Positions 1 through 64,000 of a stretch of 64,000 bases of DNA are shown in pieces (within the stretch, counting starts at the first letter, position 1; each line of letters begins with the position of its first letter). Location of the stretch: the IMG/VR virus record IMGVR_UViG_3300028840_007457; one strand, written 5' to 3'. The translations under genes were made by a program, and so were the position numbers. Origin of the DNA: an uncultured virus (IMG/VR IMGVR_UViG_3300028840_007457) (taxonomy: Duplodnaviria; Heunggongvirae; Uroviricota; Caudoviricetes). The notes under the pieces are model-generated. The model was not told the origin of the DNA, did no database searches, and saw only the letters and a program-made list of their open reading frames with translations.

Positions 1-1
1 T

Positions 2-1120
2 GCTTTTGATATTCAAAAAATTAAAGATGGTGCTAGAAGGGGTAAGCTGTTTGGAGTAATTAGTTGTAATAAATATGGTCGAAAAGATATTACTAAAATA
101 GGAAAACAGATTAGACGTCCTGTTGACGATTTAAAGAAAGGTATGACTTTATTTTGGATGCACGATGATGATGCTGGAGATGCTAAAGAGAAAGATAGTT
201 TTTCTAAAGGGGATCCTTTTAAAATTAAGTGGATTAAAAAGAAGGGTCTTTATTTGTTAGAATATGAGGGGAATAAAATTTATGGGGAGCCAACTCCTTA
301 TGAAGAGATTGTCCCAATTCCAGATCCAGAGGAAATTGAGGAAACTTTAACCCGTGTCGGCTGTTACGACTTGCTTGAGGAGGCATTAGGTAAAATGGCA
401 AAGAAGTCCAAAAAGAAGCCTACCAAGACGTCTAAGCGTAAGGGACGTGCTGAGTATGACGAGGATGACGACGACGAAGATCTGGATAGCGAATATGAAG
501 ACGATGAAGATGAGGAAGAGTACGAGGAGGATGAAGACGAGGAAGAGTACGATGACGACGATGATGACGACGACGATGATGACGACGATGATGATTTAGA
601 TGACGACGATGAAGATGAAGACGATGATGATTTAGATGACGACGATGAAGATGAAGACGATGAAGATGAAGACGATGATGATGATGATGAAGACGATGAC
701 GACGACGACGATGATGACGACGACGATGATGATGAAGACGATGACGACGACGACGATGATGATTTAGATGACGACGATGATGACGACGATGACGACGACG
801 ATGATGACGACGATGATGACGACGATGATGACGACGATGATGACGACGATGATGACGATGATGACGACGATGATGACGACGATGATGACGACGATGATGA
901 CGACGATGATGACGACGACGATGACGACGATGATGATGATGATGATGACGATGATGACGATGATGATGACGACGACGATGATGACGAAGAACCAGCGCCT
1001 AAGAAACGTAGGTATAGTAAGAAGCGCAAAGATGCCAAAAAGAAAAAGGCAGCTCCGAAAAAGCGTGGACGTCCAAAGGGCAGCAAAAATAAGAAAACTA
1101 AAAAGAAGCGCAAGAAATAG
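2..1120 (+). CDS. 5'-truncated protein: globular N-domain, long Asp/Glu tract, C-terminal Lys-rich AT-hook (possible SSB or nucleoid/chaperone protein)
   Basis: The frame of the 143..1120 ORF is open back to position 2 (AFDIQKIKDGARRG...), so the gene starts before the window. About 180 aa of D/E, then AAPKKRGRPKGSKNKK. Confidence 0.75.
   Translation, partial: AFDIQKIKDGARRGKLFGVISCNKYGRKDITKIGKQIRRPVDDLKKGMTLFWMHDDDAGDAKEKDSFSKGDPFKIKWIKKKGLYLLEYEGNKIYGEPTPYEEIVPIPDPEEIEETLTRVGCYDLLEEALGKMAKKSKKKPTKTSKRKGRAEYDEDDDDEDLDSEYEDDEDEEEYEEDEDEEEYDDDDDDDDDDDDDDDLDDDDEDEDDDDLDDDDEDEDDEDEDDDDDDEDDDDDDDDDDDDDDEDDDDDDDDDLDDDDDDDDDDDDDDDDDDDDDDDDDDDDDDDDDDDDDDDDDDDDDDDDDDDDDDDDDDDDDDDDDDDDDDDDDEEPAPKKRRYSKKRKDAKKKKAAPKKRGRPKGSKNKKTKKKRKK
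455..991 (+). repeat. GAY/GAR trinucleotide low-complexity tract encoding poly-Asp/Glu
   Basis: About 73 uninterrupted GAT/GAC codons at 767-985, partly with 12-bp period GATGATGACGAC. Confidence 0.95.
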
Positions 1121-1226
1121 TCCAACTTGCTATGGTTATTATCGTGAAAAACCACGGTGCAAAAAGTGTATCTGGTTAGCTCCTTGTGTGGATTTAAACA
1201 CGATACTGCTTTCAATCAAACGATAA
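1032..1226 (+). CDS. small Cys4 zinc-binding protein overlapping the end of the acidic ORF (+1 frame)
   Basis: MPKRKRQ...PTCYGYYREKPRCKKCIWLAPC; the Cys motif lies in otherwise unassigned sequence 1121-1226. Confidence 0.45.
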   Translation: MPKRKRQLRKSVDVQRAAKIRKLKRSARNSPTCYGYYREKPRCKKCIWLAPCVDLNTILLSIKR

Positions 1227-1259
1227 TAATTTGTAGATAAAAGAACCAGATTACTGGCG

Positions 1260-1625
1260 ATGGTACGCAGTTGGAAATATACAGGAACCTGGAATGATGC
1301 TAAGACTTTACATCAGCGTTCTTGTTTAGAAGTACCGTGGTATATTCCAAGTGCTTTATCATCGCTAGGTGAATCTTTTATTCTTTATTTATTTAGTGAT
1401 AATCCTATTAGTAAACATTTTACTACTGTTATTGATAATTTTTTAGTTAGAGAAAACCATCAAAATAATCTAATTGTAGCAGTAAATGTAAAGTCAGAAG
1501 AGATACTAAATTACTTTTCTGTTTCGATACTACCACAATTAAGAATTTTTTATGTTGGGAAAGAAATATCACGGCATCACGGTACTAAAAGTTATGACGA
1601 ACTTTATAAGTTATTAGTTTCGTAA
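1260..1625 (+). CDS. thioredoxin-fold-like protein lacking CxxC
   Basis: C-terminal pattern VAVNV..EEILNYFSVSILPQLRIFYVGKEISRHHG resembles the thioredoxin C-terminal half. Confidence 0.5.
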   Translation: MVRSWKYTGTWNDAKTLHQRSCLEVPWYIPSALSSLGESFILYLFSDNPISKHFTTVIDNFLVRENHQNNLIVAVNVKSEEILNYFSVSILPQLRIFYVGKEISRHHGTKSYDELYKLLVS

Positions 1626-1648
1626 CAAAATGAAAAGGTACAAAATTC

Positions 1649-2965
1649 ATGGGAGCCAAGAAACCCGTCTTTGCATTTCATCCAGCAATTGCAGCCATTA
1701 ATGCTTTTAAAGCTGTTAAAGGTTTGGATTGTGCTCCTCTTAAAGAGGCTAGACGAGTACACAATACTGTATCTTCTGGTAGCCTTTCTATAGATTTAAT
1801 TTTAGGGGGTGGATTTCCTTCAGGAAAATTTGTAACTATTTTCGGGCCAGAAGGTTGTGGGAAGAGTACACTATTGCAGGAATTAATTGTTAGTTGTCAA
1901 ATGAATTTTATTACTGTAGTTCATTATGATTTTGAAAGTGGATCTGATCCGGTTTACATGAGTAATCAAGGTATCGATCTAGATCACAGCATTGTTTTGC
2001 CAAAGATTAATAAAAATGGGACACCAGCTAAAACAGGTAATAAGATTGAGTACCCGAATTATTTTTATTGTCAGCCTGATTTTGGTGAACAAATGTACAG
2101 ACATATTCTCGTTACTTTAAAAGCCCTCCCAGAGGTAGAAAATAAACCACCTCAAATTGTATTTTTGGTAGATAGTTTTGCTGCTATGAGTTCTGAAGAA
2201 GTAGACGACGAAACTGGTGAGGGTCGTATTGCTCCGCAAGCTAGAATGCATAGCAATTTCCTTCAAATGATTCGCCCACGTCTTAAGAGGAAAGGCGCTC
2301 TTTTACTAGGTTCTAATCAAATGAGAACTGCAATTGGTCAATGGGGCAATCCACAAAAAGAATATGGTGGAGCTGCCCTTATGTATTATCCTGACCAAAA
2401 AATAATGCTTACCAGACGGAAACTGGTTAAAGATAAAACCAAAGTTGATGTTCTTCCGATTACAGCTAGAACAACAAAAAATAAAGTATTTATGCCTCAC
2501 CGGATTTTAGAGGGATTAGGAATTATTCTTGCACGTGGTTTAGATAGATCTCTAGATGCTGAAGTCTTCCTTAAAAAGACTGGTCATCTTAAAGTAACTG
2601 GTAATGGATTGCGTCAAATTGTTTTCCCCAAAAAAGAAACTAAGAAGCTCAGTTGGATGAAATTCCGACAACATGTTGAAAATCCGAAATTTAGAGCTTT
2701 TTTATTCAGGCGTTTGAAAAAAGATAGGGTATTTGAAGAATATATGCAACATGACGGACCTCAAAATTATTTCTATGATCAAGATTTTGAAGAATATGAA
2801 GAAGAAGAAATAGATCAGGAAGAGGTTCAACGTCGCGTAGAAGAAGAAGGATCTGAATACAGAGACTTACGTAGACGCAGACGTAAGCAAGGTAAAAAAG
2901 GGAAAAAACGTTCTAAAAAACAAACTAGAAATGATGAAGAACTAGAAGAAGAAATGGCGAGCTAA
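1649..2965 (+). CDS. recA: RecA/UvsX-like recombinase
   Basis: SSGSLSIDLILGGGFPSG, Walker A GPEGCGKST, Walker B FLVDS, QARM, NQMR, GGAAL, KNKV motifs; extra acidic/basic C-tail. Confidence 0.92.
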   Translation: MGAKKPVFAFHPAIAAINAFKAVKGLDCAPLKEARRVHNTVSSGSLSIDLILGGGFPSGKFVTIFGPEGCGKSTLLQELIVSCQMNFITVVHYDFESGSDPVYMSNQGIDLDHSIVLPKINKNGTPAKTGNKIEYPNYFYCQPDFGEQMYRHILVTLKALPEVENKPPQIVFLVDSFAAMSSEEVDDETGEGRIAPQARMHSNFLQMIRPRLKRKGALLLGSNQMRTAIGQWGNPQKEYGGAALMYYPDQKIMLTRRKLVKDKTKVDVLPITARTTKNKVFMPHRILEGLGIILARGLDRSLDAEVFLKKTGHLKVTGNGLRQIVFPKKETKKLSWMKFRQHVENPKFRAFLFRRLKKDRVFEEYMQHDGPQNYFYDQDFEEYEEEEIDQEEVQRRVEEEGSEYRDLRRRRRKQGKKGKKRSKKQTRNDEELEEEMAS

Positions 2966-3468
2966 TGAAAATTAAACGTTGTAATATGTTTCTCGAAAAA
3001 GCGGATGCCATTGTTATTACTACCAACGGAGATGTTAAAAAAGATGGTGGTGCAGTAATGGGGAGAGGAGTCGCACTTCAAGCGGCTCGTTCTTGGTATG
3101 GTCTACAAAAGTTACTAGGCACTAAATTAAGTAAAAAAGGAAACAGAGTTAGGGTTCTAACTAAAAACGATGCTGCGGTTCCTTATCTTTCTTTACCTAG
3201 GAGAACAGATCCTCTTTTGGTGGCTGTTCCGTGGCATATTGTATCCTTTCCTGTTAAGTATCACTGGAAAGATAAAGCGGATTTAGAGCTTATAGAAACA
3301 AGTTGTAAACAGTTAAATAAACTGATATTGAAAAGAAATTGGAGGAGAGTGTTATTACCAAAACCCGGGTGTGGGAATGGTGGTTTAAATTGGAAAAAAG
3401 AAGTGAGAAAAATTGTTAAATCGTACTTCGGAAAATCAAATAAGGTTGTGATTGTAACTGAACCGTAG
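2965..3468 (+). CDS. macrodomain (ADP-ribose binding/hydrolase, DarG/TARG1-like)
   Basis: DAIVITTNG, VMGRGVA, FPVKYHW, LPKPGCGNGGLNW motifs. Confidence 0.85.
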   Translation: MKIKRCNMFLEKADAIVITTNGDVKKDGGAVMGRGVALQAARSWYGLQKLLGTKLSKKGNRVRVLTKNDAAVPYLSLPRRTDPLLVAVPWHIVSFPVKYHWKDKADLELIETSCKQLNKLILKRNWRRVLLPKPGCGNGGLNWKKEVRKIVKSYFGKSNKVVIVTEP

Positions 3469-3497
3469 CAACCTTTGGCAACGAAAGGAAACATCAA

Positions 3498-3827
3498 ATG
3501 CCAAAAAAGAAGAGAACAAAGAAAACAGATGCAGCTCCTAAGAAGCGCGGGCGTCCTAAGGGAAGTACAAACAAGAAAGCTGGAACTCCTGCTGGTGATG
3601 CACCTACAGCAAAGCAGGTAAAAGCTCGCATTAAGAAAGCGAAAGCAGACGTGGGTGTTAAAATTGTGACTACTTCTAAGGTTAAGGAAGTGCTGAAAGC
3701 TACCGGTCTTCGTGCTGAGAAAGATATTGAGGCATGGCTGGCCAATGAGCTTTATGCTATGATCAAAAAAGCGTGTCTTCGCACCCTTCGTAATGGTCGT
3801 AAGACTGTGCGCGGCTGGGACCTTTAA
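3498..3827 (+). CDS. bacterial-type histone-fold protein (Bd0055/HMf-like) with Lys-rich N-terminal AT-hook tail
   Basis: C-terminal ~57 aa IVTTSKVKEVLK...CLRTLRNGRKTVRGWDL carries the histone RKTV-x-x-x-D signature. N-tail contains KKRGRPKGS. SD AAAGGA upstream. Confidence 0.85.
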   Translation: MPKKKRTKKTDAAPKKRGRPKGSTNKKAGTPAGDAPTAKQVKARIKKAKADVGVKIVTTSKVKEVLKATGLRAEKDIEAWLANELYAMIKKACLRTLRNGRKTVRGWDL

Positions 3828-3875
3828 TTAGGTCTTTTTCCACCCTCCTTCTAAATCTTAAACAGGTTAAGTTCA

Positions 3876-4937
3876 GTGACTCGTTTCCTCCATACGGCGG
3901 ATATTCACCTGAATGCCCTTAGAGAATTTGATGGATTTTTAAGGAGGGTGGAGAAGACACTTCAGAGTATAACTGATATTGCTGTTATACATGAAGCTGA
4001 TTTAATTGTAGTAGCTGGAGATATTTATCATAGTAAAAGTATTACTCACCTTGAACGGCAACTATTGAGCGATTGGCTTGGTTCATGCCCCCTTCCTATT
4101 ATTGCTATAAGCGGAAATCATGAAGATAGATCTGAAGATTTGGGGGATACGTCCCTTAGCTATCTTTCTAAAATAAAACATAAAAAACATTTTGTTTATG
4201 ATAATTACCCTTCTTTCTTTAAGAAAAAGGGTTGTTATTTTATTCTGTTCCCTTTTGCAGACTGGACTAATAACGAATTTAGGTTACTGCTTGAAGCTAT
4301 CTTAGAAAATATTCCAGAAGATGATTTACCTATTGTGGTTGTACTTCATGAATATCTAAGAGGGGCAAAAACAGATACAGGTTTTGTAAAAGAAAAAGGG
4401 GGACAAATTGTACTTGTGGAAAATTTGTTTCCAAGAGTTACCTACTGGGCTTTGGGAGATGTTCACAAGTGCCAAAAGATAATCTCCAATGCCTGGTATA
4501 GTGGTTCACCTCATCAAACTCGCTTTGATGAAAAATTACCCAAAGGTGTTCTTTTAGTAGATACAGATAATCCTACCGAACCTGAAATTATTCCAATTAC
4601 TAGCTCACCGCTTATACATTGTTCAAAATTACCAGAAGAAATTCCGTCAGATGCTTTTATAGATTTTGAACCCGAAACTCTCGCAGATGCTGCTGTTGGA
4701 GAATTGCCTCCAAATGTTAAATATCATCCAAATGCTAAGTTGTTTAAACGTCAAAGAACAAGCAATCTAGAAAATATAGAGTTTGGATTATTTGCTCAAC
4801 TTGACGACTACTTAGATGAAGCTGGATTAAGCCACAAGATGAAAGGTCGCAGCTGGCGGTATTTGAGGAAAATTGGAAAAAGTTTAGGTGTTAAAGTTCC
4901 TATTCCTAAACAATACAAGCGAAAGAAAAAAGTCTAA
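3876..4937 (+). CDS. sbcD: SbcD/Mre11-like metallophosphoesterase nuclease
   Basis: HTADIH, VAGDIYH, SGNHE, ALGDVH, YSGSP motifs. Confidence 0.9.
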   Translation: MTRFLHTADIHLNALREFDGFLRRVEKTLQSITDIAVIHEADLIVVAGDIYHSKSITHLERQLLSDWLGSCPLPIIAISGNHEDRSEDLGDTSLSYLSKIKHKKHFVYDNYPSFFKKKGCYFILFPFADWTNNEFRLLLEAILENIPEDDLPIVVVLHEYLRGAKTDTGFVKEKGGQIVLVENLFPRVTYWALGDVHKCQKIISNAWYSGSPHQTRFDEKLPKGVLLVDTDNPTEPEIIPITSSPLIHCSKLPEEIPSDAFIDFEPETLADAAVGELPPNVKYHPNAKLFKRQRTSNLENIEFGLFAQLDDYLDEAGLSHKMKGRSWRYLRKIGKSLGVKVPIPKQYKRKKKV

Positions 4938-5857
4938 TGGAAGAATCTTTGATTATACATCACCGGGGTTGTAGTGATGGGATTTGTGGAGCCCTTGTTC
5001 TCTATTTAGGCTTGGGTGAAAAAGCAGAAGTCATGTCTGCTCAATATGGAGAAGATCCTCCTCCAGATGAAGTTATTACAGATAGAGACATATGGATTGT
5101 CGATTTTAGTTATTCACGAGATACGTTAGTGCACATGAACGAAATTGCCTCCAATCTTATTGTTTTAGATCATCACGAAACTGCTAAAAACAATTGTGAA
5201 GGTTTAGATTTTGCCACTTTTGATATGAACAGAAGTGGAGCACAACTCGCATTTGATTTAGTAAAAGGTTTGCCTACAGCTGCTAGCAAAGAGTTTAAAG
5301 AAATCAAATCTATTCTTGAACAATTAGTTGGTTACGTTCAGGATAGAGATTTGTGGCAATGGAAATTATTGGGAAGCAGAGAAGTAAACGCATGGTTAGC
5401 TAGTTGGCCTAGAGACATTGAAACCTGGATTCAAATTCTAAATTTTCTTAAAACATCTTCTGACGCTGAACCCACACTGCCAAATGCTGTTTCTGGTTAT
5501 GGAGCAGCTATTTTAAGGTCACAAGATCAACAGAAAAAATCTTTACTAGCTGGAGCGTGGCCTGGAGTTGCAGCTTCTGTTCCTGGTTTTTCTGTTGTTA
5601 AAGTTATGATTGCCAATAGTCCTATTCTGCAAAGTGAAGTTGGAGAAGAGTTGGCCTTAGTAAAAGGTTGTGATATGGGAGTGTGTTGGTTTCAGAAAAA
5701 TGACGGTGAGTACGTTTATAGTTTGAGAGCTAGTGATAATGGTTTTGACGTCTCTTCTTTTGCCCAGCATTTTGGAGGTGGTGGACACAAAGCTGCTTCT
5801 GGATTCACTAGTGATAAAAGCCCAGAGGAAATATTTGCCAGAGTTTTTGCCGACTAG
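4937..5857 (+). CDS. DHH/DHHA1 family phosphoesterase
   Basis: CSDG, VDFSY, LDHH, DRDLWQW, SLR, GGGGHKAASGF motifs. Confidence 0.9.
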   Translation: MEESLIIHHRGCSDGICGALVLYLGLGEKAEVMSAQYGEDPPPDEVITDRDIWIVDFSYSRDTLVHMNEIASNLIVLDHHETAKNNCEGLDFATFDMNRSGAQLAFDLVKGLPTAASKEFKEIKSILEQLVGYVQDRDLWQWKLLGSREVNAWLASWPRDIETWIQILNFLKTSSDAEPTLPNAVSGYGAAILRSQDQQKKSLLAGAWPGVAASVPGFSVVKVMIANSPILQSEVGEELALVKGCDMGVCWFQKNDGEYVYSLRASDNGFDVSSFAQHFGGGGHKAASGFTSDKSPEEIFARVFAD

Positions 5858-5864
5858 TTTTTAA

Positions 5865-7499
5865 ATGTCTTTACAATGTCATTACCACATTTATCAGGGG
5901 GACTGTTTAGAGCGATTAAAATCCATTCCTTTTGGAAATTGTGTAGACTTAATTGTTACAGATCCACCTTATGGATTGAACTTTATGGCATCTAAACCTT
6001 TTTGGGATAAGGCTGTACCACCTGTTGAAGTTTGGAAAGAATGTTTTAGAGTCCTTAAACCTGGTGGCTTCGCTTTTGTACAATGCATTCCTCGTCAAGA
6101 CTGTCTCAGCAAAATGATTTTAAATTTACAAGAGGCTGGATTTGAAACCAATTTCACCAGTCTTTACTGGACATTTGCTACAGGAATGAATAAAGGTACT
6201 AATCTTAGTAAAGAAGCTGATAAGAAAGCCGATAAAAAACGTAAAAAATCTGGATTAAGCTCTAGTAATCCGAATTCTAAAAAAGGTGGTTATAAAGGAA
6301 AACGGTACAAAGAAAAAAGAGAAACAAAATTTGGAGTTGTTCAAGATCAACCAGACGATACAATTCCAACTACTCCAGAAGCAAAAAAACTGGATGGATC
6401 TTTTGGAGGATTCCAACCCAAACCCGCCACAGAAGTCATCTTATGCGTAATGAAACCAATCGAAAAAGTGACAAGAGAACAACTCTATCAGAGCATTGGT
6501 TGGGATTATTGGTACACTAGCGTAAGGAAACTGAAAACTAAAAAACAAATTGCAGCTTTGCAGAAAAAATACGGGTCCAAAAAATATATCAAAATTGGTA
6601 AAACAGTTAAACGACGTTTGGCTCTTAATCCTGATTTAAAAGATGAAGTGTGGTGCGGTAAGAAAAAACTGGAAAGTAAACCATACAAAAATACCACCTT
6701 TAAGACATTTCTTACTCAAGCTTTGGTAAATGGTAAAGGTTGTACTTGGTTGGGAGATTGTAGAATTCCTACTAAAGATTTTGTAACAGTGCTTAATATA
6801 GGTGTACCAGGGAATAATTTCAACGATGATTCTTATGTATGGTCCGGTGTAGATTATTATATGTCGTCTGAGGGTCGTTTCCCTGCTAATATTCTTGTAA
6901 GTGATGACAGTTTAAATGATGGTTTTAAACGAACTAGTGGTAAAATGAAAGCCAATACTAAGCGTAGAAATAGAAAAGGATATAGTGGTAAAATGCCCAA
7001 GAAAACCAATGCTGAAACTATTGGAGATTCTGGTTCATTTTCTCGTTATTTTGATTTAGATGCTTGGTTTTTAAAATTTGTAAATGACTTACCTAGTAAA
7101 GCTCAAAAGACTTTTCCTTTTCTTATTGTTCCTAAACCTAGTAAAAAAGAAAAGAATGTTGGTTTAGAAGATTTACCGGAAAAAATAAGCGATCCTATTG
7201 CTAGGCATAGAGGTAGAAGGATGAAAAAACCATCTCGTATTGATGGTAAACCACCTTCTAAAATGGCAAATCACCATCCAACGGTAAAACCCGTTACACT
7301 TATGAGTTATTTAATTACTCTCGGGTCACGTCCTGGAGATATTGTTTTAGATCCGTATTGTGGTAGCGGAACTACAGGTATAGCAGCTCGCCTTCTTAAT
7401 CGTACTTTTATTGGTATGGAGTTAAATAAAGAGTATGCTCGAATTGCAAAACGTCGTATTGGAAAACCGACTAAACTGTTTGTAAAGAAGAAGTCATGA
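5865..7499 (+). CDS. DNA N6-adenine/N4-cytosine methyltransferase (beta class), orphan
   Basis: GDCLE, TDPPY near the N-terminus; HPTVKP and DPYCGSGTTG near the C-terminus. Confidence 0.92.
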   Translation: MSLQCHYHIYQGDCLERLKSIPFGNCVDLIVTDPPYGLNFMASKPFWDKAVPPVEVWKECFRVLKPGGFAFVQCIPRQDCLSKMILNLQEAGFETNFTSLYWTFATGMNKGTNLSKEADKKADKKRKKSGLSSSNPNSKKGGYKGKRYKEKRETKFGVVQDQPDDTIPTTPEAKKLDGSFGGFQPKPATEVILCVMKPIEKVTREQLYQSIGWDYWYTSVRKLKTKKQIAALQKKYGSKKYIKIGKTVKRRLALNPDLKDEVWCGKKKLESKPYKNTTFKTFLTQALVNGKGCTWLGDCRIPTKDFVTVLNIGVPGNNFNDDSYVWSGVDYYMSSEGRFPANILVSDDSLNDGFKRTSGKMKANTKRRNRKGYSGKMPKKTNAETIGDSGSFSRYFDLDAWFLKFVNDLPSKAQKTFPFLIVPKPSKKEKNVGLEDLPEKISDPIARHRGRRMKKPSRIDGKPPSKMANHHPTVKPVTLMSYLITLGSRPGDIVLDPYCGSGTTGIAARLLNRTFIGMELNKEYARIAKRRIGKPTKLFVKKKS

Positions 7500-8662
7500 C
7501 AACCGAAAACGCCCCAAAAAATATATCTCTTGCTATCAAATACCGTCCTCGTTCTCTTAAAACGGTAATTGGACAAGACTTAGCTGTTCAAAAAATTAGA
7601 GGAATGGTAGAAGCAAAAACTATTCCACCTACTATTCTTTTAGCCGGTCCTTACAGCTCTGGTAAAACTACCCTCGCTAGGTTAATTGCTCTCTATGCCA
7701 ATTGTGAAAAACTCACTCCTCAGGGTGAACCTTGCCGAAAATGTGATAGTTGTAAGGCTATGCGCTCTGTTATAATGGGGACAGGTACCCATCCAGATGT
7801 TAAAGAAATAGATGCAGCTGATAAACGAAAAATAGAAGATATGCGGAATCTTCAGGAGCAAGCCGAATATGCTCCTATTACTCGTTACAAAATTTTTATT
7901 CTGGACGAGTGTCACCAAATTACTGGTCCTGCTTGGCAAGCAGCTCTTAAAACATTTGAACATCCTCCTGGGGATAGTCGATTTATTCTTTGTACCACTG
8001 AACCAGAAAAGTTGCCTAATACTATCCGTAGTAGAGCTACTAAATTTATACTACGTCCTATTTCTCCGGCTCTTACATCTAAATTACTTCTCCGAATAGG
8101 CAAAAAAGAGGGATTGAACTTAACAAAAAAGACTAGACAAGAAATAGCTGGTGTGGTTAACGGTCATCCAAGAGATGCCTTGATTCTGTTAGAGAGTGTG
8201 GTAAATTATGTTAGGACAGCAGGCAAGTCAGTTGATATTAAAAAACATCTTCCAACCATACTTCGCGAGAGTGCTGCGGCTAAGCCTTACTTGGCTTCTC
8301 AAGATTATGTCAGTGCTCTTTTCTCTCTCGATTTAGCATTGGCTTTTCAAGCTGTAAATAGTGTAGAAAACCATACATCTTTTATTGATCAAATAGTTTT
8401 AATTTTGCATTTGTTACTTACTAGTTGGGTGGATAAAAAACTTACTGATAGATCTAAATTTTGGGCGGTCAAAAATGTACAACATGTAGGACGTGAGGTA
8501 GCTCTTAAACATATTCAAGATATTAATACTATGCTCAAGCTCCTACTTTCTGCTCAAGCATCTATTAAAAGCTATACAATCAATGCTCATGCAGTTTTGG
8601 AAAGTGTGGCTATCGAAGCAATTTCTATTGGAAAATCAACCTGGGGGAAGAAAAGGAAGTAA
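7496..8662 (+). CDS. dnaX: DNA polymerase III gamma/tau-like clamp loader subunit
   Basis: KYRP, GPYSSGKTT, Zn module C..PCRKCDSC, EIDAAD, ILDECH, TIRSR. Confidence 0.9.
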   Translation: MTTENAPKNISLAIKYRPRSLKTVIGQDLAVQKIRGMVEAKTIPPTILLAGPYSSGKTTLARLIALYANCEKLTPQGEPCRKCDSCKAMRSVIMGTGTHPDVKEIDAADKRKIEDMRNLQEQAEYAPITRYKIFILDECHQITGPAWQAALKTFEHPPGDSRFILCTTEPEKLPNTIRSRATKFILRPISPALTSKLLLRIGKKEGLNLTKKTRQEIAGVVNGHPRDALILLESVVNYVRTAGKSVDIKKHLPTILRESAAAKPYLASQDYVSALFSLDLALAFQAVNSVENHTSFIDQIVLILHLLLTSWVDKKLTDRSKFWAVKNVQHVGREVALKHIQDINTMLKLLLSAQASIKSYTINAHAVLESVAIEAISIGKSTWGKKRK

Positions 8663-8667
8663 GACCT

Positions 8668-8907
8668 ATGCGTTGTAAAGTTTGTGGTGGTACTAGACAT
8701 TTTTTAGCGGAAATTAAAGACTATAGAATTATCGACACAGAAAATCCTTACAAGCTCACCAATTATGGGGTACCGGTTGTAGCGCATTGTCTTAATGGTT
8801 CTTGTACTGGAACCAGCAAAAACGGTGAGATTGAATTTGATCCTATTCCAGCGGCTCTTTCTCGTTTAGAAAGTGAGATCGAATCGCATAGAACAGCTGG
8901 AAAATAA
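8668..8907 (+). CDS. small zinc-ribbon hypothetical protein
   Basis: CKVC ... CLNGSC; tight operon spacing. Confidence 0.55.
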   Translation: MRCKVCGGTRHFLAEIKDYRIIDTENPYKLTNYGVPVVAHCLNGSCTGTSKNGEIEFDPIPAALSRLESEIESHRTAGK

Positions 8908-8908
8908 A

Positions 8909-9115
8909 ATGCCTAAAAAAAATTATGAAGGTATTGTTGGACGAAATGTAAGAGATGTTGGAAAACAATTTGAAGAAGACCCCTCTAAAATACTTGTATC
9001 TGTACAACTGGAAGATGAGCAAATTGAACATTTAAATTCTGGATTGCGAAAAAGAAGTAGGCGTCTTATTCCAATAACTACGTTAGCAGCTTTTATCAAA
9101 AAGCTCAACTCCTAA
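8909..9115 (+). CDS. hypothetical protein
   Basis: ATG 1 nt after the previous stop; fills the gap before sbcC. Confidence 0.5.
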   Translation: MPKKNYEGIVGRNVRDVGKQFEEDPSKILVSVQLEDEQIEHLNSGLRKRSRRLIPITTLAAFIKKLNS

Positions 9116-9132
9116 CTCTTTCCTACCACACC

Positions 9133-11589
9133 ATGCCTACCATTGAATTGTTAGATTTCAGGCTGAGAAATGCCTCTATTTATTTGTCAGCTGAAATTCC
9201 TTTGGCTAATCAGGGTTTAGTTATACATAGAGGTTTAAATTTAGATGATGGGGGATTTTTAGGATCTGGAAAAAGCACAGTTCCTGATAGCTTAGCTCGT
9301 TTACTTGTAGGAAAAAGCGGAAAGAAAGATACAGCTGACGATATTATTAATTTCTCAGCTAAGAAAAATTTGGAGAAAAGTCTTCGTTTAAAAATAGATG
9401 ACCGACCTATTCAAATTAATCAATTTAGAAAACATAATCTATATGGCAATAAAGTAGAAGTTTTAGATTTAGATACAGGAAAAGATATCTTACCCAGAGA
9501 GCATAGAAAACATCCTCATACTTGGATTAGAGACCAGCTTCTTCAGATTGATGAGACTAGCTTCTTCAATTTAGTTTATCTAACCCAAGATTTGAATCAC
9601 GTGCTCTTGCACGGTAAAGACGGAGAACGTCGTAAAAAACTAACCGTAATGTTTAGTTTAAATGTCTACGATGATTTTTATAGTCAATTAAATACACAAA
9701 TTAGTTTGGTAGAAACTGAAATTTCTCAACTTGATAGATTAAAAGCTCAAATTGAAGAAATAGAAAGTCAGTTAGAAAAAGCAGGCAAGCTTAAAACCCT
9801 AAAAAATAAGTACGTAAAAGCAGCTCAAAAAGCAGATGCTATGCAGGCAGGTTTTATTGCAACTCAAAACGAATTAGAGGAGCAGCAAGAATTACTAGCA
9901 TCTCTTAAGCTGCGTTTTACCAAAGAGGAAGAACTGCAAACTTTATGGTCTAAATACGACCATCTTCTGAAACCTAAATTTGAACAGAAAAAACAACTTA
10001 CTAAAGTTGCACTTAAATCTTTGCAAGAGTCTCTCAAAAATTTAGCTAAAAAGAAAATCACTCTTGAAAATCAAGAAGAAGATCTTAGAAGAAGATCTGT
10101 TATTGAAAGTCAGTTAAGTAAATTAGATGAGTCTTTAGAAGAAATTGAATCATTGGAATCTATAGAAGAAGACTTAACTAGCCTAAAAACAACTTTACAC
10201 CATTTAAAAGTTGTAGAGCTACCAAAAGCAGAGAAGAAACTAGAACTGCAAGAAGACCTTTCCCAAATCGAAAAACCACCAACGAATATTCATAAGCTTC
10301 AAGAAGAAAACGAAGCTCAAATTTCTGCAATAGCAGAATTAACCAGTACAATAAAATCTGTTAATCATAGATTGGAAAAAGGTGTTTGCCCAACATGCGG
10401 TCAAGCTAGAAATCTAACTAAAGAACAAGTTGATGAACTGCAAATTAAGTTGGCTTCTTCGAGAGATGCATTAAAAAAGAAAAAACGTAGAAATTTCAAA
10501 CTCAAGTCATCTCTCGAATCTTATGAACAATATCTTAGGTTGGCAGATCAACTAAAGACTATTGACTGTGATTCCACACTTCAAGAAATAAACACTAAAA
10601 TAACTAAACTTCAGAAAAAAGAACGTAAGTTGTCATCCATTCTTGAACTTGTAAAGCAAAAAGAACGTTTAGAGACATTGTTAGAAGCACTACCTGAAGG
10701 AAATTTGGAAGACATTAAAACAAAACTGCCTAAAATCAGGAATAATTATCGAGAGCTTAAAAAATTGGTAGAGGTAGTTATTAAAATACGACGTATTAAC
10801 TTGGAGCTTAAACCTCTTCCAAGAGGAAACAAAAATGAAGTATCGAAAACAGTTCAGCAATTAAAAACTGATGTAAGAACTTTGAGTAGCCGATACAAAA
10901 AATATAGCAGCAAAGCAGCCAAATTAGAAATAAAAATAAATCACATAAAAAGTCTATTGGAAAGGATTTCAGAACTAACTTCCAAATTAAAAGAAAGTTC
11001 TAAATTACAGAATAAACTAACGTGTTTCAAGGCTCTTAAAACTGCTTTTCATCCCCAAGGAATGAAACAAGCTAGATTTCAACATATTTTAAAAGAGGCC
11101 ACTGAAAAAACAATTCCTGCCTATTCTTCCATGTTATGGCCTCGTAAGAAAGTAAGCTTAGAATTCGGAGGAGAAAATAATCTTCAGTTCTATCTTTGTC
11201 GTAAAGGTAGAAAATCATCAGTTAAGAGTCAGTTATTGAGCGGTGGAGAGAAACATAAAGCTGGGTTAGCTTTCCTACTTGGAATGAGAGATTTAAAAGA
11301 GCTTTATACAGATAGCTCTTTTAATATTTTGATTATTGACGAACCTTTTGGTAATTTAGATCCTCCTGGAGAAGAAAGCCTACTCTCCATTTTAGAAATG
11401 CTTAAAGAAAGATTCTCTTCTATATTTGTAATAAGTCATAGACCTGAAGTGATTAACAGTTCAGTATGGGACCAGACTTGGTGGTCAATTCGAGAAAACA
11501 ATGTAAGTAAACTTTATACTTCAACAGCTCCTCCAAAGAAATACCGACGTTTAGCAGCAAAGATGTTATCAACAGAAGGTGCATTGTGA
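9133..11589 (+). CDS. sbcC: SbcC/Rad50-like SMC ATPase
   Basis: Walker A GSGKS, long coiled coil with central CPTCG zinc hook, LSGGE signature, IIDEP, ISH. Confidence 0.92.
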   Translation: MPTIELLDFRLRNASIYLSAEIPLANQGLVIHRGLNLDDGGFLGSGKSTVPDSLARLLVGKSGKKDTADDIINFSAKKNLEKSLRLKIDDRPIQINQFRKHNLYGNKVEVLDLDTGKDILPREHRKHPHTWIRDQLLQIDETSFFNLVYLTQDLNHVLLHGKDGERRKKLTVMFSLNVYDDFYSQLNTQISLVETEISQLDRLKAQIEEIESQLEKAGKLKTLKNKYVKAAQKADAMQAGFIATQNELEEQQELLASLKLRFTKEEELQTLWSKYDHLLKPKFEQKKQLTKVALKSLQESLKNLAKKKITLENQEEDLRRRSVIESQLSKLDESLEEIESLESIEEDLTSLKTTLHHLKVVELPKAEKKLELQEDLSQIEKPPTNIHKLQEENEAQISAIAELTSTIKSVNHRLEKGVCPTCGQARNLTKEQVDELQIKLASSRDALKKKKRRNFKLKSSLESYEQYLRLADQLKTIDCDSTLQEINTKITKLQKKERKLSSILELVKQKERLETLLEALPEGNLEDIKTKLPKIRNNYRELKKLVEVVIKIRRINLELKPLPRGNKNEVSKTVQQLKTDVRTLSSRYKKYSSKAAKLEIKINHIKSLLERISELTSKLKESSKLQNKLTCFKALKTAFHPQGMKQARFQHILKEATEKTIPAYSSMLWPRKKVSLEFGGENNLQFYLCRKGRKSSVKSQLLSGGEKHKAGLAFLLGMRDLKELYTDSSFNILIIDEPFGNLDPPGEESLLSILEMLKERFSSIFVISHRPEVINSSVWDQTWWSIRENNVSKLYTSTAPPKKYRRLAAKMLSTEGAL

Positions 11590-12088
11590 TATGTTGGTTC
11601 GAGTATTTACAGCTTTAGCTAATGGAGGATCTACCAGTTTACATTATTGGTTACAATATTTTCTTCCTGAAGAAACTGTAGGAAGAATTAATCTAATTAA
11701 AGACCACATTATACTGGAAACACACGAAGGCTCTGAAATTAAATTAACCAATGGAATTCTATATAAGAAATTGAAGAGAGGTAGACCAAAATTCACCATA
11801 CCTTTATTGGTTGAAATTTGTAGAATGTACGATCACTCTATTGGAGTGGATAAGCTTTTAACCGATTTTTTGAATCAATCTCTAAACACAAATTTTAAAC
11901 TGTTGCCCTTTTACATAAGTGCTGGTAAACTTGTTACTTTAGTATCAACTAAATCCTTATCAAAAACTGATAGTAAAGGTTGTAAAGTAGTAACGAAAAC
12001 ACAAAGAAAAGAAACCGTTTTGGAATTGAATTCCAGCAAACGGTTACAAACAGTACTGGTAGATCTAATCAGGAGACAAGCCCTGTGA
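11579..12088 (+). CDS. hypothetical protein
   Basis: 169-aa ORF coupled to its neighbours; contains KRGRPK. Start uncertain. Confidence 0.6.
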   Translation: MHCDMLVRVFTALANGGSTSLHYWLQYFLPEETVGRINLIKDHIILETHEGSEIKLTNGILYKKLKRGRPKFTIPLLVEICRMYDHSIGVDKLLTDFLNQSLNTNFKLLPFYISAGKLVTLVSTKSLSKTDSKGCKVVTKTQRKETVLELNSSKRLQTVLVDLIRRQAL

Positions 12089-12972
12089 CAAAAAAGAAAA
12101 AATCAAAAGTCAGAAAAGTCCACGCTGTTGGGCTTGCAACTATGAAGCCAACATTTGTGGTGGTATTTCACATTCATTCCCCTAATACTGGTGGTAAAGT
12201 ATTTGTTTACCCACCTGAGGGAGAAGAAGAAGAATTTAAACTTCCGAAGCAAACAGATGAGTCTAGAAACTATGTTATCCTAACAGCTCCTGAAAAATAT
12301 CACGAACTTTATCGTCATGCTAAGAGAATACATCGCCTTCTAATTTGTGGAAAAGGACAACCTGAACAGCTCCTTTCTTTAGGGGTTCCAATTATCGATG
12401 CAGAGATGAAGAATAATAAAGTTGTTCGCTCTTTGTCTTTTAAAACCGCAGATGAATTACGAAACATTATAGAGGAGGATGCTGTTTTAATTAAAATAAC
12501 ACCTCGGAAAAGTCATAAAAAGCAAACAACGATAAAGCCTAGGAAAAAACAGTCTAAAAATAAAAATGCAACTATACCGGAAAAAACCGAGGCTCCTGAA
12601 TTACTTCCAATTTTGAAAGAGATTAAAAGCAGCTTCTCTGGAGATAATATAGAGTACCAAGATGCTGTCCTTATTCCTATAATTCTAAGAATAATCAAAG
12701 ATATGGATCGTTCAGAATTTAAAGAACACTGCAAACTCTTAGAGGAAAATGTAGAAAATACCGAGCTATGTAAAAAGCTGTACACTTTTCTAGAAAAAAA
12801 ATGGGATGTAGGAGGAGGACGACGCCTGTCAAAGGCTGCTCGACTTTATCTAGATGCTAAAAAACCCAAAAAAATCAGTGCACTTTCTAAAAAGTATAAT
12901 CTAAGTTCAAAAGATTTGACGTGGGTTGTCAAAGCTGTCAGAAAATTAGAAGCTGCTGTGTCGGAGGGCTAA
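12085..12972 (+). CDS. hypothetical basic protein
   Basis: 295-aa ORF with a GTGA overlap with the upstream stop. Confidence 0.7.
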   Translation: MTKKKKSKVRKVHAVGLATMKPTFVVVFHIHSPNTGGKVFVYPPEGEEEEFKLPKQTDESRNYVILTAPEKYHELYRHAKRIHRLLICGKGQPEQLLSLGVPIIDAEMKNNKVVRSLSFKTADELRNIIEEDAVLIKITPRKSHKKQTTIKPRKKQSKNKNATIPEKTEAPELLPILKEIKSSFSGDNIEYQDAVLIPIILRIIKDMDRSEFKEHCKLLEENVENTELCKKLYTFLEKKWDVGGGRRLSKAARLYLDAKKPKKISALSKKYNLSSKDLTWVVKAVRKLEAAVSEG

Positions 12973-12994
12973 AATTTAGAGACTCACAAAGTAC

Positions 12995-13022
12995 TTGACT
13001 TTTTTGTAAACCTGAGTAGTAT
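12995..13022 (+). promoter_or_regulatory. putative sigma70-type promoter
   Basis: TTGACT, 16 nt, TAGTAT in the intergenic gap, followed by AAAGGAG and ATG at 13089. Confidence 0.45.
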
Positions 13023-13088
13023 AGCTGCTACACTTTACACGCCCTTGGGCATCACAGCAGGAACAGATTGTTCTTCAAAGGAGTCGTA

Positions 13089-14171
13089 ATGGCTAAGAAG
13101 AGAAAAAAGCACAGCACAAAGTCCAAAAGCCATCGGCATGAAGAGGACGAGTATGAGGATGTAGAGACCGAGGAGGAGGATGAGTCTGAGGACGAAGAAG
13201 AGGAAGATGAAGAGTATGAAGATTACGATGACGATGACTCAGATGATACTGTAGATGAGGACGACGACGATGATGACGATGATGACGACGACGATGATGA
13301 CGATGATGATGACTCCGATTCTGACGATGGTGATGATGATGACTCCGATGACTCCGATTCTGACGATGGTGATGATGATGACTCCGATGATGACGATGAA
13401 GATGAGCGTGAGAAGAAGCCTAAGAAAAAGAAGAAGCGCGGTCGCAAAAAGAAACTAGCTAAAGATAAAGACACTACACCCGTCTACAAAGTACAAAAAG
13501 GATTTACGGTAGACGACAAGGAGTATGAAGTAGGGGACGTTATTCCGATTACCTGTGGTACATGTACCATGTTTAACCGGGAAATAATGGGACAAGTCTT
13601 CTGCAAAGAGGGGGAACGTCTAGATCCCGACGATCCTAAAACCAAAGTCATTAAAAATAATTTCAGCTGTGGGCAATACTACGTCAACGTAGAAAATGCT
13701 AAGGCGTTTGAAGATTTTAATGACAAGCTTCCTTTCTCTGCTCGGGAAGCCGTGCGTAGGTTACTACCGTCTTACCGCAAACTGTTAGAAATGCGGACCA
13801 AGATTATAGATGATGCTGAGTCTGGAGAAGGTGTTAAGCTTTTTGCTGCTGCTTTCAGTTGGCTTCAGAAAAACTTTGTGCATGAGGATCAAATTCTCTA
13901 TATTACTCCTCTTATTCGTGCTCTTAATCGTAGGCAACGTCAACAGAAGTCTCAAAAAGCCCTTCCTCTTAAGGGCGGCATGACTGTGCAGTGGGATGAC
14001 GAGAAAACTGGAGAGCGTCTGGAAGGTATTATTTTTAAGACCTACCAAGGGCAAATTAGTATTGCCATTCTCGAAGGTAAATACAGAGGCAAACGTCGTA
14101 CATTCCGTCTAAAGAACTTCCGTCAAAACATGAATGTCGAAATCGTGGAGATGACGGCGGAAGACGACTAG
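13089..14171 (+). CDS. acidic D/E-tract protein with Cys cluster and C-terminal SH3/Tudor-like beta domain
   Basis: SD AAAGGAG before ATG 13089. Basic N-terminus, ~90 aa acidic tract, basic patch, CGTC..C..C, then GMTVQWDD...EGIIFK. Confidence 0.75.
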   Translation: MAKKRKKHSTKSKSHRHEEDEYEDVETEEEDESEDEEEEDEEYEDYDDDDSDDTVDEDDDDDDDDDDDDDDDDDDSDSDDGDDDDSDDSDSDDGDDDDSDDDDEDEREKKPKKKKKRGRKKKLAKDKDTTPVYKVQKGFTVDDKEYEVGDVIPITCGTCTMFNREIMGQVFCKEGERLDPDDPKTKVIKNNFSCGQYYVNVENAKAFEDFNDKLPFSAREAVRRLLPSYRKLLEMRTKIIDDAESGEGVKLFAAAFSWLQKNFVHEDQILYITPLIRALNRRQRQQKSQKALPLKGGMTVQWDDEKTGERLEGIIFKTYQGQISIAILEGKYRGKRRTFRLKNFRQNMNVEIVEMTAEDD

Positions 14172-14189
14172 ATTACTCCATTTTTAAAA

Positions 14190-14232
14190 GGGTGGGAAAT
14201 GGTAAGCGAACTTTGACTACCATTTCCCACCC
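14190..14232 (+). terminator. stem-loop (15-bp perfect inverted repeat)
   Basis: GGGTGGGAAATGGTA / TACCATTTCCCACCC in an intergenic gap; no U-tract follows. Confidence 0.6.
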
Positions 14233-14253
14233 ATAAGTTCATCAAAAACTTCG

Positions 14254-15876
14254 ATGAAAAAATCCACCAAAACACAAGTTGAGGAAGCCTTTAATTGTTT
14301 GGAAAGGCTGGAGGTGTACGAAAAGAACAAAGAGAAAAAAATCCTTTTGGAAGAAACAAAAACCAATCCAGTTTTAAAAACCATTTTTAAAATGGCTCTT
14401 GGGCAGGATCGGTACTTTGTTCATCCTATAATAAAAACCGCCCGTTGTACTTCCGAAATAACTCCACATGACTCTTGGCTTAAATTTGTTAAGCTGGCCA
14501 GTTACCTTAAAGAGCGTCGTTGGGGTTCTAAAAAAGCTACTGCTAAAACCAAAGCTCTACTTCTCAAAAGTGACCCTCTAGTAGCTAAATGGTTATTGAG
14601 AATTTTAGACCATGACCTTCGTGTAGGAGTAGGTCCGAAAACAATTAAATCCGTTTTTGGTTTAGGTTTTCTCACAGAAGGTAAGACTGGTACTAACAAT
14701 GCCTCTATGCAGTTTAGAGGGTGTATGTTGGGGTTGGCCTACAAAAGACTTCCCAAAAAATACAAACCATTAAAATTTCCAAAAGCTGGTGAGTATAAAT
14801 TAGACGGAGAAAGAGCCCTTCTTTTTATTTTTCAAAAAGTCAAAAAGGTAATTATAGTCAGTAGGGCTAACCGGCGAAAAAAGCATATTGAAAATGTCGA
14901 ACTCTTTACTAGACAGCTTTTTAGTTTGGCGAGAGACTTGGTAGGCCCTGAAGAAGATGTCTTCATTGATGGAGAATTCCTAGCAAAGTCGTGGAATAAA
15001 ACTTCTAGTATCGTGAGTAGTTATAAGAACTTCAATGAAGCAGAATTTCTAGATGATGTTCGAGCTGTAGTATGGGATTGGGCACCTCTTAAAGCCTACG
15101 AAGCTGGTATTTTTGAAATGCCTTGGGAAGAACGCAAACATCATCTCTTAGGCTGCTCGCAAGAAGGAGCGGCTCTCAATCCTTTAAAGATCACCCCCAA
15201 GGTGTACTATCGAAGCCCTAACATAGGTATTCTAGGCCACAAAATTCTTAGAATGGAGGAAGCTCTCCATAAATTCTACAATAGGGCTCTGGACCGTAGT
15301 TTTGAGGGAGCAATGATTAAGACTGTAGATGCCCCGCTTCGTTTGGATGACCACAGAGGCCCTGATGTGATTAAATTTAAGGCAGAGGAAGAGGCTACTG
15401 GAGTCATTGTGAGGTTGGAGCCTGGGAAGAAGGGGAAGAACGCAGCAGCAGATCCAGAGATTACGGATAAAATCTACAGGATAATGAAAAAGGTTGGAAA
15501 GGTAAAAAAGACAAAATACTACTTGCAAGTTCGACCTTCTTTTGATACAGTAGAAGAGCTGGAGTCGTTTATTCAGAGACTTAAGAAAGCGGCTAAAGAC
15601 TCATCTGCTCGGAGAGTTTATTGCACCCCCAAAGGCGTAGTAACCTTTAGACACAGTGCCCGATTACGTCGTTTTATTGTACGGTACGACGGTAAGGAAT
15701 TTGCAGTTGGAGGAGGTCTGGAACATAAAGGTGGATCTGATCAGCGTATGGAGCTGTGGAAGCAGAGGAAAGAGTTGGTAGGCATGAAAATAGATTTCCT
15801 CTTTCAAAAAGATCCCGATCCAGTAGCAGTTGCCAGATTTAATCAATTTGTCCGTATACGACGAGATTTGTCGTAA
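14254..15876 (+). CDS. ATP-dependent DNA ligase
   Basis: Motif I EYKLDGER, FIDGEF, EGAMIK, IKFK, C-terminal OB fold (VGGG, ARF..FVRIRRD). Confidence 0.9.
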   Translation: MKKSTKTQVEEAFNCLERLEVYEKNKEKKILLEETKTNPVLKTIFKMALGQDRYFVHPIIKTARCTSEITPHDSWLKFVKLASYLKERRWGSKKATAKTKALLLKSDPLVAKWLLRILDHDLRVGVGPKTIKSVFGLGFLTEGKTGTNNASMQFRGCMLGLAYKRLPKKYKPLKFPKAGEYKLDGERALLFIFQKVKKVIIVSRANRRKKHIENVELFTRQLFSLARDLVGPEEDVFIDGEFLAKSWNKTSSIVSSYKNFNEAEFLDDVRAVVWDWAPLKAYEAGIFEMPWEERKHHLLGCSQEGAALNPLKITPKVYYRSPNIGILGHKILRMEEALHKFYNRALDRSFEGAMIKTVDAPLRLDDHRGPDVIKFKAEEEATGVIVRLEPGKKGKNAAADPEITDKIYRIMKKVGKVKKTKYYLQVRPSFDTVEELESFIQRLKKAAKDSSARRVYCTPKGVVTFRHSARLRRFIVRYDGKEFAVGGGLEHKGGSDQRMELWKQRKELVGMKIDFLFQKDPDPVAVARFNQFVRIRRDLS

Positions 15877-15907
15877 TTCCCAAATGCCAAATCATAGGAG
15901 AAATCAA

Positions 15908-16351
15908 ATGGCAAAACCAGAAACCAAGCTTGTTAACATGTCCGCTTCACAGGTGTTCGGACTACTGACAAAGGGGTCCATTGTGAAGGCCCGCGCTGGC
16001 GTTCTTACCGTCGAGATGACGTCTCGTAAGAACACCACTACCTACATCGTTCCGATTAACGGTACGGTGGTAGAAGAGGTGGTAGAAGCTCCCGATGATG
16101 GAGAGGCACCCAAGAAGCGTCGTGGTCGTCCTCCCAAGAAGAAGGCTGCCGATGATGCTCCCAAGAAGCGTCGTGGTCGTCCTCCCAAGAAGAAGGCTGC
16201 CGATGATGCACCCAAGAAGCGTCGTGGTCGTCCTCCCAAGAAGAAGGCTGCAGCAAAGAAAACAGGTAAGCGTGGTCGCCCCAAGGGTAGTGGAAAGAAG
16301 GGTAAGAAGGCCAAGAAGAGCAAGAAGAATCTTCTAGATCTTAAGCTCTAA
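15908..16351 (+). CDS. HMGA/H1-like multi-AT-hook DNA-binding protein
   Basis: SD AGGAG before ATG 15908; small N-domain, then 3x KKRRGRPPKKK plus KRGRPKGS. Confidence 0.8.
   Translation: MAKPETKLVNMSASQVFGLLTKGSIVKARAGVLTVEMTSRKNTTTYIVPINGTVVEEVVEAPDDGEAPKKRRGRPPKKKAADDAPKKRRGRPPKKKAADDAPKKRRGRPPKKKAAAKKTGKRGRPKGSGKKGKKAKKSKKNLLDLKL
16106..16252 (+). repeat. 51-bp tandem repeat (~3 copies) encoding DDAPKKRRGRPPKKKAA
   Basis: Units start at 16151 and 16202, with a partial copy from 16106. Confidence 0.95.
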
Positions 16352-16396
16352 ACCAATCCCTCCCTTTCTCCCCTCCTTCCTCTAAAATATACACTA

Positions 16397-17398
16397 CTAT
16401 CCAATTTTGGCGTGGGAAATTCCACTGCCAAATATCAGTGTGCCCCGAGATCCATAAAGGCTCCACCCCATTAAAGAAACCCCTAAAATAGACTTGTCTA
16501 TGGATTCTATTTCTATTGGAATTTTTTCAGTTCTTACGCCCACTTTTTGGGGTGGTCCAAACATGAAGTAATCTGTAAAATCGAGACCACAACCAAACTC
16601 ATCTTTTTCAGAGCCACCACAAATAATAGACACATCTCCAAATTTTCCAACTTGTCCTGTTGCCCAATTACTTTTATTATCTGGATAAAACCACTGAGCT
16701 TCTTCCACTATAAAAGCTAATACCGCTGGAGTAGTCAGCAGTGTGGGGGCTGGTATTTGTTTTTCCCAAAGTTTATGCCTAATAGTATTAAAAGATGCTG
16801 GAGAAAATTGTTCGCAAAGCACCGTGTCTTGTGCCCCCTGTTTGAGTAAAAATACTACGGTAGCATTGTCTTTAGCAATAGTTTCTTTTACCATTTCATT
16901 TAGAAATTCTTCTACTACCTTTTTGGGATTGTCCTTAAACTCTCCCCGTTTTCTTTCAAAATTAAATTCTATGGGTAGGGATGGAACAAAAACAAACCCT
17001 ACTTTGGCAGCAGATTCTGCGGAATCACCAGGTGCTGCAAAGAATACCAAATCATTTTTAGGAATTCTAACTCGGGCATGTGCTCCCATTTCTATTTTCT
17101 GATAAGCTAAAATATGATTGCTCAATCCTAAATGTACATTAAGCCAATCATAACATTCTTGCAAATTAAATGTTAAACTTAATAAAGCTGCTCTAGTATC
17201 GTTTTCTACTTTTTTAAAGTAGGAGTTTAAAACTCCATCTTCTTTTTCTACGATTTTAACCCTCCTTTTTAATTCTCCTTCCTTCCAAGCTAAAAAGAAT
17301 TTTTGTAGAGTGGGGAAATCGGTTTGAGTTACCTCTTTTCCTTTTTCGTCTACAAAGACAACAGTACAGCTGAAGTAGGGGAAATCTCTGTTTTGCAT
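16397..17398 (-). CDS. HK97-fold major capsid protein-like protein (divergent)
   Basis: SD AAGGAG before ATG 17398. Pattern FVPSLPIEFN...VVEEFLNEMVKETIAKDNATVVFLL...ATGQVGKFGDVSII...PPQKVGVRTEK...MGWSLYG resembles large-phage capsid proteins (from memory). Confidence 0.55.
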   Translation of the reverse strand: MQNRDFPYFSCTVVFVDEKGKEVTQTDFPTLQKFFLAWKEGELKRRVKIVEKEDGVLNSYFKKVENDTRAALLSLTFNLQECYDWLNVHLGLSNHILAYQKIEMGAHARVRIPKNDLVFFAAPGDSAESAAKVGFVFVPSLPIEFNFERKRGEFKDNPKKVVEEFLNEMVKETIAKDNATVVFLLKQGAQDTVLCEQFSPASFNTIRHKLWEKQIPAPTLLTTPAVLAFIVEEAQWFYPDNKSNWATGQVGKFGDVSIICGGSEKDEFGCGLDFTDYFMFGPPQKVGVRTEKIPIEIESIDKSILGVSLMGWSLYGSRGTLIFGSGISHAKIG

Positions 17399-17527
17399 TT
17401 TGGTCTCCTTGGACTTTGATTTACAAAACCGCCTGTTTAAACAGTAACACCGGTACTTTATTTTATAGACTACTTTGTTAAACAAAGATAGAACAACCTC
17501 TTTTTCCGATGGGAGAACAAAATAAAA

Positions 17528-18373
17528 ATGCCGTGTGCTTTCAAACCCCTTTACGAGATACTAGTCAAGTTTTTACGTGAGGAAGGAATGTTTAAAAAAG
17601 ACATTCCCTGTTGTAATCCTGAAGAAGATAGCTGCCCTTGTTCAGGACTTTTAGAAACTATTTTACTACTTTATGAAAAACAACCCTCTGAAAACTCTCT
17701 AGAATTATTTTCCATTTTAAACGAAATTTTTGAAGATACTTATCTTCTTAGTGATACTTTTCACCCAAAATTACTTGTCCGAAATTCTTATCAGTGTCCT
17801 GAGTTGAATATTACCATGTACCAGCCATGTGGACTAGAAAGTTGTTTATTCCATACTCCAGGAAAAAGCTGGTGCAATAATTGTATTTTAGATTATGTTA
17901 CAAAACAGAATGAAGAAGAAGAAAACAAACAAACTAAAAAGAAACGTACTTCTCTTAGCTATAATGAGCTAACAATTCTTACCGGAATTTCTACCAACGA
18001 ATTGAAAAAGATCCTTAATGGAGCTTTGCTTAAATTAAGACAATCGGCCTTAAAAAAGAAAATTGAGGAAGAAAGTTTAGTAGATCGTCAATACAGGATT
18101 TTGTCCTCTTCTGTATGCCCTGTCTGTGAAAAACGGCTCTCTTCCAAAGTTACTAAAAAGGGAATTTCTTACTGTAGTACAAATTGCTACAATTTTAAAC
18201 CCCCTCATGTTTTAAAAGTAGAGCAAGATTTTGGACTTCCTATAAATAAAGTTCTTCGTTGTTGTTTAGAGAGCTTTTCATCTTTCAATGTTATTAGTAC
18301 CAGTTTAGGATTAGATAGAGCTTCTTTGGAGCGTTTGTGTACTACCTACAATCTGTCATTTCCTTCTGCTTAA
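17528..18373 (+). CDS. Cys-rich protein with sigma70 region-4-like HTH (possible transcription factor)
   Basis: LSYNELTILTGISTNELKKILNGALLKLRQ; CPVC...YCSTNC; a second HTH-like segment at the C-terminus. Confidence 0.55.
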   Translation: MPCAFKPLYEILVKFLREEGMFKKDIPCCNPEEDSCPCSGLLETILLLYEKQPSENSLELFSILNEIFEDTYLLSDTFHPKLLVRNSYQCPELNITMYQPCGLESCLFHTPGKSWCNNCILDYVTKQNEEEENKQTKKKRTSLSYNELTILTGISTNELKKILNGALLKLRQSALKKKIEEESLVDRQYRILSSSVCPVCEKRLSSKVTKKGISYCSTNCYNFKPPHVLKVEQDFGLPINKVLRCCLESFSSFNVISTSLGLDRASLERLCTTYNLSFPSA

Positions 18374-18383
18374 AGCAGTCATC

Positions 18384-18398
18384 TTAAGTTACTTTATA
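18384..18398 (+). promoter_or_regulatory. putative phage late promoter motif, copy 1
   Basis: TTAAGTTACTTTATA; near-identical copies at 30095 and 37444. Confidence 0.55.
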
Positions 18399-18476
18399 GA
18401 GACAAGTTGGTAGAGCTATCAGTTAAGGTGAAGTGCGCGCTTTGTAGTGTGCTTTAACGTAAAAAGGAGTTCCGAA

Positions 18477-19253
18477 ATGAGTTTTGATCCCGCTCGCCTC
18501 AACGCCAAATTCAATCAGCGCATGGCAAAAGTAGCGCAAAAAACAGGAAAAAGCCGTTTTGACCTGTGTTTGTGGCATCACAAAATGGCCGACAAAAGGA
18601 CGGCTAAAGTTCTAGTAGGTTTTAATCCAGAGCTTGGTATTCCAAAACGTATGGATATTGACCGCTTTTTTACTGCTAGTTTTGATGGTCAGCTTAGAGT
18701 AATGCTTGAGACAATTGAGCTTCATCCCGAAGATAAGCTAATTACTGCGTCTGTTTTTAAGATTCCTCAAGTTGTGCCTGAGGAGTACGTTCGTCAAGGA
18801 ATGGTTAAAGTAGGCGTTTCTCAGTGGCAAGATGAAAACAATGCCATTTGGGAATTACGTGAAAAAGACGGTGCTCGTTTCTTAGCCAGACTTGAAACTG
18901 AGAATCTTGACGAGCTTTTGAAAGACCACGAAAAAACAACTCGCACTGCTAGTTATCATAAACGTCCTCGTTTAGACGATCTCCGTACTGTTGGTTATAG
19001 TGCCGTTGATGTTGGTGATAAAGTTGCTTTTACGCATCAGGGAAGTGTCTTAGAAGGCCAAGTACTGGCTGTTGATGGTGATAAAGTAAAAATTGAAGCA
19101 AATGGTGTTACGATCGATACACTTCGGCCTTCTGTTATGAACGTAGTAGAAGCTGCTGAAGGCGATAAAAAAATGTCAGAGCAAGAATTAATTGACTTTT
19201 TTACTAAAGCCTACGGAGATCGCGGTTTTGCTACAAAATTAGTAAAACTCTAG
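18477..19253 (+). CDS. hypothetical (probably virion/head) protein with C-terminal SH3-like domain
   Basis: SD AAGGAG before ATG 18477; DVGDKVAF...EGQVLAVDGDKVKI. Confidence 0.7.
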   Translation: MSFDPARLNAKFNQRMAKVAQKTGKSRFDLCLWHHKMADKRTAKVLVGFNPELGIPKRMDIDRFFTASFDGQLRVMLETIELHPEDKLITASVFKIPQVVPEEYVRQGMVKVGVSQWQDENNAIWELREKDGARFLARLETENLDELLKDHEKTTRTASYHKRPRLDDLRTVGYSAVDVGDKVAFTHQGSVLEGQVLAVDGDKVKIEANGVTIDTLRPSVMNVVEAAEGDKKMSEQELIDFFTKAYGDRGFATKLVKL

Positions 19254-19289
19254 AATTTATTTTTAAACACTAAACAGAATTGCGTAGCT

Positions 19290-20117
19290 ATGCCTTTACG
19301 ATTAGCGGGCCTAACCTATAAGGTTGCAGGCTGGTACGATCTAGTCAACATAGTTGCCAACCGTTTATTTTCTATAATTTATCGTCTTAGGCTTTCCAAG
19401 GAACAAGTAATCGGTTGGTTAGAGGGGCTCCTTTCTAAAGAGGAGAAAACTGCCCGTGTGCCTACTGAATTTGTTCCTGATGACCTAATTGAACAGTTAG
19501 CAGCTGCTATGGCTAGAGTAGACGTGCCAAGTGGTAAATTTATTCAGGGGCTAATTAAAAAGATTAGTTCTAATCCTCCAGCTGGTTACAGGTGGAAAAA
19601 GACAGATCAAGGGACTTATTTGGTTAAACAAAAAGGCCCTAAATCTAAAGAAAAACCACTTACCCGTGGTAAAAAATTTGACGATAAAGCATTTATTAGT
19701 ATTTGGTGGCACACAGACGAAAGTAGGGGTGCTCACCGAAAATTAGTAAATAGAATTAAACGGTATGGTGGTTCTGTTTATTATCGTAAAAAAATGGGCG
19801 CTGGATTTACAGAGTATTTTGCCTACATAATTGTATCTATTGATGAAGCTAGAGATATTGGTGGAGATTTAAGTTTTTACGAAGAGGAACTCCAACAAGA
19901 TTGTTCTGACGCTCAATTGCGTCTAAGCGCTGTCAACTTGTCACCTCTTTCTGAAAATAAACCTGTAGGCGGTCATGATGTAATTACAGCTCCTGGTATA
20001 TTTAAGAGTCAAAAATTAAACTGGGAATTTAATATTTCTGACTTAATTAATGGTAGAATAAAGGATGGTACCATAAATAGCAAAATCAAAAAAATATTGA
20101 AAGACTATCGACCTTAG
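19290..20117 (+). CDS. hypothetical protein
   Basis: 275-aa ORF in operon. Confidence 0.7.
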   Translation: MPLRLAGLTYKVAGWYDLVNIVANRLFSIIYRLRLSKEQVIGWLEGLLSKEEKTARVPTEFVPDDLIEQLAAAMARVDVPSGKFIQGLIKKISSNPPAGYRWKKTDQGTYLVKQKGPKSKEKPLTRGKKFDDKAFISIWWHTDESRGAHRKLVNRIKRYGGSVYYRKKMGAGFTEYFAYIIVSIDEARDIGGDLSFYEEELQQDCSDAQLRLSAVNLSPLSENKPVGGHDVITAPGIFKSQKLNWEFNISDLINGRIKDGTINSKIKKILKDYRP

Positions 20118-20125
20118 GTGAAAAC

Positions 20126-20881
20126 GTGGGCTTAAGAATAGATAATCTTACTCAACAGGCTATATCACTTTCCAGTCCCTTAAATGGGGTTTTGGGAAGT
20201 CGTTCTTCGCGCACTTTCCCTCATATAGAGTATGATAAAACAATAAATGATAAACGATATGACATTCTTTTAAGAAATGGTCAAATTAAAATTGTTGATT
20301 TAGATGCTACTTCTGTTCATTATGATTCTGCATGGTTCGGTCCTGATAAATTCCGTTTAGGTACCTATCATCTTTGGGTAGATGCTACTAATAATTTAAG
20401 AATGAAAACGGGGGGAGATGCTACTCATGATACAGATGGAGTAATAATTGGTCCAGGTGGAGCACCTATTCCACACGGTGTTACTCATGTATTTACGGGT
20501 GTAGATCCTATTCCTGACATTGAAGTTTTAGAAACAGAATGGAATTGTCCTGCTACTGTAGCCGTAAGAGACGTTGTATATCAAACTGGTGCTAGCAGTG
20601 TAGACAAAGCAAAAGCAGATTCTACAAGTACAATGCCAGCTGTAGGTGTTGTTATTTCCAAGCCTACGGCTACTACATGTATTATTAATCGTTCGGGAGA
20701 GATAGGCGGTTTTGCTGGAGCTTTAACTGCTGATTTGTACTATTATGTAGATCCTTCCACAGCTGGTGCCATAACCAATACTCCTCCCAATACTAGCGGG
20801 AATGTAGTTCAGCAAGTTGGTTATGCTAAGACTACATCTATTTTAGTTGTACAATTGGGATTACCTTTAAAGAAGGCTTAA
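20126..20881 (+). CDS. virion structural protein (fibre/decoration-like)
   Basis: LWVDATNNLRMK...DTDGVIIG motif and a beta-rich Gly/Thr C-domain typical of phage structural proteins. Confidence 0.6.
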   Translation: MGLRIDNLTQQAISLSSPLNGVLGSRSSRTFPHIEYDKTINDKRYDILLRNGQIKIVDLDATSVHYDSAWFGPDKFRLGTYHLWVDATNNLRMKTGGDATHDTDGVIIGPGGAPIPHGVTHVFTGVDPIPDIEVLETEWNCPATVAVRDVVYQTGASSVDKAKADSTSTMPAVGVVISKPTATTCIINRSGEIGGFAGALTADLYYYVDPSTAGAITNTPPNTSGNVVQQVGYAKTTSILVVQLGLPLKKA

Positions 20882-20884
20882 ATC

Positions 20885-23650
20885 GTGGGAAGCTATAGAA
20901 CAGTATATTTTGATGTCATTCAACGCATTCATGGGGAAATTGCAGATACAGATACTCTTCTTGCTGGCAATATTGCTCCCCAGTCTGGTCGATTAACAAT
21001 TGGAGGTTCTCCTACTCAAAAAGATGTGTATGTAGAAAATGGACATGATTTTCAAGTATGGGGGGTTGGTGCAGAACTAAGAACTGATGGAGGAGCTGAT
21101 TTAAAAGTAGGGGGTGGTGGTTCTTTTACAGTTCCTGCTTTTGGTGCTCATCGTTTTTATGGTGGAACTCTTAGTGTTGAAATTCCTTTCAGCATTGATG
21201 CTACCACCACACTGATAAACGGCCAAACAATTACCACTTCTAATAATGGGGATATTACACTAGATCCACATGGAACTGGTATTGTAAATATTGATAATAA
21301 CTTTTATGCCACAGGGTATGATTTAGGAGATCCTGCCAATAGAGCTGGGACACTTTACGCTGACGCCTTAGATGCTGGTAGTATTTCCGGTCCAAATATT
21401 TATTTACCTTCTACTACCTCGGTTCCTGAAGGAATTATTTTTGTAGACTCAAAAAGATTTTTACACTCTTACTGGGTAAATAACCTATTTTTAGGATCTG
21501 ATTCTGGAAATCTAACTCTCACCGGTTCAGGCAATACAGCAATAGGAAAAGAAACTCTTAAAGCTACAACCACCGCAGCTAATAATACTGTTGTCGGGTA
21601 TAGAGCTGGCTATCAAATTACAGTTGGAGACGCTAACACCGCACTTGGCCATGAAGCCCTTTATTCCAATGATAATGGTCATGACAATGTTGCAATAGGA
21701 TACAGATCATTTTATTCTTCAGTAGCTTCTAGAGATTGTATTGCCATTGGTAATAGTGCTCTCGAATTACATACTGGTGGTGATCAAAATATAGCAATCG
21801 GAACAGACTCTCTTCAAAATAATCTAACTGGAAGTAAGAATACAGTAGTAGGTTATCAAGCTGGTATTAATGCTACTGGATCTGAAAATGTCTTTATCGG
21901 TTGGAGAGCTGGTCAAAATGAAGTAGGAAGTAACAAACTTTATATTTCAAATAATACTGTCAATCCTCCATTAATTTATGGAGATTTTACTTCTAGTGAA
22001 TTGACGATCAATGCAGATCTTCTACAAACATCTGCTGAACCTTTTGTAATTAACTACGATGCAAATGGTGCAACTGGAGAAGTAGCTGGACATGTTGTTG
22101 CTGCGGGAGATGGGACTGGTAACGTAGAAGCATTCAGAACTCGCTTAATTGGCCCAACGTCAACTCTTTGGCTTGAACATAAAACCAACCCTACTGACGT
22201 AGCTGATCTAAACGAAATTGGGTACACTCAATTTTTTGGTCTTAATCCAGCGGGACTTTATGTAGATATTAAAACAGATGTCTTAGTTACCGGGTTGGAT
22301 ATAGGAACCTCTTTAAATAGGGGGGCCAATATTTATTTCAATCGTTTTGATTTACCAATTACTATTTCTTCTACTGTTGGTGTTCTTTCTTTTGATACTA
22401 CTCCAGCGTTACACATTTACGGCACCAACAATACTTTCTTAGGATTAAATTCAGGTAATTTTACTCTTACTGGTGGAGCAAATGTAGGCGTAGGAGAAAA
22501 TTCTTTAGTAGCCCTTACTAATGGGTATTCAAATGTAGCTGTTGGCTACAATGCTATGAGTGGAAGTAATTCTACTGCTGAAACAGTTGCCATAGGTGAA
22601 GAAACATGTTCAGTTACAACTGGAACTACTCGAAATACTGCTGTTGGTTGGCATGCTCTTAGAGATGGAGCCAGCAGTAGTAGCACGGCTGTAGGTCACA
22701 AAGCACTTGAAGCAGCTTCTGGAGGATCTAATAATACTGCACTAGGACGCAGCGCAAGTGTTAATTTAATTTCCGGATCAAATAATGTTTCTGTAGGGGT
22801 TCGTGCTCATTACGGTGCTACAGCTGGAGATAATAATGTAGCTGTCGGGTCAAGTGCTTTGGGAGATCTTGGAGTAGGTCTCACAGGAAGCCAAAATGTT
22901 TGCATCGGTAATAGTACTGGGCTCAGTTTAACTGGTGCTGCGAGTGGAAATGTTATGCTCGGCCACAATGCTGGGCAAAATGAACTTGGAAGTAATAAAT
23001 TATACATCGCCAATAGTAGTACGGCTACTCCACTAATTGGTGGGGATTTTTCAATTCCTCGTTTAGACATAAATGGTGATATATACGCCACTTCTACTTT
23101 AGTAGACCTTCAAACCAATGTTACGACGCTAGATGTTCCAAGTGGTACAGGGTTTAGTATTGGGGGAGTTGCATTAACCACTCCTAACTTTACTTCTAGC
23201 AATGTGGATACACTTTTAGATGGCTCAAATGCTGACGGTTTACATTATCATGAAGAGTTAAAAATAAACGGGCTTGATACTTCTGCTATGGTTCAGTATC
23301 AAGCTGGATATGTAAGTGCGGATAATACTATTTCCCCTACAGATTGTTCTGCTGCCACAGGTTCTTTTAAATCAGCTACCTTTGTTGGTGTGTACAATGC
23401 TGTCATAGGAGAAGTAGTAAATTCAGGAAAAGTAGAAGTACAATTTGATGCTGCTTTGGTACCTGCTCCTGTTGCTGGAGATCCAGCTATTTTGAGTTGG
23501 GTTAATCCTGGGCAATTTAGAAACGACGTTCCTATTAAAAATTCAAATAATTTTCAAACTAAAGCAGGAATAATTTTAGATGCTAGTAATTATGGTGGCA
23601 ATCAACGCTGTGTAATTATAATTGATCCGGATGTACCGGTTAGGGTTTAA
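20885..23650 (+). CDS. tail-fibre/adhesin-like protein with beta-roll repeats
   Basis: Two blocks of ~14-aa NTAIG/NVAVG repeats (YadA-head-like), each ending GQNExGSNKLYI. Confidence 0.7.
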   Translation: MGSYRTVYFDVIQRIHGEIADTDTLLAGNIAPQSGRLTIGGSPTQKDVYVENGHDFQVWGVGAELRTDGGADLKVGGGGSFTVPAFGAHRFYGGTLSVEIPFSIDATTTLINGQTITTSNNGDITLDPHGTGIVNIDNNFYATGYDLGDPANRAGTLYADALDAGSISGPNIYLPSTTSVPEGIIFVDSKRFLHSYWVNNLFLGSDSGNLTLTGSGNTAIGKETLKATTTAANNTVVGYRAGYQITVGDANTALGHEALYSNDNGHDNVAIGYRSFYSSVASRDCIAIGNSALELHTGGDQNIAIGTDSLQNNLTGSKNTVVGYQAGINATGSENVFIGWRAGQNEVGSNKLYISNNTVNPPLIYGDFTSSELTINADLLQTSAEPFVINYDANGATGEVAGHVVAAGDGTGNVEAFRTRLIGPTSTLWLEHKTNPTDVADLNEIGYTQFFGLNPAGLYVDIKTDVLVTGLDIGTSLNRGANIYFNRFDLPITISSTVGVLSFDTTPALHIYGTNNTFLGLNSGNFTLTGGANVGVGENSLVALTNGYSNVAVGYNAMSGSNSTAETVAIGEETCSVTTGTTRNTAVGWHALRDGASSSSTAVGHKALEAASGGSNNTALGRSASVNLISGSNNVSVGVRAHYGATAGDNNVAVGSSALGDLGVGLTGSQNVCIGNSTGLSLTGAASGNVMLGHNAGQNELGSNKLYIANSSTATPLIGGDFSIPRLDINGDIYATSTLVDLQTNVTTLDVPSGTGFSIGGVALTTPNFTSSNVDTLLDGSNADGLHYHEELKINGLDTSAMVQYQAGYVSADNTISPTDCSAATGSFKSATFVGVYNAVIGEVVNSGKVEVQFDAALVPAPVAGDPAILSWVNPGQFRNDVPIKNSNNFQTKAGIILDASNYGGNQRCVIIIDPDVPVRV

Positions 23651-23656
23651 AATATA

Positions 23657-24928
23657 ATGTCAGCAAAACATCCCATAGTAAGAGACAATGGTGGATACGG
23701 TAGAGAAGAAGGTCATGAAATTGACATCGAATCTCTAAATGTTGGTACTGCTGGTGACGGAGGTGAAGTTGCACTTGGACGAGGTTTGCCATATACAGAA
23801 GGAATGGTGGTTTTAACAACAGATGCTACTGCTACACCAACAACAGATGGAGGAAATTTTATAGATGTAAGTGCTGAAGCTGCTAGCGAAAGTGGTTCTA
23901 CATTTTCTTTTCAAGGAACAGCTGCTAATCATACTATTTTAGTTGGGAGTGAAGTTGATGATATCGAAAGCGCTGATAAAGCCAAACATTATGGAATAGG
24001 CGCATATATTGTAACAGCAGCTGTAGAAATTGTAAAACGCTCTTTTGTAGTAGAAATCTGGAATGGTTCTCAGTGGGTATCAGTTGGGGTAATGGCTTGT
24101 GGATCACCAAATTTATACAAGTATGCAAATGAAATATTTATCCGATCTGCTAATAAAGAGTGTGTGAATTTTGGAATTGCTAGCGATACTGTTTGGGTTA
24201 AAAAATCAATAAATGGGAAAAATCTATATTGGGCACGATTTAGAATTACCAACAATTTAACAACTGCCCCAGTATTCGAGTGGTGGAAATTAGTTCCAAG
24301 TGGACATGTTGCTATTTCTTCTAATGGAGCATTTGTACTTAGAGGATTATCTAGGTTTAGAAAAGTTCTTGCAACTAGTGGAAATGTTTTTGGGGAAAGT
24401 GGTGGCGTAACAAATGCTGTACTAACAGTAGGAGCTGGAGGTACTCCTACACAGTGGTCACATATTCTTAAAAATTGCCTTTTAAATTCTAATGGTGACA
24501 TAATTAATTATCAGTTTTCACTACCACGTGGAATCGATACATCTCTTCCTCTTAATTTTTATATAATATATATTCCCACTTCAACAGGAACATCTCCTGC
24601 TACTTGTACTTTATCATGCTTACCTACTGAAGTTGTAGGTGTACTGGAAGCAGACCCTACAGGAGGAATAGTTCCAGTTCCAAGAACACTTGCTAATACG
24701 GAAAGTAGAACAGCAAAGGCTGCTCAAACAGTGACTCACACAAATGTAGACGTTTCACAAACAAATAAATTTATTGCATTAGAATTTTCTGGAATTGATA
24801 TTTCTAATTATTATGAAGGCGATATAATAGTATTTATGTTTGAAGCTGCTACGTTAAATGGAGCAGATATTGCAGTACTAGAAGTAGAAGTAAGCGGATC
24901 TAATTTTTCACTTGGTGAAAGAGTCTAA
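23657..24928 (+). CDS. virion structural protein
   Basis: Beta-rich, G/T/S/N-rich 423-aa ORF in the structural operon. Confidence 0.6.
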   Translation: MSAKHPIVRDNGGYGREEGHEIDIESLNVGTAGDGGEVALGRGLPYTEGMVVLTTDATATPTTDGGNFIDVSAEAASESGSTFSFQGTAANHTILVGSEVDDIESADKAKHYGIGAYIVTAAVEIVKRSFVVEIWNGSQWVSVGVMACGSPNLYKYANEIFIRSANKECVNFGIASDTVWVKKSINGKNLYWARFRITNNLTTAPVFEWWKLVPSGHVAISSNGAFVLRGLSRFRKVLATSGNVFGESGGVTNAVLTVGAGGTPTQWSHILKNCLLNSNGDIINYQFSLPRGIDTSLPLNFYIIYIPTSTGTSPATCTLSCLPTEVVGVLEADPTGGIVPVPRTLANTESRTAKAAQTVTHTNVDVSQTNKFIALEFSGIDISNYYEGDIIVFMFEAATLNGADIAVLEVEVSGSNFSLGERV

Positions 24929-24931
24929 ACA

Positions 24932-26809
24932 ATGGCCAATGTTGTAGAATTAGTTTTTACGCAGTCTTTTAGTACTACTAATACCATAGTACTAAATCAT
25001 GGACAAAATACAGATTCTCTTGGACTTCAAGTTGTTATTGGGAGCAAAGTCAGAGCTGATTTAATTAGCTCTGTAACTCCCGATACTACTGATCCAACCA
25101 ATTCTTTTACCATTACTCTTACTGGTACATATTCTGGACTTGTTCAAGTTTTTAATTTACATCTTAACGCTACAAATGTTCCCAATTCTGCAACAAAAGC
25201 AGCTTTAGAAAATTCGGGAATTGGTGGTACAGATACAATTCCTACAATGTCATCTCTAGCAGACGGATTAGCTCCTTTTGCAGCATCTACTGGTACAGGA
25301 ATTGTAAGTGGGGCCAATTTATCTTTAACAGGTGGAATCGGTTTTTCCATTTCTGCTGGTTCTGCTTTAGTCAAAGATGGAGGGGTTCTTTATTTTCCTG
25401 AATGGACTAATCCTGTTTCAGGGAACACCTTATTTGCTGGAGATAACTATATCTCTATTGATAAAGATGGGGCAGTTAGTGTAACATCTTCTTTCCCTAA
25501 TACTAATTTAGCTAAAGTTGGTTACATAAGAACTGACCCAACAAATTCTATTGTACTAGGATTTTCTAATACACAAAATGTTATTGAATCTTTTCAGACG
25601 ATGGTGCATAATTTTGCTCGTTTGGGAATTGGTACGCTGGCAGAAAGTGGATGCATTGTAGCTGAAAAAGCAGATCCAGATTTTTTAGAACTTAATATTA
25701 CATCTGGTAAATTTTTCATTCAATTAAATGAATTTGATGTAGGAGATACTAGTACATTTACCAAATTCTATAAAACAACAGATAATGACTGGGTAGTAGA
25801 TACTAATAATCTTAATCATGTTAATACAACACAATGGAATGATAGAACACAACCAGAAGCTAGTGCCTTAGTAACTATGACCGATAGTTACTGGAAAAAA
25901 GATGTACTGGTTCGTACTTCTACCGGTTCAGTTTACTATTCCTTTGGTCAAGCTGAATACGCTACCGAAACTGAAGCTCTTAAAGGTGCGCTTCCAACAC
26001 TACCAAATGCATTAACAAAAGGTGGTGTTGTTTATCTTGCTTATATTGTATGTCAAAAAAATGACACTTCTATTTCTAACCGTTTATATGACATAAGACC
26101 TATTTTAAGTCGAATTTTTGGTTACGGAATGGCTGGTTCGGTTGGATCTACGCTTGTTCATGCTAATTTATTGGGGCTTGGGTCAGATGATCATGCACAA
26201 TACCATACTGACGGAAGGGCAGATACTTGGTTAGGAACTAAAACCACTTCCCATTTAACTGAAGGGGTAAATCTTTATTACACTGAAGGTAGAGTTTCTG
26301 CAAATGCTGATGTTGCTGCCAATACAACGCATCGTGGTACTGTAGTTGGTAATCCCCATGATGTTACAAAATCTGATGTTGGACTTGGAAATGTAACTGA
26401 TGATGCTCAGTTAAAAAGAGGAGCAGCTGATTTTACTACATTTGTTGAAAAAGCTGACCCTATAGATACAGATATTTTATTGGTAGAAGATAGTGCTGAC
26501 GCAAATAACAAAAAGAAAATACAAATAGGTAACTTACGTGTTGGTGGTCCCGCACTTGGAATGAAGGCCGATCATGTAGTAGCTGCTAGTTTTGCCGGAA
26601 ATCCAAAAAAAGCTTCTGTTGTTTTTGCAACTGCTTACACCAATGCTGATTATTCTATTTCTTTGACCTGTGTTACATCTTTCCATGTTCAATTTTCACC
26701 TGCTGTAGAAAACAAAACAGCTGCTGGCTTTACAATAAATATGGGAGCAAATAATATCAATGGATTGGTGGAAGTTTTATGGATTGCTGCTCCTTATGGT
26801 GAGGCGTAA
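24932..26809 (+). CDS. tail-fibre-like structural protein
   Basis: DDHAQYH, TEGVNLYYTEGRV and NPHDVTKSDVGLGNV fibre motifs; C-terminal H-lectin-like beta domain. Confidence 0.7.
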   Translation: MANVVELVFTQSFSTTNTIVLNHGQNTDSLGLQVVIGSKVRADLISSVTPDTTDPTNSFTITLTGTYSGLVQVFNLHLNATNVPNSATKAALENSGIGGTDTIPTMSSLADGLAPFAASTGTGIVSGANLSLTGGIGFSISAGSALVKDGGVLYFPEWTNPVSGNTLFAGDNYISIDKDGAVSVTSSFPNTNLAKVGYIRTDPTNSIVLGFSNTQNVIESFQTMVHNFARLGIGTLAESGCIVAEKADPDFLELNITSGKFFIQLNEFDVGDTSTFTKFYKTTDNDWVVDTNNLNHVNTTQWNDRTQPEASALVTMTDSYWKKDVLVRTSTGSVYYSFGQAEYATETEALKGALPTLPNALTKGGVVYLAYIVCQKNDTSISNRLYDIRPILSRIFGYGMAGSVGSTLVHANLLGLGSDDHAQYHTDGRADTWLGTKTTSHLTEGVNLYYTEGRVSANADVAANTTHRGTVVGNPHDVTKSDVGLGNVTDDAQLKRGAADFTTFVEKADPIDTDILLVEDSADANNKKKIQIGNLRVGGPALGMKADHVVAASFAGNPKKASVVFATAYTNADYSISLTCVTSFHVQFSPAVENKTAAGFTINMGANNINGLVEVLWIAAPYGEA

Positions 26810-26811
26810 TT

Positions 26812-27594
26812 ATGCCTATTAAAAGTGATGGTTTAAATTTCGACCTTTTGACAACAGATCCTTCTACACCTGAAGATGGACAGCTGTGGTTTAATACTAC
26901 TGATGGTCAATACAAAATTCATTATCAAGATACTACCTATATTTTAATAGATTCTGGAAATCAAAATTTAATAGACCATACCCTAATTCAAAATAGAGGA
27001 TCCCATACCCACTTAGAATTAGATGGACACGTAGATTCTCAAAGTAATCCTCATGTAGTTACAGCTGAACAAGTAGGTAATGATGTTGCTCAATGGAATG
27101 CAAATAGACTACAAGGAAACAACGTTGCAGTAACTACACCCACAGATAAAGACCTGCTTACTTGGAACGAGTCTCAAGCAACTTGGGAGCCTTACCCTTT
27201 TTTTGTGGTATTTGGATCTGAATATCAAACAGATGAGGAACTTGGTGGACTAGGAACTACAAGCACCACCCCTGTCAATGTACTGACGTTAACAACTCTT
27301 GCAACTTTACCTACTGGTGTTTATAGAATTGGGTGGAACTACGAATGGTCACAAGACGCTAGTAATCAATCTTTTAAAGCTAGAGTAAGATTAGATGATA
27401 CAGATCCAAATTTAATGGATCACAGTGAGTACCCTACAAATTCTGGAACAAGTAATTATTCCCCCACAGGAGGATTTGCTGTCAGAACTTTAAGTGCAGG
27501 AGAGCATAATATCACGTTAGATTTTTGGTCTTCTTCTGCGCTTCAGGCATCTTATATTTGGAACGTCAGGTTGGAACTCTGGAGAATTAGCTAA
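26812..27594 (+). CDS. fibre-like structural protein
   Basis: DPSTPEDGQLWFNTTD and NPHVVTAEQVG; C-domain shared with 27594..28211. Confidence 0.65.
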   Translation: MPIKSDGLNFDLLTTDPSTPEDGQLWFNTTDGQYKIHYQDTTYILIDSGNQNLIDHTLIQNRGSHTHLELDGHVDSQSNPHVVTAEQVGNDVAQWNANRLQGNNVAVTTPTDKDLLTWNESQATWEPYPFFVVFGSEYQTDEELGGLGTTSTTPVNVLTLTTLATLPTGVYRIGWNYEWSQDASNQSFKARVRLDDTDPNLMDHSEYPTNSGTSNYSPTGGFAVRTLSAGEHNITLDFWSSSALQASYIWNVRLELWRIS

Positions 27595-28211
27595 TGGCTG
27601 AAACTAAATATACTTACCCAATTAGCACAGATTTTCCAAATGGGAAAGTAGATATTGAACGACTTACTAAAGAAATAAACACTAGTGTTATTGTTACTCC
27701 ATTAAATCATATTACTACAAACAAAACTGCCGATACGTGTGATATTTGGTTTACTGACAATCTAAGTTCCGAAGACCAAATAAATTTAGATAGCATTGTT
27801 GCTAATCATAGCGGAGAACCTCTCCCTCCTCCAGTACAATTCGGAGATGCGTATACTATAGCAGAAGATCAAACTACTACTATTACTACGTCTACTGAAT
27901 TCCAACAAAAGCTGAGACTAAATGTTTCAAGTGTTAAAGAAGGTTCGTATCGAGTTGGTTTCAGTTATGAATGTATGGGATCTAATCAAGGACAATTTAA
28001 AGCTAGAGTTCAAGTGAATGATTTAACTACTATTTATGAAGTCGATGAAGAACTTCGTCCTAGTGCTGGATGGAGACCTTGTAGCGGATTTGGAAAAGTA
28101 ACATTAACCGCTGGAGATCATTTTATTGACTTAGATTACTGTACTACGCAAACAAATGGGGCTTCTAAGATTAGGCGTGTTAGGCTTGAAATTATGGGAA
28201 TCGGAGAGTAA
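27594..28211 (+). CDS. structural protein (two-domain, paralogous to both neighbours)
   Basis: N-domain matches 28214..29200; C-domain matches 26812..27594. Confidence 0.65.
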   Translation: MAETKYTYPISTDFPNGKVDIERLTKEINTSVIVTPLNHITTNKTADTCDIWFTDNLSSEDQINLDSIVANHSGEPLPPPVQFGDAYTIAEDQTTTITTSTEFQQKLRLNVSSVKEGSYRVGFSYECMGSNQGQFKARVQVNDLTTIYEVDEELRPSAGWRPCSGFGKVTLTAGDHFIDLDYCTTQTNGASKIRRVRLEIMGIGE

Positions 28212-28213
28212 TC

Positions 28214-29200
28214 ATGGCAGCAACAGAATATAATTATACAATTAGTACGGATTTTCCTAATGGAAAAGTGGCTCCTGACTGCTTAACAGAAGAAATAAGA
28301 GCCAGCACTATTGTAACAGCACTAGATCGAATTGATGTTGCAGAGGCAACAGACACATGTTCTATTTGGTTTAAAGATGCACTTTCAACTGAAGATGAAA
28401 CCACTTTAAATACTATAGTTGGCAGTCATAGTGGAGAACCTCTTGCCCCACCTGCTACCGATGTTAAAATAGATGGGGCTCGTATTGATCGTGATGGAAA
28501 ACAAGTAATCGTACCTACCCCAGCTCCTGGTGGCAGTTTTACTTGGTATACGTCAAAAGGGGATCAATTAGACCCTCTTAAACGAGGAGAAGGTACTCCT
28601 GTTAGGATTACTTTTGCAGCTACAGAAACTGGAACTAAATTTATAGAATTGGAATTTGCAGAATCAGTCTATGTTCATGATGGAGAAATAAATTGGAAAA
28701 ATACGGATGATTTTAACGGAGAAGATTTTTTTTCTGTTTACATTAAATTTGGAAGTTCTGATGTTACACCAAATGGAAGTGGTACCGGTAATTGCACTAT
28801 TATAGATGGTTACATAATTTACCCCATGGATGGAAATGGTGATTACGATGTTGATTTAACAGCTGCATGTCCAATTCCAAGTAGTCAAGGCCCTTGGGTA
28901 GTTAATGAAAGAACTGAAGAAATAACCGTTTATCAAGAGGAGCAAGAACGGGGAAAATATGATCGAAGAATAGTTCTCCTTTATGGAGTTGTTCCTCCTC
29001 CAATGTACTTAGTTAGAAATGTTACGATGGGATCTCCGCGAGGAATATTTGAAATTGATGCCTACTTGGTAGAATGGGTAAGTCATCATTGGAAAATGGG
29101 TATGGAATTAGTTAAAGTTAAAGAGCCAGTCAACGAAGTAGAGATTAATGGTGTAATAATGCTTTTCCGTTGGGATGCAACTACAAATGGAGCCGTTTAA
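28214..29200 (+). CDS. structural protein
   Basis: N-terminal ISTDFPNGKV...HSGEPL domain shared with the upstream gene. Confidence 0.65.
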   Translation: MAATEYNYTISTDFPNGKVAPDCLTEEIRASTIVTALDRIDVAEATDTCSIWFKDALSTEDETTLNTIVGSHSGEPLAPPATDVKIDGARIDRDGKQVIVPTPAPGGSFTWYTSKGDQLDPLKRGEGTPVRITFAATETGTKFIELEFAESVYVHDGEINWKNTDDFNGEDFFSVYIKFGSSDVTPNGSGTGNCTIIDGYIIYPMDGNGDYDVDLTAACPIPSSQGPWVVNERTEEITVYQEEQERGKYDRRIVLLYGVVPPPMYLVRNVTMGSPRGIFEIDAYLVEWVSHHWKMGMELVKVKEPVNEVEINGVIMLFRWDATTNGAV

Positions 29201-29201
29201 G

Positions 29202-30098
29202 ATGAAAGCTTTAGTCATGAGTGGTGGTGGAAGTAAAGGTGCTTTCACACAAGGCGTTCTTACTGTTTTAGCCGAAAATGGTGAGGATTATAGTTTTGTG
29301 AGTGGGGTAAGTGTAGGAGCATTGGAAGCTGGCATGGTTAGCCAATTTCCACTTGGTGCTTTTGGAGAAGCTGTAGAAGTCTTGGATAAAATATGGCTAG
29401 GTCTTAAAGGAAATGAGAGTATTTACAAACGCTGGATTTGGGGAAAGTTGGCAGGACTAGTTAGTAAAGATGCCTTTTATAATAGCAGCCCGCTTCAGAA
29501 AATAATTAAAACAAATGTGAAAGATGAAAAAGCAGCTGAAAGCGGACGAGAAATAAGAATAGGTTGTTGTGCTTATGGAGCTGGTAATTATTGGGAAGCT
29601 ACTCAGTTTACTCCAGATTTGTGGAAATGGGTTTGTGCTAGTAGTGGTTTAGAACCGTATCTTTTAGGTAAGTGGATCAATGACGATCTCTGGATGGACG
29701 GTGGTTACCGTTGTGTTACTCCTCTTCAATCTGCTATTGATGCTGGTTGCACTACCATGGACGTAGTTTTAACTGGTCCTCCAATTACTAGTACAGTAGA
29801 TCCCCATGATAACTGGTCTGGGACCAAACGAAATGCTGTTACAGTTGGGTTTCGTTGTGTAGATCTCATGAGCAGTGAAATATTCTTAAGAGATGTTAAA
29901 CGGGCACTACTTTATAATGATCTCATTGATATTGGACACCCAAATGCAAAAGGAAAGAAAAAACTAACTATTAGAGTATTCATGCCTTCCCATAGTTTAG
30001 GCAGTGGTTTAGACTTTGATCCCAAGTTGATTAGAGAACGAAGAAAGTATGGTATTGATAAGGCTAAAGAGATATTGATGAAAATAGAGGAAATTTAA
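29202..30098 (+). CDS. patatin-like phospholipase
   Basis: GGGSKG oxyanion loop, GVSVG nucleophile elbow, catalytic DGG. Confidence 0.92.
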   Translation: MKALVMSGGGSKGAFTQGVLTVLAENGEDYSFVSGVSVGALEAGMVSQFPLGAFGEAVEVLDKIWLGLKGNESIYKRWIWGKLAGLVSKDAFYNSSPLQKIIKTNVKDEKAAESGREIRIGCCAYGAGNYWEATQFTPDLWKWVCASSGLEPYLLGKWINDDLWMDGGYRCVTPLQSAIDAGCTTMDVVLTGPPITSTVDPHDNWSGTKRNAVTVGFRCVDLMSSEIFLRDVKRALLYNDLIDIGHPNAKGKKKLTIRVFMPSHSLGSGLDFDPKLIRERRKYGIDKAKEILMKIEEI

Positions 30099-30109
30099 GT
30101 TACTTTTTA
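30095..30109 (+). promoter_or_regulatory. putative phage late promoter motif, copy 2
   Basis: TTAAGTTACTTTTTA, about 105 nt upstream of ATG 30201. Confidence 0.5.
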
Positions 30110-30200
30110 ACGGGAGGAAAACTCCCACTTCACAACAACGATATCAAATACCAGTTTAGACCAAAATCGTTTCACGTTTTGCAGCCAAGGAGAAACAGTT

Positions 30201-30644
30201 ATGGCGCAAAGATGGATTCAGAAAGACGAACTCTTGTTTAGAGTTCACAACACTCACAGTAGCGCAGTCATTGTGGGTAATACTCGTATTAACCCAGGTA
30301 AATTTGCGGACGTTCCAGCTCGTCATATTGTTGGCAATGTAGACCGCTGTATCGCTTTGGCTGCTCTAGTATCTGTTGGTCGGGTCAGTGTATTCCCGAA
30401 GTATGATGATATGGGCTTCACTGGTGGAACTAATGGAAGTACGGTTACCCCGTGTTACATTAAATCTCTGCAAGCTGCTACAGGAATGCCTTATGGAATG
30501 ACTTCATTCTTCGATTCCGTTGCTGGTACCAGACCTGCATTTAATGATGTGCCTGAAGGATTTAATGGGTTTAACACAAATACGGATTTACCGAATTACA
30601 GCGACGGCACTGGATTCGTAGATGCAACTGGGGCTCCGGCCTAA
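30201..30644 (+). CDS. small structural protein (possible head decoration)
   Basis: Strong SD AAGGAG; flanked by the putative promoter and a hairpin. Confidence 0.55.
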   Translation: MAQRWIQKDELLFRVHNTHSSAVIVGNTRINPGKFADVPARHIVGNVDRCIALAALVSVGRVSVFPKYDDMGFTGGTNGSTVTPCYIKSLQAATGMPYGMTSFFDSVAGTRPAFNDVPEGFNGFNTNTDLPNYSDGTGFVDATGAPA

Positions 30645-30668
30645 TTAACAATCTAAACTTGTGAAACC

Positions 30669-30708
30669 CTGTGGGAGGGAGAGAGCTATTATTTTCTCCC
30701 TCCCACAG
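30669..30708 (+). terminator. stem-loop / probable intrinsic terminator
   Basis: CTGTGGGAGGGAGA / TCTCCCTCCCACAG 14-bp inverted repeat, followed by TAATACATTTTT. Confidence 0.65.
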
Positions 30709-30723
30709 TAATACATTTTTAAA

Positions 30724-31584
30724 ATGCCTTGGGAAGAATTTTACCATCTATATCTTGCCCCTGATGTGTGGCAAACTAGCAACGAAAACGAGTTGCTACC
30801 CCGTACCAGAGCGCAAATTGAAGACGTGATTGCTACACGTTTTCCCACTGCTACAGGTGTACTTTTAGCGGGTGAATTAGTAACCAATTACTACGACGAA
30901 AAATCAGATTTAGATGTCATTGTTTTAGTTCCAACCGAAGATTTAAAAAAGTACGAAGAGGAACTTCCTTTTATTAACGGTAGAAATCTTTTACCCACAG
31001 ATCATTTAATCTACTGGTACTTACTTCCTTCTACTGTAACTACAGATATGCTTATTTCCAAATTTGGTTTGTTGTATGATGTAATTAAAGTGGTTTGGTA
31101 TGGTCGTAGAGTACCTGGTCTTTCACAACTGGCTAGGCCAGAAGCCATTTTAGCCTATGTTAACTGGCAACTTTTTAAATATAAGAAAACTCTAGATCTC
31201 TTTCCTCTGCAATGGACTTACGTATTTGCTGCTTTCAACGAACTTGCGGATAAAGATAAAATTCAGGTAATTGACGATCTTAAAAAGCAAGGTTTTCATA
31301 TTGACCAATTGATTAAAAAAGCTTTGAAAAGAGCTGGTAGTAAAGACCTTTGGAAGAAAGTTGAAACTTTTGAAAGTCAGTTAGTTGAAAGCGAAGATGA
31401 AGATTTACCACTAGCAGTCTCTGCAACAGGTAATCTTCCCACTCCTCTTATTTGGTTGGTAGTGCAACGTTTTCGTTACAAAGACTTGGCAGATCGCTTA
31501 GAAGAAACAGCCACTAAAGATGCTGAAGCTAAAAAACGAGATGAACAATTGAAAGATTTACCCATAGATATCATGGGCTACTAA
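30724..31584 (+). CDS. Pol-beta superfamily nucleotidyltransferase-like protein
   Basis: LLAGELVTNYYDEKSDLDVIV; DxD is intact, the usual GS reads GE. Confidence 0.65.
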   Translation: MPWEEFYHLYLAPDVWQTSNENELLPRTRAQIEDVIATRFPTATGVLLAGELVTNYYDEKSDLDVIVLVPTEDLKKYEEELPFINGRNLLPTDHLIYWYLLPSTVTTDMLISKFGLLYDVIKVVWYGRRVPGLSQLARPEAILAYVNWQLFKYKKTLDLFPLQWTYVFAAFNELADKDKIQVIDDLKKQGFHIDQLIKKALKRAGSKDLWKKVETFESQLVESEDEDLPLAVSATGNLPTPLIWLVVQRFRYKDLADRLEETATKDAEAKKRDEQLKDLPIDIMGY

Positions 31585-31597
31585 AGAGGTACTAATT

Positions 31598-31837
31598 ATG
31601 AGAGTCAGTAGAAAAAAGAAAGGCACCACTGATACCAAAATCGGTGCAGCTTTACTGCGGCGCTTAGATAACATTTTTGAAATTATTTTTCGGGCGACGG
31701 GTGGATTTCAGAACTCAGACGATATAGCGGCTAAAATTTTCATGCACGTTTTGGAAAATAGTCGCTTTCTTAGCATACCATCAAAACGGCGAAGAGTGGT
31801 AAAAGCCCTTTATGACCGGTACTACAGAGGGAAATAA
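31598..31837 (+). CDS. hypothetical basic protein
   Basis: SD GAGG; 79 aa. Confidence 0.6.
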   Translation: MRVSRKKKGTTDTKIGAALLRRLDNIFEIIFRATGGFQNSDDIAAKIFMHVLENSRFLSIPSKRRRVVKALYDRYYRGK

Positions 31838-31841
31838 GATC

Positions 31842-34800
31842 ATGAGTAAAGTCCAATTTTATGGGGCTGTCACTTTAACTGGTGCTCCAGGGGCTGTAGA
31901 AAAAGCCAAACCTTTGTTACAGGAAAGAGGAGCTTCTCTTTTTTCTACTAACGAAGCTACTATTGGTTTAAATAATGTTAAAGTAGCAGACTTGCCTAAA
32001 TTAGAAGCTTTTGCTACTAAGTATGATTTAAAAGTAGCTCGCTGCAGCTGTCTTCAGGAAATAGAAAGCAGCTCTAAGAAACCTAAAAAGCGAAACGCTA
32101 GCAGACTTAATTTAGAAAAGAACAAGTGGTACTACGCTGATGCTGCTGAAGATCGTTATCCCTTCCTCTACGTTAGAAGTATCAATGTAGACGATAGTGA
32201 TAGACAGATTTTTGAGGTAGAATTGCTCACACCAGAAAATGCTATTCCGACTAAAACTCATGTAACTGCTGATGAACTAGCTAAATTTGGTTTGCGCCCA
32301 GCCAGTAGCAAAGACTTCGATGAGTTTGAACTTCCTGTACCAGCTAAAGCTTATATCACTGAGGCAGGTATTGAGCACGGTGGTCCAGAAACTAAAGCTC
32401 TTGCTAGTTGGGATTTGGAAGGTAAAAAAGTCAGTGCCGAAATGTTTCAAATGAAACAAGCTTTTGCTAAATCCTTGGTGGCTGCTTTTAAGAGAACAGC
32501 GGGTTACTGGGGTGAAGATTATCAGAATTCTATTTATCATCAGCTGTATGCTGATGAGATGGAGGTTCTAGATAAAGATGACTTCCTACGTTTAGTAGAA
32601 CTTGAAGAACTTCCTGCTAGTGATGACCCTAAACTCATGCTAGACGTTCTTAAAGAAGTTTACAGCAGTGCCATTTATGACAGCGCTCCTAGTCCTGACT
32701 ACTTCTTAGATGATGTTAAAAGTACTGTTGAAGATTGGATTGAAAATACGTTGGCACAATTAATCTCTAAAGTGGGAAATGAGGAAGATCCGTGGAGTTT
32801 AGCAGAAGGCAAAGTTAGACAAGCCATAGAAAATATGGGAGATTATGCTGCTGACCAAGCTTTCTTTGACGCCATTGGTGGAGTTTCTGAGTGGGGTGAT
32901 TTTGATACTTATCAGAATGACATTGTAGATTCTCTCTGGCATGAAGATGTAAACGAAAGTCAGTTAAAAGGTGAAGTAGAAAGTTTACTCTGGCCAGAAA
33001 TTAAAAACGTGACTGCTAGTGCTGGTGAAGAAGAATGGAAAAGCATTCAAGAAGATATGAAAGCATCACGTAGTTTAGCGCAACACGCTGTGCAAAATAA
33101 AATTAAAGAAATGGAAGAAGAAAAGGCTGAAGAAGAATTTGGTTCTATTTTTCACGGTACTGAAGAAGATATTAGAAAAAACATACAAAAATTATCTAGA
33201 GATAAATACCTCTCTACCGAAGATATAGTCCGGGAAATGGCGGAAAATTGGGGTGACGATTACCTTGATCCTTCCCATCCAATTTGGCATCTAGTTAAAG
33301 AATACACCGAAGGTGTTGACCCTCGTCAACAACAATTAAGGTTGGAAGGGAAAGCAAGAATGCGTCGTAAAATAGCTCTTTACTATCATCATGCTAGAAC
33401 CCTTATGGAAGGGCTCATGCAAGAAATTGAAAGCACTGTTGTTGAAAGTGAAGGTCAAGAACTGGAAGGCAGTGAAGGTGTAAAATTTGCCAGAGAGACT
33501 TACCCCAAACAAGTTGAGTCTTTAAGTGATGCTCAACTTGAAGTAATGTTAGACACTTTTTATCAAGATTGGGGTGATTATGTAAATCACGCTTTTGAGT
33601 ATTTACACGATGAACTTTGGGCGGAAACAGAACAATTTAAAAATGCTTGGGTGCAGAAATGGAAAGCAGCTGTTAAAAAATATCTGGCTTCCAACACCAG
33701 TTTAACACCGGACCAAAAAGAAGAAGCTTATGATCTCCTTATGGATGAAGATGATGGTATTCTCTACGCTGTTTGGGAAGAAGCTGGTAGTGGTATTGGT
33801 ACGTGGGAATGTGAAGGTACTTGGGATGAACTTTGTGCCATGGACATTGAGGGAGAAGAAATTTTAGCTCTCATGTCCAGTGACTTTACACTGCATGAAC
33901 AGCTTTTTGATCTTAGTGACAAGGTTGCTGGTCAGGCTTTAGAATTTGCTGTTGAGGCGTTTAGAAAAGAACATAGTAGAGAAGGTAGAGTTAGGCGTAG
34001 TGGACGACGTAGACAAGCAATGCCCCTTAGACCTCACCATTATGATGACATGGTCAAACAGTGTCTTAGAGAGCAAGCTAGGAAATCTACTATTGATCAT
34101 CTCGATTGCGTACTTGATACGCTTATTAGTTGGGATGCCCCTTGGGATGAGTGGGAGATTATGGCCGAGAAAGAGGGACTCTCACTTCCCGATAGTTTAA
34201 GAAGTAGCGGAGACCTTCAAGAACTTCGCATGTTCGTCGTGAACAGCTTAAACTACAATATTGCTACACCCCTTAATCAAGGCAACAGTGAACTAGCTGA
34301 GTTTGGTGGTCGTTACCAGTTTACTGTAGACGACGCTAATAGACTAGTCATGGTATTTTACTGTCCTCCTGATGCAGATTGTCAAGGTTTGGTAAATACT
34401 TTTGGTAAGGGAAGAAGAGGATCTACTTTCCGAAAAAAAGCACGTATAATTGACAATGAGAGACCAGTTGATTGGTACGATAAACCTCATATGCCTCATG
34501 GCGATATTATGCCTGTTGATTTAACCGAACAGCAAATAGATGAAAGAGCTGCTTGGTTAGCAGCACATAGAGATTTTAATGACCTTAGACGAAATAAGGA
34601 TACGTCTAATAGACTTGCTAAAGAGCGTTTGGAAGAAGGTTATGATAAAAATGATAAATGGTATCTTCACGACAAAATTATTGCTGATATTTTTGAGTTG
34701 GCTTTAGAGAAGAAAACGTTGTGGCCTGTTACAGATAAAGCTCTAAAACAAAGAAAACGTCGTCGTAAAAAGAAGCCTGTTAAACCTATTCCGTGGGAAA

Positions 34801-35234
34801 TGGAAGCCTCTTTCAAACGGAGGAAGATTATGGCTCGTTACGATCTCCAAGACGACGTAGCTGTTTTCGATGGCCACGTACTTAACCACCTCAATTACAG
34901 TGACGCCTATGAAGGCGAAGCTGACTCTATGGAATTTGAGGTAGACGAAATTTTACCTGCCAACGCTAGTGATGAAGAGTTTTGGACTGTAGTCAAACAC
35001 TACGATTTACGTAAAAAGTTGGGTTCTGAAGCCAGTGAAGAAGATTTACAAAGTGCCCTTACCCGTTATATTGTTATGCCTATGAACAGTGGTTACAGCG
35101 AACTCCCAGCTGGAAGTTACGAAATTACTTTGGATGAAGACACAGGTAGGCTAGCTCTTGTTTTCTTTGCAGATGAAGAAGATATGTATGAACTAAGAAA
35201 TTACCTTCATGGTTACGAAGGCGAAGAACTTTAA
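31842..35234 (+). CDS. large modular acidic protein with internal Arg-rich linkers (putative head polyprotein)
   Basis: Acidic domains separated by FKRTAG, MRRKIAL, RRSGRRRQAM, FRKKAR, KRRKIMAR. Start moved to ATG 31842. Confidence 0.75.
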   Translation: MSKVQFYGAVTLTGAPGAVEKAKPLLQERGASLFSTNEATIGLNNVKVADLPKLEAFATKYDLKVARCSCLQEIESSSKKPKKRNASRLNLEKNKWYYADAAEDRYPFLYVRSINVDDSDRQIFEVELLTPENAIPTKTHVTADELAKFGLRPASSKDFDEFELPVPAKAYITEAGIEHGGPETKALASWDLEGKKVSAEMFQMKQAFAKSLVAAFKRTAGYWGEDYQNSIYHQLYADEMEVLDKDDFLRLVELEELPASDDPKLMLDVLKEVYSSAIYDSAPSPDYFLDDVKSTVEDWIENTLAQLISKVGNEEDPWSLAEGKVRQAIENMGDYAADQAFFDAIGGVSEWGDFDTYQNDIVDSLWHEDVNESQLKGEVESLLWPEIKNVTASAGEEEWKSIQEDMKASRSLAQHAVQNKIKEMEEEKAEEEFGSIFHGTEEDIRKNIQKLSRDKYLSTEDIVREMAENWGDDYLDPSHPIWHLVKEYTEGVDPRQQQLRLEGKARMRRKIALYYHHARTLMEGLMQEIESTVVESEGQELEGSEGVKFARETYPKQVESLSDAQLEVMLDTFYQDWGDYVNHAFEYLHDELWAETEQFKNAWVQKWKAAVKKYLASNTSLTPDQKEEAYDLLMDEDDGILYAVWEEAGSGIGTWECEGTWDELCAMDIEGEEILALMSSDFTLHEQLFDLSDKVAGQALEFAVEAFRKEHSREGRVRRSGRRRQAMPLRPHHYDDMVKQCLREQARKSTIDHLDCVLDTLISWDAPWDEWEIMAEKEGLSLPDSLRSSGDLQELRMFVVNSLNYNIATPLNQGNSELAEFGGRYQFTVDDANRLVMVFYCPPDADCQGLVNTFGKGRRGSTFRKKARIIDNERPVDWYDKPHMPHGDIMPVDLTEQQIDERAAWLAAHRDFNDLRRNKDTSNRLAKERLEEGYDKNDKWYLHDKIIADIFELALEKKTLWPVTDKALKQRKRRRKKKPVKPIPWEMEASFKRRKIMARYDLQDDVAVFDGHVLNHLNYSDAYEGEADSMEFEVDEILPANASDEEFWTVVKHYDLRKKLGSEASEEDLQSALTRYIVMPMNSGYSELPAGSYEITLDEDTGRLALVFFADEEDMYELRNYLHGYEGEEL

Positions 35235-35244
35235 GGAGATACTC

Positions 35245-35616
35245 ATGTTAAAACGCAGACGACCAAGATTGGCAAAAAATAATTCTTCCTGGAGGCGACG
35301 TAAACGTATTCGTCGCTCACGTTTAGCTGCTAGGCAACGAAGAGCTGAAAGTGCTATCGAAGCCCTTGTAGATGTAACTGCGTATGTGGATACTGTTGAT
35401 GTTTTAGATAAAGATGAACAGTCTGTTGAATTGTTAAATAAAGTTTATGAGTACTTCTACAATAAATTCGAGTTAACCAGAAATGAACTAGAAGCATTTA
35501 ATCGCATGAGATCTGTAATTGAAAATGGCGATCGGTGGGGTCTCTCCCTCATGCGTAACAACATTTTCAAAGCAGCTCACGCACTTGGTATGAAGCTGCC
35601 TAGTCACATGTTCTAA
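35245..35616 (+). CDS. Arg-leader protein
   Basis: SD AAGGAG, then MLKRRRPRLA...RRSRLAARQRRA. Confidence 0.75.
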   Translation: MLKRRRPRLAKNNSSWRRRKRIRRSRLAARQRRAESAIEALVDVTAYVDTVDVLDKDEQSVELLNKVYEYFYNKFELTRNELEAFNRMRSVIENGDRWGLSLMRNNIFKAAHALGMKLPSHMF

Positions 35617-35625
35617 GGGATTTTC

Positions 35626-36309
35626 GTGAGCTGCAAACTCTGCCAAAAACTGAAACTCAAAAAACTCAAACGGCTTAACAAGTCTATTGAGAGAGGAAAA
35701 CTGTCTGTTGAGCAGTTGGCAGAGAAGTACGATTTACCACCCCGGGCCATTTTACGCCACTACAATAACTGTCTAGGTGGTGCTCCTAAAACCCCTCCTA
35801 AAAGTGGCATAGAGACCCTTCAAACTATTCTCGATACCCTTTTAAAAGATTTGGAAGAAGCCAGAAACGATTACAGATTTGGTAGTGATGAACAACGTGT
35901 TGGAGCTTCTATTTTTTACAAGGATTTAATTCGAGAAGTACGTGAATATGCTGCTGGTATTGAACGTATGCGTCCCAATGAAGATTTAGTAAATGCTGTG
36001 CATGGTCAGGTTCTAAGACCGTTGCTTAGTGAAATGGCTAAAATATTAATTGAAGAAGGTGGTATTTTTGATCAAGAATTAAGAGAGTTACTTACCAATC
36101 GCTACGATACCAAAGTTCAAAAATTGGTTAAAGACACTTGGAAAAAAATTAGCACTCGCTTTTTCATAATTGAGGCTGGAGAAGAAAGACTCAAACCAAA
36201 ATTGGTTAGCGTTATTGCTGAACAAAACAGCGCCAAAAAGGTGAGTAAGAAAAAGAAAACTTCCGCCTCAAAAAAAGAAAAAGACAGCTCCCTCCCAACG
36301 CTTCACTGA
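35626..36309 (+). CDS. HTH/Zn protein with coiled region, candidate terminase small subunit
   Basis: CKLC...LSVEQLAEKYDLPPRAILRHYNNC then helical; lies upstream of the terminase. Confidence 0.4.
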   Translation: MSCKLCQKLKLKKLKRLNKSIERGKLSVEQLAEKYDLPPRAILRHYNNCLGGAPKTPPKSGIETLQTILDTLLKDLEEARNDYRFGSDEQRVGASIFYKDLIREVREYAAGIERMRPNEDLVNAVHGQVLRPLLSEMAKILIEEGGIFDQELRELLTNRYDTKVQKLVKDTWKKISTRFFIIEAGEERLKPKLVSVIAEQNSAKKVSKKKKTSASKKEKDSSLPTLH

Positions 36310-36406
36310 GAACGTTCTGTTCTCACCTTTTCCCTTCACAGTTTAACTCCCTCCTTTTGTAAAGGGAAAACAATCGTAACCGTAAGGAAGAAAGGAATAC
36401 TTTACC

Positions 36407-37438
36407 ATGAGAAAATCAGCAACGTTTTCGTTATTCTTCATTTTACTTTGTTTTTTACTCCCTACTTCTGTTGTTGCAGAGCCTCCCACAGGAGATAGTT
36501 TAAAAGAGAAAGACGTGGTAGAAAAAGTAGATCATTTATTTGATGGTATAGTGGCTAAGAAATCGAAAGTCAATTTAGAAGAGAGAAGAAAAGAGCTGCT
36601 TAAATCTGTTGAGGCTATTGAAGACAAGGGAGTTATGGTTTCCCGTAAAGACTGTCTGCAACGGCACCGTTGCAAACGTTGGGAAAAGAAAAGCAAATAT
36701 CTCTTTAAAAAGTGTAATCGTCGTTTAAGGTATTGTTTTAAGCATGCTAAGAAATCTCAAAAGAAACGTGAAAGAATTGTCACAGCTGCTTTGAAGGCAG
36801 AAAAAGCAACTGGTATAGATGCCACATTCCTTATTGCTGTAGGACGTATGGAAAGTGATTTCCGTCCTCTTCAACTCATAGATGCACGTTGTGGACAACC
36901 TCTTCCTTTCGGGGGTAGACGGGCTTGTGGTGCAGATTGCGGAATTACCCAGCACCGCATTTATGGAAAAGCTGCGTATGTGCGACGTATGTGCAAACGT
37001 TATGCCAGCGATTATAATTTGGTCTTTTTAAAAAGTGCAAAAGAATTAGCTAGACATGTATCTTTTTGTAAAACCAACTTTAAATCCAATCAACCTCTCA
37101 ACCGTTGTGTTATGAATCGATACAATCAAGGTACATACTATAAAACCCGTAATCGTTGTAGAAGTTCTTATCGTTGTAACCGCATGTTTATCAGTCACTA
37201 TCCCAGTAAAGCTATTTGGTACGCAGAATACAAAGGTTGTAAAAGGGGTAAACGAAAGTGTTTTGCTATTGCAGCTTACTGGACAAAACTCAGCTGTTTT
37301 TACTATGGAGCTAGAAACAAGATTCGTAGTAAACGTAGTTGTAGAAGATGCTTTCGTATAAAATCTATTCGAACCAAATTTTACCCACCCTCTAAAACTA
37401 AGAAACCCACCGAAAAGCTACTTTTAACGAAAAAGTAG
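36407..37438 (+). CDS. SLT-family lytic transglycosylase with signal peptide (candidate endolysin)
   Basis: Hydrophobic N-terminus ending VVA|E; GIDATFLIAVGRMESDF (catalytic E), DCGITQ, RYNQG. Confidence 0.75.
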   Translation: MRKSATFSLFFILLCFLLPTSVVAEPPTGDSLKEKDVVEKVDHLFDGIVAKKSKVNLEERRKELLKSVEAIEDKGVMVSRKDCLQRHRCKRWEKKSKYLFKKCNRRLRYCFKHAKKSQKKRERIVTAALKAEKATGIDATFLIAVGRMESDFRPLQLIDARCGQPLPFGGRRACGADCGITQHRIYGKAAYVRRMCKRYASDYNLVFLKSAKELARHVSFCKTNFKSNQPLNRCVMNRYNQGTYYKTRNRCRSSYRCNRMFISHYPSKAIWYAEYKGCKRGKRKCFAIAAYWTKLSCFYYGARNKIRSKRSCRRCFRIKSIRTKFYPPSKTKKPTEKLLLTKK

Positions 37439-37443
37439 CACTT

Positions 37444-37458
37444 TTAAGTTATTCTATA
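37444..37458 (+). promoter_or_regulatory. putative phage late promoter motif, copy 3
   Basis: TTAAGTTATTCTATA at the head of the terminase-portal operon. Confidence 0.55.
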
Positions 37459-37527
37459 AGAGAGGATGGGGATTTGCACTTTAGAGTGTAAATCCTAGTT
37501 GTGTGCTCTACCCTAGATTGGTTCGTT

Positions 37528-38187
37528 ATGGAAAAAATACTTCACAGCATTAAAGATAGGTTGTTTTTGGTTGTTAAGAAAAGTGATCTCCGCGAAGTAA
37601 CAGTTGCGTCGTCCCTTTCTAAGAATAAATCTCGTCTTACTATTTATTGTTCTAAAGATCCTGTCAGAGTTGGGAAACTGTTGACACTGTGTGCTAAACA
37701 GGTTTTGGGATCTACAGAAAATGTTTCTGTGAAAAGAAACAGTTCTTTTTTAACTCTCACGCTTAAAAATGTTGGGGACAAATTTCGCACAGCTGAAAAT
37801 GAAGTCAAACCTCTTAAAGTCCCTTTTTCAGCTACTTACGGAGAAAATACCTACTCCATCTCAAGCCCTGATTCTGGTACCACTTTTGATGTTCTCCGAA
37901 ATGAAGAAGTAGTTGAAACTGAGTGCCCCTCGGTTGCTTACGCTATTGGAAAACTTCAAAAACAAATTCTTGTAGATTTGAGCTATAGTGAAGAGCTTGA
38001 AGAAGGTGCAACAGAGGAAGTTCAATCTGAAATCGATATTGATTTTATGAAAGCTGTTGCTGGTTTTATGGTAAACAGTCCAGTTGTTAATGAGGAGGCA
38101 GAAAGACACCTTACCATTTTTGTTGAGCTGCTTACAAACCGTGAGTTTGAGCCTGAGGATACAGAGGAGACGTTGGAAGAGGAGTAA
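37528..38187 (+). CDS. hypothetical protein
   Basis: ORF with acidic C-terminus; ATG 37528 preferred. Confidence 0.65.
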   Translation: MEKILHSIKDRLFLVVKKSDLREVTVASSLSKNKSRLTIYCSKDPVRVGKLLTLCAKQVLGSTENVSVKRNSSFLTLTLKNVGDKFRTAENEVKPLKVPFSATYGENTYSISSPDSGTTFDVLRNEEVVETECPSVAYAIGKLQKQILVDLSYSEELEEGATEEVQSEIDIDFMKAVAGFMVNSPVVNEEAERHLTIFVELLTNREFEPEDTEETLEEE

Positions 38188-38219
38188 AGGTAACACACGC
38201 GGTAGGAAGGATTAGGATT

Positions 38220-38738
38220 ATGTTACTGTTACTTTTACTACCTGCTTTAGCAGCAGAAACTGCAAAAAATCCAACGATGAACTGGGGAGCAATAATTGGT
38301 ATTGCCACCTTCATTGCTGGTTTTGTGCTTGGCCTTCTTAAATTTGTTACTTGGTTAAGCGAACGTGGAAGAAACAAAAATGAAAAACCTATTCATTGGG
38401 TAGATGATAAAGGTGAAAATAGAATTCTTCTTCGTGCTGAATTTGATGCTGGTATGGCGGACATGGATCGCAAGATAAGAGAACTTCAAAAAAGCTCCTC
38501 AGAACAAATACTAACACTTAATCAACTTTTAGAGTTGGCAAAAACTCAAGATAAACTTCACGATATTAAAGATGGAGATGGTATTCCTGTTTGGTATTTT
38601 TCACAGTCGTTAAAGAAAACTATATTTAATATGGCAGAATTATTTGAAAAAGAGAGTGATTTACTTATCACTGCTGTAGATAAATTAGATAAAGTCTACG
38701 ATGCTATTCTACAGCAAGCAGGTAAGAGAGGTAGATGA
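38220..38738 (+). CDS. membrane protein with coiled coil (holin-like candidate)
   Basis: TM segment WGAIIGIATFIAGFVLGLLKFVTWL; two genes from the SLT enzyme. Confidence 0.45.
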   Translation: MLLLLLLPALAAETAKNPTMNWGAIIGIATFIAGFVLGLLKFVTWLSERGRNKNEKPIHWVDDKGENRILLRAEFDAGMADMDRKIRELQKSSSEQILTLNQLLELAKTQDKLHDIKDGDGIPVWYFSQSLKKTIFNMAELFEKESDLLITAVDKLDKVYDAILQQAGKRGR

Positions 38739-38756
38739 GGAACTGGTTCGTAGCGC

Positions 38757-38954
38757 ATGAGGGGGCAACAGATGAATCTTCCTATAACCGATTTGCACAA
38801 AGCATTAAATACCAGAGAACTTAAACAAATAAGAATTAAATTAAAAGAAGAGGCTAAAGAACTGAAAAGGTTGACAGCAGACAGTCCAAATGAAGAAGAG
38901 TTGGTTGAAGACGAAGAAGAAGAAATAAATCTTGAAGACTTAGAAGATATTTAA
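38757..38954 (+). CDS. small hypothetical protein
   Basis: Fills the gap before the terminase; acidic tail. Confidence 0.55.
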   Translation: MRGQQMNLPITDLHKALNTRELKQIRIKLKEEAKELKRLTADSPNEEELVEDEEEEINLEDLEDI

Positions 38955-38958
38955 GAGT

Positions 38959-41289
38959 ATGAAAAAAGTAGATTTCCTTTCTCCTAAAATCAATGCTGTT
39001 CAGGAGATGCCCAAAAGTGCATCTAAAAAGGACAAGACTAAAACAAAAAAGAAAAAACGTCGTAAAAAGAAAAAGAAATCACCATTAGTCGCAGAATTAA
39101 TTACTACCGAGTTACCTACTCCTACAATAGAAGAAATTGACTTTTTCAATGTTGTTTACGATGTAGTTAATTTTGACTCCCTTCCTTCAGATCCTGACAA
39201 ATTACCTAATCCGGAAGATTTAATTGAGAAAGCTATTGACTCTAATTTTGATATGGGAGTTTTTGCAGACCAAAAATTCCCAGAAGCGTCTAACATTATA
39301 GATTGGATTATTAGTCCCTCTTTTTTAAACAGTTCTACTAAACCTTATGCAAAACAATTTCAAGTAGTTGTTCATTTTAATAGAGATGCTTGTTATAGTT
39401 GTTCAGATTTAGATTATATTTTTGACGTTCCAGTAGATGCTAATTATGGCGAGCTTATGGAGCGTTTTGTTCTTTTAGAACATGGTGTTTGTCCTGTCTG
39501 CAAACGTAACAGAACAGAGATGTTGCAGGAATGGATTGTGGATCCAAAATTCCACAAATATAATGATTACGGAGATTATGCACTTTCCAGATTAAGACCT
39601 GTACCTCCTAATGAACTGTGCTCTATTTGGGGACAGCGGAGCGGTAAAAGTCACAGTGCTTCTACATTTGTAGCTACATACCATATTCATCGTTATCTTG
39701 CCCTTGAAAATCCAATGGCTTATTTTGATGAGCCTGCTAATAAAATTGTGAGTGGTACATTTGTATCACCTACACTCAAACAGAGCAGCGAATTTTCTTG
39801 GGTACCGTTTTGCGATGCTTTGCGCAGTAGTCCTTGGTTTAAAAGTGTGGCCTCTTACCTTAAAGATGAGGGTAGACGTTTAGGTTTAGATCTTTTTCAA
39901 AGTGGGCAAACATTTCTTACCTTTCCTAGCAAACGTCTTGCTCTTTCTATGGCAGCAGCTAACAGTTCCAATCTTCGCGGAAAAACAGGTCTCATAAATA
40001 TCATAGATGAGCTTGGATGGTTTAATTATGATGATCAAGGTAGAAAAAGAAGAGTACGAGATGGTTCGGCTATTTTCCGTTCTCTTACAAATAATTTAAG
40101 AACACTTCGTGCAGCAGCAGATATTAGACGTAAAAATGGAGATTATAATGCCATAGACGCAATAATGGCAAACATTAGTAGCCCGTCTTCTATCGGAGAC
40201 CCGATCATGCAACGGGCTGAAGTGGCTGCTAAAAATCCTCGAATTTACTATACGCATTTTGCTACCTGGGAAGTTAACCCTAAACAAACAGAAGAAGCAA
40301 TCAGAGACGAATTTGCAGGAGAACCGGAAGAAGATATTCTCCGTGATTTCTATGCTATTCCTCCAAAGGCAAGTAACCCGTTTTTTAAAGATCAAACTCT
40401 ACTAGAAGATTTAGTTTATGAGATGACCGAACCAGAGCCAGCTTTTACTTACGTCATAAAAGAAAATGAAAGCGACTTAGGATTACAAACACTTCAACCA
40501 GAAGTAAAAATTCCTAAAAAGAACAACCTCTATGCTTATGCTTTAGCTGTTGACAACGGAGAAAAGAAGAATTCATTTGCTCTTACTTTTGCTCGTTACC
40601 TTCCCGAGTTGGATGGTGCGTACATTGAAGAGTTAATGGAGGTAGCTCCTAGAAACGGTATGAGTGTAGATTTAGCTTGGGCATACGATAATGTAATTGT
40701 TCCTATTGTTAACTCATTCAATGTACTCTATGTAGCGTATGACCGTTGGCAAAGTGCTCATGCTTTTTATGATTTAAGAACTAAACACAACGTAATTAGC
40801 GAACGTTACAGCTTGACTTTTAACGATTTCAAAAATTTCCGTCATGACCTAGGCGGAAATAAGATACGATTTAATACTCAAGATAGCGACATTGATTCTA
40901 TTTTAAAAACTAGAGATTTGGCGATGAGATCTATGTACCCTCGTTCTCACTGTCTAGCTCAAATACTTACTGTTAATGTTTTTAATCGTAAATTATTTAA
41001 ACCCGATATTGGCAATGATGACCTTTTTAGAACTACAGTTCTAGCCCACAGATTTATAAAATCTTACAAAAAGGAATTTGAAAAGAAAAGCCGTTTCAAA
41101 TACCGTAGAGCTGGTATGGAAGCAATGGGGTTTAAAAGAGCCAATAAACCAATTGCAGGAATGTTTAATATTCCTAAATATATTTACGGTGGTGGTAGAG
41201 CTAGACGATCAGGCAGAGGACGTTCCCCTCAAGGACGACAACAAACCAGAAGACAATCCCACAATGGTGGTAACAGAGGAAGGTTTTAA
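38959..41289 (+). CDS. terL: terminase large subunit
   Basis: Walker A GQRSGKS, SPTLKQS, LRGKT..IIDE Walker B, ISSP, ATWEVNP; RNase H LAVDNG, YDRWQS, GNDDLF. Confidence 0.88.
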   Translation: MKKVDFLSPKINAVQEMPKSASKKDKTKTKKKKRRKKKKKSPLVAELITTELPTPTIEEIDFFNVVYDVVNFDSLPSDPDKLPNPEDLIEKAIDSNFDMGVFADQKFPEASNIIDWIISPSFLNSSTKPYAKQFQVVVHFNRDACYSCSDLDYIFDVPVDANYGELMERFVLLEHGVCPVCKRNRTEMLQEWIVDPKFHKYNDYGDYALSRLRPVPPNELCSIWGQRSGKSHSASTFVATYHIHRYLALENPMAYFDEPANKIVSGTFVSPTLKQSSEFSWVPFCDALRSSPWFKSVASYLKDEGRRLGLDLFQSGQTFLTFPSKRLALSMAAANSSNLRGKTGLINIIDELGWFNYDDQGRKRRVRDGSAIFRSLTNNLRTLRAAADIRRKNGDYNAIDAIMANISSPSSIGDPIMQRAEVAAKNPRIYYTHFATWEVNPKQTEEAIRDEFAGEPEEDILRDFYAIPPKASNPFFKDQTLLEDLVYEMTEPEPAFTYVIKENESDLGLQTLQPEVKIPKKNNLYAYALAVDNGEKKNSFALTFARYLPELDGAYIEELMEVAPRNGMSVDLAWAYDNVIVPIVNSFNVLYVAYDRWQSAHAFYDLRTKHNVISERYSLTFNDFKNFRHDLGGNKIRFNTQDSDIDSILKTRDLAMRSMYPRSHCLAQILTVNVFNRKLFKPDIGNDDLFRTTVLAHRFIKSYKKEFEKKSRFKYRRAGMEAMGFKRANKPIAGMFNIPKYIYGGGRARRSGRGRSPQGRQQTRRQSHNGGNRGRF

Positions 41290-41291
41290 CA

Positions 41292-41675
41292 ATGACCCTT
41301 TACGAATTTGTTGCACTGGCTGCAGATCGGGCTGATGTTCAACTTACACACAGTGCAAAAGAAAAAATAGTAGGTAGTTTAAAGGTAGCTGGATTTGAAA
41401 ATCTAAAAAATGAAAAAGACCGTCAAACTGCTTTCATAATCGTAAGTAAACGAATTGCTAAAATAATTGAAATTCCTAAACTTCGAAAAGCTTCTATCGT
41501 AACAGCTGCTTCTCCTAAAAGTGGAGCAAGTGCTTTTGAAGCCATCAAAGAAATGCGAGATAAAGGCATTTGCCCCAAGTGCAAAACCGATAAAAACGTT
41601 AGTTACCCTAAAATTAGAAAAGGGGAAGAAGTAATGTACTGCTCAACTTGTCGTGCTGTGTTATGGAAAGATTAG
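41292..41675 (+). CDS. zinc-ribbon protein
   Basis: CPKC...YCSTCRAVL. Confidence 0.7.
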   Translation: MTLYEFVALAADRADVQLTHSAKEKIVGSLKVAGFENLKNEKDRQTAFIIVSKRIAKIIEIPKLRKASIVTAASPKSGASAFEAIKEMRDKGICPKCKTDKNVSYPKIRKGEEVMYCSTCRAVLWKD

Positions 41676-41680
41676 TTTGG

Positions 41681-41766
41681 TTCACTGCTTACAAGCAGGA
41701 GGGACAAAAGCCCTCCATAGAAAAATTTTGAAATATGAACTTCTAGGGCTTCTTGTGAGCAGTGAA
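41681..41766 (+). other. structured intergenic element (nested inverted repeats)
   Basis: TTCACTGCTTACAAG / CTTGTGAGCAGTGAA outer stem with internal alternative pairings. Confidence 0.55.
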
Positions 41767-41818
41767 TCTCTTTCTAACTTTGTTAAACTATTGGTGCACC
41801 AGTATTTAGGTGATTTGA

Positions 41819-44137
41819 ATGTTTAACATCCGTTATGACCTTACAAAAGGGAGACTCCGAAGAGGCTCTTCTAGAAGAGCTATCGGAGCTAGTAGCACAC
41901 AACGTAAAAAGCGTTTGGGAGCTATACAACGAAGAGGCTATGGTGTTGGCGGTTTTGGTTATGGTAATTCTTTAACCCCAGCTGCTGGTAATTTAAATCA
42001 AGAATATAGCCCTGTTACAGATCGCGCTGAAGCTCCTACTTTAGGAGAGCAATTTCTTCCTGGTGATAGCGCCAGTCAGAATAAAATGTACGAGGAAATT
42101 GCTACATTTGATCCAATTGTTAGTCCTACTTTAGAATACTGGAAAGATCTTGCTTTTTCTGAAGATATCATTGTTAGCGGTGTAGTTGATTCCTATCAAA
42201 AACAATTTTTTGAAGATGCTCTTTACTCTAGTGGCATGATTCCTCTTATGCCAGAGTTGTTACATGACTTCCTTACTTTTGGTAAATTTGTAGCTCACCT
42301 GCTTTATAACGATAGCCTTAATTATTGGGATGGAGTAATTGCGCACAATTTGAATTTCCTTTCTATTCAGTATCCTGAAACTCCTGGTGGGAACGCCATT
42401 ATCGATATTCAACCAACAGCTGAACAAAGATCTTGGGCAACGTCTAAAGACCCCCGAGTGGTGGAAGATCGTCTTCAAATAGATCCAGTAATTGTTAAAT
42501 TAATGGCAGCTGGAAAGCAGATTCCGCTGTCTCCTGAAAATACTATTTTCCTTCCCCGTCGTGCTTTCTCTTGGGATTGTAAAGGCAGTAGTTATCTTAA
42601 CAGAGTTCTCATTTTTAAGGTTTATGAAAGTGCTATTTATAACGCATCTATTGCTGGTGCTCGTCGTAGAGCTGGCCCCCTCCTTCATATTACTGGTCCT
42701 GAAGGAGCTACTCCTGAAGAGCTTCAAGAATTGTTAGATCTGTTCTTCGCTAGTGAAGAAGATCCAGTTGGAGCTAAAGTTGTAACCAAAAAAGATGTTG
42801 AAGTTACCAGTGTTGGTGGTGGTTCTGCTGATTACTGGAAATTCTCTGACGAATGGCCTTTCCTTGTTGAAGGAAAAATGAGGGCTTTAGGAGTTAGTGA
42901 AACACTGGTTACTGGTGAAAGTAATTGGAATAGTATGGAGACCATTAGAACGGTCTTTATTGAAAAACTACAATACCTTCGTTCTTATTTTACCAAAAAA
43001 ATTATAATTGATAAAATGTGTCGTCAGTTGTCAGAACAAGAAGATTTTGTTAAAAGGAAAACGGCAGAAATAAATCACCGTTACAGAATCGCTAGACCCA
43101 AAAATAAAGCTGTTAGTGATTTAATCATTCCCAAAATCGAGTGGAGTAGACCTCTTACTCCTACTCGTGATGAAGCTTATATGGAGCTTCTTCGCACTCT
43201 TAAAGAAGAGGGTGGCATTTTAAATATGCGTACCTTCTACCAAGCAGGCGGTTTAGATATTGATGAAGAACTAGAAAATTCAAAAAGCGATTTAGAAACT
43301 CGTAAGAAAATGTACGAGTATAAACGAGCTGTTGCTGAACTTCGTACTAAAATGGGTTTTGATGAAAACGATACTTACGTTGGGGGTGAAGGAGAAGAAG
43401 GTGGTTTAGGTGGTGGTGGTTTTGGAGAGGAAGAAGGATTTGATTTTGGAGAAGAACCTGGTGGTGGTTTCGGTGAAGAACCCGGGGGTGGTTTCGGTGA
43501 AGAACCTGCCCCCCCTGCCGAAGCGCCTGCTGGTGAAGAAGGTGCTGGAGCTGCTTTAGACCATGCTCGTTTTCCAGTTGAACCCAAAAAACCGACCAAA
43601 GAAGTTTACGCTGCTCCTCATCGTGTTAAGAAATCTAACTATCGAATACTTGGAAAAGATATTATTGGTTTATTGAGTGAACTTCCGCTTTGGGATGAAA
43701 ATGAAACATTTTTCTCTTTACCAAAAAGACGTATTGCACAAGTACTTTACAAGGTGGCTCAAACAGATCCTCACGAAGATGAAAGAATTAAATTAGCTTC
43801 TACTCTTTATAAAGGCTTACGCAAAGAAGGATTTAATGATATTCAAGCGCAATCCATACTTTATATAGCTATACGATTAGGTTATATTCCTCCTGTTGAA
43901 CTCAGTTCTGAAATCTATAGTCTACTCAGTAAATATATTACTACCCGCATGAATGGTAGAATGACAAAAGCGATTGCTAATGAATTAGTCGCCCTGGCTA
44001 GATTAAGTGGTCACAATGAAAATGAAATAAGGCCACTTTCTGTTGATCAATTTAGGAACATTCTCTCTAATAGAGAGAGAAGTCTTCCTCATAATAAAAC
44101 TCTTACGGGGTATGTCCGTAGAGATGAATTAGGTTAA
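41819..44137 (+). CDS. portal protein
   Basis: Follows the terminase. DPIVSPTLEYW..AFS, DFLTFGK, GSSYLNR, RALGVSETLVTGE and IPKIEW fit a portal; acidic Gly-rich insert. Confidence 0.75.
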   Translation: MFNIRYDLTKGRLRRGSSRRAIGASSTQRKKRLGAIQRRGYGVGGFGYGNSLTPAAGNLNQEYSPVTDRAEAPTLGEQFLPGDSASQNKMYEEIATFDPIVSPTLEYWKDLAFSEDIIVSGVVDSYQKQFFEDALYSSGMIPLMPELLHDFLTFGKFVAHLLYNDSLNYWDGVIAHNLNFLSIQYPETPGGNAIIDIQPTAEQRSWATSKDPRVVEDRLQIDPVIVKLMAAGKQIPLSPENTIFLPRRAFSWDCKGSSYLNRVLIFKVYESAIYNASIAGARRRAGPLLHITGPEGATPEELQELLDLFFASEEDPVGAKVVTKKDVEVTSVGGGSADYWKFSDEWPFLVEGKMRALGVSETLVTGESNWNSMETIRTVFIEKLQYLRSYFTKKIIIDKMCRQLSEQEDFVKRKTAEINHRYRIARPKNKAVSDLIIPKIEWSRPLTPTRDEAYMELLRTLKEEGGILNMRTFYQAGGLDIDEELENSKSDLETRKKMYEYKRAVAELRTKMGFDENDTYVGGEGEEGGLGGGGFGEEEGFDFGEEPGGGFGEEPGGGFGEEPAPPAEAPAGEEGAGAALDHARFPVEPKKPTKEVYAAPHRVKKSNYRILGKDIIGLLSELPLWDENETFFSLPKRRIAQVLYKVAQTDPHEDERIKLASTLYKGLRKEGFNDIQAQSILYIAIRLGYIPPVELSSEIYSLLSKYITTRMNGRMTKAIANELVALARLSGHNENEIRPLSVDQFRNILSNRERSLPHNKTLTGYVRRDELG

Positions 44138-44143
44138 CAACAC

Positions 44144-44524
44144 ATGTCAAAAGAAAATATAGCTATCGGTTCTCTACGTTACAAGAGAATTAAAATAGCA
44201 CAAGATCCTCCAGAAGAAGGCCCCACTGAAGAAGAATTAGTGGACAAGTTTGAAGACAGTCCTCAAGCCAACTGGAAAGAATTTGAACAGCTTATTATTA
44301 GAGTGCTGCAAACTCAATACGGTACTCCTGTTACTCTCATAGGGACCGAATTGGAAAGTGACTATGGGGGACCTGAATCTGGTTTCAACATTAAAGGTTT
44401 TTTGAAGTTTCCTGAAGGTAGGCCACTTTCTATTTTAGACGAATTCGGTGAAGCTCCTATTGTATTTAGAGCTTATATAGCTGATGGAGAGCTTGTAGAA
44501 CCAATTACTCTTTCTTTTGACTAG
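44144..44524 (+). CDS. hypothetical head-region protein
   Basis: Basic leader KRIKIA, then an acidic domain. Confidence 0.65.
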   Translation: MSKENIAIGSLRYKRIKIAQDPPEEGPTEEELVDKFEDSPQANWKEFEQLIIRVLQTQYGTPVTLIGTELESDYGGPESGFNIKGFLKFPEGRPLSILDEFGEAPIVFRAYIADGELVEPITLSFD

Positions 44525-44657
44525 TTCCTTCATTCCTTTTCCCTCCTTTTCCTTCCTCAAAAATTGTAAAACCAATTTATCTTCTATGGAGAAGGTAATT
44601 TTAGTGTGATTTGACCCTAAACAGGGTGAATCTGTACCTTTAGCCTGGAGAACGCAC

Positions 44658-45086
44658 GTGTCTACTGGTTGTGGTTGGTCTCGTCTATTGCCTGGACAAG
44701 CAGGAAATATAGGGGCAGCATACAATATTCTTGGAAATTGTTGCAATAGAAAAAATACGGGTACTGGTACCATACTGGATGCTTTTTCTTGTTATGAAGT
44801 AGCTACATGTGCTCAAGCGTTTAGTCTTATTGGCGAAGAGCTTAAAAAACGGTTGCATGCTAAAAACGTCTATGTATCTTCTGTTGGTACTAACTCTTTT
44901 GCTATACATCTTCAACTCAGTTCTACAACAAGTAACAAAGCTGTTGTGAATTTATCAGCTGCTGGTAGCTGCAATTTCCCTATCAGTTGTAGTTGGACTA
45001 GAGGTGCCAGAAAAAGTGCTGGAGAAGAGAGTTTTCAAACCCTTTCAGATTTGATGAACTACCTCGTTAAAAACTTGAGAAAGTAG
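44658..45086 (+). CDS. hypothetical Cys-containing protein
   Basis: GGAG upstream of a GTG start. Confidence 0.55.
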   Translation: MSTGCGWSRLLPGQAGNIGAAYNILGNCCNRKNTGTGTILDAFSCYEVATCAQAFSLIGEELKKRLHAKNVYVSSVGTNSFAIHLQLSSTTSNKAVVNLSAAGSCNFPISCSWTRGARKSAGEESFQTLSDLMNYLVKNLRK

Positions 45087-45092
45087 ACTGTA

Positions 45093-45290
45093 GTGAGAGT
45101 ACGAAGAGTTAAAAAAGTAACAGCAAAGACGACAGAAGATCGCCTTTGGGATTTTATTGGAGAACAAGCAGAAATTCTCCATGTTTTAGCAACCAATGAA
45201 AAAATAGATGTAGCTCGAAAAAAATTACTTGCTGATAGCCCTTATTACAAAATAAGAAATGCTCTCAAACAATTGGGAGTTTTACTATAA
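45093..45290 (+). CDS. small basic-leader protein
   Basis: MRVRRVKKVTA leader. Confidence 0.5.
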   Translation: MRVRRVKKVTAKTTEDRLWDFIGEQAEILHVLATNEKIDVARKKLLADSPYYKIRNALKQLGVLL

Positions 45291-45342
45291 CAGTAGTTTC
45301 AGGAAGGCCCACTAATTACCAACCAACATGCCGACCTGAAAG

Positions 45343-47211
45343 TTGTTCACAACATTAGGAGAAGACAAATCTATGTCGAGAAAAAGGAAAATTAGAAAGA
45401 GGGTAGGTGAAATACCACCTCCCCGTGCGAGAGCACCGTCACCACATTTAAAGGTTGATGATAACAAGCTTTGGCGAAAATGTGATCAACTAGCCGAAGA
45501 TTTAGCTATCTTAGACCTTAAAGAATTCATTAAAGAGGTATCTGCAGTAGATCCCGAACGTGCAGACGTAATATTGCAGATGCTTAAATTCAAACACCCA
45601 AAAGCTTATCGACTCTTACTTAATGAAAAAACCTCACCAGGTTCTCTTAGTGAAGAGTTGATTGACGAGCAAGCAATAAATCAACCTACCGCAAATTTTG
45701 CCGGTAAAGGAAAAAGAACCATGAGTCTTAGAAAACGTAGAACTCGCCGCTCCCGTTTAGCAGATCGGCTTCCAACGCCTCCTCGTCGTCGTAGTCGGAC
45801 CTCTGAAAACCTGTATCTCGATGATGAGGACTTACGTTCTCCTCGTCGCCGTCGCCGTGCACAGGAAGATGATGAGAGTCCTTTCTCTCGTCGCCGTCGC
45901 CGTCGTTTTAGTGAAGACAAACCTCGTCATCCCATTTTTGACCGCCGTCGCAAAGCGGAAGAAGATGAAGACGAGCCTGCTGAGGAAATGGGATTCGAGT
46001 TTGAAGATCTAAATCTAGATGATTTAGATTTAGAGGGCCTCGAACTTGAAGAAGAAGAGGGTATGGAAGGTGAAGAGGAAGAAGGTGGCTGCCCTGAGGG
46101 ACAGGAAATGAAGTGTGTTCCTGTTGAAGATGGTGAAGAGGAAGATGAAGAAGAAGAGGAAGAAGAAAAGGAAGAAGAGGGCAAAGAAGGCGAAGAGGGA
46201 GAAGAAGAGAGCGAGGGTGAAACAGCTTCTTCTAAAGAATGTGGAGCTGAAGACGAAGAGGGTTGTGGTCCTACAGAAGCTGGTAAACCTCTTATGGAGA
46301 GAGTGTACAATACACGTGACTTAAAATCTCTTAAAAATGCTCGTTTCGATTTCATTCCTTTTGGGGTTAATCCTGAAGACGAGAATTACGAATTGTTCAA
46401 AGAGGACCCCCTCTACGCTATTTTCGCTATGGGTCATCCGGTAGCAGAAATTCACCTTTCTGACACTGACCTTACTAATGAGTTTAAGGGTCTATTCTTC
46501 AAACCGAGCTACATTGACCGCATTAAAGAAGGCTTTACTACGTTTGGTGTTGAGGAGACTCTTAAAAGTGTAAACGCTCGTTTCTATGCCACAGCTGCTT
46601 ACGAAAACGAGATTGCTTCTGAGGTTAGGGCTCAGTTAGCTGAAGAAATTCAAGCTGAGCGCCGTGCTACCCTGGCAGACCTCAAAGACGAGTTCATGAA
46701 TATCATGGCTGTTGTCGCTGAAGGCTCTGTTAAGAATTATTGGGGTGAGAATGCTCTTAAAGAAGCTCTCGTTAACCAGTTTAACAGCCTTGGTATTGAC
46801 ACCAATACGTGTGTTAATAAAATAGAAGGCGCTTTCCGTAAGAGTGGGGCTTCCTACCTCGAAATGCTTATTAACAAAGCTGATGAGCTGTTAGGTGCAC
46901 CTCAAGACGTAATGGCTCACCACACTGCTGAAATCGCTAGCATGGAATGGCGTCACCCCGGCTACGCTGCTGAGGAAGAAGCAATTCCCGTTGCCGCCTC
47001 CGTCCAGCAAAACAGGCAAATGCCCCGCTCTGTTCCCATTACCACAGGTCATGGTACTCCTGTTGTTGATGAAACAGAAGAACGTACTGCTAGCGGTAGG
47101 AAGTGGGATCCCAATTACTGGCGTCAGCGTATGAAGGGTCGTCTTTCTAATCGCACTGCTAGCGCCCTTACCGTTGGTTACGATGCGTTTAAACGTAAAA
47201 CGGGTAAGTAA
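45343..47211 (+). CDS. scaffold-like head assembly protein
   Basis: Lies between portal and protease; Arg tracts, Glu tract, helical C-half. Alternative starts at 45373 and 45721. Confidence 0.55.
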   Translation: MFTTLGEDKSMSRKRKIRKRVGEIPPPRARAPSPHLKVDDNKLWRKCDQLAEDLAILDLKEFIKEVSAVDPERADVILQMLKFKHPKAYRLLLNEKTSPGSLSEELIDEQAINQPTANFAGKGKRTMSLRKRRTRRSRLADRLPTPPRRRSRTSENLYLDDEDLRSPRRRRRAQEDDESPFSRRRRRRFSEDKPRHPIFDRRRKAEEDEDEPAEEMGFEFEDLNLDDLDLEGLELEEEEGMEGEEEEGGCPEGQEMKCVPVEDGEEEDEEEEEEEKEEEGKEGEEGEEESEGETASSKECGAEDEEGCGPTEAGKPLMERVYNTRDLKSLKNARFDFIPFGVNPEDENYELFKEDPLYAIFAMGHPVAEIHLSDTDLTNEFKGLFFKPSYIDRIKEGFTTFGVEETLKSVNARFYATAAYENEIASEVRAQLAEEIQAERRATLADLKDEFMNIMAVVAEGSVKNYWGENALKEALVNQFNSLGIDTNTCVNKIEGAFRKSGASYLEMLINKADELLGAPQDVMAHHTAEIASMEWRHPGYAAEEEAIPVAASVQQNRQMPRSVPITTGHGTPVVDETEERTASGRKWDPNYWRQRMKGRLSNRTASALTVGYDAFKRKTGK

Positions 47212-47256
47212 CCAAACCAGCCTTCTTTAATCAGTAATTAGTAGACAGTTAAAAAT

Positions 47257-47298
47257 CCGGTTGGGGTGAAGAAAACAAAAACGCTTCACCCCAACCGG
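47257..47298 (+). terminator. stem-loop (15-bp perfect inverted repeat)
   Basis: CCGGTTGGGGTGAAG / CTTCACCCCAACCGG followed by TTCGGTTT. Confidence 0.65.
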
Positions 47299-47321
47299 TT
47301 CGGTTTAAAAGGAAAAGTTTC

Positions 47322-48173
47322 ATGCCTCACATTAACGGTCATGTAAGCCTACCCCGTGTTGATGGTCACTATGCCAGTTACGATAAAGATGGCAACTATG
47401 AAGGAATGGTAGTTCGGGGAGATGCTTATGTGGCAGAACGGTACGATGCCCGTAATCAGATTTACGTACCTGAACCTCTCATTATCGAAGGGCATAAACT
47501 GGAGCAATTTAAAGACCCCCGTGGAAAATTGCGTGTTGCTGGGGCAGATTTAAAAAATTGCAGCTGCGATACTCTGGATATTAGTTGGTTGAAGAGTGCT
47601 AGTGAAGCTTATGATTGTAGTCCATCAATCTCAGATTATATTATAACAGAGTCTCCCGCACTTGTTATTGGGTACCCAAATAGAAATATGGATGGATTTA
47701 CCATGGACGAAATGTTAAAGTGGAAAATACCTATGAGTAGAATGACCTACCAAACTTTTATTGGTAAACCAGCGCATCAGGATCATGATAATCAAGATCC
47801 AACTAAAGCTAAAGGCGCTATTTTTGATGCTGTTATGGTTCCTTTTATGGGCAGACCGCATGTTAAGTTACTCAAAGGATTTGATCGTAGCAAAGATTCT
47901 AAATTAGCTAAGCGAATAGAAAAACGAGAAATAATTGGTCATAGTATGGGATGTCTTGTAGAGAAGACAGAATGTAGTCTCCCAGATTGTGGCTATATCA
48001 GTGATGGGCGCGTTACCTGCGAACATGTAGCTAATGGAGAAGGTAAAGGACAAGTTATTGGTGACTATATAGTTTGGGAGATTTTAAGAGATCTCTATTT
48101 TATAGAGGATTCGGCAATTTCTAATAATGACCAAGCAAATGTTACAAGTTTAAGTAGCTATATCCACGGTTAA
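47322..48173 (+). CDS. prohead (capsid maturation) protease, HK97/assemblin-like fold with Zn insert
   Basis: PNRNMDGF, TFIGKPAHQDH (His), HSMGC (Ser), CS..C...CEH. Confidence 0.78.
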   Translation: MPHINGHVSLPRVDGHYASYDKDGNYEGMVVRGDAYVAERYDARNQIYVPEPLIIEGHKLEQFKDPRGKLRVAGADLKNCSCDTLDISWLKSASEAYDCSPSISDYIITESPALVIGYPNRNMDGFTMDEMLKWKIPMSRMTYQTFIGKPAHQDHDNQDPTKAKGAIFDAVMVPFMGRPHVKLLKGFDRSKDSKLAKRIEKREIIGHSMGCLVEKTECSLPDCGYISDGRVTCEHVANGEGKGQVIGDYIVWEILRDLYFIEDSAISNNDQANVTSLSSYIHG

Positions 48174-48205
48174 TTTGTTTAAACGCCACAAAAAGGACAA
48201 CAACA

Positions 48206-48466
48206 ATGCCTTACTTTAAAAACAACGTTGAAGTTTACAGTACCAAAGATCTGTTAGAAAATCTTGACGACGTAATGGAGAGTTTAGACTGGCATGTAGA
48301 AGCCCTTGCAGAGAATTTAAAATTAGGAAGAAAGAAGGCTATAGTTGATACTCTTGAAGGAATGAAATGGGAATTTTCAGAAGGTGTTAAACACGTAGAA
48401 GACCTACTTAAAGCCATTGCCTCTGGTGGTGAGCTGGAAGTACCGTTACCTCGTAAAAAGTTCTAA
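48206..48466 (+). CDS. hypothetical protein
   Basis: SD AAGGA; 86 aa, helical. Confidence 0.65.
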   Translation: MPYFKNNVEVYSTKDLLENLDDVMESLDWHVEALAENLKLGRKKAIVDTLEGMKWEFSEGVKHVEDLLKAIASGGELEVPLPRKKF

Positions 48467-48470
48467 GCAA

Positions 48471-51400
48471 GTGTTTAACCGCTACGCTAAAAAAGACTGG
48501 GAACGCTTCAATTTAAAAAGAGAAGCTGAAGAGCTGAACCGTAAGTACTTTAATGGTGAACTCAGTTTAAGTTTCCATTTCAAGTACGGTCGGTTCTACC
48601 GCCAGTACGGTTTAGTAAAAGGAAGACGTAATCGTAACACTGGAGAAACCAAAGTTACGAGCCTGGAAATTAGCAACCGTTACGATTTAGACAGAGAGAC
48701 ATTTCTTGGCATTTTAGGGCATGAATTAATACACGTTAAGTTCATGCAAAGTGGAGAAGATAGGTGGGAACGAGATCAACATGGTGCCCACTTCCGTTCT
48801 GAAGTAAAAAGACTTCGCGGTCTTGGTTTAGATGTACCCCTTAGTGAAGACATTGGCAAACAAACCATGGATGCGGGTAAACCATTAAATAAAGCAGTAA
48901 ATGTCATTATTAAAGATGGTACTTGGATTTTAGTTTGTCGCTCTTATGGTGCTCAAGAAGATTTAGACCGTTTTAACGGTCGCATGGAATATACTTCATT
49001 TAGTAGAAAAACTCCTATTAAATTAGAATACTTTATTACTACCAATCCTATTGTACGCAGTGTACCAATTGCTAGAAATTTAAAAACCAGTAAGGGTCGC
49101 ATGTACAAACTAGAGCCAGAGTGGTACTCTAGTTTACTTCCGGACAAAACCGGAGAACGGGTTTTTGAGCCCTCAGATTACAAAAGGTTGGGCAACATGA
49201 AAATTAGGAAAAGTGACTATGAGCCTACTTACACCGTAACTGTTACTTATACCCAATGGTCTGAAGACAAATACAGAGTTGAGCAAGAGGGGCAAAAAGA
49301 CAAGCAGACTTTTTCCTCTTTTCCAGCTGCTGTTGACTTTGCCATAGCTTCCATGCCTCTAGTCACTGAGCCTAACGTCGGTTGGAGTAAGCCATATGAA
49401 ACTCAAGTTGTTGACGATTCTTTAGTATTATTTGATAGCAGCTCTTCTAAAATGTTTATTACCACTGCACTTATTGAACGTAGTGATGGAGAATTTTTAA
49501 GTGAGGAAGAACTCTCCCACTTTGACTCTGCTGTCTACGACGCTGCTAGAGAAAGCGGAGTTAAGACTGATATTGTTCCTATTAAACCAAGAGACGAAAT
49601 GACTAAGGAATTGGTAAAACGTTTCCAAGAAATAGAATATCCAACTGTTAAGTTTCAGCAAGTTGATTCAAACAAAATTGCTGTCAACGTAGGAACGGCT
49701 GTAGAAGGGTATCTTCTTAATGATGGTACAGGTTGGTTTTGGGATCCCAAAGATAGTAGCCTACGCAATGATAAACTAGAAAACGAAAGATATTCTGAAC
49801 TAGATTTATTTAAAAATTGGGTAACCATCTTCCTCGAAGACACAATGAGTGTGGGGTCTAAAAACCCACTCTTGACAAAGGGTAAATCAATGAGATACCG
49901 TAAACGCCAAGCTAACCTGGAAGAAATTAGAACCACAGCTGATCAAATTGCAGCTGATCTCAACGATTTTGATTTTAGAGGTGTTAGTCACCTCAGTGGT
50001 CCTCAACCTGTAAGGGCTTATTTTGACGGTCCTCAGTACGGTACTTACCGTGTAGATTTTGCCTGGGATGACGGACGAGATCCCATCCCCCTTTTGAAAC
50101 GCATTTTCAGCCAATTTCCTGGTAAAGTGACCACTCGTGGCGACTACGCTGTTTTTCTTCAAGGGCCTACTGTCAGTGTTTGGGCTGAAGACGCTCTTAG
50201 TCATGAAAAGAACGCACCGTGGAGTACGTCGCGTCTTCCAGACCATGGTTCCTGGCACATTAGTGTAATGGATAACGACCGTGCTAGAAGGCTTTTTCCG
50301 GGAGTTTTTGCTGCAACGGCTAAAACTAGAAAACGTACAGCTAGGGGTGATCTAGAACAATTTAAGTCCATGTTAAAAGGGGTTTCAGTGGTAGACGGAG
50401 AAGGTTATCTTGATCCCGATTCTGAAACTGTCAACGTAGCCATTGTTCACGATGGTAGCGGATTTAATCCCGCTGCAGCTGTAGTAGTGGACAGTTATGA
50501 AAGTGCTGAAAGTTGTATTCAGCAAGCTTTTGAAACTTTAGAAATGTGGAATTTTGAGCATTATAGAGAACACTATGATGAATTGGTAGAAGAGCATGGA
50601 GAAGAAGCAGGTAGCGAAATGTTTACCGAAACTTATAATGGCAATGCTTGGGATAATCTTCCCACTTTTGAGGTAGCTGAAGCTATAGCATCAGACACCT
50701 TTGCCAGTAAACGCATTGATATTGATCCCGAGTTTGGCCTAAAATCTAAACCTCTCTACAAATTGCCTCCCACCACAGGTAAGACTAGAATTAAACAGGC
50801 TGATTACTACTATGACTTAGCCGAGAAGATTTTAAACCACTACAATACAGAGTACAAACGTGGCTGGGCTTATTTTTTAGAAGCCATGGACGACGTTGTT
50901 TACGGAGAAGCATTTAACAACCGTCTTCCTCGTGGTTTTGATATGATCATTGGTGTTGATTTAAAACGTAATCCAGGACCAGAGTTGGAACAATTTATTT
51001 GGAACGTTAAACCGCGTATTATTGGTCGTGGAGACAAACACGAAACTACCGCTATTTTAACTGGGGAACTGAGAAAATTAGTGAAACAGTTTGAAGAAGG
51101 TAGGTTTGCTTCGGTGAGAAAAAGAAAAGCAGCTCCTTACCTTCGTCATGTTTTAAATGATCAGGATGTAGCTAGAGTTAAAGAAGACATACACCTCTAT
51201 AAATCTTATGGAAGAGATATTGCTGGTATTGAAGTTGGAAAACAATTTTACTATGATGGTGATATTTGGCAGTATTATGATGCCGATGCTGAAAGTGGTG
51301 CTCCTGAAGGTATTTTACTTGTTCTTTTTAATCCAGAAACCAATGAGATAGTGCAAGGTGTGCGTTTAGACGAGGTGGAACCTGTTGAGCACAGTTACAG

Positions 51401-51509
51401 CGCTTCAAATCGTAAAGCTCGTTTAAATCGCTACGAAACTAAAACAATTCCCCCTGCAAAACTGAAAATTCCCGGCGTAGGCGTTTTTGCTCGTCGCCGT
51501 AGAAGCTAA
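48471..51509 (+). CDS. modular protein: N-terminal SprT-like zinc metalloprotease plus several Arg-linker-separated modules
   Basis: ELNRKYFNGEL, ILGHELIHV, HGAHF; linkers MKIRKS, MRYRKRQA, TRKRTA, RIKQA, SVRKRKAA. GTG 48471 preferred over TTG 48417. Confidence 0.75.
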   Translation: MFNRYAKKDWERFNLKREAEELNRKYFNGELSLSFHFKYGRFYRQYGLVKGRRNRNTGETKVTSLEISNRYDLDRETFLGILGHELIHVKFMQSGEDRWERDQHGAHFRSEVKRLRGLGLDVPLSEDIGKQTMDAGKPLNKAVNVIIKDGTWILVCRSYGAQEDLDRFNGRMEYTSFSRKTPIKLEYFITTNPIVRSVPIARNLKTSKGRMYKLEPEWYSSLLPDKTGERVFEPSDYKRLGNMKIRKSDYEPTYTVTVTYTQWSEDKYRVEQEGQKDKQTFSSFPAAVDFAIASMPLVTEPNVGWSKPYETQVVDDSLVLFDSSSSKMFITTALIERSDGEFLSEEELSHFDSAVYDAARESGVKTDIVPIKPRDEMTKELVKRFQEIEYPTVKFQQVDSNKIAVNVGTAVEGYLLNDGTGWFWDPKDSSLRNDKLENERYSELDLFKNWVTIFLEDTMSVGSKNPLLTKGKSMRYRKRQANLEEIRTTADQIAADLNDFDFRGVSHLSGPQPVRAYFDGPQYGTYRVDFAWDDGRDPIPLLKRIFSQFPGKVTTRGDYAVFLQGPTVSVWAEDALSHEKNAPWSTSRLPDHGSWHISVMDNDRARRLFPGVFAATAKTRKRTARGDLEQFKSMLKGVSVVDGEGYLDPDSETVNVAIVHDGSGFNPAAAVVVDSYESAESCIQQAFETLEMWNFEHYREHYDELVEEHGEEAGSEMFTETYNGNAWDNLPTFEVAEAIASDTFASKRIDIDPEFGLKSKPLYKLPPTTGKTRIKQADYYYDLAEKILNHYNTEYKRGWAYFLEAMDDVVYGEAFNNRLPRGFDMIIGVDLKRNPGPELEQFIWNVKPRIIGRGDKHETTAILTGELRKLVKQFEEGRFASVRKRKAAPYLRHVLNDQDVARVKEDIHLYKSYGRDIAGIEVGKQFYYDGDIWQYYDADAESGAPEGILLVLFNPETNEIVQGVRLDEVEPVEHSYSASNRKARLNRYETKTIPPAKLKIPGVGVFARRRRS

Positions 51510-51539
51510 GAAACAAAAGTCAGAAAGGACTTCAATATC

Positions 51540-53144
51540 ATGGCACGAAAAACCAAAACCACTTTGAGAAAAGCAGCTGATAGCACCCAACCTGGTAGCG
51601 TAAGTAGCAAATTGGAACGCCGCATGGGGCCAGATTTGACTTCACTATTCAACGCTGCTGGTACTAAGTTGTACAGCAATAGTGTGCTCACCATTAAAGA
51701 CGGTCTAAAAGAGATTTTCCAAACCGCTATTGACGATCTCACTGAAGAAATTGGTGACGAGTTAGGAAGAAGAGGTAAGGAAGAGGCAGCCAAACACTTT
51801 GGTGAGTTCATTAAAGAGGTTGTTCAGTCTGTCATGAAAGAGGGTATGGGAGAAATAAGTGATTCTTTAGAAGATTTAGCTAGCAGTGCTGCTGCTGAAT
51901 TTATTCAAAGCACAGAAGAAGATTCTTCTGAAAGTGATGACGAACTCTTTGGTGTAGAAGAAGTGGAAGAGGTAGAAGAGGAGCCGGTAGCTGAACCAGA
52001 GGAGGAAGCACCTGCTGAAGGTGAGGAAGCTGCTCCTGCTGAAGGTGAGGGGGAAGTTGGTTTTGAAGACCTTATGGGAGAAGGGGAAGCAGGATTTAAA
52101 AAGGGTCCTCGTCGCTGGAAAAGCAAAAAACCAGTAAGGCTTAAGAAGGGTGAAGTGGCTAAAGAAGCCGAATTGGAAATTAAAGATCTGGTTAAAGTCA
52201 CAGGTGGTGTGAGCAAGCTGAGGAGAAAAGGTATTAAAACAGCTCAGGCTGCTTTCCGTTACATGCAAAAAGCTCAAGTAGTTTTGGCTAAGAAACTGAC
52301 CAAAGACTACGCTGTGGTTCAAGAAGTTTCTGCTGCTGATTTGGAAAAGTGGGCTAAACGATATTTTCCAGTTGCCAAAAAAGAAAGGAAAGGTACCCGT
52401 CGCCCTTTTGACCGAAAACGAAAAGCTGGTGATTTAGGTTCTGATTATTTTATTCCTGTCACTTCTACTCAATTAGATCCCGAAGTTATTTTGTGGTTCC
52501 ATAGTGGACAGAGCGATCCAGTTTATGCTCTTGGTTCTAGATTAGTATCGCACCGGCCACAAGATCTTGGACGAACTAAAGCTTCTATTGACGAATTGAA
52601 TGCTTTAGAATCGACTTTGGAAAGATGGTTAGTAAGGTACACACAAGGGTTAGAAGACGATACATCCGATGAAGAATTAAATCGTATCGAAAAACTGCTC
52701 CGCAATACTAAAGCCATTATAGCGCAGCATGGTCGATATAAACCGAAACCTAGTTCCTTGCGTGGTAAAGAACAAGATGCTGCTTTTAAAGAATTCTTTG
52801 ATGCTTACGTAGAAGGTTTGTTATTTGTTAGTACTGCTTATGGCGATGATGAAGGTGTTCCAATGGATTCTGTTTTCGGTTCCAATGATATTGATAATGA
52901 TTGTTATAGCCAGATGGAAGAAAACTGCGCCGAATTTTGGATTCATTTTGGTGATGCAATTATGGAAGCCGGAAGTCCTGCTGATGCAGGTCACGATTTT
53001 GCTATGACCGCCCAAGGTACGGGAGCTGGCTTCATGGATGGTGATTGGCCAGATCCATTAGACCGACAAATGTACGAAGCTAGTGAGGCTTTTGAAATGG
53101 ATCTTTATGGACACTCTTCTGGTGAAGGGGGTGTAGCTTGTTAA
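51540..53144 (+). CDS. modular acidic protein with basic linkers
   Basis: MARKTKTTLRKAA leader; DRKRKAG linker; C-domain AGHDFAMTAQGTGAGFMDGDW. Confidence 0.75.
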   Translation: MARKTKTTLRKAADSTQPGSVSSKLERRMGPDLTSLFNAAGTKLYSNSVLTIKDGLKEIFQTAIDDLTEEIGDELGRRGKEEAAKHFGEFIKEVVQSVMKEGMGEISDSLEDLASSAAAEFIQSTEEDSSESDDELFGVEEVEEVEEEPVAEPEEEAPAEGEEAAPAEGEGEVGFEDLMGEGEAGFKKGPRRWKSKKPVRLKKGEVAKEAELEIKDLVKVTGGVSKLRRKGIKTAQAAFRYMQKAQVVLAKKLTKDYAVVQEVSAADLEKWAKRYFPVAKKERKGTRRPFDRKRKAGDLGSDYFIPVTSTQLDPEVILWFHSGQSDPVYALGSRLVSHRPQDLGRTKASIDELNALESTLERWLVRYTQGLEDDTSDEELNRIEKLLRNTKAIIAQHGRYKPKPSSLRGKEQDAAFKEFFDAYVEGLLFVSTAYGDDEGVPMDSVFGSNDIDNDCYSQMEENCAEFWIHFGDAIMEAGSPADAGHDFAMTAQGTGAGFMDGDWPDPLDRQMYEASEAFEMDLYGHSSGEGGVAC

Positions 53145-53185
53145 AGCGAAACAACGTAATATTAGCTGAGAGAAAAGGAACTGTC

Positions 53186-53404
53186 ATGCTAAGACGACAT
53201 AGACGTAGAAGACGATTAGCTGCTGTTTCTCCCTTTGAAGCTAGTGCACAACTTCGTTACCTGTTTGATGAATTTTTAGATGAAGCTGGTGACTGGTCTG
53301 AACCTCAAGCCACACAGCTAACTGAAGCCAGTGAAGCCTTTGGTGAGGTTTGGATGGACGCTGATGAAGACGGTAACGGTTCTGTTTGGTGTTCTCAGGG
53401 ATAA
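53186..53404 (+). CDS. Arg-leader small acidic protein
   Basis: SD AAAGGA; MLRRHRRRRRLAA. Confidence 0.75.
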   Translation: MLRRHRRRRRLAAVSPFEASAQLRYLFDEFLDEAGDWSEPQATQLTEASEAFGEVWMDADEDGNGSVWCSQG

Positions 53405-53418
53405 AAGGAGGTAAAATC

Positions 53419-53742
53419 ATGTTAAGGCGAAGATTACACAAAAATACCTGTTTTAGAGGAGCAGCATCGGATGTTATTTTGAAAGCTTCTCCTACTCTTT
53501 TAGAAGTGTTCACTGAATTTACAGATCATCATGTGGATCTTAGTCATACCCAACTAGATGATTTTTTTTACAGACTTGATATGGAAGAATTGTTTCAAAT
53601 TGTAGAAGAACTGACTCTTTCTGGTATTCCTGTCATTTGGCCAGAAAAACGGTCTGCCAAATCTCCTCTACGCAATATTTTAGTTTCAATGCTTACCACT
53701 AATCTATATAATACAACCTATTGGAATCGTTATTACAAATAA
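53419..53742 (+). CDS. Arg-leader small protein
   Basis: SD AAGGAGG; MLRRRLHK. Confidence 0.75.
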   Translation: MLRRRLHKNTCFRGAASDVILKASPTLLEVFTEFTDHHVDLSHTQLDDFFYRLDMEELFQIVEELTLSGIPVIWPEKRSAKSPLRNILVSMLTTNLYNTTYWNRYYK

Positions 53743-53758
53743 CAAAGGAGACAGTGCC

Positions 53759-54112
53759 ATGTTAAGACGAAGACGACGCAGAATGGCTGCTGAATATACA
53801 TATGTTTACACTTATTTAGAAGTATTTACCTCGAAAGATAAATCTAAACCTTACGTATTTGAAATAGTAGCGATAAACTCAAGACAACTACAAGAAGCAA
53901 TTGACGATGCTATTGGCATAGCGGCAATTTTTAGTCATACAGATTTAGGCGATGAAGAAAACTTTAAGGTTAAGTGGTCTGGAGAACAACCAATAACGGA
54001 TTTAAAACAACTACTACGTGATGTTGGAAGCAGAGAAGGGTTAATCCTTTCACAAAAAGAAATAGAAGACGAACTTGATAGTAAAGGTTGGGCGTACTTA
54101 GATATGCCATAA
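53759..54112 (+). CDS. Arg-leader small acidic protein
   Basis: SD AAAGGAG; MLRRRRRRMAA. Confidence 0.8.
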   Translation: MLRRRRRRMAAEYTYVYTYLEVFTSKDKSKPYVFEIVAINSRQLQEAIDDAIGIAAIFSHTDLGDEENFKVKWSGEQPITDLKQLLRDVGSREGLILSQKEIEDELDSKGWAYLDMP

Positions 54113-54139
54113 GAACCGACTTTTTAGGAGAATTTAGCA

Positions 54140-54409
54140 ATGCTAAAACGAAGACGCCGTAGAGTAGCAGCTACAAAAGCTCGTTTATCTGAAGGAACAA
54201 CCTTTTGGGTTAAAGAAGATGAATTGGAAGACCCTTACAGTGTTGCAAGAGAGCTTCAAAGTGTGATCTGGTTTGATGAAAATTATTTTGGTGAAAATCA
54301 AGGCTACGGCTTAGAGGCAGAACCAACAGGTAGGAAAAACGATCTTCTTTATCACGGTAATTTAGTAACCATAACCGAGTATCGTTTGGTGGGTGTTTAC
54401 GGAGACTAA
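54140..54409 (+). CDS. Arg-leader small acidic protein
   Basis: SD AGGAG; MLKRRRRRVAA. Confidence 0.8.
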   Translation: MLKRRRRRVAATKARLSEGTTFWVKEDELEDPYSVARELQSVIWFDENYFGENQGYGLEAEPTGRKNDLLYHGNLVTITEYRLVGVYGD

Positions 54410-54411
54410 AA

Positions 54412-56241
54412 ATGCCGTGGGGTGATTTCAACTTTATTTCTCGTCCACATGTTAAAGTAGAACCACCTACTACCTACGAAACCAAAGCCTTGTTAGACAG
54501 CATTGACGATTTACTCGCCATTCAGTGTAGCCCCGGTACTTGGAACGTCAACCCCTACATGCATGGGCTGGCGAACGGGATGCATCTCATACGCTCTATA
54601 ATTAGTGGAGAAGAACCTGATTTTCTCTCTGCTCCAGACCGTTGGTTAGATGAACAGTATAATCGTCTTTCTGGTGGTGAACGCGGTGTTTTTGGTAGCG
54701 CTTTTGTAAGTTGCGTTGAAGAAGCCAGAAATAAACTAACTAAGAAATTAAAAGAAGACTACCCTCACGAAGACTATTACCTTATCAGTGAAGAGTTACC
54801 TCTAGACGAGTTAATTCCTACCGTCATGCTGAGGTACGGACCACAAGACAAAAAAGGTTTTTCCATGGACGACGATGTTATTTCCGTTTACTGGGATGAC
54901 GAAGCCTCCAGTTGGGTGGCACAATTAGAGGGTGACGTACCTCACCCTTTCCCAGCTGATCCCTACGACAACGAAGAACTAGTTAAAGAAAGCGCTTTAG
55001 CAGCCATGAAGGTAAGAAGACCTAACAGAGTAACAGACATCACCAGAGCACTCATTACTGGTAGACCACCTAAAATGCCAGTTACCAGTCAACGAAAAGG
55101 AAACAAAATCATGGGACGCAAACGTAGAACTACAGTTGGTAAATTACACAAGGAACGTCGTGCAGACAGAGTAGCTCCTCTTGAATTTGAAGTAGGCGCT
55201 GTTTGCCTCTTTGATTTTCTGCGAATGGAACCAACTCAATTTGGGGTAACTAAAAACTTTCCTATAGATATGCTCCACGTAGCTGGTAAATGGATCGCCA
55301 ATACTGATTATGGTAACGACCCAACAGGAGATATTCAAAAAACTATTCCAAGACTAAACGACCTTGAAGCCGCAGAGTTATATACTATGTGTAGTAGTCG
55401 TAGTGAGTATGTTGTCAGGGAAAGTAAAGTTAGAACAGCAGCACTTAAACCAGCTGATAAAAGAGTGGTAAACGATTTTGTTGAAGGTGTTCCTAACGAC
55501 GGTGGTAGAGTCGGAACCTTATGGACAGACGGCGAAAAACTAGAAAGTATGGGTTTGGGTGGTACAGTAATTGCTGTTAAAAAAGGTGACAATATTTATG
55601 CCATAGACGGTTATAGTAGTCGTAGAGAAGAAAGCATAGTTAGGTATCTGAAAAAAATAACCCCACGTAGAAGATTTTACCAGGAGTTACCATACGGTTA
55701 CCCAGTGGTTAAAGACACAATTAGAACTTCTAGTTTAAGACGACGTAGAAAAGCCGCTTTTGACCCTTCACAAATAGAAGTAACAGAAGACGAATATGGT
55801 ACGCTTTACATCCTTCCCGGTGTTAATTTAACAGGTAACATAGAAAAAGATGTTGCTACAATGATGCAGGATGAAGAATTAGAATCTTGGTTGTATGGTG
55901 AACTAGGATCAGATGAATCCATTACCGATGTAAAAGGCGACGTAGTATACGGGGGAAGTGATGTTCAAGATTTCATAAGGTCTTACTTTCCTCACAGACC
56001 ATCTATTGCTCGTAGTAGTAAACGACGTAGAAAATCTGATTTAACTTACAAACCTTCACGAAGCTACCTAGATGCTAGAGAGGATGCTAGTTTACATATT
56101 ATGACCATTATGAAAAACTTGGTTAAAGAAGGTGTTAATTCTGGGGACATTGAAAATCCCGGACCCAATTTTATTTTTGAATTAACAGATAAAATTTGGG
56201 AATTAGTAAATAGTGTAGATGTGTACAAACGCGGACTGTAA
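54412..56241 (+). CDS. modular protein with Arg-rich linkers
   Basis: Linkers MGRKRR..ERRAD, KVRTAA, SLRRRRKAA, SKRRRKSD. Confidence 0.75.
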   Translation: MPWGDFNFISRPHVKVEPPTTYETKALLDSIDDLLAIQCSPGTWNVNPYMHGLANGMHLIRSIISGEEPDFLSAPDRWLDEQYNRLSGGERGVFGSAFVSCVEEARNKLTKKLKEDYPHEDYYLISEELPLDELIPTVMLRYGPQDKKGFSMDDDVISVYWDDEASSWVAQLEGDVPHPFPADPYDNEELVKESALAAMKVRRPNRVTDITRALITGRPPKMPVTSQRKGNKIMGRKRRTTVGKLHKERRADRVAPLEFEVGAVCLFDFLRMEPTQFGVTKNFPIDMLHVAGKWIANTDYGNDPTGDIQKTIPRLNDLEAAELYTMCSSRSEYVVRESKVRTAALKPADKRVVNDFVEGVPNDGGRVGTLWTDGEKLESMGLGGTVIAVKKGDNIYAIDGYSSRREESIVRYLKKITPRRRFYQELPYGYPVVKDTIRTSSLRRRRKAAFDPSQIEVTEDEYGTLYILPGVNLTGNIEKDVATMMQDEELESWLYGELGSDESITDVKGDVVYGGSDVQDFIRSYFPHRPSIARSSKRRRKSDLTYKPSRSYLDAREDASLHIMTIMKNLVKEGVNSGDIENPGPNFIFELTDKIWELVNSVDVYKRGL

Positions 56242-56275
56242 GAAAACAACCTCTTTAAGAGAGAGAGACTTAAAA

Positions 56276-56557
56276 ATGTTAAGAAGAAGCAGAAGACGAC
56301 ATTTAGCCCTCAGTGATAGAGAATTCGCCTTTCGTCACATTAGACAACTTGCCAAACTCATTGAAAGAGACGCAAAAGACATTGCAGAGTTTGTATACCA
56401 GGCTCGACTTAGACCAGATCTTTTAACAGATAATGAAGCCGAGACCTTAGAAGAGTGGTTGGAAGATGCTGCTGCAAAATTAAAAACTGCTATTAACGAA
56501 CAACGGTTTAGACAACGGGGTGGTTCGGTTAGACGACGCAGACGTTTTAGAAGGTAA
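56276..56557 (+). CDS. Arg-leader small protein
   Basis: MLRRSRRRHLA; ends SVRRRRRFRR. Confidence 0.7.
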   Translation: MLRRSRRRHLALSDREFAFRHIRQLAKLIERDAKDIAEFVYQARLRPDLLTDNEAETLEEWLEDAAAKLKTAINEQRFRQRGGSVRRRRRFRR

Positions 56558-56562
56558 AACAC

Positions 56563-57123
56563 GTGCTCCTTCACTTCACCACAAAAGACTTCAGAAAGCT
56601 GTTTCCCACTCTCTTAAGGTTGTGGCCTGAAACAGGTACCAAGTGGTCTAGAAAAAATGCTGCTGCTCTCCTCTCTTTAATTAAGGAGAAAGGCAAAGAG
56701 AAAACAGCAGCTGCTGACAGTTCCACAATTGTGGTTTCCACCTCCATAAGTAAAGAACAGCTTTTAGAGCATGGTAGAAGGGTAGTAGCTATCTCATATT
56801 CAACACCGTTCCGGTTCCGGAGGCTCGACGCTCCCGCAAAAACTTTAAATAGTAAAGCGATTAAAGTTCGCCCTGGTAGTGATTTGTCTATTGCTATTGA
56901 GGGAAACCCCACCACAGCTAGAATAGAAACTATTAGACGGATAAGGTTTAGAGGAAAACCAAATTATGTCAAGGCTGGTTTAATAATTAACACTGAAAAT
57001 ATTCCTTTTTACCTGCAACGGGAAACTAAGTGTGATTGTCGCTATTGTGGAAATCCAGCGCCTCGGGATTCAGAAATCACCAGTTGTCCTAGCTGTGGAG
57101 CTGTCCTCCCTAGCTGCGTTTAA
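56563..57123 (+). CDS. hypothetical protein with C-terminal double zinc ribbon
   Basis: CRYCG...CPSCGA. Confidence 0.65.
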   Translation: MLLHFTTKDFRKLFPTLLRLWPETGTKWSRKNAAALLSLIKEKGKEKTAAADSSTIVVSTSISKEQLLEHGRRVVAISYSTPFRFRRLDAPAKTLNSKAIKVRPGSDLSIAIEGNPTTARIETIRRIRFRGKPNYVKAGLIINTENIPFYLQRETKCDCRYCGNPAPRDSEITSCPSCGAVLPSCV

Positions 57124-57128
57124 TTAAA

Positions 57129-57425
57129 ATGGAAAGCAAAACATTCCTAAATATTAAAGACCACTTTTTCGAGCGTTTGCAAGAAGAGAACGCCAGTGGT
57201 CTAGATGAAGTTGAAGGCAGACTACTTTTCCACGACGTCGTTTTCCATTTTTGGTGGGCTGATAATCAGCTCACCTTAGAACTGGCAGTTTTACCTGCCA
57301 CTTTTAGTGGTGATGAAGAAAGAGCTTGGGACCTTGTCGAAGATTTCATTAAAAGTAACGGCGGTCAAACCCACAACACCAAAGACACAACCAAAACTGA
57401 TTTATCAATTGCCCAAAAAAGTTAA
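57129..57425 (+). CDS. hypothetical protein
   Basis: 98-aa ORF in operon. Confidence 0.6.
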   Translation: MESKTFLNIKDHFFERLQEENASGLDEVEGRLLFHDVVFHFWWADNQLTLELAVLPATFSGDEERAWDLVEDFIKSNGGQTHNTKDTTKTDLSIAQKS

Positions 57426-57440
57426 AACAAAACCTTCATC

Positions 57441-59459
57441 ATGAAAAAAGCTTACACTGGTCCTGTTTATCCGTTTACTCCTCGGGTAACCTGGTATCCT
57501 AACTCTAATTCTGTTGTGGATTGTCAAGGTGCGGAAATTTACATTGAACAGCTTATGTACCGTTACCCTTATCGTGAAGATTTAGATAAGCTTCACAGTT
57601 TAATTCGACAACAAAACGGTGTAAATGACGGTGTCTGTGTAGAGTTAGCCAGGAAAGCTGAAAACATGATTTTAAAACAAGCGCAAACAAACCCCACAAC
57701 TCTAAGAGAAGTGCTGGAACAAGTAATAGATCCTTCTTATACAGTTGAAGACCAAACAGGCTTAGATTGGAATGCTGAAGACCTGTTAACTGAATTGTCA
57801 GAAGAAGAATTGAGCGCAACAGTTTACTGGGATGGTTTACCTAAACCAGCTTTAAATAGAGACGGTGACTATCCTGAAGTGTCTAAAATATGGTTAGTAA
57901 ATAGTGCTGGTCACGTACTTGAACCCGACCTTTTTGAAATTTATTTGGAAATTGACCGCATAGATCCTTTTAATTCCGGTAGTAATTTCAAAACTCATAA
58001 AGGGAATTTTAATACAATGGGTCGTCGTAGAGTAGCAACTGAAATTAAAGGAATACATTGGTTCTCTGGAGAAAAACCTCTTATTAAAGAGTTGGAGCGG
58101 TGGGGAGATCCAGAAGAGGTTAAAACCGGGAAAGTGTACTGGCACCGTAGACGCCAACAATACTTATTAGTTCCTGGTAATCCTAGCAAAGCTGAAGTGG
58201 CTGGTGGATTGGCTAAAAAAGATAAGTACGGTGATGATGTACCAAAAGATAAAGCTAAACAGAAAAAAGAGTTGGAATTTATAAGTGTCTCTGAGTTAAA
58301 GAAGTGGGCTAAGCAGTATGGTGTTAAAGATTGGTACGTGGATAACGTTTACGGTAAAAGGGTTTACCGAAAAGAATACGACAAAAAGGAAACAACTGCT
58401 TTAACTAAAAGCGAAAAGGGCAAAATTATGATTAGTAGGAAAAAAGACCGTAAGGGTAACTTTAGACGAAGACGACGTAGACTTGCTGGTAGAGGTGATG
58501 CTTTTCTTCGTTACACCGATGAATTTGGTTCTGAAGTGCAACTTGAAATTGATGACGAATTAATTGGTGTATTTAATAACCAGGATGAAGCTATTGAGTT
58601 CATAAAAGAATGGGCCAATGAGAATCATTATTACCCTACTCTTTACTTCAAAGATATTGATGCCACACTTGAAGAAATTGACTATAGATATGCATCTACA
58701 GCTTCACAAATGATTAATTGGAAAAGAGATCCTCACGTAGCTCGCATAATTGAACGCGGAGCTGAGCTGGGGCATGAAGTTGATACTATTGTCAAAGCAG
58801 TAGTAGAACACCTTGGTGATACCACCCTTCACTACAATAAAAAAGAAAGTGACGCCATTTGGAGTGTAGTCAAAGACTACGTCTCCGAATATGATGCTGA
58901 ACGAGAAGCTTACGCAAAGCGTATTGCTAGAAAACGTCACAGAAAAGCTGATTCATTTTCAGATTATTCAGAATTTGATGTGCCATTGTCTTGTCTTTAT
59001 GATTTTTATGATCGTAGACTGTCTAATATTGAAGAAGATATGTGGGTTTTAATTTACAAAGACAATTCAGGGTGGCACGCAGAAAATGAAAGCGGTGACG
59101 AATTTAATGATTTAGCCCCCAAAAACGACACCGAAGCAAACCGTTTAGCTTTTTATTGCAGTAACATGAATTTAGTATCAGCTACGTTTTCCCAAAGCCA
59201 TCATCGTCATCGCACTTCTTGTTGTGGTCGTGGTCGTCCTCATAGAACGGGTAGAAAGTGGGAAAGTTTACCTGAGGGGTGGGACAAAGATAGTTTAGAG
59301 AGCTACTGGAATAGTATGGGTGGTAGCGTTAGTTCTTGTGTTGAAGAACTACAAGGTGATCCAGAGATTACAGATCCGGGGGCATTCTGTGCTAGTTTGG
59401 CAGATCGTGTAGAGGGTAAAAAATGGCGTCATAGACCACGTAAACACCGCAGAAAATAG
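57441..59459 (+). CDS. modular protein with Arg-rich linkers
   Basis: Linkers LKQA, MGRRRVA, RRRRRRLA, RKRHRKA, HRHRT..HRTG. Confidence 0.75.
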   Translation: MKKAYTGPVYPFTPRVTWYPNSNSVVDCQGAEIYIEQLMYRYPYREDLDKLHSLIRQQNGVNDGVCVELARKAENMILKQAQTNPTTLREVLEQVIDPSYTVEDQTGLDWNAEDLLTELSEEELSATVYWDGLPKPALNRDGDYPEVSKIWLVNSAGHVLEPDLFEIYLEIDRIDPFNSGSNFKTHKGNFNTMGRRRVATEIKGIHWFSGEKPLIKELERWGDPEEVKTGKVYWHRRRQQYLLVPGNPSKAEVAGGLAKKDKYGDDVPKDKAKQKKELEFISVSELKKWAKQYGVKDWYVDNVYGKRVYRKEYDKKETTALTKSEKGKIMISRKKDRKGNFRRRRRRLAGRGDAFLRYTDEFGSEVQLEIDDELIGVFNNQDEAIEFIKEWANENHYYPTLYFKDIDATLEEIDYRYASTASQMINWKRDPHVARIIERGAELGHEVDTIVKAVVEHLGDTTLHYNKKESDAIWSVVKDYVSEYDAEREAYAKRIARKRHRKADSFSDYSEFDVPLSCLYDFYDRRLSNIEEDMWVLIYKDNSGWHAENESGDEFNDLAPKNDTEANRLAFYCSNMNLVSATFSQSHHRHRTSCCGRGRPHRTGRKWESLPEGWDKDSLESYWNSMGGSVSSCVEELQGDPEITDPGAFCASLADRVEGKKWRHRPRKHRRK

Positions 59460-59473
59460 AAAGGTTAAAAATC

Positions 59474-59728
59474 ATGACAGCAGAAGTAACCAAGGTAGTA
59501 GATTTAGAAGAAGCTCAAATGGTAGCTTTAGAAGCTGTGTGTACTAAATACAGTATTGATTTAGAAACGGAAAACGGATTTGAAACTAGAATGTTTAATG
59601 GGGTTCCATCTATTAATATTAAAAAAACTGGTGACACCCAAATTACATTTACCATGTTAAACGTACCTGATACCGTAGATGCCCAAAAAGCTTTTCGTCT
59701 GGTTCAAGCCGCTTTTCCCTCAGCATAG
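59474..59728 (+). CDS. hypothetical protein
   Basis: SD AAGG; 84 aa. Confidence 0.65.
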   Translation: MTAEVTKVVDLEEAQMVALEAVCTKYSIDLETENGFETRMFNGVPSINIKKTGDTQITFTMLNVPDTVDAQKAFRLVQAAFPSA

Positions 59729-59744
59729 GAAGGATTAAAGATTC

Positions 59745-61220
59745 ATGTCTATCAATATAGCAGTTCGGGATTTTTTACCATTTTTAGAAAATCCCTCTCA
59801 TTTTTTCGAGCTTGGTAAAGTTTGCCGAGCTGCAATTGCTTCTCCTAAAAAATTATCCCCTGCTTTTAAAGCTTTAGTAAATAAAAGACTTGCTTATTTT
59901 ATTGTTCAAGCAGCTATTAACCCCTCTAAAATAGAAGAATTCAAAAAGCACAAAGGGAAAAATCTATTTGGAGAAACAGTAACAGACCTTTTAAAAAGCT
60001 TCATGAAAGGTCAGGAAGCTGGGGCTCAAAAAGAATATGTAGATCAAGCAGTAAAAGCTGGATCCAAACTCCTCATGGGCTCTTTTGATTTTGTCTACAA
60101 TGCTGCTGTTGAAGTTGTAGATAAATGGATAAGCGTTACTACCGGAGAATCTACAGAAGAGATTTTAGATAGAACCCACGCTTATGATATTATTGACCGT
60201 ATTGCTTATTTTACTGCTCTTAAAGGTGTGCTAGAAAGTGTAGATCCTGATACGTGGGGAAGTCAGAAAACTACCGTTGAAAGAAAATTGGGTAAGGTAA
60301 CTGGTGCTCTGGCTAAATCTATTTGGGAACATGGTTTAAGCAAGAAAAGTAAAAAGAAGCTTAAAAAAGTAGATCCCACAGACGAAGCTAGTAAACTAAA
60401 AGCAGAGCTATTCAAAACAGCAGGTACAGCTGCTAAGCAGACAACCTCCAAAGTACTTAAAGAGCTAGAAAAATTTGCCGCCCAAGTTTTGCAGTACAGT
60501 GCTGAAGAAGATGAGCAAGCAGAACAGAAAGCAGCCAGTGTTAAGAGGAGAGCAGAGTTTTACGACAACGATCCTCAAGTAGAGGAGGCCGTAGTTGAGG
60601 CCATTACTCCCTTTATAGAAAACAAATTAAACCAGTATGAAGATTGGTTTGTTGACAGTGAAGCGGGAGAATATCTCTGGAGTCAGTTTGATCAACTTGT
60701 AGAAAATTGGATTTACGAAATTGCTCAAGTTGTAACATGGGCTGAAACAAGTGGAACAGGAGACGTTAGTTCTTTAGATTATTATGACTATTCCAGAGAA
60801 ATTTCTGGTATACTTTTTAAATTAACGCCCGGATCTGAAAACGAAGAAAATATTTACAACTATCTTAAAGATATTGAAAATGCAGTTTTAGGGCCAGCTT
60901 TTGAAGCTGCTGCTCAAGCGGTAGAAGAAAACAAAAAGTACGAACCTTTGGTAGCGAACAGGAGAAAAGCAATGTTGAGACGACGTAGAAGAAAAGTTGC
61001 TGTACGATATGAGTATGAAGATGTCGAAGATGACATTCGTAGTATAGTTGGTGGTCTTACTCCTATTTTAGATAGACTCCCTGTACTTTTGCGCATGGCC
61101 TACGGCAATAGTAAAAAATTTGAGGGTCCTCAATTAGAGGAGCTTTTAACCATGTTTAGAGAAGCGGACGAAAAAATAGAAGATGCTGTAGAAGTTTTAA
61201 AAATGCTTGCTACCCTATGA
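59745..61220 (+). CDS. modular protein with Arg-rich linkers
   Basis: Linkers ASVKRRA and MLRRRRRKVA (internal AGGAG + ATG 60972). Confidence 0.75.
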   Translation: MSINIAVRDFLPFLENPSHFFELGKVCRAAIASPKKLSPAFKALVNKRLAYFIVQAAINPSKIEEFKKHKGKNLFGETVTDLLKSFMKGQEAGAQKEYVDQAVKAGSKLLMGSFDFVYNAAVEVVDKWISVTTGESTEEILDRTHAYDIIDRIAYFTALKGVLESVDPDTWGSQKTTVERKLGKVTGALAKSIWEHGLSKKSKKKLKKVDPTDEASKLKAELFKTAGTAAKQTTSKVLKELEKFAAQVLQYSAEEDEQAEQKAASVKRRAEFYDNDPQVEEAVVEAITPFIENKLNQYEDWFVDSEAGEYLWSQFDQLVENWIYEIAQVVTWAETSGTGDVSSLDYYDYSREISGILFKLTPGSENEENIYNYLKDIENAVLGPAFEAAAQAVEENKKYEPLVANRRKAMLRRRRRKVAVRYEYEDVEDDIRSIVGGLTPILDRLPVLLRMAYGNSKKFEGPQLEELLTMFREADEKIEDAVEVLKMLATL

Positions 61221-61470
61221 GTCTATTTTGTTAATTAGTAAAGTTACACCAGAGCTTTTGGCTTCTCTTTGTTTGTGGAATGAAAAAGGTTTACCTATTA
61301 CAGACTATCTTATTTGTTTTGATACACTTCAAATGTTGGCTTACGTCATGGAAGAAAATGGAAGTGAACGGAGAGTTCAAATTACCAAATTTCTCTTTCT
61401 TGGAGATAAAAGCCTAGAGTTGTTTCTTCCTGATAGTTTGAGAGACTACAGAGTGGAAAATTTGGAGTAA
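61207..61470 (+). CDS. hypothetical protein
   Basis: Fills an operon gap; start uncertain. Confidence 0.45.
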   Translation: MLPYESILLISKVTPELLASLCLWNEKGLPITDYLICFDTLQMLAYVMEENGSERRVQITKFLFLGDKSLELFLPDSLRDYRVENLE

Positions 61471-61477
61471 GTTAATT

Positions 61478-61714
61478 ATGATAATTGATAACAATAACAT
61501 TAGACTAAAGAAAACTCTTCGTGTGTTAGATAAAAATGGAGAGAGGGTTGAAAATATTGTTTGGTTTAATACTGAAACCCTGGTAGGTAGTACAGTTAAA
61601 AATGGTAAAGAACAAAGGGTAGAAGTAAGCCAGTTTTGTTTTGTAGGTAACCCCATGGATTTAGAACACCTGCTTCCTCCAGAGTTGTATATGCACATTG
61701 TTCCTAGTTATTAA
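61478..61714 (+). CDS. hypothetical protein
   Basis: GGAG upstream; 78 aa. Confidence 0.6.
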   Translation: MIIDNNNIRLKKTLRVLDKNGERVENIVWFNTETLVGSTVKNGKEQRVEVSQFCFVGNPMDLEHLLPPELYMHIVPSY

Positions 61715-61726
61715 AAGGAATTAAGC

Positions 61727-62560
61727 ATGAGACCAAAAAGAAAAGCATACACAAGAGTAGTTAAACCAGGAGAAATAGGTACGCAAACCTTCTCTCCCAG
61801 TCCGGATTTAAAAAAGCTGGTAGACGATTATCTTAAAAAGGTGCAAAAAGAAGTTGATAGTGGTAAAGATGCCAACACAGCTTTCAAAACAAAACCATCT
61901 TTAGATGACCTAACAGGTAATGAATTAATCGAACTTCTTTTCTACAACGAAAAACTAGGTACTGCTCCTATTAAGGAGTTGAACTATCTTGACCTTTTTA
62001 GCATTCTTCAAAGTCTGTTAGAGCAAAAAGTGTGGCAATTGGCTGTTCAGTGGTGGGGCGAGCAAGAAACAAAATTGAAAAAGGATACCACAGAAACAGT
62101 GGTAGAAAGGCCAAAGGCTGCAAGCATGCTAAGGAGACGCCATAGGTTTGCTGTTTTAAATCCTTCCGATGTAGAGCTAAAAGGTATAGAATTTGCAAGT
62201 GGCCAAGAACCAGAAGACAATGACTTCATATCTCTTGTTACTGTTAGATTCGCAGTAAGTGGACAAAGTTTGGCTAGTTTAGCTGGTAAACAAAGACGAG
62301 TGCTTTTCCGTTATCTAAGCAATGCTTCAAAACACCAATTACTTTCTGCTGTGGTGAACAGTAGAGAACTACTGCAAACACTTAAACCTAAAATCAAACG
62401 ATTTGTGAATGAGTATTTTGTTTATGACCTTGATATGGATCCACCTCGTCGTCTAAACATGGAGTGGGCAGAAGAAAGTGACTATCCCTACAGTGCTGAA
62501 GTACACGCAGCAGATGAAACAGTTATTTTTGAAGTTGAACTAGACGTCATGGGAGGATAA
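61727..62560 (+). CDS. two-module protein with Arg leaders
   Basis: MRPKRKA leader; internal MLRRRHRFA. Confidence 0.75.
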   Translation: MRPKRKAYTRVVKPGEIGTQTFSPSPDLKKLVDDYLKKVQKEVDSGKDANTAFKTKPSLDDLTGNELIELLFYNEKLGTAPIKELNYLDLFSILQSLLEQKVWQLAVQWWGEQETKLKKDTTETVVERPKAASMLRRRHRFAVLNPSDVELKGIEFASGQEPEDNDFISLVTVRFAVSGQSLASLAGKQRRVLFRYLSNASKHQLLSAVVNSRELLQTLKPKIKRFVNEYFVYDLDMDPPRRLNMEWAEESDYPYSAEVHAADETVIFEVELDVMGG

Positions 62561-62561
62561 A

Positions 62562-63017
62562 ATGAAAATCAAAGTAGGTAGCAAAACTTACATTAAAAAG
62601 ACTGCCCAGAGTGTAGTCTACGATGATCGTTTTTTCCGTTGGGACGGAATTCTTTTTCATGTGTTTGCTTTGCTCCGCAGCAAAACAGGAGAAAACCTTC
62701 CTGGCCGAGAAGCTGGATTTACAAAAACTATTAAACAAATTCCCAAAGAAATAAAAGGTGATATTGACCCTGAAAAATTGGTAAAGGCTGAGGAAGCTGC
62801 TGCAGCTGGAGAGCTGTGGTACATTAAAATAGGAAGCAAAAAAGAGGGTTTGGGTTGGCTTTGGTCTAGAGACGGATCACAACCTTACCCTTCTGGAGCT
62901 AACAAAGTAATGGCCATTCACGAGGTTTTGACTTTTCTACAACGTTTTAGGTCCAGTAACAAAAGTAGCGGAGCTGAAGCCTACTACATTGAAATAACAA
63001 ATAATTCACAAGGCTAA
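62562..63017 (+). CDS. hypothetical protein with basic leader
   Basis: SD GGAGG; MKIKVGSKTYIKKTA. Confidence 0.7.
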   Translation: MKIKVGSKTYIKKTAQSVVYDDRFFRWDGILFHVFALLRSKTGENLPGREAGFTKTIKQIPKEIKGDIDPEKLVKAEEAAAAGELWYIKIGSKKEGLGWLWSRDGSQPYPSGANKVMAIHEVLTFLQRFRSSNKSSGAEAYYIEITNNSQG

Positions 63018-63022
63018 AACAA

Positions 63023-63277
63023 ATGAGAAAACGAAGACAAGCACTAGGACCAAATATAGCTGACGTTGTAGAGAACTTATTTAACAATTTAGGATTCAGG
63101 CAAGGACTATCTATTTTGCTGGCTCAAATAATGGACACTCCAAGCGCTCAAGATAAATACTATGCACTACTAGCCAAGTTTGGTATTACAGAAAATGATT
63201 TATCTAAAAACGATGACGATTATCTCTATGATGAGGTAGTAAGGCGTGTAACAAACACTAGACATTGGATAGACTAA
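63023..63277 (+). CDS. Arg-leader small protein
   Basis: MRKRRQA. Confidence 0.7.
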   Translation: MRKRRQALGPNIADVVENLFNNLGFRQGLSILLAQIMDTPSAQDKYYALLAKFGITENDLSKNDDDYLYDEVVRRVTNTRHWID

Positions 63278-63278
63278 C

Positions 63279-64000
63279 ATGGCTATCGCAATTGAAGGGA
63301 CAATCAGGAAAATGAAAAATCGCAGGCACTTAGCAAGCCAACGCCGAGAAGCCCAGCTGCAACAGCTGCTACAGCAGTTTGAAACTGCAAGCGGCAAAAT
63401 CGTTAAAACGCTCACAGATGCTTACAAAGCAACCATGGGTAAGCAGTTCGATCAGAGCAACAAAATCCTCCATAAACTAGACGGAGTTGTTGAAGACAAA
63501 ATTCTAGATTCGTTTTTAGAATTGAATGATACCATGGCTGGTGTTGTAGGATTAGAAGCCACAGCTAGTGTAAGGCGACGTAAAAAAGTAGCCATTACTT
63601 CTGAAGATGAAGTAGCTTATATTTGGGTAAACTACTTAGAAGAACCTACTCAGCTTTATATTACTCCTTTGGAACATCATTCTAAAGACCGTGTACTGGA
63701 TGAATTGGCAGAAGTAGTTCAAGAAGATTGGGGTACAGATTTAGAGTACCATGCTGGTTTCGGTGAAGAAGGAGTTAAATCACTTTCCCAGCTCCTAAAA
63801 GGAAAACCTCTTCAAGAAGCTCTAAGACAGTTAGAGTACGCTGACATTGCAGTAATTGACACACCGGTTCCAGCTAATAGATTAAAGGTTTCTGCTCAAG
63901 AACCACGTTGGCACGATGTTGGTAGAGCAGATGCACCAGTAGCTACCATAGATATTTACCAAACAGGATTCTATGACGATCCCGAAAGTGAAGAAGGCGG
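63279..64000 (+). CDS. 3'-truncated modular protein with Arg leaders (not in the ORF track)
   Basis: Open frame from ATG 63279 (or 63312) to the window end: MKNRRHLASQ...ATASVRRRKKVAITSEDE... Confidence 0.75.
   Translation, partial: MAIAIEGTIRKMKNRRHLASQRREAQLQQLLQQFETASGKIVKTLTDAYKATMGKQFDQSNKILHKLDGVVEDKILDSFLELNDTMAGVVGLEATASVRRRKKVAITSEDEVAYIWVNYLEEPTQLYITPLEHHSKDRVLDELAEVVQEDWGTDLEYHAGFGEEGVKSLSQLLKGKPLQEALRQLEYADIAVIDTPVPANRLKVSAQEPRWHDVGRADAPVATIDIYQTGFYDDPESEEG

Follow-up and report, generated by a model that had tools for sequence, protein, structure and literature searches.

The histones closest to the one described here are HLp of Leptospira perolatii (PDB 9QT0-2), reported to be a DNA-wrapping tetramer (PMC12701072), and HTkC of Thermococcus kodakarensis (9F2C). 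Lysine-rich tails on viral face-to-face (FtF) histones have been described before: the VFFHs (viral face-to-face histones) of Caudoviricetes carry an FtF-like fold and a positively charged N-terminal tail of 5-40 residues (bioRxiv 10.1101/2024.12.06.627149). The chromatin-partner search in that paper was based on Pfam domains, which miss the AT-hook and acidic proteins of our locus; its main text does not contain the word AT-hook and, supplements aside, the paper links its viral histones to neither AT-hook nor acidic proteins, while the supplements may list these contigs. Schwab et al. (2024) likewise described histones with an alpha3-type fold that tailed phages encode (PMC11390915). RGRP AT-hook arrays are known from HMGA and from Myxococcus xanthus CarD, which combines them with a Tudor-like domain and an acidic region and has an HMGA-like domain replaceable by an H1-like Lys-rich domain (PMC2919716). 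Long Asp/Glu tracts adjoining basic patches occur in nucleoplasmin and NAP1. T4 gp32 (PF08804) joins a basic N terminus, a core with one His and three Cys (CPxC), and an acidic C-terminal tail.

Here, we analyzed a stretch of 64,000 nucleotides (the window; 39% GC) from an uncultured virus. The window is phage DNA, with terminase, portal, and protease genes present. Profile searches against Pfam and PHROG identified RecA/UvsX, SbcD, SbcC, a DNA methyltransferase, an ATP-dependent ligase, a DHH phosphoesterase, and a clamp loader in its first 16.3 kb, and four extreme-charge, putatively DNA-associated proteins are embedded within this replication/recombination module. The phage is a huge tailed phage, and every gene of the block is encoded on its plus strand:

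2..1120, plus strand: poly-Asp protein, C-terminal 372 aa, 5'-truncated by the window edge
458-991, plus strand: its acidic tract, 146 Asp and 24 Glu in 178 residues
1064-1075, plus strand: AT-hook core RGRP in its basic Lys/Arg tail
1260..1625, plus strand: small thioredoxin-like protein, position kept in relatives (Pfam Thioredoxin, E=0.0068, below cut-off)
1649..2965, plus strand: RecA/UvsX-type recombinase (Pfam RecA, 1e-31; phrog_97, UvsX-like, 1.9e-45)
2965..3468, plus strand: macro-domain-like protein (Pfam Macro, 2.1e-4, 21.6 bits; phrog_335, 5.1e-24)
3498..3827, plus strand: FtF alpha3 histone, 109 aa (family profile versus PDB)
3498-3656, plus strand: its basic N-tail, aa 1-53, net +16
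3546-3557, plus strand: its AT-hook core, RGRP
3657-3824, plus strand: its histone fold, aa 54-109
3876..4937, plus strand: SbcD/Mre11-type nuclease subunit (Metallophos, 3.6e-12; phrog_100, 1.6e-23)
4937-5857, plus strand: DHH phosphoesterase (Pfam/PHROG match)
5865-7499, plus strand: N6/N4 DNA methyltransferase (Pfam/PHROG match)
7496..8662, plus strand: clamp-loader subunit, gamma/tau-like (DNA_pol3_delta2, 6.7e-28; phrog_5846, 1.5e-67)
9133..11589, plus strand: SbcC/Rad50-type ATPase (phrog_77, 4.4e-57)
11579-12088 and 12085-12972, plus strand: two conserved proteins with no assigned function
13089..14171, plus strand: second acidic protein, with a basic start, acidic tract, Lys-rich patch, and globular domain
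13140-13406, plus strand: its acidic tract, 72 Asp/Glu in 89 residues
13470-14168, plus strand: its globular domain, in which four-Cys beta hairpins and four helices are joined by an SH3/Tudor-like barrel at the C terminus
14254..15876, plus strand: ATP-dependent DNA ligase (Pfam/PHROG match)
15908..16351, plus strand: multi-AT-hook protein, with an N-domain of ~60 aa, four RGRP hooks, and the C-terminal tip NLLDLKL
16121, 16172, 16223, and 16271, plus strand: its RGRP cores

A preliminary description had proposed, from the sequence alone, a histone at 3498, a 4x AT-hook protein at 15908, a poly-Asp protein ending in an AT-hook, and a second D/E-tract protein with Zn and SH3/Tudor-like domains. 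All four ORFs are present and their assignments hold, although the hook of the histone had been overlooked. The neighbors it named were recovered as well (RecA, SbcCD, methyltransferase, and ligase), except that the macro domain falls just under the Pfam cut-off of 22 bits while matching phrog_335 strongly.

On profile evidence, ORF 3498-3827 is a real bacterial/archaeal-type FtF alpha3 histone, and it falls into the VFFH class. Its family profile matched HLp (9QT0) with an E value of 7.3e-12, covering chain residues 11-65 of 65, HTkC (9F2C) with 2.7e-5, and HBb (8CMP/8FVX) with about 0.02. R95, N99, R101, T103, and D108 are invariant in 7/7 sequences and spaced identically to the FtF logo positions R48, N52, R54, T56, and D61 (PMC11390915); the spacing also agrees with HLp and HTkC, both in the RxTxxxxD motif and at R48/N52, the tetramer residues. 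The whole fold aligns with both proteins, and the phage histone stops one residue past the Asp of the motif, as HLp does. Unlike HLp and HTkC, it has a 53-residue basic N-terminal AT-hook tail and is phage encoded within a recombination module. It also differs from the phage histones described by Schwab et al. (PMC11390915) in that its fold is C-terminal, contains the motif, and lacks the C-terminal helix. Since the predicted monomer model is poor (pLDDT, 57), dimer and tetramer formation is proposed from homology. By analogy with HLp and HTkC, handshake dimers would close into a torus-shaped tetramer that bends or wraps double-stranded DNA, and the single AT-hook of the basic tail could add minor-groove contacts. 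Orthologs occur in 5/5 related records and in G006, a complete relative of 349,793 bp.

The R-G-R-P DNA pattern occurs 8 times in the window versus 1.81 expected, a count reached by 0/100 shuffles, and seven of these occurrences are in coding frame in the first 16.3 kb. Four belong to the multi-AT-hook protein, three of them within a 51-bp tandem repeat (2.9 copies, 97% match). The RGRP at 11777, within the pair at 11579..12972, lacks conservation in relatives. A near-identical module, AAPKKRGRPKGSxNKK, is shared by the end of the poly-Asp protein and the start of the histone. Positional orthologs of the multi-AT-hook protein (L003, L006, L007, L009, and L057) have a small N-domain, a basic disordered region with 4-6 AT-hooks, and a short C-terminal tip; the L009 ortholog carries Lys/Ala repeats instead of hooks, which parallels the H1-like/HMGA-like swap in CarD (PMC2919716). 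The hooks are not confined to AT-rich genomes, contrary to the earlier suggestion of a system organizing such a genome: relatives with 52-54% GC carry 4-6 of them, compared with four at 39% GC in the window. The tips read ASLFDESF, ALFEDDF, or NLLDLKL, and the RecA C termini of L003 (DLSFDESF) and G006 (SVSFDESF) resemble them, although the RecA and AT-hook protein tips in the window are dissimilar. In contrast to HMGA and CarD, with neither of which searches revealed any sequence homology, the multi-AT-hook protein has a conserved N-domain and tip motif but no acidic tail; the acidic region and Tudor-like barrel found in CarD reside here on a separate protein. This protein may act as a tether, held on DNA through its basic disordered region, with the N-domain and the acidic-hydrophobic tip docking to other proteins of the module.

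In the poly-Asp protein, the last part of a conserved globular domain is followed by a Lys-rich patch, then by the acidic tract (net -136) and the basic AT-hook tail. Within the tract, GAT and GAC are used at 78:68 versus 176:50 in neighboring genes. G001, another assembly of the same phage, contains the junction between tract and AT-hook tail and, by coordinate arithmetic, terminates within the Asp codons, so that the exact tract length is assembly dependent. The family has 15 homologs; the full-length relatives L010:1060-2265 and L012:1138-2466 consist of a domain of roughly 260 aa, with near-invariant H58, C76, C94, and C97, and an acidic tail ending in DDPxxW. Family tails, as delimited by script, have net charges of -29 to -46, and six of seven end in DPxxW, a tip that the window protein lacks. 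Single-strand-binding proteins, e.g., T4 gp32, T7 gp2.5, and E. coli SSB, characteristically have acidic tails. Because the His/Cys3 domain and acidic tail are encoded beside RecA, as gp32 lies beside a UvsX-type recombinase, the family may be gp32-like; it also shares with gp32 the succession of basic N terminus, His/Cys3 core with CPxC, and acidic C-terminal tail. The alignment gives weak support in the right register: hhalign against T4 gp32 gave E=0.023 and paired C76, C94, and C97 with the CxnCPxC cysteines. In addition, an ESM Atlas cluster (rank 8, score 0.91) has PF08804 in 18% of its members, and searches of G006 returned no Pfam SSB or gp32. Against the assignment, only T4 and RB49 among six gp32 proteins scored above all 500 of their own shuffles, the profile-profile comparison with six gp32 proteins yielded E=0.72, and PF08804 matched no family member or record searched. 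Compared with T4 gp32, the tail is far longer, nearly pure Asp in the window, and its basic AT-hook end replaces the acidic-aromatic tip. The protein would most likely be the gp32-like single-strand-binding protein of the phage, its tail expanded to about 178 residues and fitted with a basic end.

The second acidic family numbers 24 homologs among 1.84 billion representatives. Its N-terminal regions are acidic in all 14 members in which they could be delimited (net -15 to -54; -52 in the window), and acidic tracts are conserved features of both families. The globular domain was modeled confidently by AF2 (pLDDT, 91.3) with four conserved Cys, and its predicted barrel matches Tudor, LSm, CarD, and UvrD-CTD (Z 6-7.6). 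This predicted zinc/helical/Tudor-like domain looks like that of an adaptor of unassigned role, whose acidic N-tail would probably mimic DNA or recruit partners. Both acidic proteins are block polyampholytes (basic patch, acidic tract, second basic patch), and with nucleoplasmin and NAP1 they have in common long Asp/Glu tracts that adjoin basic patches. Their globular domains are, however, unrelated to these chaperones, and neither matched any acidic histone chaperone family in Pfam; the chaperone-like role first assigned to them is not supported, the poly-Asp family pointing instead to single-strand binding.

In 4/4 relatives spanning the block (L003, L007, L009, and L057) the four genes occupy fixed positions. 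The anticipated co-occurrence is therefore borne out, but it is not specific to the four, because the whole 14-gene module is syntenic, with core proteins 35-48% identical (44-48% for RecA/UvsX). We lean slightly toward a conserved replication/recombination/repair module of a huge tailed phage lineage (records of 220-350 kb) that includes a histone, an AT-hook tether, a gp32-like single-strand-binding protein, and an acidic adaptor. Family membership, conservation, synteny, charge patterns, and the modeled adaptor fold are observations; the oligomeric states, the single-strand-binding role, the binding to DNA, and all contacts among these proteins are inferred.

The preliminary description favored a single chromatin or condensate system, in which histone and AT-hook protein would coat phage DNA while the polyacidic proteins either chaperone histones or supply the polyanion for a replication-compartment coacervate. 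This chromatin reading finds partial support: the histone, the hooks, the conserved acidic tracts, the shared module, the polyampholytic design, the Tudor-like barrel, and the fixed positions fit it. Charges also appear matched: histone tails of +16 (window) and +20 (L009) accompany adaptor N-tails of -52 and -47, and tails of +1 and +7 accompany -27 and -31. However, this amounts to about one independent contrast, since the window and L009 are mutually closest relatives; nonspecific synteny, the missing chaperone match, and the prevalence of acidic tails in single-strand-binding proteins weaken the reading further. A distant phage histone (L064/G007) is located among unrelated genes, in a 70-kb record (estimated 40% complete) in which searches found neither acidic family. 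We consider such a system unlikely, and histone deposition or condensate formation would be pure inference.

A role in host takeover or counter-defense is more doubtful still. Histone and AT-hook protein would compact or silence the host nucleoid, and the acidic tracts, long polyanions of net -136 and -52, would mimic DNA and soak up DNA-binding proteins of the host, for example its histones, nucleoid proteins, or restriction enzymes. Ocr and Arn, two phage DNA mimics, are acidic, and the macro-domain, methyltransferase, and DHH neighbors are typical conflict genes in slots that differ among relatives. Yet the four genes sit in the conserved replication/recombination core rather than a variable early region, their tracts are joined to conserved globular domains, one of them SSB-core-like, and known DNA mimics are, to our knowledge, folded proteins, none a homopolymer tract. 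Least probable is a virion role, with both the basic and the acidic proteins entering the capsid as internal head proteins, condensing the packaged genome, and leaving together with it upon ejection. Giant-virus histones are packaged in virions, an option also discussed for large phages (PMC12619734), and structural genes do lie downstream in the window; but the genes stand amid replication/recombination genes, >20 kb upstream of terminase, portal, and protease, and the tip common to RecA and AT-hook protein of relatives points to the recombination machinery.

Around the four genes, the module varies in content. Neither PF00712 nor PF02916 detected a clamp gene in G006. The thioredoxin-like protein has homologs in L003, L007, and L057. 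Homologs of the DHH phosphoesterase and methyltransferase are absent from L003, L007, L009, and L057, and by this comparison both genes are insertions specific to the phage of the window. The macro-domain-like protein has a homolog only in L009 among the relatives compared; its slot holds another gene in L007 and L057, the L007 ORF matching methyltransferase PHROGs.

Plus-strand genes follow one another in a single run through the first 16.3 kb of the window, where four proteins that matched no Pfam family at E ≤ 0.01 are interleaved with replication and recombination enzymes assigned by profile scans:

2-1120, +: poly-Asp protein, whose ORF continues past the 5′ end of the window
within the first 16.3 kb, +: RecA/UvsX recombinase (Pfam, 1e-31; PHROG, 1.9e-45)
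2965-3468, +: macro-like protein (21.6 bits against a Pfam cut-off of 22; phrog_335, 5e-24)
3498-3827, +: histone
4937-7499, +: DHH phosphoesterase and N6/N4 DNA methyltransferase
within the first 16.3 kb, +: SbcD and SbcC
within the first 16.3 kb, +: clamp-loader subunit and ATP-dependent ligase
13089-14171, +: second acidic protein (acidic adaptor)
15908-16351, +: multi-AT-hook protein

The terminase (2.8e-94), portal, and head protease genes downstream of this block identify the virus as a tailed phage. Its terminase is 26 to 29% identical to those of jumbo phages (e.g., PaBG and phiRSL1), and the contig on record for the histone protein reaches 298 kb. The ORF at 45343-47211, between the portal and protease genes, contains 11 consecutive Glu/Asp residues at 46135 and may encode a scaffold-like protein. 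The sole long minus-strand ORF in the block (16397-17485; 362 aa) is inserted after the AT-hook gene, ahead of the conserved gene that follows, and has neither a Pfam or PHROG match nor a homolog in relatives. A search for RNA sequencing runs covering the block turned up none.

Sequence comparisons identify ORF 3498-3827 as a face-to-face (FtF)-type histone, on the strength of profile matches and of invariant FtF residues at the logo spacing, thus bearing out the preliminary description, which had called it a histone. The window protein alone matched HLp of Leptospira perolatii (PDB 9QT0) at E=5.8e-4. Addition of three close relatives brought this value to 8.7e-5, and the family profile (A7), with orthologs from three related phage contigs added, to 7.3e-12 over chain residues 11-65 of 65. 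The same profile matched the Thermococcus FtF histone HTkC (9F2C) at 2.7e-5, establishing homology over the whole fold, and the Bdellovibrio dimer histone HBb at about 0.02. R95, N99, R101, T103, and D108 are invariant in all seven sequences, with exactly the spacing of R48, N52, R54, T56, and D61 in the FtF logo. The protein has the RxTxxxxD motif and, with its last residue (L109) just past the Asp, a truncated alpha3 helix. According to the accessible text of PMC11390915, R48 and N52 form the contact between dimers, and bacterial-dimer histones lack them; in the profile alignment, HBb has other residues at the positions equivalent to R95 and N99. HLp is a tetramer that wraps DNA, as stated in the available part of PMC12701072.

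Assignment to the "phage histone" class of Schwab et al. 2024 (PMC11390915) was rejected. As described in the sections available, members of that class have an N-terminal fold and a C-terminal tetramerization helix and lack an RxTxxxD motif, whereas the window protein has its fold at the C terminus, retains the motif, and ends without a C-terminal extension. It fits the viral face-to-face histones (VFFH; 10.1101/2024.12.06.627149), FtF-like proteins of Caudoviricetes with lysine-rich N-tails. Like them, it is phage encoded and combines an FtF-like fold with a positively charged N-tail (net +16), but this tail has 53 residues, compared to 5 to 40 in the accessible preprint text, which makes no mention of AT-hooks. 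The histone monomer model was poor (pLDDT 57.4), and it yielded nothing useful in Foldseek (best E, 3.8) and no histone near the top in VIA-align (best Z, 4.9). No match to the histone was found in cultured phages at E ≤ 1. Pattern scans of IMG/VR, JGI metagenomes, and GTDB genomes with the histone, RecA, ligase, and the closest adaptor homolog (P0007) recovered no true relatives, the sole match in one such scan being an unrelated phage protein that shares an AT-hook. The histone C-terminal pattern did match 22 loci in GTDB genomes (L028-L049), all in archaeal genome bins, mostly of Iainarchaeota/Diapherotrites, at 37 to 48% identity. We do not take these matches as pointing to an archaeal host, because the single search pattern left out Leptospira-type sequences and thereby biased the result.

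The AT-hooks of the preliminary description also proved real. The window contains 8 occurrences of the R-G-R-P DNA pattern, where 1.81 would be expected (at least 8 in 0 of 100 shuffles), and seven of the eight fall in the block. The eighth (59229) belongs to the reading frame of ORF 57441-59459, where the surrounding residues are not rich in lysine. ORF 11579-12088 was discarded as a fifth hook protein, its RGRP not being conserved in relatives. ORF 15908-16351 has four RGRP cores, where HMGA proteins are defined by at least three AT-hooks; three of these cores lie within a 51-bp repeat (2.9 copies, 97% match). Pfam AT_hook detected three stretches at only E=0.28, as expected from a model of 13 residues. 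An HMGA-type acidic C-terminal tail is missing from this protein, which ends in ...KKAKKSKKNLLDLKL and has a net charge of +33 overall. The histone opens with AAPKKRGRPKGSTNKK, a near-copy of the module AAPKKRGRPKGSKNKK carried by the Lys/Arg tail of the poly-Asp protein.

Positional orthologs of the AT-hook protein are built alike: an N-domain is followed by a basic disordered stretch, and the chain closes with a short tip at its C terminus. Hooks number four in the window and in G006 (a complete relative), five in the related loci L003 and L007, and six in L006. In the related fragment L009, whose protein is conserved over the N-terminal ~60 residues (46% identity overall), Lys/Ala-rich repeats replace the hooks, and the same holds for its histone tail. 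This swap parallels the exchange in myxobacterial CarD, in which, according to the accessible text of PMC2919716, an H1-like domain can stand in for the HMGA-like domain. The proposal that the hooks are an adaptation to an AT-rich genome fails, since hook-bearing relatives have a GC content of 52 to 54%, compared to 39% in the window.

A full HMMER search with the adaptor globular domain retrieved 24 homologs among 1.84 billion representatives, whereas a word-index search with this domain found nothing. An alignment of eight of these homologs led to 8 IMG/VR loci, and further scans added G006, whose 349,793-bp genome is complete and carries terminal repeats. BLASTP of the window proteins against related loci uncovered a common gene order: poly-Asp family, thioredoxin-like, RecA, a variable slot, histone, SbcD, clamp loader, SbcC, two unknowns, acidic adaptor, ligase, basic/AT-hook protein, and two more conserved genes. 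The core proteins of this module are 35 to 48% identical between the window and relatives. All four genes occur in each of the four records that span the block (the window, G002, G003, and G006; G005 and L004 duplicate G003), and a fragment (G004/L009) has three of them, stopping before the fourth. G006 contains exactly one histone match. The anticipated co-occurrence of the four genes is thus stable, but it is shared by the whole syntenic module of 14 genes and therefore does not demonstrate a functional unit of four. Two places in the otherwise fixed module are variable slots. The DHH phosphoesterase and the large methyltransferase (4937-7499) are absent from all relatives, and the position between RecA and the histone (2965-3468) is occupied by the macro-like gene in the window and L009 and by a gene matching methyltransferase PHROGs in L007.

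The model of the globular domain of the acidic adaptor (pLDDT 91.3) combines four helices with beta hairpins that hold four conserved Cys, and it closes with a barrel at the C terminus. This predicted five-stranded barrel (model residues 165-228) has an SH3/Tudor-like fold. It matched SMN Tudor (Z 6.9; rmsd 2.0; 54 aligned residues), CarD (Z 6.9), the UvrD C-terminal domain (Z 6.5), and EDC3 LSm (Z 7.3), with Z values of 6 to 7.6 overall for Tudor, LSm, KOW, CarD, and UvrD C-terminal domains, and Foldseek gave a probability of 1.0 against small barrels. The likeness of the modeled barrel is one of fold and says nothing about function. Searches of PDB and BFVD returned small barrels only, leaving the zinc and helical parts unmatched, and ESM Atlas returned nothing for the domain (best score, 0.81). 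The N-terminal region is acidic in all 14 homologs in which it could be delimited (net −15 to −54), the other 10 of the 24 being fragments, multidomain proteins, or unmatched by the pattern of our script; the acidic tail is hence a conserved compositional feature. A basic or AT-hook patch precedes the domain in some family members.

Acidic tracts conserved in both families (the poly-Asp tails are considered below) agree with the preliminary description, but the chaperone or condensate system that it proposed was not borne out, and the poly-Asp protein has a better explanation. In Pfam searches for nucleoplasmin and NAP families, ORF 2-1120 matched no family and ORF 13068-14171 only BUD22 (E=0.053); 21 adaptor-family members gave two chance-level matches, each in one member, and no chaperone domain. 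A predicted complex of two histone folds with the adaptor globular domain scored 0.07 against a mark of 0.32, which is evidence neither way. BLASTP between the globular parts of the two acidic proteins gave E=2.1-3.8, so their paralogy is not established.

Of the 178 residues in the acidic tract of the poly-Asp protein (458-991), 146 are Asp and 24 are Glu. The Asp codons of the tract are 78 GAT and 68 GAC, compared to 176 GAT and 50 GAC in neighboring genes, a mixture suggestive of selection acting on Asp and not of a repeat generated purely by slippage. By arithmetic from coordinates, G001 (221,679 bp; another assembly of the same phage) ends within the tract, whose true length may therefore differ, and it reproduces the junction with the AT-hook tail. 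The Asp-codon repeat breaks assemblies. Full-length relatives (401 to 442 aa) and a set of 15 homologs have a basic N-terminus, a domain of ~260 residues with near-invariant H58, C76, and C94-P-x-C97, and an acidic tail with repeated (D/E)WG(D/E) motifs and a net charge of −29 to −46. Six of the seven tails delimited by script end in D-P-x-x-W. In the window, the tail is enlarged to net −136 and an AT-hook tail takes the place of the acidic-aromatic tip. The gene precedes RecA by two positions in the window and in the related loci L003/L010, L007/L012, and L057. Upstream of it in a 260-kb relative (L012:2-1039), a sigma-70-like stretch (…FATWWIRQKIF…) was recognized by eye only.

This order of parts and the position beside RecA/UvsX prompted a comparison to T4 gp32, with which the family shares an acidic C-terminal tail (net −29 to −136) and a gene next to the recombinase. 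In hhalign, the family aligned with T4 gp32 at E=0.023, superimposing three Cys and the following FG.K motif, and with a six-sequence gp32 profile at E=0.72; in a shuffle test, only T4 and RB49 gp32 (two of the six) beat all 500 shuffles. The eighth-ranked ESM Atlas cluster (score, 0.91) has PF08804 in 18% of its members. Against this reading, PF08804 matched none of the 15 family members at E ≤ 10, nor full-length relatives or records G001-G003, G005, and G006. In its favor, no Pfam SSB or gp32 was found elsewhere in the complete relative G006. The family domain had no match in cultured phages at E ≤ 0.1. On balance, we lean slightly toward the poly-Asp family being a single-strand-binding protein.

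The C-terminal tips of RecA/UvsX and the AT-hook protein were compared in three related loci:

L003:1271-2647 and L003:12615-13355: RecA/UvsX and AT-hook protein
L057:3454-4731 and L057:14947-15570: RecA/UvsX and AT-hook protein
L007:1021-2322 and L007:12413-12994: RecA/UvsX and AT-hook protein

The acidic-hydrophobic tips of the AT-hook proteins (ASLFDESF and ALFEDDF) resemble the RecA ends of the same phages (DLSFDESF and SVSFDESF), with ASLFDESF nearly identical to them; those of the window (…EELEEEMAS in RecA and …NLLDLKL in the AT-hook protein) are less alike. Many adaptor-family N-termini have GLDPDLF(D/E). Together, these similarities suggest a common partner and one docking site shared by RecA, the AT-hook protein, and the adaptors. 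The tips may resemble clamp-binding peptides; no clamp gene was found in G006.

A bolder chromatin reading can be set beside these results. On this view, the module would specify a phage chromatin that is self-contained and balanced in charge. Its basic parts would be an FtF histone able to wrap DNA and bearing an AT-hook tail, and an HMGA/H1-like linker; its polyanions would be a single-strand-binding-like protein with a 146-Asp tail and a Tudor-like protein with an acidic N-tail. The charge of the polyanions would co-evolve with the histone tail, and these proteins would act as chaperones for the basic ones or provide the scaffold of a membrane-less compartment for replication around the phage DNA. 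Histone-tail charges of +16, +20, +1, and +7 go with adaptor-tail charges of −52, −47, −27, and −31 in four phages, a suggestive tracking in favor of this reading that amounts to about one independent contrast. Taken jointly, we consider the whole reading improbable. To our knowledge, tailed-phage histones have been described only recently. In this lineage, the position of the histone is fixed, with the recombinase on one side and the SbcCD nuclease on the other, and the AT-hook protein and two hyperacidic proteins, invisible to ordinary domain searches, are concrete and testable candidate partners. A probable single-strand-binding family missed by current profiles and a natural replacement of AT-hooks by Lys/Ala repeats, parallel to that known in CarD, are further leads, and the near-pure Asp tract, among the longest one could ask for, is material for the study of polyanionic tails.

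Finally, a more distant phage (L064) encodes an FtF-like histone (L064:9890-10168; 92 aa) with 35% identity. Its genomic context differs, with no module genes within 10 kb, and neither acidic family was seen in its 70-kb record (estimated to be 40% complete), a faint hint that the histone might travel alone. Its N-terminus, MPRGRPRK, places an AT-hook core at the very start, which hints, again weakly, that AT-hook tails on phage histones may have arisen more than once.

Follow-up and report, generated by a model that had tools for sequence, protein, structure and literature searches.

Results

A histone gene within a tailed phage's recombination module

The stretch of DNA analyzed here, called the window throughout, comprises 64,000 nucleotides of an uncultured virus (IMG/VR record IMGVR_UViG_3300028840_007457) and carries a short gene for a histone-like protein within an array of co-oriented DNA-metabolism genes (Table 1). 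Its open reading frame matches, letter for letter, the one quoted in a first-pass annotation of this DNA, with KKRGRPKGS at residues 15-23 and a C-terminus that reads NGRKTVRGWDL. The same annotation had placed the gene in the recombination operon of a tailed phage, and both parts of that description proved sound. RecA-, SbcD- and SbcC-like genes and a ligase gene make up the module, and the window also encodes a terminase (2.8e-94), a portal protein (8.4e-73), a prohead protease (2.3e-38) and a tail spike, which assign it to the Caudoviricetes. The structural genes start about 17 kb downstream of the histone gene in the same orientation. The phage is of jumbo size, the longest contig measuring 298 kb and the nearest record (G001) 222 kb at 63% estimated completeness. 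GC content lies between 0.34 and 0.42, and the phage DNA is 61% A+T.

Table 1. Features of the histone locus and of possible partner genes, with positions in the window.
Feature	Position	Strand	Basis or remark
Hyper-acidic poly-Asp protein, 5' end outside the window	2..1120	+	160 Asp + 37 Glu in 372 aa
RecA-like recombinase	1649..2965	+	Pfam RecA 1e-31; same operon-like array
Macro-domain-like protein, directly upstream of the histone	2965..3468	+	Pfam Macro 21.6 bits (cut-off 22); PHROG 335 5e-24
Shine-Dalgarno-like AAAGGA	3484..3489	+	8 nt 5' of the ATG, read from the sequence
Histone gene, 109 aa + stop	3498..3827	+	ORF reading and homologues
Disordered basic tail, residues 1-37	3498..3608	+	AF2: no secondary structure, pLDDT 51-66
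AT-hook-like segment PKKRGRPKGSTN, residues 14-25	3537..3572	+	Pfam AT_hook below cut-off
RGRP core, residues 17-20	3546-3557	+	Within the AT-hook-like segment
Extra N-terminal helix alpha0, residues 38-52	3609..3653	+	AF2 helix; family-conserved
Alpha3-truncated histone fold (predicted), residues 55-109	3660..3824	+	Profiles, AF2, structure searches
SbcD/Mre11-like nuclease, directly downstream of the histone	3876..4937	+	Pfam Metallophos 3.6e-12; PHROG 100 1.6e-23
SbcC/Rad50-like ATPase, recombination module	9133..11589	+	PHROG 77 4.4e-57
Second hyper-acidic protein	13068..14171	+	30% D/E, then a K/R patch
Small basic protein, three tandem PKKRRGRPPKKKA repeats + KRGRPKGSGK	15830..16351	+	Four AT-hook-like cores

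Two viral contigs, L003 and L004, encode histones that are 47% and 35% identical to the phage histone, respectively. Both proteins are rows of a published table, where they are labeled Caudoviricetes / Bacterial-like (Liu et al., hLife 2025, PMC13681535; preprint 10.1101/2024.12.06.627149). The search for synteny among phage relatives that the first-pass annotation had suggested was rewarded in L003, in which ten genes are collinear with the window at 26-60% identity and the histone again sits between the macro-like and SbcD genes (60% identity for the macro-like protein, against L003 2..277, and 45% for SbcD). The context in L004 differs, its histone lying amid nucleotide-metabolism genes, and no further gene common to L004 and the window was detected at E<=1e-5. 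A scan for sigma-70 promoters and terminators identified none flanking the histone gene, and promoter-like sites were fewer than in shuffled sequences (14 versus 26).

Evidence that the N-terminal tail is translated

The ATG of the histone gene is preceded by a properly spaced AAAGGA, and the L003 orthologue likewise begins at an ATG, 4 nt past the end of its macro-like gene. Across the relatives P0002-P0005 the tail is conserved in frame, including an indel that keeps the frame. Additionally, the peptide AAPKKRGRPKGSxNKK is encoded by both the histone gene and the poly-Asp gene; the two copies differ at 9 of 48 nucleotides, 8 of the 9 differences are synonymous, and, judged by these codons, purifying selection acts on the peptide in both genes. 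It is very improbable that the tail is untranslated, its frame open by chance, and that the true start is a GTG at V52 yielding a tail-less 58-aa histone: the codon is present, and the long database form of HLp turned out to be wrong, but this sole alternative start is without support comparable to that of the ATG, conflicts with the conservation just described and would set the protein apart from the 11 of 21 family singlets that have long tails. We conclude that the N-terminal tail, as far as sequence comparison can tell, is translated and is not a 5' leader.

A predicted C-terminal histone fold

With the single sequence as query, Pfam gave no histone family at E<=1, PF00808 included, and the entries DUF3306, CM_2 and VLTF3 (E 0.06-0.2) were rejected as noise. 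NCBIfam and PHROGs likewise gave no family for the single histone sequence, and a match to PHROG 14814 is confined to the tail. Among PDB sequences, the single sequence matched HLp (9qt0) with an E-value of 5.8e-4 across residues 56-108, while a tail-free family profile (A3) gave E-values of 1.2e-19 for HLp, 1.9e-12 for HTkC, and 9.8e-10 and 1.8e-9 for HBb. With this profile as query, 559 of 1663 candidate proteins scored E<=1e-3; many of these are assigned to PF00808 or named 'histone H3/H4'.

The AF2 monomer model (mean pLDDT 69.9) places alpha1 at residues 59-68, alpha2 at 77-98 and a one-turn alpha3 at 106-108. When the model was submitted to Foldseek, the top 8 rows were all histones, with HLp at a TMt of 0.87, HTkC at 0.82 and HBb at 0.72-0.78, at weak E-values, the best of which was 1.6e-2 and none of which reached 1e-3. 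VIA aligned 54 residues of HLp with an rmsd of 1.7 Å and a Z of 6.3; HBb scored 5.5-5.7, a tie within 1 unit, and HMfA/B 4.3-4.6, all values below 8, where Z may mirror merely a common helical arrangement. Against the BFVD viral models, Foldseek returned 0 rows at E<=1e-3, and giant-virus histones and two unnamed proteins were matched weakly.

The three-helix histone fold claimed in the first-pass annotation is borne out by the AF2 helices, the profile match to HLp and the histones that head both structure searches. The Foldseek comparison with Bd0055 and HMfB that it proposed put HBb (Bd0055) among the top histone matches, together with HLp and HTkC. Its RKTV/D signature is present as an RxTxxxxD motif, and the Bd0055 termini that it quoted agree with our alignment to HBb chains 8cmp and 8fvx. 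AF2 predicts the fold and the four-copy model described below predicts a handshake dimer; we are highly confident that residues 55-109 take the histone fold and form such a dimer, as modeled.

Invariant residues point to a face-to-face tetramer

R95, N99, R101, T103 and D108 are invariant in all 21 family singlets, R101, T103 and D108 being the residues of the RxTxxxxD motif, or RD clamp. Their spacing equals that of R48, N52, R54, T56 and D61 in the logo of face-to-face (FtF) histones and that of R49, N53, R55 and D62 in HLp. Logo residues R48 and N52 are missing from bacterial dimer histones, according to Schwab 2024 (Nat Commun, PMC11390915); in HBb, the columns of R95 and N99 are occupied by S and D. 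Since the phage histone has both residues and HBb has neither, the closest class is FtF (HLp/HTkC), which suits the protein better than the Bd0055 dimer type taken as the nearest comparison in the first-pass annotation. With alpha3 at 106-108 and the protein ending at 109, the fold is alpha3-truncated, a class in which alpha3 has 3-4 residues and alpha2 is shortened, and the alignment to HLp runs gap-free through the C-terminus.

Other classes were considered and rejected. A nucleosomal histone (HMf, H3/H4), whose alpha3 has about 10 residues and whose dimers meet in a four-helix bundle, is disfavored by the single turn of alpha3, by HMfA/B scores below those of the alpha3 histones and by the absence of PF00808 from the Pfam matches; a bacterial dimer histone of the HBb type, by the presence and invariance of R95 and N99; and the 'phage histones' of Schwab 2024, by a fold that is C-terminal here with nothing after it and by the RxTxxxxD motif.

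Modeling of a homotetramer, another of the proposed checks, gave a confident FtF assembly for four copies of residues 36-109; a confident multimer prediction of this kind is what Schwab 2024 uses as the operational definition of an FtF histone. The ipSAE was 0.91 against 0.07 for the best control, a scale on which the mark is reached by 20 of 30 proteins solved as one-chain pairs and by one of the 23 single-chain structures, although that calibration used two copies whereas the histone run used four. Contacts agreed between runs to at least 98%, partner pLDDT was at least 94, and the second interface involves residues 94-95, 98-99, 101, 105 and 107-108. HLp and HTkC tetramers have already been solved, and the complex score may therefore reflect likeness or memory. 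Taken together, the model and the invariant columns suggest that the protein probably forms an FtF tetramer, two dimers joined via R95, N99 and R101.

The main structural alternative, a dimer-only histone that bends DNA as HBb does and forms no tetrameric wrap, seems unlikely to us. HBb is a clear match by profile (E ~1e-9), by TMt and by a Z that ties with HLp, and the extra helix and tail might obstruct packing into a tetramer. Against this, the profile search scores HLp ten orders of magnitude better than HBb, the face-to-face contact of the four-copy model runs through exactly R95 and N99, and these two residues are invariant here though absent from bacterial dimers according to Schwab 2024.

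The histone very probably binds DNA, a prediction based on residue correspondence with HLp. Of the nine HLp residues in contact with DNA, 5 are identical in the phage histone and 2 more are replaced by Lys; S60, K61, K63, K67 and T103 are counterparts of crystallographic contacts.

A basic tail with an extra helix and an AT-hook-like motif

The 54 residues preceding the histone fold contain 19 K/R and 3 D/E, for a net charge of +16, and the fold itself carries +7. Where the first-pass annotation saw a Lys/Ala/Pro tail of about 50 residues, the basic N-terminal extension is real, but AF2 divides it into a disordered segment and a conserved helix, alpha0. A segment of the type K-x-x-x-x-R-H-K-x-F is conserved in alpha0 in the family alignment (A1), and in the four-copy model alpha0 touches alpha1 of the partner chain. 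Within the family, the sequence ahead of the fold reaches 53-74 aa.

An AT-hook had also been claimed for the tail. The sequence KKRGRPK (residues 15-21) does have a GRP core with basic flanks, but the tail scores 12.0 bits (E 0.2) against Pfam PF02178, whose gathering cut-off is 17.4, so we describe the motif only as AT-hook-like. The L004 N-terminus scores 14.0 bits against the same cut-off; it carries a PRGRPRK of its own, which suggests that such cores originated repeatedly. Given the sub-threshold score of the tail and a GRP core present in just 5 of the 21 family singlets, the hook does not characterize the family. Comparison of the tail alone with PDB sequences did not retrieve any AT-hook peptide chain; its one match, at E 1.7, is a chance one. 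Within this phage the motif is conserved and recurs, RGRP being found 8 times among 55 ORFs against 0.18 expected.

Possible partners encoded by the same phage

A basic patch that contains AAPKKRGRPKGSKNKK (about 1049-1096) closes the poly-Asp protein; its gene was read without the 5' part, and the nearest record, G001, stops about 0.8 kb short of the window start. The second hyper-acidic protein has an orthologue at L003 7048..8067 (29% identity, E 7e-30). The small basic protein scores 11.6 bits against Pfam AT_hook, below threshold.

The phage also encodes a 1061-aa SNF2 ATPase whose C-terminal module (L007 4175-4540) matches the histone family profile (E 3.1e-6; hhalign 93%). This module retains the R, N, R and D residues, has lost the DNA-contact residues of alpha1 and is conserved in P0156; BLASTP did not align the SNF2 C-terminus with the histone, so the link is one of profiles only. 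The SNF2 ATPase ending in a histone-fold module and the two hyper-acidic proteins of the window are possibly new.

Distribution of the family

A scan of viral contigs gave 49 pattern matches and 2 confirmed relatives, while tblastn against 50,697 deposited phage genomes gave no histone match at E<=0.01. We also scanned 185,579 species genomes with the back-translated pattern R-K-T-V-R-x-W-D-[L/F], which is narrow, and obtained 82 stretches; one of the 80 examined encodes a relative, a tail-less 59-aa histone from Nanoarchaeota. This narrow scan revealed no cellular copy of the tailed subfamily and hence no clue to the host. By terminase, the nearest cultured phages infect Proteobacteria, at an identity below 30%. 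With no tailed copy among these cellular genomes and terminase kin this distant, we found no backing for the earlier suggestions that the host lineage has histones and that the phage protein poisons host chromatin.

Two sequencing runs contain this DNA. Both are DNA runs, from sediment and seawater metagenomes, and perhaps both environments are sources; no RNA run is listed.

Discussion

We favor the explanation that this gene, carried by an uncultured marine jumbo phage, is likely to encode an FtF (alpha3-truncated) histone that coats replicating phage DNA. Handshake dimers would pair face to face via R95, N99 and R101 into a tetramer like that of HLp or HTkC, and DNA would wrap along the basic rim of this predicted tetramer. 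Helix 38-52 may rest on the partner's alpha1 and so enlarge the basic surface, while the disordered tail could contribute non-specific charge and its RGRP core could enter the minor groove of AT-rich DNA. The shared orientation of the genes and the conserved place between the macro-like and SbcD genes suggest that the histone is expressed with the DNA-metabolism genes, in which case it would coat and compact phage DNA as it replicates. As a side benefit, the coat would protect this DNA against nucleases or silencers of the host. Genomic position only suggests timing and target, and we regard the case that the histone acts on the phage's own replicating DNA as evenly balanced.

The strongest competing role, somewhat unlikely in our view, is an attack on the host nucleoid, in which the protein, produced early in infection, would condense or silence host DNA (host shut-off) or displace nucleoid proteins. 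A protein as strongly basic as this one could do so, and alteration of the host nucleoid is one of the roles floated for viral chromatin proteins in Liu 2025 (PMC13681535); host shut-down is similarly raised for an H1-like protein in the moraphage paper. The conserved neighbors of the phage histone are recombination and repair genes, however, not known host-takeover genes, and an AT-hook-like tail would prefer the AT-rich phage DNA if host DNA is less AT-rich.

We consider it quite unlikely that the histone is a virion protein, co-injected with the genome after neutralizing its charge and condensing its ~300-350 kb in the capsid. Tailed-phage capsids hold DNA packed at near-crystalline density, which would leave scant room for wrapped tetramers, and the gene lies inside the replication/recombination block, away from the head genes. 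Jumbo genome size and the structural genes downstream in the same orientation speak for such a role, as does the compaction for packaging that the moraphage authors suggest for their H1-like protein. That protein (PF07432) was rejected as a relative: it is a different protein without a histone fold, and PF07432 is not among the families listed for this ORF.

A role chiefly as a protein-protein adaptor that pairs with the SNF2 C-terminal module, DNA coating being secondary, appears improbable. The profile match of that module, its retention of R, N, R and D minus the alpha1 DNA contacts, and its conservation in P0156 are what such pairing would call for, but the free histone has kept its own DNA-contact residues and a +16 tail that a pure adaptor would not need, and the homo-oligomer is predicted with confidence.

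Computational surveys have recorded phage histones of this FtF type before (Liu 2025). Tailed-phage histones have been known only since 2024-2025 and solely from such surveys, and our literature search found none that had been purified or studied during infection. The present locus is a well-defined candidate for a first bench test, for its protein is short and clearly marked as FtF, and both tail and helix can be separated from the fold; its conserved position in a recombination module and possible partners within the same genome add to its appeal. If the histone coats phage DNA, a protein coat would join the strategies by which jumbo phages are known to shield their genomes, and if the SNF2 protein pairs with it, the origin of the remodeler-histone partnership would become testable outside eukaryotes.

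Comparison with known systems

A more speculative reading, to which we assign a low probability, is that the phage carries a chromatin kit that arose independently of eukaryotes. A tailed FtF histone would coat the AT-rich genome; the SNF2 motor might dock through its C-terminal histone fold, by handshake or face to face, and slide or evict the histone; one or both hyper-acidic proteins might serve as histone chaperones or charge buffers; and the four-hook, HMGA-like protein might vie for the same minor grooves. In eukaryotes, histone-fold proteins partner SF2/SNF2 translocases, as CHRAC-15/17 does with ISWI and MHF with FANCM. These pairs resemble the phage proteins in joining an SNF2-family motor to a histone-fold module, a likeness of architecture alone; they differ in that the phage module is fused to the C-terminus of the motor and a separate free histone exists besides.

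The tail motif is presumably close to the AT-hook of HMGA-type proteins (PF02178), sharing an R-G-R-P core with Lys/Arg flanks followed by K-G-S. HMGA proteins join their hooks to an acidic tail, and the poly-Asp protein of the phage is reminiscent of this arrangement. Unlike them, the phage histone has a single hook joined to a histone fold, and its binding to the minor groove is only predicted.

HBb/Bd0055 of Bdellovibrio bacteriovorus (PDB 8CMP, 8FVX) shares the alpha3-truncated fold, the S-K-V-K motif of alpha1 and G-R-K-T-V in loop 2, but it is without equivalents of R95 and N99, is classed as dimer-only and has no tail. The 'phage histones' of Schwab 2024 (PMC11390915) likewise come from tailed-phage metagenomes and have an alpha3-type fold; their fold is N-terminal and followed by a C-terminal tetramerization helix, they have no R-T-D motif and they are predicted to bridge DNA. 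The same source reports positively charged tails for most bacterial FtF histones, and tails are also described in Liu 2025; where the FtF class is concerned, the first-pass view that long tails are missing from most prokaryotic histones is thus out of date.

To the viral FtF histones (VFFHs) of the Caudoviricetes, Liu 2025 ascribes an FtF-like fold, a predicted tetramer and a Lys-rich N-terminal tail of 5-40 aa. The present protein shares the Caudoviricetes genome, the predicted fold and tetramer, and the Lys-rich tail, of which 37 aa are disordered here, whereas its family has 53-74 aa before the fold against the published 5-40, and the main text uses neither 'AT-hook' nor 'jumbo'. Supplement files 1-2 of that paper (PMC13681535) do not contain the label VFFH, and no VFFH is put to a bench test in the sections covered here.

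Sequence, profile and fold comparisons all rank first the bacterial FtF histone HLp of Leptospira perolatii (PDB 9QT0-9QT2), aligned over residues 56-108 without gaps at ~40% identity. The two proteins share the R/N/R residues of the tetramer as well as the RD clamp, and in both a one-turn alpha3 ends the chain. HLp is a cellular protein of 63 aa with about 7 disordered N-terminal residues, for which tetramer formation and DNA binding are experimental; the phage protein is viral, places 54 residues before the fold and is predicted to do both.

The histone fold

The histone ORF reads exactly as the first-pass annotation had quoted it, with a Shine-Dalgarno AAAGGA 8 nt 5′ of its ATG; a scan of the window found no promoter-like or terminator-like sites flanking the gene. 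Residues 1-54 contain 19 Lys/Arg against 3 Asp/Glu (net +16), with KKRGRPKGS at residues 15-23. The fold part adds a net charge of +7 and ends in NGRKTVRGWDL. The tail is translated: relatives P0002-P0005 preserve it in the same reading frame across an in-frame indel, and the ATG of the orthologue on L003, a 17.8-kb marine viral fragment, sits 4 nt past the upstream gene.

With the single sequence, Pfam returned only noise (E 0.06-0.2), NCBIfam nothing, and PHROGs one entry matching the tail only. The best PDB-sequence match was 9qt0 (E 5.8e-4, residues 56-108, ungapped), which is HLp of Leptospira perolatii, a tetrameric bacterial histone that wraps DNA. An exhaustive phmmer search of residues 50-109 against 1.84 billion representatives recovered 36 proteins at E≤1e-3 and 4 at E≤1e-10, the query's own protein counted; 18 have one matching stretch (singlets) and 18 have two (doublets, ~120 aa). 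The singlets plus 3 close relatives formed a 21-row alignment that excluded the doublets. A profile of 11 rows, built without the tail, matched 559 of 1663 candidates at E≤1e-3, many of which have a PF00808 domain precomputed or are named "histone H3/H4" by JGI. Against PDB sequences, it found HLp at 1.2e-19, the archaeal face-to-face histone HTkC at 1.9e-12, and the Bdellovibrio dimer histone HBb (Bd0055) at 9.8e-10 and 1.8e-9.

The AF2 model (mean pLDDT 69.9; 77-86 over the fold) leaves residues 1-37 without structure and places helices at 38-52, 59-68 and 77-98, followed by a single turn at 106-108. Foldseek E-values were weak (best 1.6e-2, none at ≤1e-3), the domain being very short, and the top rows were HLp (TMt 0.87), HTkC (0.81-0.82) and HBb (0.72-0.78), then eukaryotic H4 and H2B. 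VIA gave Z 6.3 for HLp (1.7 Å, 54 residues), 5.8 for HTkC, 5.5-5.7 for HBb and 4.3-4.6 for HMfA/B; these values are insufficient alone, but combined with the profile E-values they prove the histone fold. The printed HBb alignment confirms the Bd0055 termini given in the first-pass annotation. The histone fold and dimer are well supported.

The nearest named relatives (P0006, P0057, P0077, P0151 and others) are doublets of ~119-124 aa and singlets. The doublets come from Poseidoniales archaea and the candidate-phyla bacteria Peregrinibacteria, Peribacterales and Altimarinota, and the singlets from DPANN archaea. Four tandem doublets (P0012, P0019, P0031, P0037) start with hydrophobic N-termini resembling signal peptides, a feature that would be unusual in proteins that bind DNA. 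When species-representative genomes were scanned with a narrow pattern, no cellular member of the tailed subfamily turned up; one of the 80 fetched loci was real, an archaeal histone without a tail.

A face-to-face histone

In Schwab 2024 (PMC11390915), α3-truncated histones are defined by an α3 of 3-4 residues. Face-to-face histones have R48 and N52 at the dimer-dimer contact and R54, T56 and D61 as an RxTxxxxD clamp, and "bacterial dimers" such as HBb are without R48 and N52. Five columns are invariant in our 21-row alignment (R95, N99, R101, T103 and D108), and their spacing is identical to that of the face-to-face logo. In HLp, R49, N53, R55 and D62 fill the roles of R95, N99, R101 and D108, whereas HBb has Ser and Asp at the two diagnostic columns where the window histone has R95 and N99. 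The RKTV-type signature was correctly recognized, but R95 and N99 place the protein in the face-to-face type instead of with Bd0055.

Modeled as four copies, residues 36-109 gave an ipSAE of 0.91, compared to 0.07 for the best control. In the calibration, which used two copies, 20 of 30 proteins solved as one-chain pairs and 1 of 23 solved as single chains reached the ipSAE mark, and because HLp and HTkC tetramers are already solved, the score may reflect likeness. The three runs share at least 98% of their contacts, with partner pLDDT of at least 94. The scored copy has a large handshake interface with one copy and a second, small interface with another through residues 94-95, 98-99, 101, 105 and 107-108, which in the model is the face-to-face contact. 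The model backs a tetramer without demonstrating one, and we consider the predicted face-to-face tetramer moderately supported.

The crystallographic DNA contacts of HLp map onto the window histone at a constant offset. Five are identical (S60, K61, K63, K67, T103), two have become lysine (K75, K102), and two differ (T59, A73).

The N-terminal extension and RGRP motifs

The extension consists of a disordered stretch and helix 38-52. This helix is conserved across the aligned family, even in 79-aa members without a basic tail, and the complex model places it on the partner's α1 (residues 41, 44, 45, 48 and 49 against 65, 68 and 69). The residues ahead of the fold number 16-34 in 10 of the 21 singlets and 53-74 in 11, and the long tails have net charges of +15 to +19.

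The RGRP motif reported as an AT-hook is present, but Pfam AT_hook aligns to residues 14-25 with 12.0 bits against a cut-off of 17.4, so we call the segment AT-hook-like rather than a certified AT-hook. Five of the 21 singlets, those of the window clade plus P0005, contain a G-R-P core, which also occurs independently at the extreme N-terminus of a relative on L004, a hypersaline 70-kb phage fragment. That viral histone has its own AT-hook-like start, MPRGRPRK (Pfam 14.0 bits), followed by a mixed KE-rich tail.

The 16-aa peptide AAPKKRGRPKGSxNKK of the histone tail recurs in the basic patch that ends the upstream hyper-acidic (poly-Asp) protein, in which D/E runs extend without a break for 43 and 75 residues. 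Of the 48 bases encoding the peptide, 9 differ between the two genes, 8 of them synonymously. Across 55 chosen window ORFs (19,581 aa), RGRP was observed 8 times versus 0.18 expected from composition. Together, the recurring peptide with its synonymous divergence and the RGRP excess argue that the motif matters.

In the second hyper-acidic protein, a D/E/S tract of ~95 residues precedes KKPKKKKKRGRKKK and a conserved C-terminal domain; both histone-bearing phages have an ortholog (29% identity to L003, E 7e-30), and both hyper-acidic proteins have a basic patch after the acidic tract. In the small basic protein, a 17-aa repeat containing PKKRRGRPPKKKA occurs three times in tandem, and KRGRPKGSGK brings the number of AT-hook-like cores to four, in an HMGA-like layout (Pfam AT_hook sub-threshold, 11.6 bits). 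A 169-aa protein also has KKLKRGRPKF.

Features of the window and related viral fragments (L007 is a stretch of G001, the nearest related viral record)
Feature	Location	Strand	Remark
Hyper-acidic protein	2-1120	+	372 aa, 5′ end beyond window; 160 Asp + 37 Glu = 197 Asp/Glu
Macro-domain-like gene	2965-3468; L003 2-280	+ (window)	abuts histone gene in both phages
Histone	3498-3827	+	109 aa
DHH/DHHA1 phosphoesterase and N6/N4 DNA methylase	4937-7499	+	between SbcD and clamp-loader gene
RGRP-bearing protein	11579-12088	+	169 aa
Second hyper-acidic protein	13068-14171; L003 7048-8067	+ (window)	30% Asp/Glu
Small basic protein	15830-16351	+	probable start, Met 26 codons in
L004 histone relative	L004 7890-8168	+	92 aa
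SNF2-family ATPase	G001:C1:94857-98042 = L007 1358..4543	+	1061 aa; ~120 kb from histone gene, outside window

Gene neighborhood and phage genome

The local gene order is RecA, macro-like, histone, SbcD, DHH phosphoesterase, DNA methylase, clamp-loader subunit, SbcC and ATP-dependent ligase. Ten genes of L003 stand in the same order as in the window, with 26-60% identity, and the L003 histone (47%) is likewise flanked by macro-like (60%) and SbcD (45%) genes. The DHH and methylase genes are missing at that position in L003, an insertion or deletion within a module that is otherwise collinear. L004 differs, its histone (35% in the fold) sitting among nucleotide-metabolism genes. The macro-like gene scores 21.6 bits with Pfam Macro (cut-off 22) and matches PHROG 335. 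Its pairing with a histone may recall macroH2A, or ADP-ribose removal in DNA repair.

Among the window's genes are those for a terminase, a portal protein, a prohead protease and a tail spike; its GC content is 0.34-0.42, and no tRNA gene was found in it. The histone protein is also present on a 298-kb contig, and G001 is a 221,679-bp linear fragment estimated to be 63% complete. The window genome is that of a jumbo tailed phage. Its DNA is present in one sediment and one seawater metagenome. Among cultured phages, the closest terminases belong to jumbo phages of Proteobacteria, at <30% identity, a weak hint of a proteobacterial host.

A histone-fold module on an SNF2 ATPase

In G001, the family profile found a second match (E 3.1e-6) at the end of an ORF encoding an SNF2-family ATPase (SNF2-rel_dom 3.4e-16, Helicase_C) that contains an intein-like Hint/LAGLIDADG insert dividing it in two. 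The final 61 residues of the ATPase align over the entire histone fold (hhalign 93%, E 3.3e-7); BLASTP produced no alignment between this C-terminus and the histone. An orthologue, P0156 (668 aa), is without the insert and keeps the module. Across the 13 rows of an ungapped MAFFT alignment, the SNF2 module included, the interface and clamp residues R, N, R and D do not vary, while in the module T103 is replaced by V and the α1 DNA contacts S60, K61, K63 and K67 by E, L, T and N. The AF2 model of the module (pLDDT 80-96) resembles HLp (TMt 0.86-0.87, rmsd 1.0-1.2 Å), a likeness that is not independent evidence because the MSA contained histone sequences. That the SNF2 module, the acidic proteins and the four-core protein work jointly with the histone is conjecture.

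Interpretation and comparison with known viral histones

On our best reading, the window histone would be tetrameric and would coat replicating phage DNA, its target and timing being inferred from context only. The phage histone, its basic tail and the recombination module of the first-pass annotation are upheld, while the Bd0055 type, the true AT-hook and the degree of novelty are not. Full-text literature searches turned up no bench work on a histone from a tailed phage. The "moraphage" jumbo-phage paper describes an Hc1/H1-like protein rather than a histone fold.

The "phage histones" of Schwab 2024 (PMC11390915) are described as having an N-terminal fold, a C-terminal helix and no R-T-D motif, an architecture different from that of the window histone; positively charged tails are common on the bacterial face-to-face histones covered there. 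Novelty is lower than claimed, as tailed viral face-to-face histones were reported by Liu et al. (preprint 10.1101/2024.12.06.627149; hLife 2025, PMC13681535), whose main text does not contain the terms "AT-hook" and "jumbo". Their IMG/VR survey describes "viral face-to-face histones" encoded by Caudoviricetes, which are predicted to form tetramers and have N-terminal tails of 5-40 aa rich in Lys. In the supplementary protein table, the L003 and L004 histones appear as Caudoviricetes "Bacterial-like", and the L003 entry (17170-17502) is the same gene that we identified. Because Liu et al. describe and list them, this kind of protein was already in print and the window histone's family already detected.
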